The notes under the pieces were generated by a model. The model was not told where the DNA came from. It was given only the letters and a program-made list of their open reading frames with translations, and ran no database searches. Positions 1 through 64,000 of a stretch of 64,000 nucleotides of DNA are shown here, piece after piece. How positions within the stretch are numbered: position 1 is the stretch's first letter; each line of letters opens with the position of its first letter. A program made the position numbers and the translations under genes. The stretch spans positions 186,001 to 250,000 of the forward strand of contig NW_018480037.1 in the NCBI RefSeq assembly GCF_002113885.1. Direction: 5' to 3'. The DNA is from Mizuhopecten yessoensis. Its lineage: Eukaryota.

Positions 1-81
1 GCAGCTGTATCCTGAACCTGTTAGCTTTAAGTTAATGTCACAAGTACATGTGGAGACTGTATATAGTGTGGTCATGCATAC

Positions 82-3000
82 CCATGTCATCTATTTCTGG
101 CATGCTATTCCCCGGCACTGAGGCGGTGGAGGGAGGCGAGCTAGCCGCGGCCCCAAGGGAGTTGGGCAGCTCTTCATCGTTGCCAAGGTTAGCAAGCATG
201 GCCTGCAATGTTGATTTCTTAGGTCCTGTCAAAGGATGACACAGTATATGTACCCCAAGCCAAATCATTGTTGTATCAACAGATTAGAGGGAAATCCTTT
301 ATATCAATTATAGATATATGTATACAATTTTATTTACTTATTTTTACATTGGTATGGGTATACGCGTAACATCAATCATGATCCTGTTTTTTCCCACTTG
401 CACTTCCTGTGCATATGTAACTTCCTGTATGTATGTATACCGATTATTTGAGCTCTCTTACACATGAAATTATCCACTGTAATTGAAGTTAATCTCTGAA
501 GTTGATCTCAAACATCTCCTCTAGAACCTCAATAATTACAATAGAATAAAAACATCTTACATAGATGTCTTTTCTTTGTGTATAAGCCTTTGATTTAAGA
601 TTACCTAGGAGACATGCATTTCTGTGACAACAGAAGTCTTTAAGTTCTTGAATTCGTTATATTTTTCTTGAATTAGTGTATTGCTTTTCTGTTACGATAC
701 AATGTATTACTGTTTTGGTATTACGCATCATAACAGTTAATAAAGATAGTATATGACAAACCAAAACAATTTCACTGTACATGCAGGTTAATGAGCAATT
801 ACATTATTTACCTCACGTCAATATACAGGTTACAGCTAGTGATGGCCTTGACAACCAAACTCGCTAGTATCCCTAACTTTACACTCCTGTTGGCATGTTC
901 TGACAATATATCAATCATAAGCATCATCTGTTGGAAATGTGCTTAGTTTTAAATGCTCTGTTAACTGCTTCCAATATGATATCCGAGGGTAGATAACTTA
1001 TTATTGGTAAATGTATATGAAATGGAGACTAAAGATCCAAGCATAACAAAACATGACAGCTCATTATTTAAATATCCAACAACAGACAGACTTTGAAGGA
1101 CAGGGAAAGATTTCACACAGAGGTCATCCATCACATACACACGATGTCACTGGCCTCCCTTACAATCTGACATGCACCTCCACCACATGCAGAAGTTGAA
1201 CCCGGGCAACCTTAGGTTGGATAATTCCAGTGTTTGTAGGACATATCATGGTGTAGCCTTCAAATACAATGAGTGCCTTTAGTTTGCAAGAACAATCAAC
1301 CAACTTATTGATCAAACAATTCATTCTGGGAAGCTGGTAAAAAGATTGAGTGTAAGCATGAAAGATGCTGGAATACAAAAGATTGAGACCAAAATAACAG
1401 AAAAGCATTAAGCACAGTTTATCAGATTGACGCTTATTTAATTGAAACAAGAGGCCCATGGGCCTTAACGGTCACCTGATATATTTATACAGCGAGTTGA
1501 TTTTGTTTTTAACATGAACAGAAATATTATTCAAAGTGACAAAAAACAATAAAACCACCTTACTCAATATCTAGCATACAGATTTCAGACTAAAAAGGAT
1601 TTGAAACTAGCACCTCTGATTCTTAACAAGGAAAATGAAGAAATTTTAGCACACTGACTCCTTTGAGCCCCACCCTACAGCCCTTGGGGGTAGGGCTGGC
1701 TCAAAATTTTCAAAGTATCAAACTGTCAATTCAAGGTTATAATTCCAATCAAGTTATTAACATGTAATATTNNNNNNNNNNNNNNNNNNNNNNNNNNNNN
1801 NNNNNNNNNNNNNNNNNNNNNNNNNNNNNNNNNNNNNNNNNNNNNNNNNNNNNNNNNNNNNNNNNNNNNNNNNNNNNNNNNNNNNNNNNNNNNNNNNNNN
1901 NNNNNNNNNNNNNNNNNNNNNNNNNNNNNNNNNNNNNNNNNNNNNNNNNNNNNNNNNNNNNNNNNGAGACCCCAGGGTCAAGAAATTCACAATTTCGGTA
2001 AAGCACCTTAAGACCCTTCCATCTATGAAGAGTATTTGATTCTACCATATCTGGGTCTTGAGAAGAAGATTTTTGAAATTTCAGTCAATTCAACCCTTTT
2101 TGGCCCCACCCATCAGCCCCTGGGGGTCAGTCAGGGCTCATAGGTGCATACTATCAAACTGCTACCTAATACTGATAATGCTAACCCAAATTGAATTACT
2201 TCCAATGGAAATTAAACAAATGTTGGTCCAAAATGTGATTTCCCTATATAAACTATAGTAAAGTTTACCCCCTCCCCAGGGGGAAACGTGAGACCCCAGG
2301 GTCATGAAATTCACAATTTTGGTAAAGCACCTTAAGACCCTTCCATCTATGAAGAGTATTTGATTCTACCATATCTGGGTCTTGAGAAGAAGATTTTTGA
2401 AATTTTAGTCAATTCAACCCTTTTTGGCCCCGCCCCTCAGGCCCCTGGGGGCTTGGGACTAAAGCGGACACTATTTTTGTTGACCTTTGTCCATGGAAGG
2501 TCCCTGCAAAATTTGATTGAAATTGGTTCAGGGGTTTTGGAGAGGAAGTCAAAAATGTAAATTGTTTACGGACGCACGACGGACGACGGACCACGACGGA
2601 CAAAAGGCGATCGCAATAGGTCACTTGAGACTTTGTCTCAGGTGACCTAAAAACTATAAAGCATATCAATACAGTATCCAGTAAAAAATACCTTTACAGT
2701 CTCACTGACTTTTAAGTTGTCTTTTTTTTATCTATTTCATATAACCTTTATGAATTAGTTTGCAGTATACAAGTACATGAACATCCAAAAGGGGACCATT
2801 TATTCAAGGATTTGATAGATTTGCTAATTTCATATTGAAGCCTGAACTTTTTATCTTCACCATTACGGTCTGTAATTTGGAAGACATTTACTATATCTTA
2901 CACAATTTAGTCATGAAGAGCCATTTGATAAATGAGTGAGACAAGTTTGTTTAAAATATTACATTTTGTTCTTTTTAATTCTTCCATTTTATTACCACTG

Positions 3001-6000
3001 TAAATTGACAGATGTTAACAAAGTCTTGTACTTTTAAGTGGGACACTTCTAAAGGACCATTTGAAATAAAAGGAAAACAGTACTTATATAATCTCAGTTG
3101 ATGAGTGTATAGAATACAGGGAGGGGTTCCGAATAAATTGTCAACTGAAACAACGGCTTCACAAAACAAGGCTCTGTAGTGTACATTTAACTGCCAATCT
3201 GACACACTGATGACACCAAATTCTTCAGTATTTTCAAATTTCTAAAAAATGCATGTCCCTTTTTAATAGTCAAAAGTTGGTCTCAGTCTAATATAAAGTG
3301 AGAAGAAAGAAACGAGAAGCATTAAAGCAATGAGGCCTCAAGATAAGTTTTACTTTGTCAGGAGGCACAGCTTAAGGACAAGTCAAGTGGGAATCACACA
3401 CTGCCAGCAGAAGAACAGACCACATGACAATGTACTGAACTGTCTTCAATCTGGGAGATTAATAAGTTAAGAGGTCAACAGCCATGACAGTCTCAGATGA
3501 AGAGGCTCATCCTTAGTAAAGGTACTTACTTGTACATGTAAACACTTGAAACTGAAGACTAAATTAAGTATACTGGGTAATGTATTACTGCTGATGGGAA
3601 TCAGTAACCCTTTGTACAGGCATAATTGATTGTCTAATATGAATAAGACCGCCCACTCTCTTACATATTAATACCATGTCTATTTAACACAACAGTTATA
3701 AGTACAGACCTGCTTTATTTGCAATTTCTGAAATTTTTCAATATCAAATAAAGAAGATAAAATAGAAATGTTTTGGTGAAATTGGTGGTGTTTCAAAAGA
3801 AGCAAATAACTCTGGATTCATGTGAGGATCCGTTAAAATGTAGTAAGTCACTACTGAAAAACGGAAATTTGGGGAAAGAACTTTGATATATACACAGGTA
3901 AGTAAGATCACATAGCAGAAACCATGCCAGATGCTGTAAAGTGTACAGGCTACTTACTTGATGACTGATATTCTGTAGTATTTATCAAAATGTTTATATA
4001 TAATGATACAATAGATCATCATATCAACAGGCATTGTTAGAAAGTCATTTATTACAACATTGGTAAATAGCAACACAGCAAATGTATACAAGAGAGATTT
4101 ACTCCAGAAAGATTTAACTTTCATCAATAAGGTTACAAAACCAGTTAGACATGAAAATCTGAGCAACTCCCTCACTGTCTGTCTCACAGTACCTATAGTG
4201 AACCGGATGTTTTCTCCTAGTTTGTGAAAATAAACCTCAATATCATGATACATCATGTAAAATTCATTATCCTGAAAATGGATTCAAGCTTGAAGGCAGA
4301 CAACTTTACTAAAATGAAGACTGTTGCCAAAATAATAATATTGTCATAATTTTGTACAGCAAGATACCTGCTTTAAAATGAATTTTCTTAAAAGAAAACG
4401 AACAAACCTTGTATATTTAACTTCCTGTATAACATTTCAACTCCTTTACAATGGAGAAAGATACTGGACAGAGATTACTAATTACACTGAAACAAAGTGA
4501 TAATTACCATGAGACATGGCCTTTGTGATGGTAGAAGAGGCACCAACTCTGTACTTCCGGCCATTTTTTAGAACCATCATAGTATCACTGTATTTATCCA
4601 CACCCTACCATGATCCACACACAAACACTGGATTTACTTATAATAGCCAGCCACTCATCAGTTATATATCGTTACTTTCACCTCTGCCCCATGACCTGCA
4701 GTAAAGTGAAGCATTTCCTGAGCTGGAGCGAGCTACAGCAACACTCAGTGGTGTATGATAAAAAGTGTACTGTGTATACATCAGATTTTCTGGTCCATAT
4801 GCAGTTTTTACCACGCATTCTGATATCACTTTCCGCAACTATTTCATAAACAACAAACAATCAGTAGTCTTTGTTGTGAGCTAAATATGTAGAAGTAGTT
4901 GTATATAAAGATGAAAGACATTGTGTAAAATGATATCTTAGAGATAAATAAAGTGTGTTCGATACATGAACACATGACCAAATTTGGTCAACACATATTC
5001 AGGAAGGTAATTGTATGAATCCATGGACTATTAAATAAGATATCCCTCAATAACCATCACACAATAGCTCTGATTAAACACAGGATCACAATTTAATATA
5101 TAAAAAAAAGCCATCACAAAATATTTTCAAAGTGATTTTTCTTGAATCTCATTATCCCTTTCTCCTACCCTTTACAATTTTGGTAAATAACAGAAAAGGT
5201 CCAGACTGCCCGATAACATGTTTTAGAATTCACCAGAGTAGGGATCGCTCTCTCTTAACATAAACTGTTCCATCATTTAACCTTGACTAAATATATTTAG
5301 TCCAATAATATGTTGTAAATAGTCACCAGAATAGGATATTTCGATTTAACTTCTCCCTTAATATGAATTGTTCACCCTATTTTAACATGAACTGTTAACA
5401 CTATCTTAACATGAACAGTTCATATCTGAACATAGCTGTTCACCCTATCTTAACATGAACAGTTCACCCTATCCCAACATGAACAGTTCATATCCTAACA
5501 TAAGCTGTTCACCCTATCTTTACATGAACAATTGACCCAATCTTACATGAACAGTTCAACCTATCTTAAAATGAACACTTCACCCTATCTCAACAATGAA
5601 CTGTTCATCATATCTTAACATGAAATATTCATCTTATGTTAGCATGACTTTTTCACCTAATCTTAACATGAACTGTATGTTCACCCTACTGCCCAAGTAT
5701 CACCATTTTACCTTGTCTAGTCTGCCCATTAACATGCTGTAAATAGTCACCAGAGTAGGGAATCGATCTTGCTTAACATTAACTGTTCACTCAATGTATC
5801 TCCATTTTACTTTGCATTACCTGTATAATGAAGCATTGATGTGCCCTTCAAAGTATTTCAATATCAGACTTGTATGTCTGTCATATAAGGAAATATTTCA
5901 CTTGACATTGGTATCCTCAGATGGTTTTTTAGACGGATCTGAAGCTGTCTGAAATACTATGTATCACTTGGCAACTGGTGGAAGGAACACTTTGACCGTC

Positions 6001-9000
6001 AAACAGAAATGAACATGTCTGACATTCTTTGGTATTCATGATCAGAAACCATCAACCAATCATACCAATCTTAACAAACATCTGTAGCCAACAATCTACT
6101 TTTGAACTTAAATTAATTTCAACCAGATTTTGTGATTACTCTTTATCTTTTAAACAGTTGATGTTTGGAAGTCTATGACAGATGCACTGGAATCTGTTTC
6201 TCCTAATTTTGTTCAATTAGGGACAGAACAGGTGACAGGTACTTTTGACTGCATACTGCACATCGGTAGAACGAGCTATGCATCCCCAGCAAATATCTTA
6301 ATATCTTATTTTTCATGAAAAATTGTGCCAACATACAATATCTGGAACTGGGTGAATCACCTCAGCAGGTCAGAATCTGATTAGATAGACGCTTACAATT
6401 AACCCCTAGTATAAAGCCTTTATTTACCCTATTTCTCCCTGTTTGTCTTTGGTATCCTACTTCTCCATATCCTAACTGGCATCGGTCATAACACTGAGTG
6501 GATGATATTATCCAGCAAGTAACGAGGGATGCCAGGGAAGCTTTATCACTAAGCATTTCACCACAACACTAAGCAAAGCATACCTAAACTCTATGCATGT
6601 TTGTACTTATTCTGTATCATTCTTACACAGAACTGAATATGTATGGCAAAATTATTCGTAAAATTATACAATTTATCATAGAAATTAACCAAATAATATT
6701 ACAATTTTTCATACAAAAAATAGTGACTAAAAATGTTAAAATGAACAAGAAGCAACTACTCTGTTGAAATAAGACCAATGTTATGCAACAGATACTGATA
6801 CGAGACAACAAGCTTTCCTAACAAATACAGATGACAACTGTAACTGGTCGTACTAGGTGCTACACAGACAGCATATCTAGAACATGATAAGCATGCATCG
6901 ATTAGAAAATGAACATAAATGGTGAGAAATGAAAAATTCAATTCATGCATGACATTTTTTGAAAAAATAAAGCAAACTAAAATGATAAAGGTTACATAAA
7001 CAAACTTACTTGACTTCTTTCCTTTCCTCTCCTTTGTGTACTGCTCTTTGAGTTTAGAAATAAGCTGCTGGTCTACGTCCCACTCCTCTATATCCCTCTT
7101 CTCTGTGTAATACATACAGAGCCATGTACAGGCCTCTACCGGCACCCTTCCCCACCCTGATCACACAACCCACTTAACAACCAACCACGAACCTATCAAA
7201 CTGGCCTATACAGGCATGAAAATATATGCCCAATAAGTTGTGGCATCAGGTAGAAGAATACTGTGTTTCCTGTTAAACAGTTCCCTTCAGCTAACATATT
7301 TGAGATACTTGTATCAGTTTATATGCAATGCACACATCATCTTATTACACATTATCAAGAAATAAGAAAACTCCTCAAATAAATTAAAGGAAATTAAGAT
7401 TTTTTCTCTCTCCTGGTCACATGGTTGGAAATATTTTAATGCAGCTTTTCTATAGCATGGCAACATGTTGCTATTCAATTTAATTATATATCCCACCCAT
7501 GGATATCAAAATAATATCACTTATGTTCCAGGTCATATGTATAAAATATGCAGTGAAAATTACATATTTTGAATCATCATTGTGTTATGTTGGCAGTGTT
7601 GTACACATATTTATACTGATCGAGGGGAGGCAAGTCTTACAAATTGATAAAAAGTTTAAGAATATGTTACTTAAATTATCCCTCCCTTGCCAATTTCTGC
7701 AGGTAAGATTTTTATGTTGACAAAAAGATATCCTTATAGTTATATCTGCATCATTGCTGTTTTATTTCAAAATTTCTGTTCCTGGTTTTATATGCTAAAT
7801 CTGATGAAAAGGAACTTTTTGCTGTGTGGGTACGAGAGAAAATTTCTCTTGCATGCATAACTTTCCTAGTGTCTATAATAGATAGTTTTTAACTCTGCCA
7901 ATATGTGTACCACTATATTTAAATGGAAAAGCCCTAATTTTCTTTATTTAAATCTTTTGGAACATTTACCCTCCACTAAAGGAAAATAATGCTCCCTGCT
8001 TTTTGAGGTATCTGTGAAATCTGGACAAATGTTTTGTTGTAAAAATGATTTTTTTGAATCTTACAAAGAAAGTATCAGATTCATAAATGTTTAAGTTAAT
8101 CGGGAAACGCAGTATTCATTCTATTTGGCCTTCTTGATTCCTGATCCTCAAAGTGACTAATTGGGATGATGACTGACAAGAGTTTATGAACTAGAATTGC
8201 AATAAATAATAGTGACCATAAATTATTTTTTTCAAAACAGTATGATTCAGATGTTGAGTGTTTCTAAAAACATTACCATTTATAAACCTCTTGGTAGTGT
8301 AACACTGACATGTGAATATATAAACCTGTCTTGAGAAAAAGCTACACGACATTACTTCAAGTCTAAGGATAGGAAAGAAAAATGTGTTTAATTTTTTCAA
8401 CAAGAGAACACTTAAAAATAGAGTAGAATTTGTTGCCATGGTGATGTGCTCCAAAGAGTTTTGACAATTTTTTACAGAAGTTTTTACAACTTTGTCCCAC
8501 ATCTTTATCACTTTTGTTTAAAAGGAAATTCAATATTATTGAAGCTTTATCAATTACAAGTTATACAAAACCTTTTTTATTTCCTTATTTTTTTTTCAAT
8601 TTTTGAAAACGCAGTGAAATTAGCTGCACAAAAAGTTCAATCTAAAAAGCTTATAAAGTTGCAATTAATTAATTTCATTTCCCAATTTCTCTTTGCAAAA
8701 TGGCAACAAATCTGTGTTAGAAATTACTTGTAACTATGAAACTGAACAAACACAGATTCTACAATAACATTACTAGGGGTGGGTGAACACAGTTGACAAG
8801 TGCAGTGTTACCTACCCCAGTCTGGGCCATCACCATGACTACGGGCCTCCCCAGCTCCCTCGTCACTCTCGGCCACAAGGAAGTTAAACTCAGCCATAGC
8901 CTCTTCTGTTTCTGGGTCGTCGTCATCACGGTCATCTACAAGTCCAGTTAGACCATCCACCTGTAATATAATTATCTTTTTATCAAGACTTTTACAAGCA

Positions 9001-12000
9001 ATTGAACAAAGTTTTCCTGGTTTGTAATCCAGCGAGACCCTTAACCCTTATCAATTAAATATCAACTGTTATCATTAAAATGCTGATTTTGGGATTTAAT
9101 TTTAAACTTTGATTTGATAAAATAATTTCTCTTTATCCATGTTGCATTTCATTTCAAAAGAAGTTATCCCATAACTTTCATAAATCTCAACGAATATATA
9201 GCTTTCATGTTCCAATCCTCCTTCAGAGAGAGAAGAGAGGATTGGGTCTACGCTGATCTTTGAAACTAGATCCGTTACCTTGATATTTGGCCTTTTTGTT
9301 GCTAATCTCACTTCATGCTCATCATCTGCTGCCATGCCATCATCATTTTCATCGCTAAAAGAAAAGTATTTTGAATATGCAAATTATTATTACATTCTCT
9401 AATATTACTTTCTTTAATAAGATTCATCAGTTTGGAAATATGTAATATCAAAGTTATACTTTATACACAAACAATGTAAATATTAAACATGTCACAATGT
9501 TTCAAGGCCAACTGGTCCTTTTGTCGACTCAAGTGTGTATATAATCGATATGCTAAACATCTCAGGTCAAGTGACATATGAACTTAACAGTTGTGTCACA
9601 TCGTTGTATAGGTAAACAATACAAATCACTCATATCTTGACAAAGGGGCCAATCGGTCTTGCAACACTGCAACACGTTTAATACATACATTGTTTGTATA
9701 AAGTAAAATTTTGATATTGTTACATTGAATGCTGTTCGTTCAAATAATCTTCTATCCAATGTACACTGTAGTACTACAGCACTTGAAAAAGAATACAGCA
9801 ATAATATTAAGGCAATCTTTGTGTTTTGATGCTTTCTTCAAGAATCTGTATCCAGCAAAACTTTGACATACTAAAAATAGTCAAAGTTTAAAAACTTAAA
9901 ACACATGTACAGGCGTGGCGCTTTATTTATCTCCACTAACCCTCTTAAGCTTTTGATGTTAAACATTTAGGGTAGAAAAAATAAATCACTTTGTTCTCCA
10001 GCCCTTATGCATTTATTTGAAAAATGAATATTACCTTAAGCTTGTTTTATCATAATTTGAAGAAAAAAATATGCATCTATTAAAATTTGGGAAACAAAAC
10101 TTTGTTTGGTTTCTACATAAAATATTTAGACATACACCACAGCTTCAGTATCCCAGATAAATGTATGGTAGAGTCTACAAAAGTTACCTAGGGGTGAAAG
10201 GATTAAGGAGTTCTTCAAACCTTTCAAGGTAGGAAAAACATTTATGGAAGGGTGGACATGCATTCTCTGACAAATACAGTAAGGTTTTTTCTACAATCTG
10301 AAAACTTTCCCCCAGATTTTTAATAAATAATTATGTAAAAGGGATTCTAAAAACACAAAAGGTTCCAAAAATCTGGTGGCAAAATTAACCCTTAGGCTGC
10401 TATACATTGATTTCTATGTAAAGGAACGCCACTGCTGAATTAATTATTGAAATATAAATTAATTTACTTAATTTTTCAAATGCGCATAACTTGAAAAATA
10501 TTTGTTATATGTGAATAAAAGTTATAGGAAAATTGTTCGTTATTGTCTCTAGTTTATATTAACGTTTTCAATTTGGTAATAAGGGTAAGAAACTTTTAAT
10601 TAATCGGATTTAAGCACCAGAAAGACCATTTTAAAATTGTTTTTGTCAGCAAATGTGATTGGAAAATGATAACAGAGATTATAAACTTCATTTATGGCAT
10701 AAGATGCTGTATGTTCATGGAGATTCTCAGGAAAAAGGTCAGGTATTTCATCAAGAATTGCATGCGATTTGCTACAGGTTTCAGGTCGTCATTCAATATA
10801 TTTATTGTCACATTCGGCATATAGATATATCTTAGCTACAGTCTAGTTTATGATTAAATCATCGATAAATAATTTGAAGAAGTCAATCGGTTCAAAACGT
10901 ATCAATGTCAATGTTCAATTCGGCCTCACCTGCAGACGACATGTGCGCCTCGGTCCGCCGATATTTTCATGTATGCGTAGGGCACAAAGCCGTTCATTGG
11001 AAAGTTACATATTATGTTACACCGAAGTATTTTCACTTCAACCATGTCAAACCCTATAAAACCTTTATTATCATCGTACGTGACGCTGGAGAATAAATGT
11101 TTACCATCATATTCATCACTTCAATCTACACGTCCGCCATTTTTATGATGTTTTTTCCGATTTGAAATTCTCTCGCACACTTTGATTATTACTAGGGTAC
11201 ATTGCCGGAAATATTGAAAGTAATGACAAAACAACCAATCAGAAACCTTCTACTATACGCTTTCGGGTTTGGTATAGCAACAGTCCGCTTTCACACTTCC
11301 TGTTTGCTGATCAAAAACCTACAGACCGCACGCCACTATTGTGGTGCGTAGCACCGACGCCTGACTTTTCGAAACCACTATTGTGGCGCGTAGCAGCCTA
11401 AGGGTTAAGTTGAGGTTTAAAGTTTGTTTATGATGTCTATCTTGTGCCTATTACACATCGGTGTATAATTTCAAATTAAGAGTTATAGCCTGCAGGTAGA
11501 TATGATACAAATTCTACTACCTGACCTCTATTTTCATAGCATAAACTGAACATCTTCACTGGTCCCAAAATAAAATCTACTAGTAGAAGGCTTCACACTG
11601 GTGGAATGGTACATTCCTGTTCATTTGATTGACATCTTAAAATCCCATAAGAAAATTCCATACACACATCTAGATCAACACATTCAGATATTTAATCGTT
11701 TAAACTTATTGTCATTTAATTTAAACAAGTAAGGATGGAACAATATATGCCAGTCACACACAATTTAGTACCAAGTTTGACTCATTCTAAATGTTAAATA
11801 ATTGAAGGAGCAAGATGTTTCTAAATTACAAACTCATTTGAAGCATTTCAGTATTTATATTTAGTACAGTTTGATCAAAATCTGTTATCAAATACATTTA
11901 CTTAAGGAGTGTTGTCACTTTGTTGGTTGACAAGTTTCGAAATTCCATAACCTTAGCCTTGAACTTGGAACTCTAAAACGAACCCATTTAAGGTATCCTT

Positions 12001-15000
12001 TTACTTCAACCTTGTCCAAAATGTTATCAAACCCATGAAAAATGAGGTCACTATAGCAATAAGTCCTAACAGTGAATCAGGAAGGGACTGATATGGGTAA
12101 TGCTAATTAATGCTACCCATAAAATGGCAGGTGGCATAAAATTTGCTGGAGAACCAAGTCATCAATTTTGAGTGGTAAGGGTGTCCACTTGTATTTAAAT
12201 ATATTGTAGATATTTTTCATGAGTAACAGGATTGCTTTTTATGAGGAAGAAATGCAGGCATAGAAGGCAGTACAAGTGAATGGTGAAGAGCAGTACATGC
12301 ACAGGCATACCTGAGGTTATCATCATCATCATCATCATCCACTACATTTTCTGTGCCTAGAAAGTCTAGGGTAGCTAGGACCGAGGCTTCACTATCCATC
12401 AGAGCACCTTCCACAAGGGAAGCTGGCACCTTCTTAGGTGGTCTGATCAAAGAGATAGGAAGCATGCATCAGAGGAAGAGAGACGGACATCTGCACAAAT
12501 ATATCTGTACTAAATGCAAGTATCATACACTATTTCAAAAGCACACCAGTTCAGAACTAATATTCTTAGAAAAAATTGTTATATAATGTACAGTTATGAA
12601 CAGTTGCAAGTACAAAGGAAAGCTGAAATATGTGTGGGGAGAGTGCACAAAATCAATGAATTCATATTTTAAGAAATAACTCAACTAAATACTTTAAGAT
12701 CAGGGTGTTTCTGTAACAAATGAATTAATATTTATCAGATATTTAAACAGCCTTTCTGTTAGGACATTCAAATTGTGACATCTACATCTTGGTTATTTTT
12801 TGTCACATGGTTTTGGGAAATGGAGCCTGGTATGAAACAGAATACTTTTTTCACATGGTTTTGGGAAATGGACCCAGGTATGAAACAGAACACTTTTTCA
12901 CTAAATACTTTATTTAAAATTGAATCATAACCATCATAAGAAATAACTTCAATGACAACTTGGTCTATAAAGGTAATGATTCCCAGAGACCTACGATTTT
13001 TTCATGGTGATTGTATATCGGCCTACCATTAAGTTGGAAAAATGTTAATAAGAAGTTTATCAAATTGTTTTCATCTGAATGGGGATTGCAGTCATATTTA
13101 TAATAGCGCACAATCAACAAGATAAATGTTTCTCTGAGATATTATAAGAATAATGGAATTGATGCTACACAGTGCTACAATTTCACATTCATGATATATA
13201 ATACAGCTGTATGATTGAGAAACTTGCCAGAATTCAATTAAGTAGGAAAAGAATGATTATTGAGAAATGATTAATGTGTAGTATAGAAATTAACGGTGTA
13301 CTTCAAAGAAAACCGTCAACATATTGTATTAACAGTGTGTATTCAAAGTTTAGGTGGTGTGAATACATTTGCCATGAAACATGCATTTAGTTGTAACAAA
13401 GCTCGGGAAGAATACAACATGGAAAATGAAGAAGGATCAATAGCCAGATGAATATCTAAATAGATGTTGCAATAACATGATTTGTGGTCTTCAGAATGAT
13501 TGCCAGAAATTACAAGGCATTGATTCAACTCCAGACCTATTTAGTGTTAACGGCCATACTTCAAAATCGACCTGTTTATCAGTGTCTGCTAGACTTCTGT
13601 ACAAGTCAGATAGGACAAAGTGTCATCCACAGTTATGGCATTGCTTGGTAGTATATGGTTAGGGCTATTCATTAATTTATTTTATGGGCGAGGTGGGAGT
13701 CACCTGTTCAATATATTATTTATGAGGTATTGGGGATTATTCCAGACTTGCCTTCCATTCCTAATATATAATAATCAGTTTTATATTGATGGGTAGGGCT
13801 ATTCCATAATCTATCTTATGTGTAGGCTGGGAGTCGACCTGTTTTAATATATTACAGGTGTTGTGGTTTAATTCAGATCTGCCTTCCATTCCTAATATAT
13901 AATAATCAGTCTATATTGATAGGTAGGGCTATTCCATAATTTATCTGTGTGTGGGCTGGGAGTCGACCTGTTTTAATATATTACAGGTGTTGTGGTTTAA
14001 TTCAGATCTGCCTTCCATTCCTAATATATAATAATCTGTTTATATTGATAGGTAGGGCTATTCCATATTTTATCTGATGTGTGGGCTGGGAGTCGACCTG
14101 TTTTAATATATTACAGGTGTTGTGGTTTAATTCAGATCTGCCTTCCATTCCTAATATATAATAATCTGTTTTATATTGATAGGTAGGCCTAGGGCTATTC
14201 CATAATTTATCTTATGTGTGGGCTGGGAGTCGACCTGTTTTAATATATTACAGGTGTTGTGGTTTAATTCAGATCTGCCTTCCATTCCTAATATATAATA
14301 ATCCGCTTTAATATATAATAGGTGGTTTGGCCTTTGAAACAGTACCTTCAACACCTCCCATGCTATTAATTCTTGAACAGCCTTTAGATAGCTAAACAAA
14401 TCAAGGTTCCGTTGCTTTAACTTTTGAACTAATTATTAGCCTGATGAATTCAAATTCTCTGCAGGTTTTTGTTTTTTAACTTTAAAACATTTAACAACAC
14501 TGACCCCTTGCATGAAACATATAAAGGATAATCTTATAGAGAATATTTCATATTTATGTCAGTGATTTAAAAAGCATACATACACCAAACTTAAATACCT
14601 TTTTGAGCAAGAATAGAAATGAATGTAGAATTAATAAAATCCTGTAGTTAAAATAATGATCATGGCATGCATTTTTTGGCCTTTGTACCTGGCTTTGCTC
14701 TGGTCATTGTTGCGCGAGGCCGCAGGCTCTCCATTAACTAAGGCTGGCTGTGCACCTTCAGCTTCATTCTCCACAGCATTTCCCTGGAGACCCAGTAAGG
14801 ACCTCACTCGAGCAGATCTAACATTGATGATGGTGTCAGTATAGCCAATCTCCTGTAAATATCTGTAAATACAAATGCACTACGTTGAAATCAATGTTCA
14901 CATTTATGATCTTGTACCTATGTGTGTAAAACCAATTTCCTTGAACTATCTGATGACTTTCACCAATATTAAAGACATTTTCTATCTGAAAAATATGTAT

Positions 15001-18000
15001 TCATCCGAACTGACTGATATTCCAAAGATAACAACCTTACAAAGAAATAATGTATACAAAACCTTTTATTTACTGCAGTTATTTTATGAGTCTTAAAAGA
15101 AATCTGGAAATGTTTCAGCACCAAGAAAAGTTATCAATGAAGTAGAGTATATAACATTAAATATACTTAAATACACATGCATAACTTACTGTCTGAGAAG
15201 TTGTCTACCCTGTCGCCAGGACACATTGCTGTTTGGTGTTATCACTTCTCCATCCATACTTTCATCTGTTTAAGAAATTTGAAAATTGGCATTATACTGG
15301 GTTACTAATTATATTCATACAATTATTTTTTTTATAATGAAAGCTATGGTACATAGGTAAAACCTTTTTTTCAAACCTTTTGTTTCAATATTCCCCATAA
15401 CTCAGGTCTGTCATGATTATTTCCTTTTATATCTCAAAAACCTGAAAATTACCTGGAAAATAAGTTATTGAATCATTTTATTCTGAATTATCATAACAGT
15501 GACTGAAATTTGGCACAGGTGCAATGCACATAGCAGTAAGCCTTCCAGTTGTGTTTTGTGTAAGTTATTTAGCTCTAATGTCACATGGACACAGGCTATA
15601 CACACAGATGTAGAATTTGCATTCGTATACATGATAATGTTATATCAAACATTTGTTTTTCTTTATTTATATGAAATCACCATTTACCACATATAGAGAA
15701 GTGCACATAACAGAACTGACATTTAAAGGAAACTAGAAGTGAAACAATTTAATCTAACAGTGTCATTCCTTTCCTTTGTATAATCAGTTTAATTATCTTT
15801 AGTTTAAAATACTGTATGATCAGTTGATCATCTTTTCAAAACACAAGAGTTTTTTTCAAAGTGTCATAAAATCTTTAAACTAACTTTCTTGAATTTGGTA
15901 ATCATAAAATCTTTAAACTGACTTTCTTGAATTTGGTAATCATAAAATCTTTAAACTAACTTTCTTGAATTTGGTAAACATTAACATATTCATGAGTGTG
16001 GGGACCTTTGAAAAACCTATTTCTCACAAGTCGCAACAGCATTTATCAAAATACATATATATATATATATACTCAAACCTACCACAAACCCAACATTTAT
16101 GGTGAACCCTGAATTACAAAAATGCAATTCTTTGAGTGGTAACAGTTCACATAAAGGTTATTAATTGTATCTCAATCAGTCACAACATCCCCAACAGATT
16201 AATCAGTCATGAGTTATTGGAATCAACGCAAGTTTATTCAATATCTCCAGAAAGAGAACAAATAAAGTAGGAAAATGGGGGAGAAATAATACATACATCT
16301 GAATGATTGCGACTCTTAGACACTTTGCAATGAACATAAATTCGAGCCAATATACATGTCAACCAAACCTTATGATTGTCCACCCAACCATTATGACTAG
16401 AGCTGTCACGATACACTTACCCACGATACGATACGTATCTCGATATTTGTACCACGATTTGATTATTTCGATTCGATACACCTTTATTTTAAAATATAAA
16501 CAAAATGTGGTATATAAGCCGTCGATACACGTAAAACCGCAGTGTTTCAACACTTTTTATTGCTTGCTGTAGCATCAGAAATTTTCATTTCCTTACGGCG
16601 GTCCGACATTTTGTTATAAATGCTTTGTGAAAATTGCATCCTCGTAGACGATTGGTTGAGGGTTTAGAGATTAGCCAATAAAATTGAACGTCTCACAGAT
16701 GTTTCGGCTGAAGCGGCAAACACTAATATTCAGATTGTGACGCATCGAAAATCGGGAAAAATATAGCGTGAATCAAATCGAACATAAATAATCGCGGTAC
16801 AAGTGCATCGCGGTGAATTGTGACACCTCTAGTTACGACACATACCTCATGTCACAAGATTGAGAGCTTATTATCTTAACTAACGACAATCTTTTTTATA
16901 CAAATTTACACTGATCTACCATTCACCTTTTCTATAAGAGCTTATTCTGTTTTATTACATATGATCACATGCATATTGTACCTTCATTTTTCCTGTCCAG
17001 AGATGGAGGTTTGAGGTCATCTTGATTCAAATCTGTGCCATATTTCAACTTGTGATATTTAGCTCTGGAAAAAATTAAACCAACATTTATGATATTCATC
17101 ACGGTCATAAACTAATTCAAATTTTATGTAGTTAGGTTAATGTAGAATATGCAAGTCAACAAAAGAAAATTTTATTGTCAAAGGGAAATACTATAATATT
17201 ACATTAACTTATTATTTATTCCATTGATATAATTTGGTTAATTTTCCACACCAGTATATTCACTGTTATAACAATATAAAGCACAAAGGTAGTATTCATG
17301 AAAATAGAAACCCTAATACGTATTTACATATGAATGAATACAACATGCAAATAAGATCATTATATAATCATATCTACCTTTCTTGCTTCAGTGCAAATTC
17401 CAACATTTTGATTCTGCGAACCAGATCTTGTTTCAAATTTTCCTGTCCCTTTCTTTCTCCTTGAAGAAATGCTATTCTTGCCTGCAAAAAACAAAAATTA
17501 TCATTATTTTAAAATAAAGAAATTGGTACGGTTTACATTTTTATTTATAATGTTGTCTACTCCAGAAAATCTCCAGTTGTTGACCATGCCAAATAGCCAT
17601 TACTCATAAATTCCTAGAGACTCGTAGATTCAGGTATGTTCATTCACTCTCCTTTTCACTGGGTGACAAAACTGAATAAAAGAGTAAAAATATGCCAACC
17701 TCATTCAAATCACATGACCATCATCCAAAGTGCATTAAAGCTAACAGGTATTATACGGATGAACCAATTTGACAATGACTTCAAATGATAACCAGGATGT
17801 TCAAAACAATTAAGGTCTTAGTTGTCCTAACATTTATATTTTTACATGTAAACTCGATGTTTCTGAAGGTGAATTAGAAGAATTACAGTGTATATGCATG
17901 ACCCCTTCATCTGGGCAATTTCTGCTGTATTAAATCAATGCAAAAATCACTTTCCAAAAGCATGCTTTCTGTAGGCAATATTCCCCCAAAATCAACAAGC

Positions 18001-19088
18001 ACAGGCCCCTGTATGAAATAAGATGAAAATTCTTGTGAATTATTTTTCATTCACTCTTTGTTGCATATTAATTATATAAGAATTTATGTTTATTTAATGT
18101 CAACAATTTAAATGTGGTATTAAACTCACAAAATGATAAAGTGGTCTACCTATGACACTTCAAAGCTATTTTTAATTATAATTAGGGAATATCAGATTAA
18201 TTTCTGAAAGGACCCCGATAGTTCCTCTTCACAATCATTAATATCAATTGTATCTGCATATGAAATCCAACAACATATATTCGATTTTGGTATAAGATGT
18301 CATTATTTTACTTTCTGTTGGTCAATATTTCACAAGTCATTACATTTTAAGAGGGAGTCAGGGTAGACATGTTTGATGCTACAAAATTCTCCCCTATCAC
18401 AATATCAACATTGTGTTAACATAAACTGGGTTCCTACAAAAGAATGCTACCAGTATTTATATTTTTCTGCAGACTGTCAATATGCATACTGACATTGCTG
18501 TGTAAACTCCATTCACAACAAAAATGACAATAAACCAATGATCTTAGGGTATTCTTTTCAAATCAATAAATGCTACTGTACATTGTATCTCTTTCTCGCA
18601 CGTACAATTAAATGGCGATGGGTTCACCCGGGAGAGGCACAAACAACTGTCACAACTCATCCTCTTTTCGGATTAGTGCGAAATGTCAAAATTATTTGGC
18701 CGCCATATTGAAATCAAATATGGCGACTGCTGAGACTGAACAATTTTACTGTTGTTGTACCCAAAAACTTTCATTTGATATGCTTATCACTTTAATCGAC
18801 ACACTCTTATAATGTGTAATGTTTATTTCACATAAATTTACGTGCAATATCTCTGTACAATAAAATAGCACGCATTTTCACCTGAAGTTCTGCCCGTTCC
18901 ACTTCCCACTGTGATCTCTCCATCTCGAATCGAGCCCATTCTGTCTGCAAAAAATGTAAAATTCCAGGCATAGAATACTGCGGCCGCTGCCCCAAATCAT
19001 CCTGTTGTTGTTTCGTCATCATTCCTATAGCCCCTGACAATGGGCCGACCTGCCCTCCGTGTTGAGACCCAGGACCCTCTTCGATCAT
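82..19088 (-). CDS. STRN3: Striatin family protein (STRN3/SG2NA-like STRIPAK scaffold, PP2A B''' subunit); 5' ten coding exons, gene continues beyond the left edge
   Basis: Minus-strand exons 18882-19088, 17378-17481, 16982-17064, 15190-15265, 14689-14862, 12311-12442, 9279-9354, 8816-8960, 7010-7102, 82-225. All have GT-AG ends and compatible phases (1234 nt, open frame). The translation contains the striatin N-terminal signature YSMPGILHFLQTEWARFEMERSQWEVERAELQARIAFLQGERKGQENLKQDLVRRIKMLEFALKQER, the calmodulin-binding region WRQGRQLLRQYLQEIGYTDTI, and STRN3-like segments EFNFLVAESDEGAGEARSHGDG and WDVDQQLISKLKEQYTKERKGKK. No WD40 repeats are in the window. Confidence 0.96.
1445..2653 (+). 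mobile_element. Non-autonomous Helentron/HINE (DINE-1/pearl-like) element, copy 1
   Basis: 5' AAACAAGAGGCCCATGGGCCT palindrome plus GGTCACCTGA. Internal ~324-bp tandem units. Degenerate GACG-type short repeats. 3' hairpin AGGTCACTTGAGA-CTTTG-TCTCAGGTGACCT followed by an A-run. Contains the N gap. Confidence 0.75.
1772..1965. other. Assembly gap (194 N)
   Basis: Run of N inside a tandem-repeat-containing element. Confidence 0.99.
5225..5790. repeat. Degenerate ~24-bp minisatellite with flanking duplicated CACCAGAGTAGGG blocks
   Basis: Recurrent GTTCACCCTATCTTAACATGAACA variants at 5370-5690. Confidence 0.8.
10389..11404. mobile_element. piggyBac-type non-autonomous DNA transposon (MITE), 1016 bp
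   Basis: Perfect 14-bp TIR CCCTTAGGCTGCTA / TAGCAGCCTAAGGG flanked by TTAA on both sides (10385-10388, 11405-11408). Subterminal direct repeat CCACTATTGTGGYGCGTAGCA occurs twice at the right end. No transposase ORF. Confidence 0.85.
12802..12899. repeat. ~49-bp tandem duplication
   Basis: TCACATGGTTTTGGGAAATGGA...GGTATGAAACAGAA occurs twice. Confidence 0.8.
13655..14322. repeat. ~130-bp tandem repeat, about 5 copies
   Basis: AGGGCTATTC recurs at ~13661, 13795, 13925, 14054 and 14191 with near-identical units. Confidence 0.92.
15864..15977. repeat. 38-bp tandem repeat x3
   Basis: TCATAAAATCTTTAAACTAACTTTCTTGAATTTGGTAA at 15864, 15902 and 15940. Confidence 0.92.
16398..16831. mobile_element. 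hAT-like MITE, 434 bp
   Basis: Imperfect TIR TAGAGCTGTCACGAT / ATTGTGACACCTCTA. The flanking 8-mers ATTATGAC / GTTACGAC match at 6/8 positions (decayed TSD). CGAT-rich subterminal repeats. Confidence 0.65.
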
Positions 19089-19333
19089 CTTACATGGTCG
19101 CCATTACAGTTTTTAAACCAACAGATGGCGCTGCAATGAAAATTACGTCAAAGAAATTTTTCACACGGGAGCTTTCTGGAGTTATTCATTCAAATTCACT
19201 CTATTGTAAATTCTTAAAGTTGTTCCGAACGAATAATAGATTCCACCCTTTTCCCCACAATAATAAAGGCAAATCACCATTTGGAAATGATTCATACTGT
19301 AACCTAATCATTGCATCAATACGATATGTAAGT
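19089..19333. promoter_or_regulatory. Probable bidirectional promoter STRN3/AP4S1, with a CTCF-like site and a candidate non-coding AP4S1 exon 1
   Basis: The region lies directly upstream of the STRN3 ATG (19088). It contains CCAACAGATGGCGCTG at 19118-19133 and TTACGTCA at ~19143. A plus-strand donor AT|GTAAGT at 19328 could splice to the acceptor at 21064. YY1-like GCCAT motifs lie nearby (18698-18726). Confidence 0.5.
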
Positions 19334-20353
19334 CCTTTGTTGTTTAATGTTTTCGCAAAATGCACATCATTCATATTTTGTTTGTTTCCGAGGGATATGA
19401 GCAACCTTCTTGCACATTGTTTGCTGAGGTGAAAATAGGCCTTGCAAGGGAACATGAGCCTGTCAGTGTCAGTCTGTTACATTATCTTCACATAAGTATC
19501 CTACGAAGCTGATATCACGAAAATAAACCCGGTTCATTTCAATTATTTGCCGAAACTAATTGTATATTTAATTTCAGAAAAAGCACGACATCCGAAGTTG
19601 TAATTTTCATTAAAATTTATTCATAGTGAAAATTCATGTTCGAGTTCTCTCCCCTCTTATGGTGAAGTTGGGTAGAGTCCCACCCTTTTTTCTATTTCAC
19701 AGATCATGAAAAGTTATATTTTTGCTAATTTATGTTATTTCCTCCATACTCATATGAAGCAATGAAAGGTTGCATGCCTTTTATGGAGTTTGAATAGTTG
19801 ATTTTTTTTCTTCTCCCAAATAATATTGATTTTGCAGAAATGGGTGATTATTTTATTGTTGGAAACACAATGGCAGTAATTTTGTAAAAAAAAAAAGTAT
19901 GATAAAGAAATTTCCTTTATATAACTCTTTACTTTGCTAAAGTAAAAGGGTGAGTAACTTCAAGAAAGCAAAATGGCAAAAATGGAACTCTTGAGAAACG
20001 TCATCCTTTTTTTGGTAGAAGTAAAAATCCCAGTTAGTCTGCCGTCACCTAATATAAGTACAATTAACAATAAATGTAATCATGAAACAATTATGACATC
20101 ATGGACAAATTTCACTTCATAGTGATTCTAAAAGACATGCTATATAAAATGTAAGTAATTGCCAATTTAAGTAATTCACTGTGTGTGTCCTTAACTTTGA
20201 CATAAATATATTCAATCAATATAACCACATAACATAATTAGATAATTCTATTTTTTATATGAATTATAGTTATATTACATTTCTAAGTAAAAGTATGTAC
20301 TAAATCATACCCTTGAATCTTAAACAGATTATATGTCCTATAACTAACTGAAG

Positions 20354-20947
20354 AAAGGACTATGTATGGTTTGGGCCTTTTTTGGCCCCAAAATCCATCA
20401 AAATTAAAGATCTACAATAGAACTTTCAAACGAATGTTTCTTATTTTGAATACTTCCCCAGTACTATTATGTAAATATTTATTTGTGTTTTTAATTTTAG
20501 CTGCCATGGTAACCAGGCCATATTTGCATAAATTATTGAAATTTGATTATTCAGTCAATTTTGACAGGTTTTCACCTAGTTTTTCTCTTAGCTACCATAG
20601 AGTGCACTCTTGAACAAGCTTTATATTTCTCCTAAATATGTATTACAGGTGCCTACACATTATCCTTTGATATTAAGTTTGTTCAAGCATGTGTTCTATA
20701 GTTTCTAGGAGAAAAACTATGCAAAATATCACAATTAATATGCACTGAATATTCAAATTTTTCTAATTTATGCAAATTTGAACTTGTTACCATGGCAACA
20801 ATAATTAGAAATATAGATAAATATTTTCATAATAGTATTTGGGAAGTATTCGAAATTAAAGAAACAGTAATTTTAAAGTTCATTTAAAGGTTTTGAATTT
20901 TGATGCATTTGGGGGCCAAAACAGGCCCAAACCATACATAGTCCTTT
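20354..20947. mobile_element. Palindromic (fold-back) MITE, possibly Kolobok-type
   Basis: Perfect terminal IR AAAGGACTATGTATGGTTTGGGCC / GGCCCAAACCATACATAGTCCTTT. Imperfect inverted symmetry continues for roughly 270 bp per arm. Confidence 0.75.
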
Positions 20948-21131
20948 ATTACATCACTCCAAACTACATTTGTCTGTATTTACTTTGTTGTTTGAGAAAC
21001 TGCAACGTCGTACCATAATTTCAAACTACTTCTTTTTTTTGTCGCCCTATATTTATATTTTCAGATAAATGCAGTCTAAGAAATGTAAACTGGGGTGAAG
21101 GATAAAGATAAGCATCATCTTCAAAGATATA

Positions 21132-23628
21132 ATGAAGTTCGTTTTGGTGGGAAACCGAATGGGAAAACTTCGGTTGTGCCGATTCTTTGGCAGTGACAGC
21201 CTGAAGTCACGGTCTATAAAAGAACAAGACGTGATAAGGTTGTGCTTGAAAGATCAGAAACAGGTATGGGAGAATTAATTTACATCCACCTTTTGTTTAC
21301 ACCTTTCAATTTAAGCCGTTTTCTGGTCAGAAGTTAATTGATTAATATATCTAAGCATTTCCACAATTCATACCAACTTAATGTAATTAGAATTTTTCTT
21401 TTAAAATAAGTTTTGTTCTGAAACAGATTTCATTTGTCATAAGTATTTCAGATGAATGTAGTACGTTCTCATGTAAAGGAAAGCCATACATTTTTTTACC
21501 ATTGTAAATGATCAATTGTTTAACTGCTCTTTCCCTTAAATTGAATGATTGCTTTACTTAATTGTTGGTTTTAGGAGGGGTTTGTCGAATACCAAGATAC
21601 TATGCTGATTTATAGACTCTACACAAATCTTATCTTTATTGCTGGCACATCATTGACTGAGGTAATGACTTTATCCTAAACCGAACTAAATACTAATAAG
21701 TCATGGAAACATATATGTATTGTTCTCACACAATTGTCAGCTAGTGTTCTCATTAAAAGCTGGTTGCCGGCAAAAATAGCCTGCTCTTCATCAATTAAAC
21801 CATCTGTTTATTCAGAATACACATACTGGGGGGGGGGGGACATATATATATATATAGGATATATAGGTCAAATTGTGAGATTTCAACTTGCTGTTCTTTT
21901 CAAGTCAACCAACTTAGCGAGAACACTGATTGTTCTTCTAGCTATTTGATTAGCACTGATATTAATACTAGGCCTCCTCTAACACAATATTATATCAAAA
22001 TTATCTCAATGTCTGAATTAAGCTACATATATTATGGTAGCTACCAGCCAATCTGCCATTTTGTCTTCCCACTCTTGTCTATCACCTCAGCCCTATCACC
22101 TTACCATTTTCAAACTTTCTTCCCCTCAATCCTATCCTGTCCAATGTATCCCTTTCAGTCCTTGCCTCTTTGCCTTTTTCTCCTCCACACCAAATACATT
22201 GAACTGGATGAGTATTTCTATTTCAACATTTTTTTGACAAGAACATTGGTTAAATGTCCAAAGGATTGGACAACAGACTCAAAAATGGATGAGTATATAT
22301 GTGATACTAAATCATAGTGTTGGAACATGGTGATAGAATGTATATTTCACTAAGTATTTTTTTCTTTTGTAAAGAAAAGAAAAATAATTTTAAAAAAATA
22401 CAACAGAGTTCTGAAATAACATGGTATAATAACCTTATTTTATAAAAGATGGAAGTATTTTACAAAATGTACACATGCTTTTGTACTTTTTGTTGCAGAA
22501 TGAACTAGCGGTGATGGAAGTCCTACAGAATTTTGTTGAAACAGTCATCAAGTATTTCGAACAAGTTGTGAGTACAACAAGAAAATATTCCTTCTGACGA
22601 AACACTTAATTATTTTGTATTAAAACATGAATTCAATTTGATAGTATGATGTTTATGTACTGTTCCATTTTATACCCCCAACAAAATATAGAGTATGTCA
22701 AGGTCAAGGTCCTCCTAACTGACTTTTGAATGACTGAATATTATTTCACTTACTACGATAATTAAGTAAGTCATATACTTAACACATGATCTGTACCACT
22801 TTGGACAATACTACTTCAAAAATGTCTATATTACCACTAAACATTATATGGTGAAACTTCACCATAGTTATGTGTATTTTAATTAGAAAGCATATTTAGG
22901 TGTTTAATATATGAACTACCTGTCATAATTGTATCAATTGTACAGTGTCTATGTATATCATCTGATAAAACAAAATATCATACCGTATATTACCCCTGTT
23001 ATTGCAAGTGATGTTGAAAGATGTAAATGTCATAACGACATAATGATAATTTATTCTAATTGAGTTGCCTTTTCTTGTTTCAGTCAGAGGAGGATGTATC
23101 CTTTTTAACATAATTGTACTATTTTGTTTTCTACATATGATACTAAAAAATGGTGCTTTTTGGCAACTTATAATTGTGTTCATAAGGACAGTTGGACAAA
23201 ATAGCTTTAAAATATGGTTTCACCGAGGATAACTTACCATATTTAATAACGAGTATGCATTAATTCCCAAGGAGATTTAATTGTGTTTTTGACCTGGCAA
23301 ATATTTGATGAAAATGTATCATAAAGAGCGCTCTATGTCTGATAATTTCATTTTGCCATTCAAAGTTTCAGCATTATATTGTTTAAATAGAAAAGAAAAA
23401 AGGGATAAAGCTCTTCACAGTTTCATTGAATTCTTGCTGGCACATTCAGATCATTCCAGGTAATACTGTTGTAATATTGTATATTTTTTCTTAACCTCCC
23501 AGTTTGTATATAATATGGACAAGATCCACATGATCCTTGATGAAATGGTGGTTTCTGGAGAAATAGCAGAGACCAATAAATCAAGAGCACTGCTCCCTCT
23601 CCAGCTTATGGATGCCACCAGGAGATAG
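21132..23628 (+). CDS. AP4S1: AP-4 complex subunit sigma-1-like (adaptor complex small chain), 141 aa, 5 coding exons
   Basis: Exons 21132-21263 (MKFVLVGNRMGKLRLCRFF...DQKQ), 21575-21661 (EGFVEYQDTMLIYRLYTNLIFIAGTSLTE), 22499-22567 (NELAVMEVLQNFVETVIKYFEQV), 23084-23095 (SEED), 23503-23628 (FVYNMDKIHMILDEMVVSGEIAETNKSRALLPLQLMDATRR*). All introns are phase 0. The sequence has clear sigma-adaptin motifs. Internal exon sizes of 87/69/12 nt and the position next to STRN3 match human AP4S1 as recalled. Not in the ORF track. Confidence 0.88.
23096..23502 (+). other. U12-type (minor spliceosome) GT-AG intron of AP4S1
   Basis: 5' end GTATCCTTTT at 23096. Branch-site-like TTTTCTTAAC ends at 23495, only 5 nt before the AG at 23501-23502, with no long polypyrimidine tract. 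Confidence 0.88.
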
Positions 23629-25805
23629 TGTTCACCAAGATCCATTTGTGTAAGATCTTAATTCCCATGTCAGATCTCTGCCTAAACCAATAGAAATAAG
23701 CTGTTTCTGGAGGAGTGTGACCTCACACAGCTATAGCTGCTAAAACCATCTAAAAGAAGCATGGTATCACAGATTCATAGAGTTGAAGCCATTCCAGGAG
23801 AGTTATGACCTCAGAGATGTAAAACTATTGAAGAAGAGTCTAGGTTTAACAAAGAATAGCTATTTCAGGAGAGATGTGACCTCACACACATTTTACATGA
23901 AGCATTCCTGTACTAAGGGTATTGAATTTGAAGAAAAAAAGTGTGAGACTTGACACAAGGTGCAAAGAGCGTGACCAAATAAGGAAAATTGATGTTAATC
24001 TTTAAAAGCTTTGAAAGACTGCTCCTTCATATAGGTTACCAGAGTTTGACTTGGTATTAAGTATCCCTGGGCAAGGGGAATTGGGTTTTATTTAGATCAT
24101 TGAAGTCTGCAGAAGACAGATGATTACCAACTAAGAGCCCAATAGAGGAAAAGAATATTATTTCCAAAAACACTACTTTTGAATGAAATGAATTCTATTT
24201 TGAATAAATAAAGATGGTGATTATCACCCGTCTGCCTCTGAGGTACAAGGATTGGGCCAAATAGAGGAAATAAGGATTTATCATCAAGAGACAATTGAAA
24301 AATATGACGAAATATTTTGATTTTATTTGCTATGACATATCCCATGTCCAAAATAAATCAATGTTATGTTGGGCCCATCCTCCCATCCGGGGCATAAGTT
24401 TTTAAAGTTTTTTAATGAACACTTCTGAAGAATAGGTTGACATGTTTTAACTTTTCCATATAGAATTACAGGAAAATGCACAATCATATTGCTGAATTAT
24501 TTGATACATGTACTAGCACATTTTCAGCTTTTAGATTTAATTTGTTCGTTAGGAATACATATCAGGACCCAGTTGTTCAAAAGGTGATTACCTTAATCAG
24601 TGTTAAGTGCAAATTTTATTTTTTTGTGTTTTTTAGCCGAGTATTTTTAAAACTCAGCCACAATATGAGTTCAAAAGTTCCAGATAGAAAATATTTAGTA
24701 GAGTAAAATTAGATGCAAAATTACAGGTTTTTACCTTGTATAATGACAAAAATATTAGAGGTTGAAAATGTCGTTAAACAGTGAATAAGTATAATGACCT
24801 GTTCTCTTGTTGTTTGTGTATTGTGTAGATACCTGTATGTATACCGTGATGATGACCGTGAAACTGGAGAAAAATCTAACTATATCACTTATATTTCCCA
24901 GTCACTTAACTTTGCTCATTCACGTTTCACTCATGTGTACTCTATAACTAATTGTAAGCATAATGAATGAGTTTGTGATTGATACTTTGACAGAATTATG
25001 GTATTATTGAATTTCGTCTTGAAATTAAAAGTCTGACTATGCCGTTTCTTCTTGAGAAAGTTGTATGTTCATCAGAGAAAGTTTCTTGGTGTGTGTTAAA
25101 AATTGGATAATTGAGAACTTGTGACAAAAATGTTGAGTTTCATTTTTAAGATTTAAACCATTTGTCTTGTTATGTCCTCTAGAAGTTATCTCCCTTAGAA
25201 CTGGTGCTTGTGTTTAAACCAAATGAAAATGATTTTGTGTGACACTAAAAAGAACCGTCTGGCTTAAGATTTATCAGACAAGGTCTTTGAATGGGGACAC
25301 GAGACACGAGACACTCGCCGTAACCTTCAAACCTGGTGTTGAAATAGGACTTTATGTGAAATGTGTATTCTGTTATAGGTTATTTGGCCTACCAGTGTTG
25401 AACACGTTTCATGTAGTTAGTTCAAGGTGCACAAACATTGTCATTTGCCACTTGTACCTGTTTTAAGCGGTTTGAATGTTTTGCACATATTTGTTTCCCT
25501 GATTACTGACTGACCTTGGATACAATTATCTTGATCAGTTGTTGCCAAATCATGCTGTAATGTTTAAGGTTTATTTAATGCATTTAATTTATGATGTTGA
25601 CAGTATTACTACCAATCTGTTTCAGATCATCCATACACTGAAACAGAGTATCTTCGACATTTAGAAAACAATATTATCCCTGACACATACAAACACACAT
25701 ACTCCTAAATCATTGACAGATTTAAATGTACTTATAATGGAGTTTTCAATTTCTACTGAAAGAATAATAATAAAAAAGAACTGTTGACATTAAACATTTA
25801 TTTAA

Positions 25806-28800
25806 TTATCCAACAAATTGACTGGGATCGAGAACATCAAATTTCATTCCGTTTCCAAGTGATCCTGATGTACTTCCAGCACTTACTCCACTCGTAAACT
25901 TTGACGGATCTGTCATACTGGAAGAGGCCATCATTTGCTGATTAAGTTGATTTGGATCAAAGCTAGCAGAACCACCACTGCCACTGCCAGATCCACCACT
26001 GCTGCTTCCAGAACTGCTGCTACTTCCACTACTACTTGACCCGCCTCCACTGGACGAAGAACCACCTCCCATCATGTTGTTTGGCGACATCATTTGACTT
26101 GACCCGCCACTTGGACTTGATGAACTTCCACTTGATCCACTGCTGCTGCCCCCACTGTTGGACGCAGAACCACCACCCATCATGTTACTAGGTGACATCA
26201 TCTGACTTGAACCACTTCCAGATGAAGATCCTCCCGTAGATTGGGAACTTCCTCCACTTCCTCCACTTCCTCCCATCATCTGGCTTGAACTACCTCCGGA
26301 TGAGCTGGAAGGTCCTCCCATAGATGAAGAACTTCCACCTCCACCCATCATATTGCTTGGTGACATCATTTGACTGGAACTGCCCCCTGATGATCCGCCA
26401 CTCGAACTTGGAGATCCACCGCTGCTTCCCATATTTTGCAGGAATTGACTTGGATCGATTTTGTTTTTATCGGGACTGTTAATAGCATTCGGATCAAAAC
26501 TTCCAGAACTACTGCTGCTACCTCCGCCAGAGCCGCTACTACTGCTCCCACTACTTCCAGAACTACCTCCCGTCATGCTGCTTGGCGACATCATCTGATC
26601 TGATCCACCTCCTGATGAACTTGAAGATCCTCCCATAGATGATGAACTTCCACCTCCACCCATTGTATTGCTTGGTGACATCATTTGGCTAGAACTACCT
26701 CCTGATCCGCTTCCGCCAGACATTGAAGACATTTGCTGCTGCATATTTTGAATATTTTGCTGAAGCATATTGTTGTTCATCGATGTTGGATCAAAGCTGC
26801 TACTGCTGCCCCCACTTGCGCTACTTCCACTGCTACTGCTGCTTCCACTGTTACTACTTGGTTGTGTCTGTTGCGTCATTTGGTTGTTTAAAGCATTAGG
26901 ATTGAAGCTGCCTGTACTTGATCCTGAACTGGAACTGCTTGAAGAGGGCTGATTTCCACCACTACTAGCGCCTCCACTGTTCATGTTTTGTTGAGCTTGC
27001 TGCATCATTTGGTTGTTCAGAGCATTAGGATCAAAGCTGCTCGAACTTCCACTAGATCCTGAACTGGATCCACTCGAGGAAGACTGACTTCCACTACTGC
27101 TCCCACCTCCATTGTTCATGTTTTGTTGTGCCTGTTGCATCATTTGATTATTAAGTGAGTTTGGATCAAAACTGCCCATCGATGAAGCGCTAGAAGAACT
27201 TGATGAAGAACCTGACATCATTTGGTTAGGATTGAAGCTGTTACTAGACCCCCCAGCACTGCTACCGGAACTGCTTCCTGATGATGAACTGCTAGAACTC
27301 GAAGATGGACTCTTTGAACCACCTGATTGCATGAACTGTTGAGCTTGTTGCATTTGTTGCTGGAAAAGAGCATTTGGGTCGAAACTTCCGGAAATGCTCC
27401 CACTGTTCGCGCCCGACTGTGAAGATCCACTACTACCACCGGAAGGGCTTGCGGGGTTACTTCCCCCTGGAGATGCTACATTGTTTGAACTCCCTGTCAG
27501 AAACGACTGAGCTGCCTGAGATTGCTGTTGATAGATGGCGTTGGGGTCGAACGAAGCCCGTTTGAACGCTGAAATAAAAATGCATATTAGATTTCTTAAG
27601 TAGTAATATGGGTGACAAAATAGGAAAGACCAAGAATAGTTAACGACAATTTAACATCTACGAGAAGCAGAAAGTAATACGAAATCCCTTTTTTTATTAG
27701 TCTAATGCATTTCGTATTTTTTATTGTCTTTGCATCAAACAATATTTAATTCACACTCAGCCATATAAAACTAGTCTTAACTTTCTCGTAGTAGGTCATA
27801 AACCATGTGAGAAGATGTTACGTGAGCAAATTGCAAAACACCGTCAATACAATAATTGCCATATTGGCGAGTAATCCCAATAATTCGACTAAATACTGTA
27901 CACAGGTATATAATTATATAAGATTATCCGAAAGATAACGGAAAACGTATGTTTAGCCAGGTAAAGGACCCGGAACAATTATATTTATTTAGGAGAGAAA
28001 ATATTTTGATTTTCTGAAGACCAGTTATATTAACTGTCATTTTCCTACACAAATAAAAGACGCTGATCAACTGTTAATGATTCCTTAGATAGCTGTTATA
28101 TCTTTCGAATGTTTCTTAACTTTATGTGACTCTCTATAGTTACTGTTTAGTGCACTACGTTAACCCTAATTATTCATTACATACCAGTAGGGCATTTCAC
28201 ATAATTTGTGAAAAGAAGCACTGGTTAACCTATGCTAAATGAACTGTGGTGGGTTGTCTGTTGCTATAAATCACGGCAGTGGCGTGTAGGGTTTAAAGGA
28301 TGGGTAGTGCTGGTAGTATTTAATCCATAATTATGTTGTTGATTGAAGGATATCGCACCATATGATCCGATAATTCCAAATGACGTCGTATATCCAATGA
28401 CACATAATGATACAATTTAAATATTTTGAGTAAAAATCCTCAATAGGCAATCGTATTAAAAACTTAGATTTCATAAAGTACTCTTTTAAGCTACTACTTG
28501 TGTTCTGTTAATCGCTGGGAAGGTGCACGTGGAATTTGATTTACAATTAATAAGATATTATTTATGGAGGTATGTAAACAAACAGCTTAATAGGCTAGTG
28601 ACATATCAATGTTTAGATTATGATTCTGCCAGCGTCGAAACTATTGTGCGTAATATACTTATTGTCACACTAAGTGGTATGATCTTGATTGTGTGAGGTT
28701 TTAAACCCTTAATATAAGTTGATATAGTATACAATAGCTAACCTTGAATGAAAACAACAAGGAATCAAATATAAGTAAATGAACATAGCAACAAAAAGAA

Positions 28801-29435
28801 GGCGAAGGCAGTGTGGACCACGTCATCAAATCTCCTTACCAAAGACGAAATACAACAAATAGGAAATCACCTTGCCAAGGACGAATAACTGCAAATATGA
28901 TGTCACCTTACCAAGGACTAAGCACAACAAATAAAAAATCACTTTATCAAGATAGAATAACTGGAAAAAATAAATCACCTTACAAAAGGAGAAAGCACAA
29001 CAAACAGGACTACAACATATCATAATCAAGGACAAAGCACGACAAATGGAACAATAATCTATCGCGGACAAAGCACGACAAATGGGACAATAACCTAGCA
29101 AGGACAAAGCACGGCAAATAGGAAAGCAACACAGACACATGATATACTAAAACAATGTAAGGAACATGCAAAAATAAATAGGAAGACAAAGTAAGGAAGG
29201 AGAAGCAACAAGGAACAGGAAAAGATAGTATAATCTAAGGAGAAACAAAACATAAATTTGAACATAATGACAATATAAGCCAAACATATAACCCAGTAAT
29301 ACATAAATATGAAACGAGAGCAATATCTTTTGGTTTTATAGCGGTTGGTATGATATTGTATAAATATTAATATTTATGATTACCTGGGAGTGCATTGCAG
29401 CATGCTATGCACATGAATGCTATACAAAGAAGCAT
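25806..29435 (-). CDS. Gene A: secreted Ser/Gly/Met/Gln/Asn-rich low-complexity protein with SF[DN]PN and QMMSP repeats, ~604 aa
   Basis: Exon 1 29384-29435 encodes signal peptide MLLCIAFMCIACCNALP + G|GTAATC. Exon 2 25806-27568 follows TTTTTATTTCAG and opens in frame (AFKRASFDPNAIYQQQ...) into the 515-aa ORF, ending at TAA. It carries nine F[DN]P motifs, three DPS[QK]F motifs and five QMMSP motifs, separated by poly-Ser/Gly. Confidence 0.88.
28828..29125. repeat. Degenerate 36-bp minisatellite (~8 copies) in intron 1 of gene A
   Basis: Variants of AAATCACCTTACCAAGGACAAAGCACAACAAATAGG. Confidence 0.8.
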
Positions 29436-32400
29436 GTTTGTGGCCGCTGATGGACGTCGGGCTTGTGTGTAGAATGGTGCTAGTGGACGACTCTATTGTC
29501 GAGGTCACCTCTCAGGTCAGACCTTTATCTCTCGGACATGCTGTCGTATAATCACCCAAAATGTGTGGCTAATCAATTAGATGGCACAACATCTGCTCCC
29601 CATCTATCGTTATGCCGTAATGGCATGACTTTAGTTTATCGTCACCATGCAAGTTCGATAGAGACACATCAAGCAACAGCCATTGCAAAATGTCTTCATA
29701 TCCCAAACAGAATCATTTATTTTGTGCTTGACGATTGTACGTACAACAAAGCTAAAATACATAAACAAGTAGTTGTATCCACTGCTTGTAGAAATAAAAT
29801 CTATTTTTATGATTGTAAATTATATCAATGATATACTAAAGAAATTACTTGACAATGTCTCAAACTTTTTTTTAGCTAAGGCGTTAGCCGCCAGCTATTG
29901 GTATTACTTTAGTTAATGAGCTCAGATATTCATAAATGTCGATTTCACACAGACGGCCTCTAGCGGTAGTCACTGGTACTAAATTGAATCATATACCGGA
30001 CCTACTGTCTTTATTATGCGTAACTTTGGACTCAAATGCACTTGAATGGCTTGTAAATATCATTACTTTTCTTTATAGAACATATGATCTTATCACAACG
30101 TCGTATTCTTATTGAAAATGCACCCTGTTTATCTCAATCGGGAACTGCTACTTGAATGTAGGTCATGCATGCTACACGCAACTTCCGGTAAAAATACTTC
30201 AGTTAATGAGCTCAGATATTCATAAACGAGACATAACGTCACCTTCTAGTAATACTAAACAAACTGCAAATAAAATCCATTACCACGGACTCAAGTTCAC
30301 TCAAACGTCATTGGATATAATCTTATTCTTAGTTAGAACTAAGTATCCTTCTAAAACTTCGTATTTACTCTTGGAACTGTCGCTGGATTAACCCTTTACA
30401 CGGAAATATTGTCCTGTGATTGGCTAAAATTGGTGACATTTACGTCCCTGTTTACAATTATATATTGCGTGGTCAGAGCTATGAAGCGGTCCTGTTCCAA
30501 CTAACTGAGGATAATCAAAAGTGCTAATCAGTAATAATATATCTGATTCACGCTTCATATGATTATAATGTTATCAAAATATTGCATATTCGTTCATCGT
30601 TAAAATAACAAATCCTTACTAAAAACTCTAAAAAAAGAAACGACGGCCATGTTAGATCACGCGTGATGTTATCCGTTTCCTTATATGGCCTTCACGGCCA
30701 AATATAGTATTACTACTGATGCGGTCATGTTTACTACAATTTCCATATTTGGTCATGACACCCATATTTAGACGTCTGACCTATATCGGAAAGATTGAGG
30801 AAGTTTCCAACATGGCAGTCAATTAGGATTTCGCTTGCACTTGTTACGTAAACTTGATAATTTAACGAAATATAAGGCGGAGTATAACTTACAATTATGT
30901 AGGAGATCAACATAAAAAGTTCATATTACAAACCTATTAATGGATACGGATCCTGTCAATTAATTCTAAAATCGCCTCCGTGTGATTCACACCAGGCTTG
31001 CCTAACTAAAATGGGATCAACCGGCCGGGGCAGATGAGACCGGGAATCATGTTAGAACTAGCCACTGTCCTTCTCTAGTTCCATATTGGTATTCTAACCT
31101 GAAGGCTTTTTTTACCTTCGCAGTATTATCATTTTGTTCTATTTTCATCATAAGATATGCTATTGCATTTTTATATCGCCTTCTCGCTAATTACAGCTCA
31201 GCCAGAAACGAAAATATGCTCCGATAGGCCTACATTTTATATGTCTGTTGGTGTGATTTGTGTTTTTCGTTTATTGAAGTATTACCATATAACAGGACTC
31301 TTTTATTTCAATATACACAAAAACAACAACACCTTCGGAATGATTTCAGACATATACTGCGGGAAAACACGAGTGATCTCCCTTACATTTAGACATGCGC
31401 ACATTTTACTTTCGTTTTGTGTAGGCCTAGACATCATTCGCAACGCGAAGCGGAAAAGACGAAAATGCAGGCGAGTGTTGACTTAATGTTAGGCATGTTG
31501 TTTAAGCAGCATTGACAATGAACAATATACATACACTTCTGCAACGTTTACCTACTACTGATTCATAAATAAGGCTATGTATCCCGATTTCGGTGACTTG
31601 TGGCCAAGCATGCGGCCGAAGCCGCAGAGAATGGCGCATGTTGTCAGCGGCGATGACAAAAAGGAAGGTGCTTCTACGGTATGTATAGCAGTTATTATGC
31701 AAAAACAAACATAATAAACGGACGTTTTACTCTAGTGAATTACAGCGTCACGAGGAACGTCTTTCTCCAGACGTGTTGCAAAATTTTCGAACTGCTTAGT
31801 TGCAAACTGATTTCACTTAAGCGTTGTTTGTGAGGATATTTGGCCTTACATTTCTTCTCATTCAGTTAAAAAAAAACATGTTATAAACATTGTATTATTA
31901 GATTCATTGTGATGTTGGCTTTCATTGAAGTTTCAATTGTTATACTACTTGATGTTTTGGAAACTTAAACAAGTATAGTAGTTCTAAATATTATGAAATG
32001 ACAGAAACATTAGGCCAAACAAATTACTTGTGTTTCTACTATCAGAAAAAAATAGGGTAGGTATGTATTAGCTAGGCATTTTATTGTTAATTTGAAAAAT
32101 ATCTTTACTGCGCTAATATAGAGCAGGAGTTCTGACTTTAACAGTGCATATAAAAACTTAAGGGTATTGTAGAACACAAATCTGAGATAAGTCTGGTTAA
32201 CCACACTGGTGTCGAACACACCAATAAGTATAGTGTGTATAATATATCATAGTTTATACACATCATATTACTATTAGTGTGTCCAGTATCTGTGGGGTTA
32301 GCATAAACTCAATATTTGTTTTAAACTTTTAATTGGCCTTATATAATGATCATTTATAGGTCAGACAGGGTTTGGTTTCCAATTCGGAAACTAGACCTGT

Positions 32401-35400
32401 TAAAACAGTTATCATTTGTAATTTAGAGATTAAATATTTCTAAGCAGAAAAAAATGAACTATAAATATTTTTCAACCTTTTCTGAGTTGTACAATTTTAG
32501 AGTATCTTCTGTCTGAAATCTGAACATAACTTGTTTTATGATAAATGTGTAAAACAATTCCTCATACTGGGGTAAAGTTTTTCTATATATAGTCCCAAAA
32601 ACTACAGATAAAATCCTTGAGCACGTACAAGATACAAAAATATATATTTTACGTCCATTTTGCAAAACATACAACATAAGCTACAAAGACAAAACATGAG
32701 TATAATAACAGAGACCAAAATATTACAACATGGAAAAATAAAATAAAAACATGTATGTACATGTAGTATACTGTAAGCTCAGAAAAAGAGTTTATCACTT
32801 GGAAAGCACTTAATAGGCACATTGAACACGGTAAGCACATCAGCACATGGTAATTTAAGCACATTTAGAACATTTGCATACAGCACATAAAAAACAAAAC
32901 CATAACATGGAAAGCTTATTAGCACATAGTAGGCACATTTGCACATTGTAAGCAAAATAAAGGAGTGCAATGGACATCTCCATGTTTCCTGGTTAATTTC
33001 TTCTTTATGGAAACAACCAGGGGAGAGTGATGTTCTGCTTCATCTTTTGTATTAATGAAAACCGTGAATATCTAAGTGCGTGTGTTTAAACTAATTTTGT
33101 TTTGTTTTTACTGGTACCTTTTTATGTACACATGTTTTACCACCTAAGGAATTAGATGTCTTAAGCCCCCATATGATGTGCTGTTATAAGTTGAATTTAA
33201 TGTACATTTTGTTTATATTTAGTTCTGCTACCAAAGAGATTGACTTATTGAAATGTTTTTGAAACATTTTAATGAACTCCTCAGCTTTAATGCCTTATTT
33301 CTCACTATACAAGCTCATATTGCTATGCCTCCTATTTGTTTGAATATCATCTCTAAACATTATTGCTGGTGCAGAAATTATATGGTAACTATGTTCTATT
33401 TTAGGGGGGGAAAGCAATCAATATTACAACAGACAGGGATGGTTATTGATGGGAGAAAGGAGGATGAGAAATAGGAACTGTACCAACTCTCTCATACCTT
33501 TGAGGACTTCATGAACTTTTTCAAAAGGCTGCAAGAACTATACCAACAGTGACATGACATTTTGAAATCTGTCAGTTACTTTATAGAGGAGGAACCTCTG
33601 ACTAAATCATTTTCTCTCAGACACATGAAAGCCGAGTCCACAGATCCTTCCATCAGCGAATAGTTCAAATGTAGTTCAAATGCTTTCCTCGCAAACTTTT
33701 CCTTAATGGAGAAGTCAGTGATCTTTACTTGGAACAGATTGAATCTGTGAATATTGATGCTGAAAGCCTGATGAATGTGATTGAACAGCCCCTACTTGAT
33801 GCTGAAACCCTGATGAATGTGATTGAACACCCACTACTGACTAAGGGCACAAATGTTGGAAACAACGTTTGTTTTGATCAATATAACACTATGGGTGGTG
33901 GGAGCAAATTGGAAAAAAAATTAAAAGTATGTTTTTAAAGATAGAAATACTGGTCATGGCTTCCTTTTAGTTTTTGTCCAATGAATTAAAAGTCAACGCA
34001 AATGTTAAGTAGTAAAAGAAATGTAAGATCCCTGGTATACATTGTACTTTTAACAATGCTTATGATCAATATCAATAAAATAAAATAAAAGTTATAATAT
34101 GTAACTTGATATTTGTTAACTTCGCTCGATTTTACTGTGTCCAACATTTGATATTAAATCTTGTGTGATATATGAGAGGGATAGCACACAAGATTGTATC
34201 AATGTCAATGAAAGCAATTATTTCTTAAGTTTTCAACCATATTTCTTGAAACTTCATTTCTAAATTTCATACATCAATTGTTCAAGACAGTTTTAAGGTC
34301 AATTTCATTCAGTCAAGGTGAAGGCTACAGCTTCACAACCTGTTCATGTACATGTGACAGAGAAATTGTCAGTGCATTCCTAACTAAGTATTCAAACCAA
34401 ATTTTATAAACCTTGATCCATCATTCTCAACATTAAATCATGCACTACCTGTTTGCATATACACAAGCAACCTCAACTTTCAATAAGTCCTGTTGTCAAC
34501 ATTTGTTGCACAATGCTATCAGTTCTGAAACCAACAATCATGACAACTGTAATAACATAGTATGTGTTCTAGCTGGTACATTTGCAGTACTCTTTTGAAA
34601 TGTATTTGAAATTAATATGTGCATCTTATTTCAAATGCTAGCCTATGAAGATGATAAAGCTGAACATATGCTATAAAGTTGTTGTTTTCTTTGTGAAGAA
34701 TTTATGCAATGGAAATAGAGGGAAAATAATGTAACTCTCCTAATCTTGTGTGTGTGTGTGAGTATGTATGTTTATATTTTGTTTATCTTATTCAATATTG
34801 AAACATACAACAATGTATCATATTGAATTAGAGTGCTTTTTATATTATTTGTTCATGGGAACACAGATTCAAAATAGTTCCATTTTTCATAAGAAGAGAC
34901 CTTTTCACTGCAGTGAATATGTAAAACACTTTATTTAAAAGTTTTTCAAAATTATTGAGAGACTTGTAAATTTATGGGTAGCAGTAATCCACTTGCTTAT
35001 CCACAATTTAGTTTCGGCAAGTAAACATCCTTATAAATATTGTTCTGTAACAATATACACTGACTGATGCAAAATTGAAACTTGAACAAAATTCACACGT
35101 ATTAAAAAGCATGCCAACCCTGGTCGATGTGCACACTTTACAAGATAACTTGCTTGAATATATATTGATCAATATACAAACTTAGACGATAAGTTCAAAG
35201 TTGAGTGAAATCCATGCCTAATTAATTAGCATACTGTACTCTGATTGGTCAATGGTTTTATGCCAAGTAACTTTGTTAGATAAGGCAAGGGTTGATATCT
35301 TATTCAACAACAAAGGCAAAGTTCAAAGATGTTCACAATCTGTGCATAATCTATTCAATGGTTTAAAATAATCAGGTATTGGTCAAAGGGGTAAATGCCA

Positions 35401-38400
35401 GTTTCAGTTTTTAATGTTCTATGAAATACATTGTATGGACAAAGGGAAGCAATTCCAAATTCCTATGCAAATTAATTATCCAAAGGTTTAAAATGATATA
35501 TTCTAGAGGAAACTTGGTACCACTCTTCTGACAAACCTATAAAGATATACTGTACACACAAGAAGAATAACTTCACAGTGGTACACTTTTACATAAAACT
35601 TTGATTCATAACAAATTAACAGTAAATCCTTCTGTACAATATGATGGGAACTTCGTCTTTATTTTGTTCTCCATTCCAAAAATAATATATATATCTTTTG
35701 CCTTAGCTTTCAGTACTTTCAGTACTTTGATTAGATCTTCTGAGGCTTGACTTCTGACGTGGACTATAACTGTAATTGTCTCTACATGTCAGCATGCGGT
35801 CCTTTGTACGCTAACGTCACGGTACCCAAAAAGGGACACTTTTTAGATGAATATCAATGTTCTTTATACCATACTATCAGTTCCAAAAATGTTTGATCAT
35901 TTTTCATCAATAGATACTATCCACTTTTCATTTCTATCTCAATTTGATATTTCGGGCGCGTGGTTCTATAAAAAGAACACGAAACTACATCAGACTTACG
36001 TAGGCCATTGAACCGGCGTTAGTGTACGCCGAAAGGGCACTTCCTGTATTTTGGCGAATATTTCGGGATAAACGATCAATATCGGCAGAACATATGCATA
36101 CTTGAAATATTTTAGAGTCGACGAGGGTTCTGATTAAATTTCTTCTCCAAACTAGCATCAGTTTTGATATAATAGACTTTTGAAAACTGTATACATAAAA
36201 GTACCGTCCCGATTTGGGTACAGGTGTAGAAAGAACGACTCTTGGTATCAAAACTTGCTTTATTATGATCACCAAAATAACATTTGGTTGTTCTACTTTC
36301 ATAGGCAGTCGTATTTGCTGAACTTTGTCTTGGTTGGAGTGTAGACAGAATCTCGTCACCTGTTCAAGAGTATCATCAGCAAACATTTCCCGAATCCCTT
36401 GTTTGGCTTTCTAAAGTATCAATTGTCTTTTAGAAACACATGTTGCCGTTTGATTTATAAGGAAAGTAGATTGACGTATTTTTATATAAATACAATGTTT
36501 ATATAAAAGTCAAATCTTTGTGGAATAATTGTACGTTTTATCCTTTTTAAATAATGTCACCATTCAAAATTAAATTCTTTTACTTCTCATTCATAAGCAA
36601 CGGACTACGTTATCATGAAAAAATATATTAATACACATGAAAATAATTGATTACAAGAAAGAAAGAAAGAAAGAAAGTAGACCAGGGGCCTGTTGAGAAT
36701 TGTATATAATATAAGTTCTGGGTTCACCCGTAATTTTACTGCCATTTTAAATGCCTGCACAGAAAAAATATCTCAACACTCCCTTTTTGTTCAGGGATTA
36801 ACACAGGGCGGTAAAACATTTACCGTTACTCGACCTGGAATACCAAAAGGTATCGTATTCCTTCGTTTTGTAAGTCGAAAATTAATATTATAATAACTAC
36901 CTTACTCCTGAATGAACATATTTGAAGGGTTGTGTTTGTCATTCATCAAAGGTGAGGCAGTGTGAATGGAGATTTTCAATCATCTCTGCATTAAATGATC
37001 CATTATATTAGATAACTGAGACTATAAAACATTCTGTCAACCATGTACGAACCATCACTCGATCAATAGTTAACTTATATGTCGGTCAATAATTCACGAT
37101 TATTGTTAGTGAATACTTGAACCTAAAAAAGGTTTTCTTGTGTCAATTCTGGGATCTCATTTTTACTTTTTATCGCTTTGTGTGGCAGGAATTCATAAAT
37201 TATTAAGGTATATACTGCTACTACCGGCATATTTGTCAAGTATGTGATATTAAAACAGGCTGGTTTACTTTTTATCTTTAAAATAGCACTAATAATAATG
37301 AAAAATACTTATCTTGTTAATATAAAATTAATTATGGTTAAGTGTTTTTAAACCTTAACATTGTGGTATGAAAAGGTCATAAAAAGATAAAATTATTCAA
37401 AGTTAAATGTTTTATCATACGGAAGACCTTTAACAATTATATGCTTCATGTATTTACAAGTTCAACCAGTCTGATTGGATTTTATTGACGTTAGAGACTA
37501 GATTTCTCTGATAGTGTCAGACAATATCATTACCTACCAGTACCAACCTGTAGGAATATTTGTTAGCTTAGATAGTGGACACATACGTTCACAATCAGTA
37601 TTTTTTGAAAGCTTTGTCCAAAACTTTAAATGTGTTTTTGCTTATTACCTGTTGAAGATTATTTGTCTTTTGAACCAATGACTTGTTTTTTTTTAGCAGA
37701 AAGTATTATAAAATTTTGTTTCAAACATTAAGTGTTATCAAGTTGACTAATTGGACACAAGTTCAGGACCAAATTGTTAAAGGGTTTTATACCTTAATGA
37801 CACTTGAATGCAAATGTTTACACTGAATTTTATTTAAAACCAAGTTGCCTATGTCACAATTTAGATTTTTGTTATCAAAGTTATAAAATATATATTATCC
37901 AAATTTCCTGAGATCTTATCAATTTGATGATACAGAAGTTCCCAGTGTAGTAGATATTGGGTGATGGTTTCTTTATGTACACCCAAACGGTAAACTGGTG
38001 TCGCTGTACAGTATTAGCCGGTCTTTTGGCCATGTTTACTTTACAATATCTTTGTTGGTAACTTCATATTTAGACGAAGTTATTATTTATAGGAAAACTC
38101 CACTGTATTACGTGAGCCATTCATGTCACTTTGGTATTTGTTATTCATAAATTCAAGTATACAATCGTTCATTATGTACATTCCATTTTAAACAGATTGT
38201 TTTGGAATTCATTGATAAGAAGGATGGGGTAAATAAATAATATGAGAGAGATAACTATTACTTCATTTTAGATCCCGATGGGTTTAACATTCTTCACATA
38301 AGTTATAGTGTAAATTGCTGCTTCTTTAATGCTGTGTTTTGTTGTATGCTGGAACTTCCTACGACTACATAAATGTTCTTTTAGTGCGAACAAACATTTA

Positions 38401-38988
38401 ATCGAAAATATTGATAAGTAAACTTAAGTTAGATTTATTTTGTCACACGAAGTACGTTTAAATCAGTACAAGTCTTTAAATTACCATTATTATGTCTAGA
38501 AGGCGATATAGAAAAAGTTGGCATAGACGGGAATGTTGACCTTGTCACGAGAATTGATCCTTTTAAGTTTAAATAATAGTAAGTTGGCAGCGTATGAGTA
38601 CTTTCGTGTACAACGACCGTGTATTTGCATTTCCTATGTAAAGAATACTAAACGATTAATGATTGATGATGAATTATGTCCAATCTCTTGTATAGTGTAT
38701 AATCAAATATAACCTCTCGAACTTTAGAGAGTAAATTATGTTTGAGAATAATCTTACAAGAGTGGATAAAATCACAATCAGACATCTCTAATTGAATATC
38801 TTGTTTCTACCGCGACACATAAGTACATTTAATTTTCGCTAGCCGAATGCTCTGATCGAGAGAGAACTATCCGTTAAGCGTGACGTCATAAGTCGACATA
38901 CGTAATAGGCAGGTGTGATGAAACTTATATAAGTTAAGGCAGACATTATAAGATGCAGTTACTTTTTTCGTGGAAGGAGTTGTGTGAA

Positions 38989-40014
38989 GACAAGAGACCC
39001 ATGGGCCTAACGGTCACCTGAGTTATGTAAAAACTGATGTTATCGATGTTGCCAAATGAAAAAGAAATAATTTTGAAACAAGGGTAACTTGAACTACATG
39101 TAATACAAAAGTAGTGTGAAAGATCTGGGTAGTATATGTATTATGTACAAATAGTGGTTCTGTCATTCAGCTGAATTTTGGTAAAGCACCTTGCGACCCT
39201 TCCATCTATAAGGAGTGTTTGATTCCACCATATCTGGATCTTGAGAAGAAGAATTTAGAAATTTCAGTCAATTTGACCCTTTTTTGCTCCACCCATCAAC
39301 CCCTGGGGGGTCAGTCAGGGCTCATATGTGCATACCATCAAACTGCTATCTAATACTGATAATGCTAACCAAGTTTGAATTAATTCCAATGGAAATTAAA
39401 CAAATGTTGGTCCAAAATGTGATTTCCCTATATAAACCATAGTAAAGTTAATCCCCTCCCCAGGGGGAAACGTGAGATCCCAGGGTCATGAAATTCACAA
39501 TTTTGGTAAAGCACATTAAGACCATTCCATCTATAAAGAGAATTTGATTCTACCATATCTGAATCTTGAGAAGAAGATTTTTGAAACTTCAGTCAATTTG
39601 ACCCTTTTTGGCCCAACCCATCACTCCCTGGGGTCAGTCAGGGCTGATATGTGCATACCACCAAACTGCTATCCAATGCTGATAATGCTAACCAAGTTTG
39701 AATTAACTCCAATGGAAAGTAAACAAATGCTGGCCCAAAATGTGATTTCCCTATATAAACTATAGTAAAGTTTATTCCCTTAATTTGACCCTTTTTGGCC
39801 CCGCCCTTCAGGCCCCTGGGGGCTGGGGGCCATATAATCCACAATTTTGGTTGACCTTTTGCCATGGAAGGTTTCTGCAAAATGTCATTAAAATTGGTTC
39901 TGGAGTTTTGGAGAAGTCGAAAATGTAAATTGTTTACGAACAGACGACGGACGACGACGGACAAAAGGCGATCGCAATAGGTCACTAAAGACTTTGTGTC
40001 TCAGATGACCTAAA
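38989..40014 (+). mobile_element. Non-autonomous Helentron/HINE element, copy 2 of the same family
   Basis: Same termini (ACAAGAGACCCATGGGCCTAACGGTCACCTGA ... GGCGATCGCAATAGGTCAC...TCTCAGATGACCTAAA) and the same ~325-bp internal tandem unit as 1445-2653. Confidence 0.75.
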
Positions 40015-40384
40015 CAGACCACTGCTTCCATTTTTGTAGCTTTATTAGGTAAACGAGTTGTCAACTCAACTTTTCGAAATGATGTATGTCGTTAATGATT
40101 TACCCTTTACAAGTATGTACTGTCTTAAACAATGAGTGATTTGTGTATATGTGTAAATTTTGAATATTGTGGAAGAAAAATAAATAAGTTTGAAATTTTC
40201 GTGAATCAAGCCATTTTTTTTTAATATTGATTCATGCTTATGATGTTTCATTAATACAATTGATAATTTGTTTTATCGGCGGATGTTTTGAAAATTCAAA
40301 AAAAGAACATAGGTACTATTTAAGGGCCTCGCGAAATGTAATAAAAAGCATATTCTATGTACAAGCATATTCATATAATTTATT

Positions 40385-40980
40385 ACATTTTTGCCAGTGA
40401 AATATCGGATTCTATCAACTTGATAAAACTGATATTTTTCACACTGTGATAAATATCGAAAGTGATATTTTCACAGTGTGAAAATATTACTTTTTGGTAT
40501 TGACCGATCATAACGGTAGCTCATATTCGCTGCATTCAAAGGTAACGATTTTTTGTTCAGATTCAAATGAAGCGACGGTAGAATAAGAGGTTGTGATGGT
40601 AAATGTTTGTTACACACATATACACACAAGTATTTACATATTTATACAAGTAATGACATTTTTAAAAGCAATCATGCCAGAAAATAGCAGAAAACGTCGG
40701 AATTGCGTTGAGAATCCTATTCAAAAGGGCGCGCAGGCTTGTTGTCAAGCGTGATGTCATTAGAACATGGCGCTAATAATTACGCTTCTGATTCCCGCCC
40801 TTTTTTAATACGTAACATTTTCCCTATTTTATGCTTTAAAAATGTAACAATTATATTTCACTCGTGTGGCGAATATTTTGATATGTTTCACTTGTGCTGT
40901 GCACTCGTGAACAATATCAAAATATTAGCCACACTCGTGAAATATATTTGTTATTACTGAAGACACCGTTGGATATCCTC
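40385..40980. mobile_element. Fragment of a non-autonomous DNA transposon (Sola-like end)
   Basis: Repeated and inverted ATATTTTCAC / CACTCGTGAAATAT motifs and a GGATATCCTC terminus. The other end was not found. Confidence 0.4.
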
Positions 40981-42424
40981 TTTATGTCAGAATTAACTCC
41001 GATTGCCATTTGAGTAGTTTCTCACATACACACTCCTCGGGTTTATGCACACACTATAATGGGTGATACGCTATTGGTAGGTAAGTTGTCGGCCTATTTC
41101 AAAAGAACTGGCACCAATACAGAAGTTTAATCTAAATACACGAAAGCTGCAATCGGTATTTTAGTTTGGCATTCGGCAGTTGATAAAACACAATACACAT
41201 ATGATTTATGATAGTGATATGATTTAAATCTGTGTTTGCTTTTCTGGAGATATTGTACATGTCTATTCCTCACAGTTACAAAAGATGGTAGTGAATGACC
41301 TGTGGTCTCGTGTACTTCAGCCTAGATTGTATGGTAGTGTGTAGATACATGTATATACTAGACATATATCAATTAAAACAAGAAATTCAAATATACATCA
41401 ATCTTTTGAGATGGCAGATTTTTATTTACTGATTCATGAATTTACTGGCTCAAATTTCACACAGACAAAATATGCTGTAACTTTTTTTATAATAATCCGA
41501 TACACTTATGTAAAGACTTTTGTCGTCTATTATGAAGTTAGAGGATAGTTATACTGTGACGACTTAGCTGTCCCTAGCACTTCACAGAAGGTTTACCCGT
41601 AAATAAATTGCAGACTGGTAATCTCTTAATAAAGATTAACGGATCAGTGAAAGCTAATAAGCCTGTTTTGCCAAAAGATTAATTTAAAAGTGTTTTTGCC
41701 AGAAGGTCTTACCAGTTGTTCCAAAAATAATCTTATAATGAAAATATTGACCTTGTAGATGTTATGTTAGAATTTTTCAAACAAAGCCGTTGCCTTCTTA
41801 TTGCGACACATTTTCCCCAAGCACTACTTATACAGTTTGACTTTATAAAAAATCAAAAGGACTGACCAATCTGGGTTTAATATATGTAGATTAATAATGT
41901 CACAGTGACACTGCTAACATCATAACGGTGTCGCATAATGCTTTCGACTGACAATGTAAATGCTGAACGGAAATATTTATTACGTCACAATATATTGTTC
42001 CTGTGACATGAACGAAATGTATGATGACGTCGCGCCACCATGATTATTCAAAACAACTGAAACGACGCTAAATTGTCATGATACATTTTCAAGAGTTCGT
42101 GTAACATTGATAATTGACAGACGTTTTGACACTGATGGAAGTTCAACCAATGTAGTGTTGATATCACATAGGTACACAGTTGACGTCATAATGGCACAAT
42201 GTTGATATCAATCCAGGTTTTTAAAATGTCATTATATGATGGTTTTCACGAGTTATATTTTAGATCATTCACGTTCCAGTTTCACGATGATCATATTAAG
42301 GGATTTAATTAACACATCAATAACATTAACTCTTGTTCTAAATCCATATCAAGATAAATATCACAATGCACTTGGTCATATTGATCCGATGTATGAGTAT
42401 TGAAGGTGATCTGGTAATTGATGA

Positions 42425-43918
42425 TTAAGCGGTGCCTGGCCTTTCAGAATCGTCGTTAGAAAATGTCACTTTCTTTTTAGCTTTTATGTCAGCCATGGAA
42501 ACGAAGCCGAAGAAGTTTGTAGAACGTCCAACAACTTTAAAAGAATTTGTTTTCCGCAGAGAACTTTGTTGCGGTTTATTCTGCTTGGTTGTCTTTCGAA
42601 TACCCTTTGTTTTATCCTGTTTATTTGTGATATTTTGTACCCTAGCGGGTGTCTTGTTCTGTGTTATAACTTTTGTGTGTGTTTTCACCATACTTGCTGT
42701 AGTGGGGTTGCCTTTCTTCTCCTTCTCTGCGTCCTTAGAATTAGCAGTGCTATCTGCGTCAATCCGACTATACCATTCTGGTTGATTACTCCGTGTTGAT
42801 GAAGCCGATCTCTCAGTTTGGATAACCCTTTTTTGAGAGGAAGCAGGTTTCTCAGTTTTTTCTACAATGTCAGATTTAGCATTATTTCGTTTGGCACTTT
42901 TCACTATACTGGGAGTATTGTGCTGGCTTTTGTCCATTTTTACTGTCGATATACTCCTTGAATTACTATTTGAAGACGATGGTTTTAATGATGATGTACC
43001 TTCTTGCCGGGAAGAGTTCGTGCCTGATTGGCCATTAGCTCCTGATGAATTGTATTGCACTTTGTTGGAACTTTGGTTACTCGGCGGAGCTGACGACTTG
43101 GATGATGATAAGGGTATACTGGGTACGGGTGCCATTCGAATAGATACTCGGTCTGGTCGTCCGGGGGACATGGTGACCAGTATTTCCTCACTCCCCTGCC
43201 TATGTTTAATATTAGGATATGGCATAGCCATTCTTCTAGCATCATTTACTTCTGGTCTAGAAACATTATTAGCTCTAGAAATATTTGGACCCCTGAAAGC
43301 ATCATCATAGACAGGTCCCTGAGAGCTATATCGACGGACAGTGTTCACTGGATATGAATTGTTACTTTCAGAGCGCGCAAATTGACTGGAATCATACCTG
43401 TTTGGGGTCTCCCTCCGCGTGTTATCCATGGGCACATTAGCCATAGAAAGTCTTGATGAAGGCTGGGAGCCGTGATAAACCATGCTCAATGCAGAACTGT
43501 TCACTTCCCCGCGTGGGTATGGGCGGTATTGGTAAGTGTCTTGGCTGCTATTGGCCCTTGAGTTGGTCACACTATCGCTCCTCGCGGCGTCAATCTGCTG
43601 CTGATGTATTTCCAGGTAGGACCTGGGATTTCGACCACTGAAATTCCGAATGTCATTCAAACTCATAGTCTTTCGTAGAACTCGATTTTCGTTGTCCCTG
43701 ACATCTCTCTCCAGCCAGTATTGACGTTCCGAGTCGAGTCTATGTTTGTTGATGACCCGCTGCTGTACCCGTCTTCGCTCATCGACGACTGGTGACTGCA
43801 TCGTCCGCAGCACCTCCATCATTTCAATATCTAGTTTATCTTCGTAAAACGGTATTACGTCCATCTGTCTCATTACAGAAACATTAGGCTTTTTCGTAAG
43901 CACGTTCTCCCGCATCAT
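42425..43918 (-). CDS. Intronless orphan protein, 497 aa, basic S/N/R/K-rich and likely disordered, with a C-terminal KKKVTF motif
   Basis: A 1.5 kb open frame in AT-rich DNA with clearly elevated GC. No signal peptide and no recognisable domain. Confidence 0.75.
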   Translation of the reverse strand: MMRENVLTKKPNVSVMRQMDVIPFYEDKLDIEMMEVLRTMQSPVVDERRRVQQRVINKHRLDSERQYWLERDVRDNENRVLRKTMSLNDIRNFSGRNPRSYLEIHQQQIDAARSDSVTNSRANSSQDTYQYRPYPRGEVNSSALSMVYHGSQPSSRLSMANVPMDNTRRETPNRYDSSQFARSESNNSYPVNTVRRYSSQGPVYDDAFRGPNISRANNVSRPEVNDARRMAMPYPNIKHRQGSEEILVTMSPGRPDRVSIRMAPVPSIPLSSSKSSAPPSNQSSNKVQYNSSGANGQSGTNSSRQEGTSSLKPSSSNSNSRSISTVKMDKSQHNTPSIVKSAKRNNAKSDIVEKTEKPASSQKRVIQTERSASSTRSNQPEWYSRIDADSTANSKDAEKEKKGNPTTASMVKTHTKVITQNKTPARVQNITNKQDKTKGIRKTTKQNKPQQSSLRKTNSFKVVGRSTNFFGFVSMADIKAKKKVTFSNDDSERPGTA

Positions 43919-46900
43919 TCAAGTTAGTGTGCTTTTATGATGGTAACGTGGTCTATACACTTCCATCCCCCTTCCATGTCCCGAGTGGTTTGCCTTTTAA
44001 ACGCTACTGTATTCATATAGAGTCAATCCAATTGTTAAAAAATGTAACGGTTCATAAAACAAATTAATCACATATTTCCTTTTATAGTTGCTCTTTATAA
44101 GCCATTATTACTTCTTTTTTTAAGCCGAACCTTATCTCTATGATATGTATTGAAATCCTTGAATGAATGGACACGGCGAGCACATAATCTTTTATACACA
44201 TGAACAACGCCGAGCCGTGTGGGCACTTTGACAAAAGATTAGTGGATACTTGACAAATAAACGCACTACCTTGCTAAGTGTCCACCAGAGTGCTACCAAA
44301 ATACACCAAAACACTGGTCGCTATGAGTGTAAAAAATGGGTCAACGAGCTTCTTATACACTGGCAGCACCGATTAGCAATGAAAAGGACAAGACCAAGAG
44401 TCATTATGTAAATATTTCATTTGTAAATCCGAGCGTATTGTAGGTTAGTTGCTTATCTGATAGTGAGGTATAGAAAATAATATCTACAGATACTGAAACA
44501 CGTCTCTATAACTTTACAAGCCGTCGGATTTTCATTATGTAAAGCATTATTATCTTTGGATATTCACGATAAAATTAATTAAACATCAAACCAAGTTGAT
44601 ATAGAAACAACGTAAGCTGTAAGGCGTTAATTAATTGTGCTATTTATCACACATTTGCTTTAGTACATTTTAAATTACTTATGTAAAAAGTAAAATCGTT
44701 CATATTGTATATTGCTCGTCTGGCAATAAGTTCCCATGCACTTATCGTGTGGTGAGGCGCCCGTTATCTATTTATATTTCAATGAATTCTTGTTGAAATG
44801 AAAATAAAAGCCTTTCATTTCTTTCGTGATATTTGGCAAGTTGGTACCTGAGATGAATTGCTATAAAGATTCCTCCTGATGACATACATTGACCTACTTT
44901 TGAGGTCACATGAGTCAAATATGTTAAAAACTTCAAACAACATAATCTAAAGAACTATGGTGAAGGGCCATGATACTGGGTATGTTATGTAGTAGTTCTA
45001 ATTTCTTTTCCAAATATATTGTGATAAGGTCAAACGCAGCTTTAAGCGCTAATCGGGGTTAAAGGTCAACATTTACTATAACGATTTTAACGTTTTCTTC
45101 TTTCCTTTTTTAACATGCTACTTTGAAAATTAAAATTGATACAAAAACTAAATTTACAAATCTAAACAAGCAATGCTTTGTTGAAGTATGAAAGTAACAA
45201 AATTATTTTAAGACTATATTCAAATACGAACGTAATCGATTTAATATATATTCCGATATGAATGAATTTAGTAAAAGTAGTATGTTAAGATATGAATTCA
45301 CGTAACTAAATTAGTAGAGATATGCATGAATATATAAATAAAATAGTATCTTTCAAAAATTATGAATGAAAGCAAATACATTTACGTCTGTCTGTCTGTC
45401 TGTTACTATAAAGGTATGTTTAAATATTTATAAAAGTAACTAAACTAGGTTATTATATACAATCTATAGTTGTTATTCTCAATGAAATAAGCAGGAGCAA
45501 GTCTGTTTAGAATGTGAAGCTGACCTCCATTTGTTGTAGATTTACCAGGTAATGCGTAACTGGACTCGCACATCAATCGTCTATCTGGGATTCTGTTCCA
45601 GGACCCTCATAATTATAAGACAATAACAAAATAAAGAGAATGGAATGGATGCCTATTGTTGATATATTTTAACACCAAACCAGCATAAAACACGAAAACG
45701 TATATAAATTTGTTTTTACATCAAAGAATGTCTAATTTTAGTGAAAACTAAAAATGGGCCATGGCAGAGTCTAGACGATGTCACGTTTTAATTGATTGCT
45801 GTGTAACTAGGTCTGTAATTACTTATGCATATATCAATAGTTCTGTAGTGGTCTGTTTGTGTATCACATACTCTCAGCTCTGTTTATTATCACAATTCTT
45901 TTCTAGTATGTCGTCTTGACGCTTTTCACTGTATTTGTTAGAGTCACTGATTTCTCCAAGCGACCCACACACAATGCCGAATTATGTTAAAGGCTTCTGG
46001 GGCACGTCTTGTCATATTATACGTGTTTATCTCGACACACTCATAGCGTTTTTATTGAGTATCATATGACTTAATTATCTTTAAAAGATCAAATAAAAAA
46101 ATATGTTACGGTTTTTCCCTTTATCACGGTTTTCAATTTTTATATTCATGTAGTTCTGTGCTTTCTCTGTTTAAATGTTTTCTCATTTCCTATCGCTAGG
46201 TACAATTGAGTGAAAGAGTTGCCTCACTTTTCACAATGTAACACCTGAATCTACCTGGACAAGGACTTTTCCCCTGCAGACCACCTAACACAAGATTGTT
46301 TTCGTAAACCAATGATTAGTTAGAACAGTCTGTCCCCATGTGATCACAACTGCAAATAGTTTCAATTAAAATGCAGGGGAATAACTGAGGTAATGGTTTT
46401 AGAAAATTACGATTCTGAGCGTCCTTATCAGTATTTACAAATCATAATGCTAATGAACTCATATTGACTAAGTTTATTTATTGTGGTATGGTACTAGTTA
46501 TCTAGCATTATGCGAATGTTTATAAATTCCTTGTGTAGCTTGCCCTAAGCAAAAAATTAAAATAGGTACCGTTTGAAGTCCTGTAATGTGTAGTGGGAAA
46601 CGTAAAAAAAGCAAAACACTTACTAAGTAGACAGTTTAATGACAAATCCTACGATTTTACAGAATATACACATACATACCTCCTTAACAAGTCTACGTAT
46701 GGTAACTTAGAAGGATAATACTATTCTGACACTTTATCACTAATGCAGTGTATATGAATGTGATTAGTATCCTGCCGTAAACTGGAGTTCTGACACCTGG
46801 TATATGGATACGATATCAGTGTGGGTGACGGGGGAGACCCAGATGATACCCTATCACCCCATCTAGTGACGTAGATCCCACCTGCTTCCGCCAAACCTCA

Positions 46901-46965
46901 TTAAGTTATACAAGAGAAAATAACACCAGTCCACCGAATATCGCTGCATTTTGTATCACTCCAGC

Positions 46966-48441
46966 ATGTCCGCCGTGACTCAAGCTGTCATCTGTCTCAT
47001 TTCTCTGCTGCTTTTAACAGGTAAAATATGCACAGCTGATATACACATTTACTTCCCATTTCATTTCCGCGTACTATATCTATTAATTAATTCTATAGGC
47101 GTACTTGTGTGTCTAACGTTCAGCCACCCATTCTGATAAAATATATATTTATATACCAGAATTGAATGAATTATAGTTCAACTGAAGCGTTCAATTGTTT
47201 AAGGCCAAATACTTCCAACCAGAATGCATAGGATTTTAATATTTTGTTAATGTCATCTTCAATTCAAGTACAGGGAACTGAATCAGTGGTCGTATAATGA
47301 CAGAGAAAACACATATTCTACGGGGTTTTTTTACCGTTAAACCTCGTCAGAAAATCAATGCATGGCATCCTTAAAACCATGTGTCGGTTAAATCAGGTTT
47401 ATCTTGCTCCATTCCGAATAACACGGTACATTTTATGTTTTACCAGACTTGGCGACTGCATCTACACCTGAGTACTTGCCGGCCAGAGACTTCCTCCATT
47501 CCGACTCAAGACCGTCATTTCCCCAACCACTTGGGAAACATGAATCCTTTCAAAATACGATTCAGAAACCAATGACAAGGTCTCTATTAAAGCCCATTTG
47601 GTATGAAGGAAGTAAACCATCGAATACTGGCATATCGTTTGCTTCCCATTCAGTGCGCCCAGACTATCTCAAACCCAACAGAGAATCATATGGTCAAGGC
47701 TTATTTGAGCGACCTGACATGTGGCAATCAAACATGATGGTACCTGTGAGGCCCGAATTGGTCCAAATGACAGTGTCTAAGAACAACAGACCTATGTTGG
47801 GGATGCTGAAGCAACTGTTGAATGGTGACTTCCACATAGTGGCAGACGCTATACACGTGGATGCCATACCGATACGCAGGCAGCCTTTTATGGAAGGTAT
47901 GATTATAGTGCCTACCATATCACCTCTATTGACCAATGTAAACAATCAAGTAAAACCAGTGCAACAAATGTATTTAGGATTACCGGAAGCAGACAAACAA
48001 GAGCCAAGCATCAGCAGTTCCTTGTCAAATACCCATTCCAGCAACATGGCACACCAAGTTCCACTCGAGCTCCTTCTCCAAGAATTCAATGACCTGGATG
48101 CAAAAAATAATTTAAAACCCGATGGTCACGTCGTTACATTTGCCAGTTTATACCAAAATTATATAGAACTGCTTGAACAGCAAAACAAGAGAACAACACC
48201 TCCCATGTTATCAACTACAACTTCCACCACAATCGTGACACCAGAATCAACAGCGCACCCTACCACTCCGGAAACCGAGACAACCGTGGACGTTATCTCT
48301 ACACCCGCCATACCCATGTCTCCTGTAACGAAAAAAGAAGATGGCGGATATTCCCTCATCCAGACATCACAGGGCAAGATCACTGATGATAAGCAAGTCC
48401 TATGGCTTCCGGGTATGGCACCGGAAATGACCGGTCAGTAA
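46966..48441 (+). CDS. Gene B: secreted Pro/Ser/Thr-rich protein with a mucin-like Thr tract, ~349 aa
   Basis: Exon 1 46966-47020 encodes MSAVTQAVICLISLLLLT + G|GTAAAA. Exon 2 47447-48441 follows TTTTACCAG and joins in frame (D-LATASTPEYL...) to the 330-codon ORF. Confidence 0.85.
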
Positions 48442-49231
48442 CCGCACTCGTAGACGTCCACAAGGAAGGAACTAGAAACCTGCTGTCTGAATGCACATGC
48501 ATGAGCTAAAGCAAAGCGCCTGCTTTGTCTGGTTCATCACTGAATGATATTTTTTATTTCTATTATATGTTTTCATGTGACATCTTAATACAAGCATGAT
48601 TTGTCAGTAAAAATGTCAATATTATTGCTACCAGTTATGTTATTTGTAAGAAGAAAAATAACCGATCAATTTTATAATCTAATAATATATTTCGATATGG
48701 ACGGAAGTCATACTGAATCTTAATGATCATCATAGAGTGACTTGAAATTATGATACAACGATATGAATAACAGGGTTGGGGAAACGATCACTAGTTTTAT
48801 ACCTTTACTTCTGGTACAACAAAAAAGAACATAATTAGATAGGTTCAGAAACTATTATAAACACTATGGTACATTCAACATATGTTCAAATGACTCATGA
48901 GTTGGAATATATTTATAATCAATCTAGAGAATCAAACTGTTGTAAACATCTTTGTTAGTTAATAGCATACTATACTTGTACTAGAAATGTTTACGGTACT
49001 GCATACCTAAAGCTGAGAGCTTTAAGTGATGACTTCACAGAGATAATTAAAACCACAAAGGGAAAAAATGGCATTTTATTTACATACATCATCGGTTTCA
49101 AGACTGTGTTAATGACCTGAGTTATATACATAAACTTCACAAGATATGTCATGAATTTCTGTGTTATACATTAATGTTACATCTCAATAAAATTGATTTA
49201 CTCTATAGCAACCAGAGAGACTGTTTTGGAA

Positions 49232-52200
49232 TTATAAAATACAGTAAACCATGCAAGGTAGATGAGCATTCGGGTCGCAGCTTCCTGCTAACATAGAATT
49301 TGGATCGAAGGATCCAACTTGCATGATACGGAGTGGGGTCACAGTGAGGCTTATAATTAATGGTGTCTTCCAGTTCCTAAGAAAATAGAAATCATACAAA
49401 TTTCAGGAAATCTTTTAAAAATGGAATACTTTTTTTCTGATGACTATAGCAAATTCCTTGTTATTACGCACATTCATTATATATACTAAAACAGTTCATC
49501 AAACAAGACGATGATACACACCTTCCCTATGATCCACCGGAGAATCCACTGTCACTACCAAATACCCCGCTGCTGCTATAGCTTCTGCCTTACCCAGATT
49601 AGGACCCAAACCTTGAACCGGACCCGAAACAAAAACTACATTCAGAAGTTTTCAAAACAACTGGAGCTGAACCCACCAGAACCTGTTCTGGTTCAAGGCA
49701 TCGGGGTCAAAGGGCCCTGAAAAGTAACAACAACCTGTACATCCTACTTCATCAAATGTTACATAAACGAGACATGCAAATATACCCATTACATTTCGTC
49801 ATGACAAATATGATAATTTTTTATTATTTGGTTTCTTAGAACAAAAAGACTAATTTAGTCGTCACCTATCATCAATCAATGTTTCATGATAAGAACACGT
49901 AATAACGGAATAGCTTACGGTGCGTGATAACCACACATACAGTTTTCAGCTAAACATGATGCTACATTGATTAAAATTACTTTCTCACCATCTGCTAGGT
50001 AGTCAAATACAAGTACCTTATAAACTTACCATCGACTAGTCATTTATACACATGGTCGCCCCAAAATAAAAGATTATTCTGCCCTTTAATGTCTATAGTT
50101 GTTGATAAGCTGTTAAACTCAAACAAACAAAATTAGTACTTTAACTTACTAAACTCACCGTCGTTTTTACATGAAGGAACATTACCCCCAAAAATATCCC
50201 CGTCGGCTAAGCATAAAGGTACTATAACCAAATAAACTCACCGTCGGCTAAACATTAAGGTACAATAACCAAAAAACTCACTGTCAGCTAAACATAAAGG
50301 TACTACAACCAATAAACTCACTATCGGCTAAACATAAAGGTACTATTACCAAATAAACTCACTATCGGCTAAACATAAAGGTAATATAAACAAATAAACT
50401 CACTTTCAGCTAAACATCAACGTACTATAACCAAATAAACTCACTGTCGGCTAAACATAAAGGTACTATTACCAAATAAACTCACTATCGGCTAAACATA
50501 AAGGTAATATAAACAAATAAACTCACTTTCAGCTAAACATCAACGTACTATAACCAAATAAACTCACTGTCGGCTAAACATAAAGGTACTATTACCAAAT
50601 AAACTCACTATCGGCTAAACATAAAGGTAATATAAACAAATAAACTCACTTTCAGCTAAACATCAACGTACTATAACCAAATAAACTCACTGTCGGCTAA
50701 ACATAAAGGTACTATTACCAAATAAACTCACTATCGGCTAAACATAAAGGTAATATAAACAAATAAACTCACTTTCAGCTAAACATCAACGTACTATAAC
50801 CAAATAAACTCACTGTCGGCTAAACATAAAGGTACTATTACCAAATAAACTCACTATCGGCTAAACATAAAGGTAATATAAACAAATAAACTCACTTTCA
50901 GCTAAACATAAAGGTATTAAAACCTAATAAACTCACTGTCGGTTAACATAAACGTAATACGACCAAATAAACTCACTGTCACCTAACATAAAGGTACTAT
51001 AACCAAATAAACTCACTGTCGGCTAAACATAAACGTACTACAACCAATAAACTCACTATCGGTTAAACATAAAGGTACTATTACCAAATAAACTCACTAT
51101 CGGCTAAACATAAAGGTAATATAAACAAATAAACTCACTTTCAGCTAAACATCAACGTACTACAACCAATAAACTCACTATCGGCTAAACATAAAGGTAC
51201 TATTACCAAATAAACTCACTATCGGCTAAACATAAAGGTATTAAAACCTAATAAACTCACTGTCGGTTAAAATAAACGTAATACGACCAAATAAACTGAC
51301 TGTCACCTAACATAAAGGTACTATAACCAAATAAACTCACTGTCGGCTAAACATAAACGTACTACAACCAATAAACTCACTGTCGGCTAAACATAAAGGT
51401 ACTATTTCCAAATAAACTCACTATCGGCTAAACATAAAAGTACTATAACCAAATAAACTCACTGTCTGCTAAACATAAAAGTACTTTAACCAAATAAACT
51501 GACTGTCAGCTAAACATAAAGGTAGTTTAACCAAATAAACTCATTTCGGCTACACATAAACGTAATATCACCAAATAAACTCACTGTCGGCTAAACATAA
51601 AGGTACTATAACCAAATAAACTCATTTCGGCTACACATAAACGTAATATCACCAAATAAACTCACTGTCGGCTTAACATAAAGGTACTATACCCAAATAA
51701 ACTCACTGTCGGCTAAACATAATCGTACTGTACCCAAATAAACTCACGGTCGGCTAAACATAATCGTACTATAACCAAATAAACTCACTGTCAGCTAAAC
51801 ATAAAGGTACTTTAACCAAATAAACTCACTGTCGGTTAAACATAAAGGTACTATAACCAAATAAACTCATTATCATCTAAACATAAAGGTACTATAACCA
51901 AATAAACTCACTGTCGGCTTAACATAAAGGTACTATAACCGAATAAACTCACTGTCGGCTTAATATAAAGGTACTTTAACCAAATAAACTCACTGTCGGT
52001 TAAACATAAAGGAACTATAACCAAATAAACTCATTATCATCTAAACATAAAGGTACTATAACCAAATAAACTCACTGTCAGCTAAACATAAAGGTACTTT
52101 AACCAAATAAACTCACTGTCAGCTTAACATAGACGTACTATAACCAAATAAACTCATTATCACCTAAACATAAAGGTACTATAACCAAATAAACTCATTA

Positions 52201-54170
52201 TCACCTAAACATAAAGGTACTATAACCAAATAAACTCATTATCACCTAAACATAAAGGTACTATAACCAAATAAACTCACTGTCGTATAAACATAAAAGT
52301 ACTATCACCAAATAAACTCACTGTCGGATAAACATAAACGAACTATCACCAAATAAACTCACTGTCGGATAAACATAAACGAACTATCACCAAATAAACT
52401 CACTGTCAGCTTAACATAAACGTACTATAACCAAATAAACTCACTGTCGGGTAAACATAAAGGTACTATCACCAAATAAACTCACTGTCGGATAAACATA
52501 AACGAACTATCACCAAATAAACTCACTGTCGGCGAAACATAAACGTACTATTACCAAATAAACTCACTGTCGGATAAACATAAACGTACTATCACCAAAT
52601 AAACTCACTGTCAGCTTAACATAGACGTACTATAACCAAATAAACTCATTATCACCTAAACATAAAGGTACTATAACCAAATAAACTCACTGTCGGCTAA
52701 ACATAAACGTACTATAACCAAATAAACTCACTGTCGGCTAACTATAAAGGTACTATAACCAAATAAACTCACTGTCGGATAAACATAAACGTACTATCAC
52801 CAAATAAACTCACTGTCAGCTAAATATAAAGGTACTACAACCAATAAACTCACTGTCGGCTAAACATAAAGGTACTATTTCCAAATAAACTCACTATCGG
52901 CTAAACATAAAAGTACTATAACCAAATAAACTCAGTGTCGGCTTAACACAAACGTACTATAACCAAATAAACTCACTGTCGGCTTAACACAAACGTACTA
53001 TAACCAAATAAACTCACTGTCGGCTAACTATAAAGGTACTATAACCAAATAAACTCACTGTCGGCGAAACATAAACGTACTATTACCAAATAAACTCACT
53101 GTCGGCTAAACATAAAGGTACTATAACCAAATAAACTCACTGTCGGCTTAACATAAAGGTAATATAACCAAATAAACTCTCTGTCGGCTAACCATAAACG
53201 TATTATAACCATATAAACGCACTGTCAGCTAAACATAAAGGTACTTTAACCAAATAAACTCACTGTCGGCTAAACATAAACGTACTATAACCAAATAAAC
53301 TCACTGTCAGCTTAACATAAACGTACTATAACCAAATAAACTCACTGTCGGCTAACCATAAAGGTACTATAACCAAATAAACTCACTGTCAGATAAACAT
53401 AAACGTACTATCACCAAATAAACTCACTGTCGGCTAACCATAAACGTACTATAACCAAATAAACTCATTATCATCTAAACATAAAGGTACTATAACCAAA
53501 TAAACTCACTGTCAGCTTAACATAAACGTACTATAACCAAATAAACTCACTGTCGGCTAAACATAAAGGTACTATAACCAAATAAACTCACTGTCGGCGA
53601 AACATAAACGTACTATTACCAAATAAACTCACTGTCGGCTAAACATAAAGGTACGTACTATAACCAAATAAACTCACTGTCAGCTAAACATAAAGGTACT
53701 TTAACCATATAAACTCACTGTCAGCTAAATATAAAGGCAGTGTAACTCAATAATCTCACTATCATCTTAACATAAAGGTACTATAACCAAATAAACTCAA
53801 TGTCAGCTAACCATAAAGGTACATTAACCATATAAACTCGCTGTCAGCTAAACATAAAAGTCCTATAACCAAATAAACTCACTATCATCTAATCATAAAC
53901 GTACTATAACCTAATAACCTCACTATCATCTAAACATAAACGTACTTTAACCTTATAAACTCACTATCATCTAAACATAAACGTACTTTAACCTTATAAA
54001 CTCACTATCATCTAAACATAAACGTACTATGACCCTGTCGGCTAAACATAAAGGCACTATATTAAAATAAACTTTCTGTCGGCTAAACATATAGGTACAA
54101 TAACCAAATAAACTCACCGCCAGCTTAAAATAACGATAGCAAGACTTGTAAACACGTACAGAGTTTTCAT
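49232..54170 (-). pseudogene. Gene C: decayed paralogue of the secreted FDP-motif family
   Basis: Exon 1 54118-54170 encodes MKTLYVFTSLAIVILSW|GTGAGT (signal-like). Exon 2 49522-49716 begins PFDPDALNQ, then carries Gly/Ser-rich text with frameshifts and TAA/TAA/TAG stops. Exon 3 49232-49376 contains MQVGSFDPNSMLAGSCDPNA. Good acceptors (TTTTCAG, TTTCTTAG). Confidence 0.65.
50135..54130. repeat. 41-bp minisatellite, ~97 copies (~4 kb)
   Basis: Consensus AAATAAACTCACTGTCGGCTAAACATAAAGGTACTATAACC, head to tail with no unique spacers. Confidence 0.97.
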
Positions 54171-55621
54171 CACGTAAGCCTGGTAGTTAATGACAAGACT
54201 GATACGTCGCTTATATTCATTGTCAATATTGGAATATGGGTCATGACTCTGTTTTCATTCTGGTCAACCTGCAGACTTTAAAGACTCCCGAAGACCAGAA
54301 CAACCATCTTCCATTTATTGAATACATACCATCTATGTTTTCTGCGTAAACATAGCTAACGAAGGCAATGGTGTTACAGTTTGGTGCCACCGAAAAAAAA
54401 CATATTACACTGAATGGTCTTGCTGTCTTGATTTTTTTTAAGGAGGACGTTTTATTTTTGATTGATATATTTCAAAAAGCTTTCATCAAGCATCATGAAA
54501 TTATTACTTATCCATCAACACAAAACTTCAGAAAGTGCCGGTCGGTAATAACATGACGAAAGTAGACTGTGGTCCTATAAATCAATGTTAAAAGTACAGG
54601 TAAAGTAACTTAATTTAATATTGACATGACATGAAGAGTCCAGATAAAAAGAATCTAAAAACGAAGAAACGAGAAAAAGAGATCTCAGGGGTCAAAATCG
54701 GGGCAGCAAACAAAGCTTTGAATCCTAAATGTAAGCGGTAAGAGGACACAGAAGTTAGCGTTCTATTCGTATGCGTGGGTAGGGGCTTTCGTTAGTTGCC
54801 TCACTCTATCATGCAGTTGTATAACGCAAGCCATTTTTTTCAATGTTTCCGAACCTACAAATCTGCTGTCATTTAGAAAGAAAAAAAAATAGATATTGAT
54901 ATTTTATTATAATAATCATGTTATTGCTAGAGGTAGGCAAATTATTCCAATAATCCAAAGACTTTGAAAAACGTTGTAATAACTTAAAAATTGCATTTCT
55001 TTAAACATTGTTCTTTTAATCAATGTACTAGATACGAGTACCAGTCACACATTGTCGATATATTTTATTCTACATTGAGGTATTCTGATATTTTAGGAAC
55101 ATAGAATAATAGGCTTGCACCCAAACAGACTTTAAATATTCCGTATTGAGTGTAGGTAAAGTGTCTTTTATAACACTTTGTATCTGTTTGGTTAACCATT
55201 ACATACTTAATAATATTTCCTAATAAAGTTGAATGGAATATTAAGATAATGAAGCATACTCCATTATACACTCCCATTATCTATGATTAATCAAACATCA
55301 GTTATATAATCCTGTTCTTGTATAAATTTGACTTTGCTTACAATGGTATGGAACATATAAGTTGCAGCAGGATTATACTAATTATATTCTGGTCTGTCCT
55401 ATTCATCCATGAAAATACAACCTCCAAATCAATGTAAACAAGCAAATTCGTGGAATTTATATCCCCCGCTTGCAGGTCATATTGTAGGTTAACATTATTG
55501 AGGTTAAGTTTAAACATGCGAGTATCGTGCTGTTGAGACATAATGTATAGCTTGAAACTCGAAGAAAGAAAAAAGTCTTATACAGAGGTTACACTTTTTA
55601 TTGAACATGTAGGTATATAAT

Positions 55622-56001
55622 AACGTTTTTCGTTATTCAAGGGCCATAACTCCGCTAAATAAGGTCATCGAACCCAGTCGAGCCCTTAAGGCATTTAACC
55701 CTGGTATCAAGTTTGAAGAAAATCGGTTAACATTTGTTGCAGTTATTGCACGGAAACAGCAGATAATAGCGTTTTTCGTTATTCAAGGGGCCATAACTCC
55801 GCCAAATAAAGTCCACTGAAAGTGGTCATTGAACTTGGCCGAACCCTTAAGGCATTTAACCCACTTACCAAGTTTGAAGAAAATCGGTTAATATTTGTTC
55901 CAGTTATTGCATGGAAACGAAGCAGACAGACAGGCAGACAGACAGACAGATGGTCAAACCCAAATTAATATCCTCCATTTCGGCGAAAGCAGGGGATAAC
56001 A
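55622..56001 (+). mobile_element. 3' part of a second HINE-like element
   Basis: Two ~146-bp tandem units (CGTTATTCAAGGG..CCATAACTCC), a (GACA)n microsatellite, and a terminal hairpin ATCCTCC...TTTCGGCGAAAG...GGGGATAA. Confidence 0.55.
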
Positions 56002-57309
56002 ACACATATATGCCGGTAGCCTGTTCAGAGACAATAGAGGAGCCGTTTATATTCAATATGTATGTTATTTTTTAAACACTTGTGACAATTGTGTACTAAT
56101 CATATCGAATTCTCACTCTTCCATGTCATCTGGACAATGATATAAGCATTGCATTACAGGGAACCACCTCCCCGACATCCAGGGTAAAAAAAAATATTTA
56201 ACACTTAATAAGTCTCAAAAACTCTGGAAAACCTGGTGATGTCCTAGATCATCCATGTTTCACTAAACAAAAGTTGTAGAAATAAAAAATAGAAAAAATA
56301 AAAAAAATAAAAATTGACAGTTGACTGTGCTGTGTCAGGCTAGAATGCCTCGCCACCCTATTCGAACCAACCACGTTTACATCCGCCCTGCCACACGTAA
56401 ATCTCGTCCAGCTAACTTCTCACCGACCGAGCCATGTACTATGCATACCCACTTTCACCTGTATAATTCGCTATGAATATTCATTACTCTCAAGTCTCAC
56501 GCCTGTCTGAAACCTATAATTATTAGGAAATGAAACATACAAACAATTATTAACTGCTATACTACGTAACGCAGCAAAATTTGATTCTATTGGCGTCAGT
56601 CATTTATCATACGTAACAACGACGGCGACCCATGTGAAAGATGATTGCACCATTAAAGTCGGGTAATAGTAGTAGATACAGTATGCCAAATATGAATCAC
56701 ACTGCACCATACAGCTGTTTCGTCCTTCTAGGACTTATCAGTGATGCTATGGGCCTAAAATTTCGAAATCCAGACTGGTCTAAACTACGGTTCAAACCAA
56801 TGGGCAGGTGACAACGACAAAACAGGAAACCAGAAATACAATAACATATAAGCAAAATAAACCATATGCATAATTTAATTCAGATGAAATTTGCAATAAA
56901 ACACTTCCCACAGCTAATACACATTGATAAATTGATGCACTGAATGGATTAAATATATCCTGACACTCCGTCCATCAGGCTTATATCAGAGATTGTAAAC
57001 ATTTGTAAGGAAGTAAGGCATTTCTTCCTTAACTGAAGTTACAGTACCTACAGACAATTATTATATTGCCAATCCTGCCTGTGTGTTTAGCGATACTAGC
57101 CACACAGCTGCTTCCTCGGGTTAGTGACGTGACTGAAGAGGGGGAAATGACGATAAACTTATCAGACTACCCGATAACGTCACCGGACATCACGGTAGGA
57201 TGGCCATGTTATTGCATTACTATTATTATTACTGGATTGTAGACAAGAGAAAAATATTCACGTACACAGACCATGCATTAATTGATTGATTCGTTAGTAC
57301 AGGACGAGG

Positions 57310-60300
57310 ATGACAGGCACCATGACTTTGGCCGCTATTGTTTTGATAATAATGTGGATCTCCGGTAAGTAAAGTAGCATATGCTCCCGCGAAAAGAACA
57401 AAATTTAACATTATTAGTAATTTACAAGGTTAGTTCATTCTTATTCCTATAGAGATCCAAAATTGTTATCCCATTTGATAAAATATCATATATTGCATGT
57501 ATTAGATTCAGTTTTAAATACAGAAAAAATAATTTATATTTTCCGTAAAGAAGGAAGTGAACGCATGTTGCACATTGGCAAAGATATTATAACCACGGTT
57601 AATAGTTTTGTTATCTTAAACACTCCAACTCTGACTTGTTTACCGTTAAACTTGAGACCATGGTGGATTTAAACGTTTTACAGATTACATTTTACATTAA
57701 TCTTTACACATTTCATTTACCAAATTCTACACATATGCTTGCCCTCAATACAGGAGGTTATACATTTTAGCATTATTAAGAGATTGAAATATTCAGACAA
57801 AGGATTCATGAATGTTTACATGGCTTTTCTGTCAGTTGTGCAATTTAAACCATCATTGAACGATGATTAAATGAAAAGAACATAAAGCAATATAATAAAA
57901 ATACATGTTGTTTAAGTAGATATTCATTCTAATAATAACGAAACAGGATTTAACTAATTTAGAAAATAATCATGACCGATTTATGACAATCTAGTGTCTT
58001 ATAATAAATTGTAACTCTGAATCTGAGTATACAGATTATATGGTATATGTTTTATTTTTGATGTCGTAGGTGTTTTGTTCTAATGTGTTTATATATTGGA
58101 GTTATCTCCCATTGTCAATTATTTACTAAATACTAAAACCGAACACGTTTTGTTAGCATAATGCCATCTCTATCACATCATTATCTAGCTGATCAATTTG
58201 TTATTATGATCAATAAACATTGAGTTATCACTTTACTTATCCAGGTAGCAGCTCCATCACACTACCCGGTCTTGACGTCAGCACAAGTATAGATGACCCT
58301 GCCCCGTTCCATCTACCACCATATCTCAATCCTGTAAACAAGGGTATCGACGGCACGACAACTCAACCCACTACTCGCTCGCCGCCCGCACAACCACCCG
58401 CCTCTCACAGCAACACCGCCGGACAAAATGGTAACAAGTTCTCAAACTATCTCATACAAACTCTTACTCACATGGACGCCAACTCTCTAAAGACGCTATC
58501 TCAAATTATCAACCTGGAACTGAATAAACAGTCACCGTCGGGTCAGATTCAAGGCCAAACCCAAAGCCAGACAGATACCCAAGGTCTCATCCAAGGTCAA
58601 ATACCCTTGAAAACGAATATTGGTCAGCGTCCCCATATAGTTGATGGGAGTTTCACTGGAACATCAGATAGCCAACATCAACATGCAACAATAACAGGAA
58701 GTCCCAAAATACAGCAGGAAGGCCAAGGTCATTCTCAATACAACAACCTATCAAAAAAGCCACCTTCAACTGGTTTCAACAGTGGGCAGACACTGATTTC
58801 CCCACAACAACAGTCTATTGGATCCTCCACAAACCAGCAATCTCAAACGGTATCTTCACTTGGTAAAACGCAATTAAACCCTGGGTACATGAGTGCTTCT
58901 GGAATTGCAGATACCAATGGCCACAGGGACCAGAATAGTCCTAACACAATGTTTCATAATGCAGAGGTCGGTAGTAGACCATTAGCCAGTGAAGTGGAAA
59001 CATCATTTGATCCGAACAAGCTGATGGCATCGATAGAAGCAGAAACGTCACAATATAACCCAAATGCCTTTCTGACAAAGCAGATCTATATCACTGCAAA
59101 CCAATGGAATGCAAATCAGAACCAAGTCCCACAGCAAACACAACAAACCAGTCCAGTTCAGACTGATGAGACAGACGTACAAGAAAATAACAAGCCGAGC
59201 ATTATGGGGACCTCACAGTTAAACTTCAAGCCTGATTCGATGATGGCAGCACTAGGAATGAAAGGTCATGTATTCACCTTTGATCCTGACAAGATCAACT
59301 CCTATGGCAGTAGTGGATTCCAACCTGGTATGTATCCACCGTCTTTTGGCAACAAGGAAATTCCAAAGAATATGTTCAATGCGGATACAGTCAACAAAGA
59401 TCTAATGACTTACAGCGGACAGTCAAAACAGCAGCTTAATCAGGAGGAGAAAGTCGTCCACCATTCTGCCTACAATCCAGACATATTTAATCATCCGGCT
59501 GTAAAAACCGTGCCAAGCACCTACTTACAATTCATGGGAAATGAAGGTAGGGTAACTGTTAACCCATATGACAAACCATTAGCAAAACCCGTACCCACAC
59601 CATCACAAGCACGTCTTCGACAACAGTTCAGAAACAATTTCCATCAAGACAGCCGTTATGCTAACAATGTCCAACAGACACACGCACAGCCACTGTCACC
59701 GATCAGTGGCAAAGACAACACGTTTTCTATAACCAGAACGTACCAGGCAGCATTTAACCCTGACCGGATCAATGCTGCTCAACGCCAGTTTGATCCGGAC
59801 TCGCTCATTAAATCTCTGTTTATTGGGGAAGACAGTCAAGCATTACCTGATCCATTCGAGACAAAATTCCTGAGAAAATCATCTCGTAATGAAAATGGAA
59901 CAGAGGTCGTAGAAGCAAATATTTCTAGGCCACATACACCCAGTCCAAAGTCCAAAGATTCACAACAATCCACCACATTATCCAGTACAATAACACCCAC
60001 TGACCAACCAGAGACGACTATTGGTTCTACCGTGAGTGTGAATCCGCCGAGGGTTGAGGGACCCTTGTTTAATCCCGACAACGTCAATGCAGGTATCGCA
60101 CAAATGATGAACTTTAGTCCCGGATCTCTGATGATGGGATATAACCAGGTACCGGCGGCAGCCCAAACCAACACTTTTCTAAAGGCTGAATATAACCCTA
60201 ATCAGGTTAATCAAATGGGGAAGTTTCAATCCGGATTGTCTCCTATGATGTCTGCACTGACAGGAGGGATTGGCGGGACTGGTAACACTGGGTCACAGGC

Positions 60301-61405
60301 TGGATCTCAGCCAAGTTACGACATGTCTGGAAGTATGACAGCCATGTTTAATCCAGCCGAAGTGAACAAGGCAAAGATGAGCTTCGATATATACAAACAG
60401 ATGGGTTTCAATGAAAACTCGGGTAACGCGATGTTTGACCCAATGAAGGTCAATGTTCTTGCAACTCAGAAATCCAATCAGTCGACTGAAGCGACCAACG
60501 AAAACAATGGCGGCTTTCTCAGCACCGGTGGAATGAGTATGATGGATAATTCAGCTTTCACAGGGAATTTTGACCCAAATCAAGTCAATCAGGTATCTAT
60601 TACAGCCATGCAAGATAACAAGCAGCAAAACAATTCATCAAACACCTCCAACATGGATTACATGTCGGCATTTTTGGGAATGGGTAGTTTAGGAAGTACT
60701 GGGGGTTCAGCGTTTGGCGGAAGTTTTAATCCATCGGAAGTAAACACTGCTGCTTTTAATCCAAATGATGTTAACAATGTAAAAATGAACTTTGATCCGT
60801 CTAATATGCTTGATCGTAATCCAGGCTATGATTTGGACAAGGCGACTCAAACGAATTTCGATCCAACAAAAATCAATGATGTCCACATGAACTTCGAGCC
60901 GCCTTTCATTCCTGTGGATAAAAACAAGAACGATAACTCCACAACTACTAGTTCATTTAGTCAGTACAATTCCGAATTCACTCCGGGGCAGCTTTTTCCA
61001 AATGGTAAAGCTATGGTGTTTAATCCTACTTCGGTAAATCAGGCAAAAATGCACTTTAGCGCCGTAGACATGCTCAACTCCAAGGGTGTTGATGGTTCTA
61101 ATACGTTGCAGGACAACACGCTCTTTAGTCCGCAACTGCCAAATAAGAACTCAAACATTGGGATGCCTGTGTTCGATCCGGTAGCAGTCAACAATATGCA
61201 ACTTAACTTCGTTCCAAACTCAGGAATGAGTATTTATCAATCTTCATCGATAGATACTTCTTCAGGACAAGAACATAAGCCGAGTACCGCATCAATGTCC
61301 TCTCTCACCACTCCATCCACGATAACTAGCCAGACAACACTCACCACGACGCCTAGTCCGAGTTCCTCCCCAAACCCTACCGAAGAAAATCATATTAAAC
61401 ATTAA
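57310..61405 (+). CDS. Gene D: secreted Gln/Asn/Ser/Thr/Met-rich protein with 17 [FY][DN]P repeats, ~1071 aa
   Basis: Exon 1 57310-57364 encodes MTGTMTLAAIVLIIMWIS + G|GTAAGT. Exon 2 58245-61405 follows CTTTACTTATCCAG and joins in frame (G-SSSITLPG...) to the 1061-codon ORF. Confidence 0.9.
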
Positions 61406-62091
61406 TACTGAAGTGTCCATATCGATCTTCTTTTCTTTTATATTTTAGTGTTTTCGAATAAGAATTTAATTGATACAAAATACTAAATATGTCAAACTTT
61501 ACTGTTCATGCGAAATAATTCTTACATCAGTAAGAATGGTGTGGAATGATGTATAAGACGTCATGATGATTTATGTATATTTGATAACATAAACAGGGTG
61601 AACATCTACAGTTGTCATGCGAACCTGATATATTTGGGGAGTTCGTGATTTCTTCATTTTGTCGACTCCTCAATTCCTGTTATTGGAATTTAAGTTAATC
61701 GTTTTATTATTTAATTATTTTGCATTGACGATAGGGTACTATTTTGTTGAACTATGGGATAAATTAAGACATTATGACAGTGTCTTGGACCGTTATTGAC
61801 CAACACAATTTCCTGGATTTGACACGAGATAACGAATGAAAGTTCTTGATGTTTTCAAAATAGGTATTGAATTCCGATATTCTCATAGTATGTTGACGCT
61901 CCGGTATATAAATTTTGTTCCATTTACTAAAAACTAAATATAATATGAAAGAAAATGTATAATATTTGATGATGAACATGAATATTAGCAAGGCTGTGGA
62001 CAAAGTATTACAACCTATACAAAGATCAAACAGGGCATGGGTACGTCACTTCAGGTCAATGCGATCATAAACATACTAACATATCTCAACT

Positions 62092-62145
62092 CACACACAC
62101 ACACACACACACACACCTACACACCTACACACACCTACACACACA
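62092..62145. repeat. (CA)n / CACACCTA microsatellite
   Basis: Directly visible. Confidence 0.9.
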
Positions 62146-63067
62146 AATATCTAGTGTCCACTAACAGCAACCATTATGCTGAGCAAGTAAACGTTTATTT
62201 GGTCACGAAAATGTGAAGAATTTATTATTATTATAACCTGAAAATGATGAAGCACTTTATATAGCAAAAATTAGCCACTTTGCGGCGCTTTACAATGTAA
62301 TCAATTGAAACAATCAATGGTAAATGAGGATATCGTAGGAGCAGATAGGACGTGCTTACAACTGGTCACAAGCCACCAGACTTACACCCCCACATGTGTA
62401 TCTGCTGAAGGAGTTTATGGTCTGTAGCGTGGTTGGACCATGCTTCCAACGATGTTTTTTTCCATAATGCCACCTCACTCAAAGTTACAACGCAAAGAAT
62501 GTAACACCTTCCAGACAATTGTACAACGACTTGAGGGATTGAAACCCGACCGTCCTCAAAAAAGGCCGGGAATAGACCATTCAGCCATAGGCGCCCTATA
62601 CAAAGTATATGCTACGTATTCTAAGTTTTATAACACATATATTACTAAACAAAAAGAGGTACACTTATATCTTAACGTCGTGTACACACGCAAACCTCAC
62701 GATCATTGAGTCTGAACGCTTTGTTCAGCAAAATAGTGTTTCTATTGTCATTGAAAAGAATAAAGAGAAAATTCGAACGAGGTATTCCTTTATTGTGTTT
62801 AGTTTAAACTTGTCACTTGCTATTATTTAATCAAAATAATGTATTTTCACTCGGCTTAACCAAGTGCCCTGGGGGTGTAAGCCATATGTGACTCAGACAG
62901 GATATCTCCAATCACCACATATAAGGCACTCGTCACGATGTCTACCATTACCACATGTGGCTCTTGTCACGATTTCTACCGTCACATCCGGGAAAAAATA
63001 GATTATTATTAGTGTGTCTTTAATTATAGAAAACAATTGAAATTACATAATTACATATCAAGACATC

Positions 63068-63524
63068 ATGTATTGTAGGCAAATATTTCAATTTAATGTT
63101 TTAATCCTTCTTCAGTTTTGTTTGACCGTTTCCATAGCTACAAGTCTGAAAGGACCACTTTCTACAGTAAATGTGCGACACCTGTCACGAACAGAGTGGG
63201 ATGTTATCGTTGGGCTGACCACTTCCAAGGTCGACAGATGGTCATTTGCTATATGTAGGTATTCGTGTAGATTTCAAAGAAAGTAACGGTCAATATGGTC
63301 AGTCCAATTATCCTTCACCCTTTGATAACAAACAATGGTGTCATGACTAAGATAATTGTGACATCCACGTGCCCCCTTTTATCACCTGTAAGAATTTTGT
63401 CTCCGTCATGTCGTTGTAACAAAGATCTCAATAGATTAGCACAAACTTTCGATCATTATGAAGTGGTTGCCACTTGTTTTCGTTGTGACCCTCCTTCATG
63501 GAGGATTGGGGAGGAACCTTGCAG
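63068..63524 (+). other. Possible first exon of a further secreted Cys-containing protein, interrupted by a frameshift
   Basis: ORF 63068-63286 starts with hydrophobic MYCRQIFQFNVLILLQFCLTVSIA. A second-frame ORF 63295-63524 is Cys-rich and ends at a strong donor CAG|GTAAGG. Confidence 0.3.
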
Positions 63525-64000
63525 GTAAGGCTAACCTCTAAAGTATTGTTATTGGAGCAAACTTGTCGATGGCAATTTGATTTAATACAATATATAATGT
63601 CTTTCTTAAAGGGTTCCACATTTAACGTAATATTTATGATGGAAACTGTAAAATTTGTTAGTTAATTAATGAACAGAAAATGAAACAGACATTAAAAAAT
63701 ACATGTATCGGTAACATTCAGAGGTAATTGTGAATTATAAAATATGACAATTAAATCAGTTTTTATGTTAATTACTTCTAGATCGAAACACATATAATAT
63801 GTTCTATCCTTACATTCAAATTGACTAGAAATGAAGAATAATATAGGGAATTGGTTTCCTGTTTCAGTAAAATCAAAATACGTAAAATAATTATTTTTCG
63901 TCGAATAGTTCTAGACATGGCTTCCTCAAAAACAGATCATGTTTAACCCGAGGGGGGTAAGATTGTTGAGGTTTACAATATAGTATATCTTTTTCAAACA

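Follow-up and report, generated by a model that had tools for sequence, protein, structure and literature searches.

A bivalve gene cluster for putatively secreted, cysteine-free proteins with an FDP module, as found in Mizuhopecten yessoensis

The window under study, a 64,000-nucleotide stretch of Mizuhopecten yessoensis DNA, includes a span in which part of a tandem gene cluster lies; the cluster is old and extends across the bivalves, and its genes are probably paralogues. The products of the cluster are putatively secreted, lack Cys, are weakly charged and are largely disordered, and throughout its genes the first exon codes for the signal peptide alone and ends in phase 1 (in gene A this exon is a prediction). 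Many of these proteins carry what is here called the FDP module, which would represent a new domain family in a kind of gene that is already known. The favoured reading, to which a probability of roughly 45% is given, is that they are multivalent secreted matrix or gel proteins, some of them processed at dibasic sites, with the matrix or gel role being suggested by their composition.

Genes of the cluster

The features identified in the window are as follows:

25806-27568, minus strand: large exon of gene A, an open reading frame of 614 codons from stop to stop (586 codons plus stop)
29384-29435, minus strand: predicted signal exon of gene A, 52 nt, coding for MLLCIAFMCIACCNALP plus G, donor GTAATC, phase 1
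42425-43918, minus strand: intronless gene for a basic, S/R/N/K-rich protein of 497 aa without signal peptide or motif
46966-47020, plus strand: exon 1 of gene B (LOC110442556), a 55-nt signal exon with a phase-1 donor, matching XP_021341888.1
47447-48441, plus strand: exon 2 of gene B, with the FDP motif absent and a Thr-rich, mucin-like tail
49235-49798, minus strand: gene C remnant, a pseudogene of a small C-type FDP-repeat gene (exon-2 piece 49653-49722)
50202-54117, no strand: 41-bp satellite of ~96 copies, occupying the expected place of the upstream part of gene C
57310-57364, plus strand: exon 1 of gene D (LOC110442573), a 55-nt signal exon with donor GTAAGT, phase 1, matching XP_021341921.1
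58245-61405, plus strand: exon 2 of gene D, a 1062-codon frame with 17 F[DN]P, Q/N/S/T-rich spacers and a PTS-rich tail
63458-63524, plus strand: exon 1 of gene E, a 67-nt signal exon, phase 1, the fifth member of the family

The large open frames of A and D lie where a preliminary description of this DNA had placed them, and extend free of stops for 614 and 1062 codons respectively in DNA with a GC content of ~33%. The same description assigned to A, B and D a common architecture of short signal exon, phase-1 intron and one large exon; this stands for B and D, the RefSeq products of which have hydrophobic first exons of 55 nt followed by a phase-1 intron, whereas exon 1 of A is predicted only. 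The first exons of E and of the C-type genes are annotated gene starts in which a hydrophobic core is present, and the repeat exons of E-type genes are phase 1-1 cassettes. Composition counts confirm that Cys is absent from the mature chains of A, B and D, and the earlier failure to recognise a domain is matched by the lack of a Pfam family for any of the three. The proposal that A to D form one family applies to A, D and the C remnant, which share the motif, but for B it extends to position and exon structure only.

In the case of gene A, the predicted exon 1 has its length, phase and donor in common with exon 1 as annotated in a C-type gene of Saccostrea. No product is annotated for A and exon 1 has no transcript support, its secretion therefore being only predicted as well. 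In the large exon, nine F[DN]P motifs are accompanied by poly-Ser/Gly spacers and by repeats of the QMMSPSNMMGGG type, and a diverged FDP module takes up the C-terminal 52 residues. The composition of A is dominated by Ser (37.5%), Gly (18.9%) and Met (7.5%), with Asp at 2.2%, Tyr at 0.2% and both Glu and Cys at zero, while Lys and Arg together make up only 1.2%, so that tryptic proteomics would miss this protein. Each exon was used singly as a search query, no spliced full-length A or E being used in searches or folds. A word-indexed protein search with exon 2 of A returned no relative, poly-Ser words having probably swamped the candidates, and the ORF taken from its first ATG had no match in the protein collection. 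Pairwise comparisons of A with the D profile and with the oyster A-like gene gave motif-level matches only.

Gene B adjoins the cluster in scallops, where its orthologues share about 45-48% identity, and it holds no copies of the FDP motif or module. What it has in common with the cluster is its position and the pairing of a signal exon with a phase-1 intron, and comparison with the oyster gene at the same position was not significant (BLASTP E 0.34; hhalign E 0.012, 3.5% probability). The intronless 497-aa gene, which falls within the span of the preliminary description, has no Pfam match and is an unrelated neighbour.

Gene C was correctly judged to be decayed, as no more than 72 bp of its exon 2 can be aligned, at 79% identity, to the gene that is intact in Argopecten. 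The acceptor of this exon is retained and is followed by a 2-bp deletion and further deletions which shift the frame, and a trace resembling the last exon of C is found near 49309; the assembly annotation calls no gene at this remnant. Intact orthologues are of 223 aa in Argopecten and of 142 and 106 aa in Saccostrea. The signal exon ascribed to C was not upheld, with the MGIF ORF at 49789 sitting in sequence that aligns with the Argopecten intron and an alternative signal-like ORF (54170-54118) being in phase 2 and abutting the satellite array.

The FDP motif and module across bivalves

The motif counts given previously were reproduced, with nine F[DN]P copies in A and 17 in D, 12 of the latter having the strict form [FY][DN]Pxx[VILM]N. 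Composition does not account for these numbers, since shuffles give an expectation of 0 to 0.02 strict and 0.05 to 1.05 loose copies against the 9 (A) and 17 (D) seen. In a six-frame scan covering all of the window, clusters of the strict motif were confined to A, D and the C remnant; elsewhere there were four isolated single matches, one of which is in another frame inside D.

The idea that the conserved unit is merely a seven-residue sticker has to be abandoned. The motif is instead set in a module of fixed length, 57 residues ([FY]DPNxVNQ...LDPS...LG...GG...[FY][DN]PDQxN...FNxFNP), which has no indels and by our own count is about 80% identical between oyster (Saccostrea) and zebra mussel (Dreissena). 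Such a fixed length and identity point to a defined structure or binding partner. The module is complete in E-type genes (the module-bearing exons of E lie past the window end, at L001 17154-19858), is found once at the C-terminus of A and appears recognisable in the invariant core of D, while in C-type genes it is apparently reduced to tandem GSFDPNxx units.

A module HMM run over 1072 ORFs of the window had as its top three matches A (E 5.4e-5), D (E 0.0034) and the C remnant (a weak match, E 0.12). The score of A was 19.4 bits, with no shuffle reported, and that of D a modest 13.6 bits, the best of 500 shuffles reaching 8.2 bits. With hhalign, the D profile was aligned to an E exon at E 1e-4 (56% probability) and to A at 6% probability. 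Pfam searches with the E exons, the C-type exons and the oyster A-like gene gave sub-threshold chance matches only (for example PF25296 at 15.6 bits, cutoff 45), the best hit of a module profile among PDB chains was an unrelated superoxide dismutase loop (E 0.14), and literature searches on the identifiers of these genes and on the motif yielded nothing relevant, with no name or paper found for the module. A match to an already characterised family, which would have spoken against the preliminary description, was thus not found in Pfam, PDB or literature searches.

The D product is of 1071 aa, with residues 846-906 being its most conserved block. Full-length relatives, all of them unnamed, are present in scallops, oysters, Mytilus, Pinctada, Dreissena and a unionid. 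The D-type members of Argopecten, Saccostrea, Crassostrea virginica, Mytilus coruscus, Pinctada imbricata, Potamilus streckersoni and Dreissena polymorpha are homologous and colinear over their full length, measure about 800-1100 aa, contain 11-20 F[DN]P and retain the conserved core block. The gene order C-type (minus strand), D (plus strand) and E-type (plus strand) is shared by Argopecten, Saccostrea, Dreissena and Mytilus, and is therefore kept across pteriomorph bivalves and the heterodont Dreissena; in the unionid Potamilus the synteny comprises C-type and D only. With relatives of D throughout the bivalves and the order of the cluster recurring in five species, these genes are not the lineage-specific orphans they were first taken for. 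The contigs with D homologues in Logan and ENA are genomic and not transcripts, and so provide no splice evidence.

The alignment of D has 22 conserved F-x-P columns, and about 15 of them read F-[DN]-P, with D and N interchanging freely (53% D and 47% N before the motif Pro). In several columns F, P, V and N vary hardly or not at all. Identity to scallop D over 21 homologues is 58% for motif residues and 17% for the rest, in keeping with the earlier suggestion that the motif is kept while the spacers turn over. The suggested search of shell proteomics data, made in sequence-bearing supplements, gave no instance of the motif: its strings do not occur among the insoluble shell and ligament proteins of Pinctada (supplement of PMC7591529) or in the Tridacna shellome, and no motif-bearing protein was found in the oyster multi-omic, bivalve toolbox and shipworm crystalline-style supplements.

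AlphaFold2 modelling of D from a 22-sequence alignment predicts a mostly disordered protein (mean pLDDT 41.8). Of its 17 short helices, nine start within one residue of a motif Pro, with 0.83 expected and none of 1e5 permutations reaching nine. The predicted helices are of low confidence (pLDDT 50-72) and eight of the 17 motifs have no predicted helix after them. The AlphaFold2 model of the module has no confident fold (pLDDT 58, pTM 0.18); in it P37 and P50 each begin a helix, and behind the first motif there is only a 3-residue helix, three residues after the Pro. The modelled helix starts in D fit a helix N-cap with a hydrophobic staple, in which F-[DN]-P-x-x-[VIL] would supply N', N-cap, N1 and N4. 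This is a structural rule and not a family, and it does not account for the fixed 57-residue module.

A plain helix cap also leaves unexplained the invariant Asn at motif position 7, after N4, and the fact that the module has stayed ~80% identical across so deep a divergence, both of which point to a specific fold or binding partner.

Proposed function and alternative explanations

If the products are multivalent matrix or gel proteins, F-[DN]-P-x-x-[VIL]-N may act as a helix-start signal, with F as N' staple, Asp or Asn as N-cap, Pro at N1 and Val, Ile or Leu as the staple partner at N4, so that a short amphipathic helix would be nucleated at each motif, between spacers that are polar and flexible. 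Chains with many of these weak hydrophobic helices could then associate non-covalently and in a multivalent manner, in a context of almost no charge, no Cys and almost no Tyr, to form an extracellular gel or elastic matrix. Glycans are possible on the Ser/Gly and the Pro/Thr/Ser stretches. In scallop, oyster, zebra mussel and Mytilus, the module exons close with a conserved G-[KR]-R; the exons that follow open with [KR]RQ[ST], and at such sites proprotein convertases may cut the E-type polyprotein into units. A convertase may likewise remove a short pro-piece from A, in which KR is present directly after the predicted signal peptide (AFKR, then ASFDP). The most plausible site for such a material is a structure found throughout bivalves, be it the hinge ligament, the organic shell framework or a mucous gel.

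A more far-reaching version of this reading is doubtful as it stands, though a serious candidate. It holds that the FDP module is an undescribed, bivalve-specific domain, that the C-D-E(-A) cassette dates to the early Palaeozoic and that its products, once cut by convertases and glycosylated, make up a non-covalent elastic or gel material by which bivalves are defined, the candidates being the hinge-ligament/resilium matrix and the organic shell framework. Such a material could have escaped proteomics because these proteins have almost no tryptic sites.

The shell framework, ligament and mucus of molluscs are made mostly of fast-evolving low-complexity proteins that are rarely conserved between orders. 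The FDP cluster contrasts with these in that the order of its C-type, D and E-type genes and its module are conserved deep across bivalves. Should its products form a bivalve-wide material, they would offer a tractable model of how sequence gives rise to material, with a Phe-based capped helix set in an uncharged spacer, as well as markers for secreting cells, and would show a blind spot of trypsin-based "shellomes". Should they be mucus-type proteins of an ordinary kind, the gain is no more than an improved annotation of five loci in the scallop.

It is unlikely, though credible, that the module binds a ligand and is not a self-associating sticker. It would then fold on or dock to a conserved partner, which might be a receptor, an enzyme, a mineral face or a polysaccharide such as chitin, and the low-complexity spacers would merely display many copies of it. 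The constant module length without indels, the ~80% identity of Saccostrea and Dreissena, the D columns in which F, P, V and N are invariant, and the retention in scallops of the adjacent, non-motif secreted gene B are all in line with such a role; however, the module has no Pfam or PDB similarity and AlphaFold2 gave it no confident fold (pLDDT 58, pTM 0.18).

An improbable explanation is that the gene products are polyproteins from which secreted peptides or small proteins, pheromone, hormone-like or antimicrobial in nature, would be released, with the dibasic-cut units of E and C type and not the polymer being active. Each unit would carry Gln (pyroglutamate) at its start and Gly as amidation donor at its end, in agreement with the exon ends and openings described above, and further compatible features are the GKKK, GRK or GKK in which C-type proteins end and the KR right behind the predicted signal peptide of A. 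However, units of roughly 100-170 residues that are Ser/Gly-rich and of low complexity are unlike known bioactive peptides, D has two dibasic pairs only in about 1050 residues and no unit structure of the E type, and dibasic sites are common in structural precursors too.

Asp-Pro and Asn-Pro bonds can be broken via a cyclic anhydride or imide, and the motifs could, in a manner resembling the GDPH sites of mucins and inter-alpha-inhibitor heavy chains, be programmed self-cleavage or covalent cross-linking sites, which is very improbable. Only Asp and Asn, a pair sharing that chemistry, are tolerated before the invariant Pro, and at near equal frequency, but Asp/Asn-Pro is equally favoured at helix N-cap and N1, the predicted helices begin exactly at that point and the conserved F, V and N would play no part in such chemistry.

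That the open frames are due to chance or are compositional repeats without function is hardly credible, and for D is already effectively refuted: although A has no annotated product or search-detectable database relative, frames of 614 and 1062 codons are stop-free in ~33% GC DNA, RefSeq models exist for B and D, motif positions are kept in about 20 species-level homologues with deep synteny, and shuffles reproduce neither the motif counts nor the HMM scores.

Comparison with known systems

The acidic, calcium-binding proteins of enamel, dentin, bone, milk and saliva are encoded in vertebrates by the SCPP cluster, the genes of which use phase-0 introns and an SxE phosphorylation motif. Like it, the bivalve genes form a tandem duplicated cluster of fast-evolving, secreted, disordered proteins that have little in common besides a signal exon, a uniform intron phase and short motifs; unlike it, they are of phase 1, with almost no charge and an F[DN]P module, and there is no sequence homology. 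Membership of the SCPP family is ruled out by the phase-1 introns, by SxE counts of 0 in A and 2 in D, and by the non-vertebrate lineage.

Abductin, the elastomer of the scallop hinge ligament, is about 60% Gly with Met and Phe and has tandem FGGMGGGNAG decapeptides; other ligament proteins are Met/Gly-rich as well. A and the tails of the E-type proteins are similarly Met/Gly/Phe-rich (MMGGGG, FNPNxMMGGGG) with no Cys and little Tyr, and the FDP family, like the ligament itself, looks to be restricted to bivalves. A is not an abductin, having 18.9% Gly, 37.5% Ser and no occurrence of FGGMGGG, and the Pinctada ligament proteins differ in being without the motif (PMC7591529 supplement).

With the molluscan low-complexity shell matrix proteins MSP-1, shematrins and KRMPs the cluster shares secreted, repetitive, Ser/Gly-rich proteins, those of C-type having basic C-termini, but the motif is absent from the shell-proteome supplements searched. 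MSP-1, an acidic scallop shell protein, has alternating Ser/Gly and Asp-rich domains and a high Asp content. Membership of the MSP-1 type was rejected on the basis of Asp at 2.2% (A) and 4.8% (D), Glu at 0% in A and the lack of Asp-rich domains, and that of the shematrins on the lack of Gly/Tyr XGnX repeats and the 0.2% Tyr of A. Gel-forming mucins were also rejected, as D and B possess PTS tails but their mature chains are without Cys and without a VWD or CK match in Pfam.

The FG-repeat domains of nucleoporins are intracellular, carry FG, GLFG or FxFG motifs and by their composition give cohesive hydrogels. They serve as a working analogy, with Phe-based motifs, uncharged disordered linkers rich in N/Q/S/T/G and few Cys in common; the scallop proteins differ in being secreted and in having F[DN]PxxVN, and no homology exists. 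Profilaggrin and the nematode polyprotein antigens have a repeat unit that is unrelated in sequence, and cleavage in the bivalve proteins is predicted from sites; the likeness to them lies in near-identical repeat exons parted by G-[KR]-R / [KR]RQ junctions.

Motif genes and their exons in the window

The observation made in the preliminary description, that clustered genes for secreted low-complexity proteins share a short repeated motif, [FY][DN]Pxx[VIL]N, was largely correct, and there is more to it than first seen: a fifth gene, deep synteny and a module of defined length. The window derives from Mizuhopecten yessoensis (Yesso scallop) scaffold NEDP02076710.1, and the four genes first described (A to D) and the fifth (E) are modelled as follows.

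Gene models in the window (coordinates, strand, feature, basis)
25806-27568, minus: A exon 2, acceptor tttcag; DNA reading
29435-29384, minus: A exon 1, signal-like, 52 nt, phase-1 donor; prediction
42425-43918, minus: intronless unnamed gene, 497 aa; gene table
46966-48441, plus: B (LOC110442556), 349 aa; gene table
46966-47020, plus: B exon 1; DNA reading, in agreement with the RefSeq protein
From 47447, plus: B exon 2; DNA reading, in agreement with the RefSeq protein
57310-61405, plus: D (LOC110442573); gene table
57310-57364, plus: D exon 1, 55 nt, signal peptide plus one base, donor GTAAGT; DNA reading and RefSeq protein
From 58245, plus: D exon 2; DNA reading and RefSeq protein
63458-63524, plus: E exon 1 (signal), 67 nt, phase 1, the body of E lying beyond the window end; flank scan

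XP_021341921.1, a 1071-aa protein of LOC110442573 labelled "uncharacterized protein", matches the large exon of D at 100% identity. Neither a search of the protein collection nor an exact look-up of the ORF starting at its first ATG found an annotated product of A, and exon 1 of A is therefore rated as a prediction; the public annotation of the genome may lack A. The gene table calls no gene between 48441 and 57310. Individual exons served as sequence-search queries, A and E having no spliced model.

Gene A carries nine copies of the loose form of the motif, F[DN]P, and D carries 17 (12 of which fit [FY][DN]Pxx[VILM]N), against 0.05 to 1.05 loose and 0 to 0.02 strict copies in composition-preserving shuffles. 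When all 64 kb are scanned in six frames, strict matches concentrate only in A, D and C, those of C being two short frames at 49309 and 49711(-); there are four isolated single strict matches elsewhere in the window, one of them in another frame within D. As had been noted, Cys is absent from the mature chains of A, B and D, and a Pfam search found no family in A, B, D or the 497-aa gene, in keeping with the earlier failure to recognise a domain. The 497-aa product, a basic protein with a pI of about 10.3, has a high content of Ser, Arg, Asn and Lys and neither signal peptide nor motif; its gene is a neighbour unrelated to the motif family. A also has an internal tandem repeat at 26861-27177 (135 nt, 2.4 copies, 73-79% matches), which corresponds to a 45-residue unit, SSFDPNALNNQMMQQAQQNMN, with a Ser/Gly spacer and shows that part of A was duplicated recently. 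Intergenic tandem repeats lie at 13660-14323 (129 bp x 5), 39174-39780 (323 bp x 1.9) and 5357-5676 (24 bp x 13.6), and 194 consecutive N, an assembly gap or mask, occupy 1772-1965.

The first exons of B and D and of the C-type and E-type genes (those of the C and E kind by position and motif), in three species, encode an apparent signal peptide only, are 40-67 nt long and end in phase 1; the predicted first exons coincide with annotated gene starts. The common signal exon and phase-1 intron proposed for the cluster stand for B and D, with which the RefSeq proteins agree, and are predicted for A; a candidate signal ORF for C (MGIF... at 49789) aligns to an intron of the Argopecten gene. Signal exons ending in phase 1 are widespread among metazoan genes for secreted proteins, so this shared architecture alone is no proof that B is kin to the others. 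B has no motif copies; it is 45-48% identical among scallops, and it shows no significant similarity to the oyster gene that occupies the corresponding place.

A 57-residue module

In the E-type exons the motif forms part of a module of exactly 57 residues, with zero indels across 20 copies from five species, and with the pattern xxP[KSN][FY]DPNxVNQ[IL]xxx[FM]LDPSxxxLG..GG..G[FY][DN]PDQ[FIW]N[ST]xxFx[FML]F[ND]P.... Copies from Saccostrea and Dreissena are about 80% identical by hand count, and no relative of the module was found in Pfam or PDB. An HMM built from 14 copies was used to score every one of the window's 1072 six-frame ORFs.

Best module HMM matches in the window
Rank 1, A: E 5.4e-5, 19.4 bits; whole module on A's last 52 residues; 500 shuffles, none reported
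Rank 2, D: E 0.0034, 13.6 bits; conserved core, product residues 857-904, colinear; 500 shuffles, maximum 8.2 bits
Rank 3, C remnant: E 0.12, 8.7 bits; short partial match

With this ranking, and an hhalign match between the D profile and an E exon (E 1e-4), A, C, D and E are read as paralogues built on one module, a reading with good support for A and E and modest support for D. Of the genes in the family first proposed, B is not a member by sequence.

Most module copies at an exon end terminate in G[KR]R. The E-type module exons end in phase 1 immediately past this G-[KR]-R and the following exons begin [KR]RQ[ST]. Exons of this kind form symmetric 1-1 cassettes, and this accounts for the nearly identical exon copies of Saccostrea. 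The dibasic junctions are conserved and suggest that a convertase may cut E into units. In A, a KR lies right behind the predicted signal peptide. The first large exon of E (17154-17870 in the Mizuhopecten D-flank locus L001; 15416-16192 in its Argopecten counterpart L005) has a second motif type, the short repeat xNPF[AN]xQ (e.g. MNPFATQTQMN), set in Ser/Gly/Asn-rich sequence.

Relatives and gene order in other bivalves

The proteins had been called orphans, a label that no longer fits, as full-length relatives of D occur in other scallops (60% and 55% identical), oysters, Mytilus, Pinctada, Potamilus and Dreissena. Those from Saccostrea and from a bivalve whose sequence resembles the Mytilus member are 33-36% identical. 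A five-member D profile matched 27 of 1.84 billion representative proteins, about 20 of them 776-1111 aa long, the named sources being Crassostrea virginica, Mytilus coruscus, Pinctada imbricata, Potamilus streckersoni (Unionida) and Dreissena polymorpha; no named source is a non-bivalve, several matches coming from sources without a species name. The proteins from these named sources are all labelled uncharacterized or hypothetical, and no paper on these genes was found by identifiers or motif strings. The family is unnamed and absent from Pfam; its kind, that of clustered, fast-evolving, secreted low-complexity molluscan proteins, is well known.

In each of 22 D-family members the count is 11-20 for F[DN]P, where shuffles give 0.6-1.0, and 0-3 for Cys. 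Their alignment retains F-x-P in 22 columns, about 15 of the type F-[DN]-P-x-x-[VILM]-N, and several of these have invariant or almost invariant F, P, V and N, with free exchange between Asp and Asn. Identity of the 21 homologues to scallop D is 58% at motif residues (72% at the F, P, V and N positions) and 17% at the remaining residues, which bears out the earlier view that the motif is kept as spacers are replaced. A second motif class, FxPGxL, recurs in the family, and a conserved [IVS]xLPG[LVA] lies immediately past the signal peptide in the D-family proteins P0001, P0024, P0031, P0033, P0036 and P0040.

A scan of the flanks of D orthologues found the motif also in the gene following D in Mizuhopecten, Argopecten, Saccostrea, Dreissena and Mytilus, and the order C-type (minus), D (plus), E-type (plus) is common to all five; Potamilus retains the C-type gene and D. 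In Saccostrea an A-like gene (TFDPNAMMF..., GFNPNQMMGGGGS) comes after E, making the A type part of the same cluster. This microsynteny is very old, given that the split between pteriomorph and heteroconch bivalves dates to the early Palaeozoic. The 1469-aa model that follows D in Mizuhopecten (L001 16149-24096; window 63458 onward, mostly past the window end) has EF-hand Pfam matches and seems to run two genes together, the E-type one and an EF-hand gene downstream of it; in Argopecten the same region is covered by two models, one of 1091 aa and an EF-hand one of 192 aa.

Gene C had been described as decayed, and comparison with Argopecten irradians agrees. That species has an intact 223-aa gene at C's position, on the minus strand between the B and D orthologues, in which a signal exon is joined by three exons encoding GSFDPNxx units in tandem, with GKKK at the end; Saccostrea has two C-type genes (142 and 106 aa). 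In the window just 72 bp of exon 2 align to the Argopecten gene (79% identity), and there the acceptor is retained and the frame is broken by a 2-bp deletion and then larger deletions, making C a pseudogene in Mizuhopecten yessoensis. Between the C remnant and D, at the expected site of C's upstream part, lies a satellite with strong GC and AT skew.

Features beside the C remnant (coordinates, strand, feature)
50202-54117, strand not given: 41-bp satellite, about 96 copies, 87% matches
54118-54170, minus: signal-peptide-like ORF MKTLYVFTSLAIVILSW, 53 nt, phase 2; ends exactly at the satellite edge

The GTGAGT "donor" of MKTLYVFTSLAIVILSW belongs to the satellite repeat unit, and this ORF may be a relic of C exon 1 or due to chance.

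Possible roles of the motif and the material

Modelled by AlphaFold2 from a 22-sequence alignment, D is predicted to be disordered over most of its length, with a mean pLDDT of 41.8. The model has 17 short helices, and nine of them start within one residue of a motif Pro (0.83 expected; 0 of 100,000 permutations reach nine). In a separate model of the module (pLDDT 58) two helices begin at P37 and P50, and the first motif has just a 3-residue helix, three residues past its Pro. These models suggest that the motif may be a textbook helix N-terminus pattern, with Phe as N', Asx as N-cap, Pro as N1 and a hydrophobic N4 staple partner. Such a pattern leaves the invariant Asn and the extreme conservation of the module unexplained, and a specific fold or binding partner for the module therefore stays a serious alternative.

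The sticker-and-spacer biomaterial proposed at the outset is a reasonable inference. A consists of 37.5% Ser, 18.9% Gly, 8.5% Gln, 7.5% Asn and 7.5% Met, with 49 Ser-Gly dipeptides, 3.4% charged residues, 0.2% Tyr and no Cys; D has 47% S+G+N+Q+T, 4.7% Phe and a Pro/Thr/Ser-rich tail. Low Asp and Glu argue against a classical acidic mineral-binding shell protein. The motif is absent from the supplement sequences of Pinctada insoluble shell and ligament proteins, the Tridacna shellome and three other supplements, which argues weakly against major shell-matrix membership; A, with seven Lys or Arg in 586 residues, would not be seen by trypsin-based proteomics. Cross-links of the usual covalent kinds (disulfide, DOPA or quinone, lysyl) are unlikely in chains that lack Cys and have hardly any Tyr and little Lys. 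The chains would have to associate non-covalently, through many short helices bearing Phe, Val and Met, and this proposed association resembles that of FG-repeat hydrogels. Putative O-glycans or glycosaminoglycans could sit on the Ser/Gly and PTS tracts.
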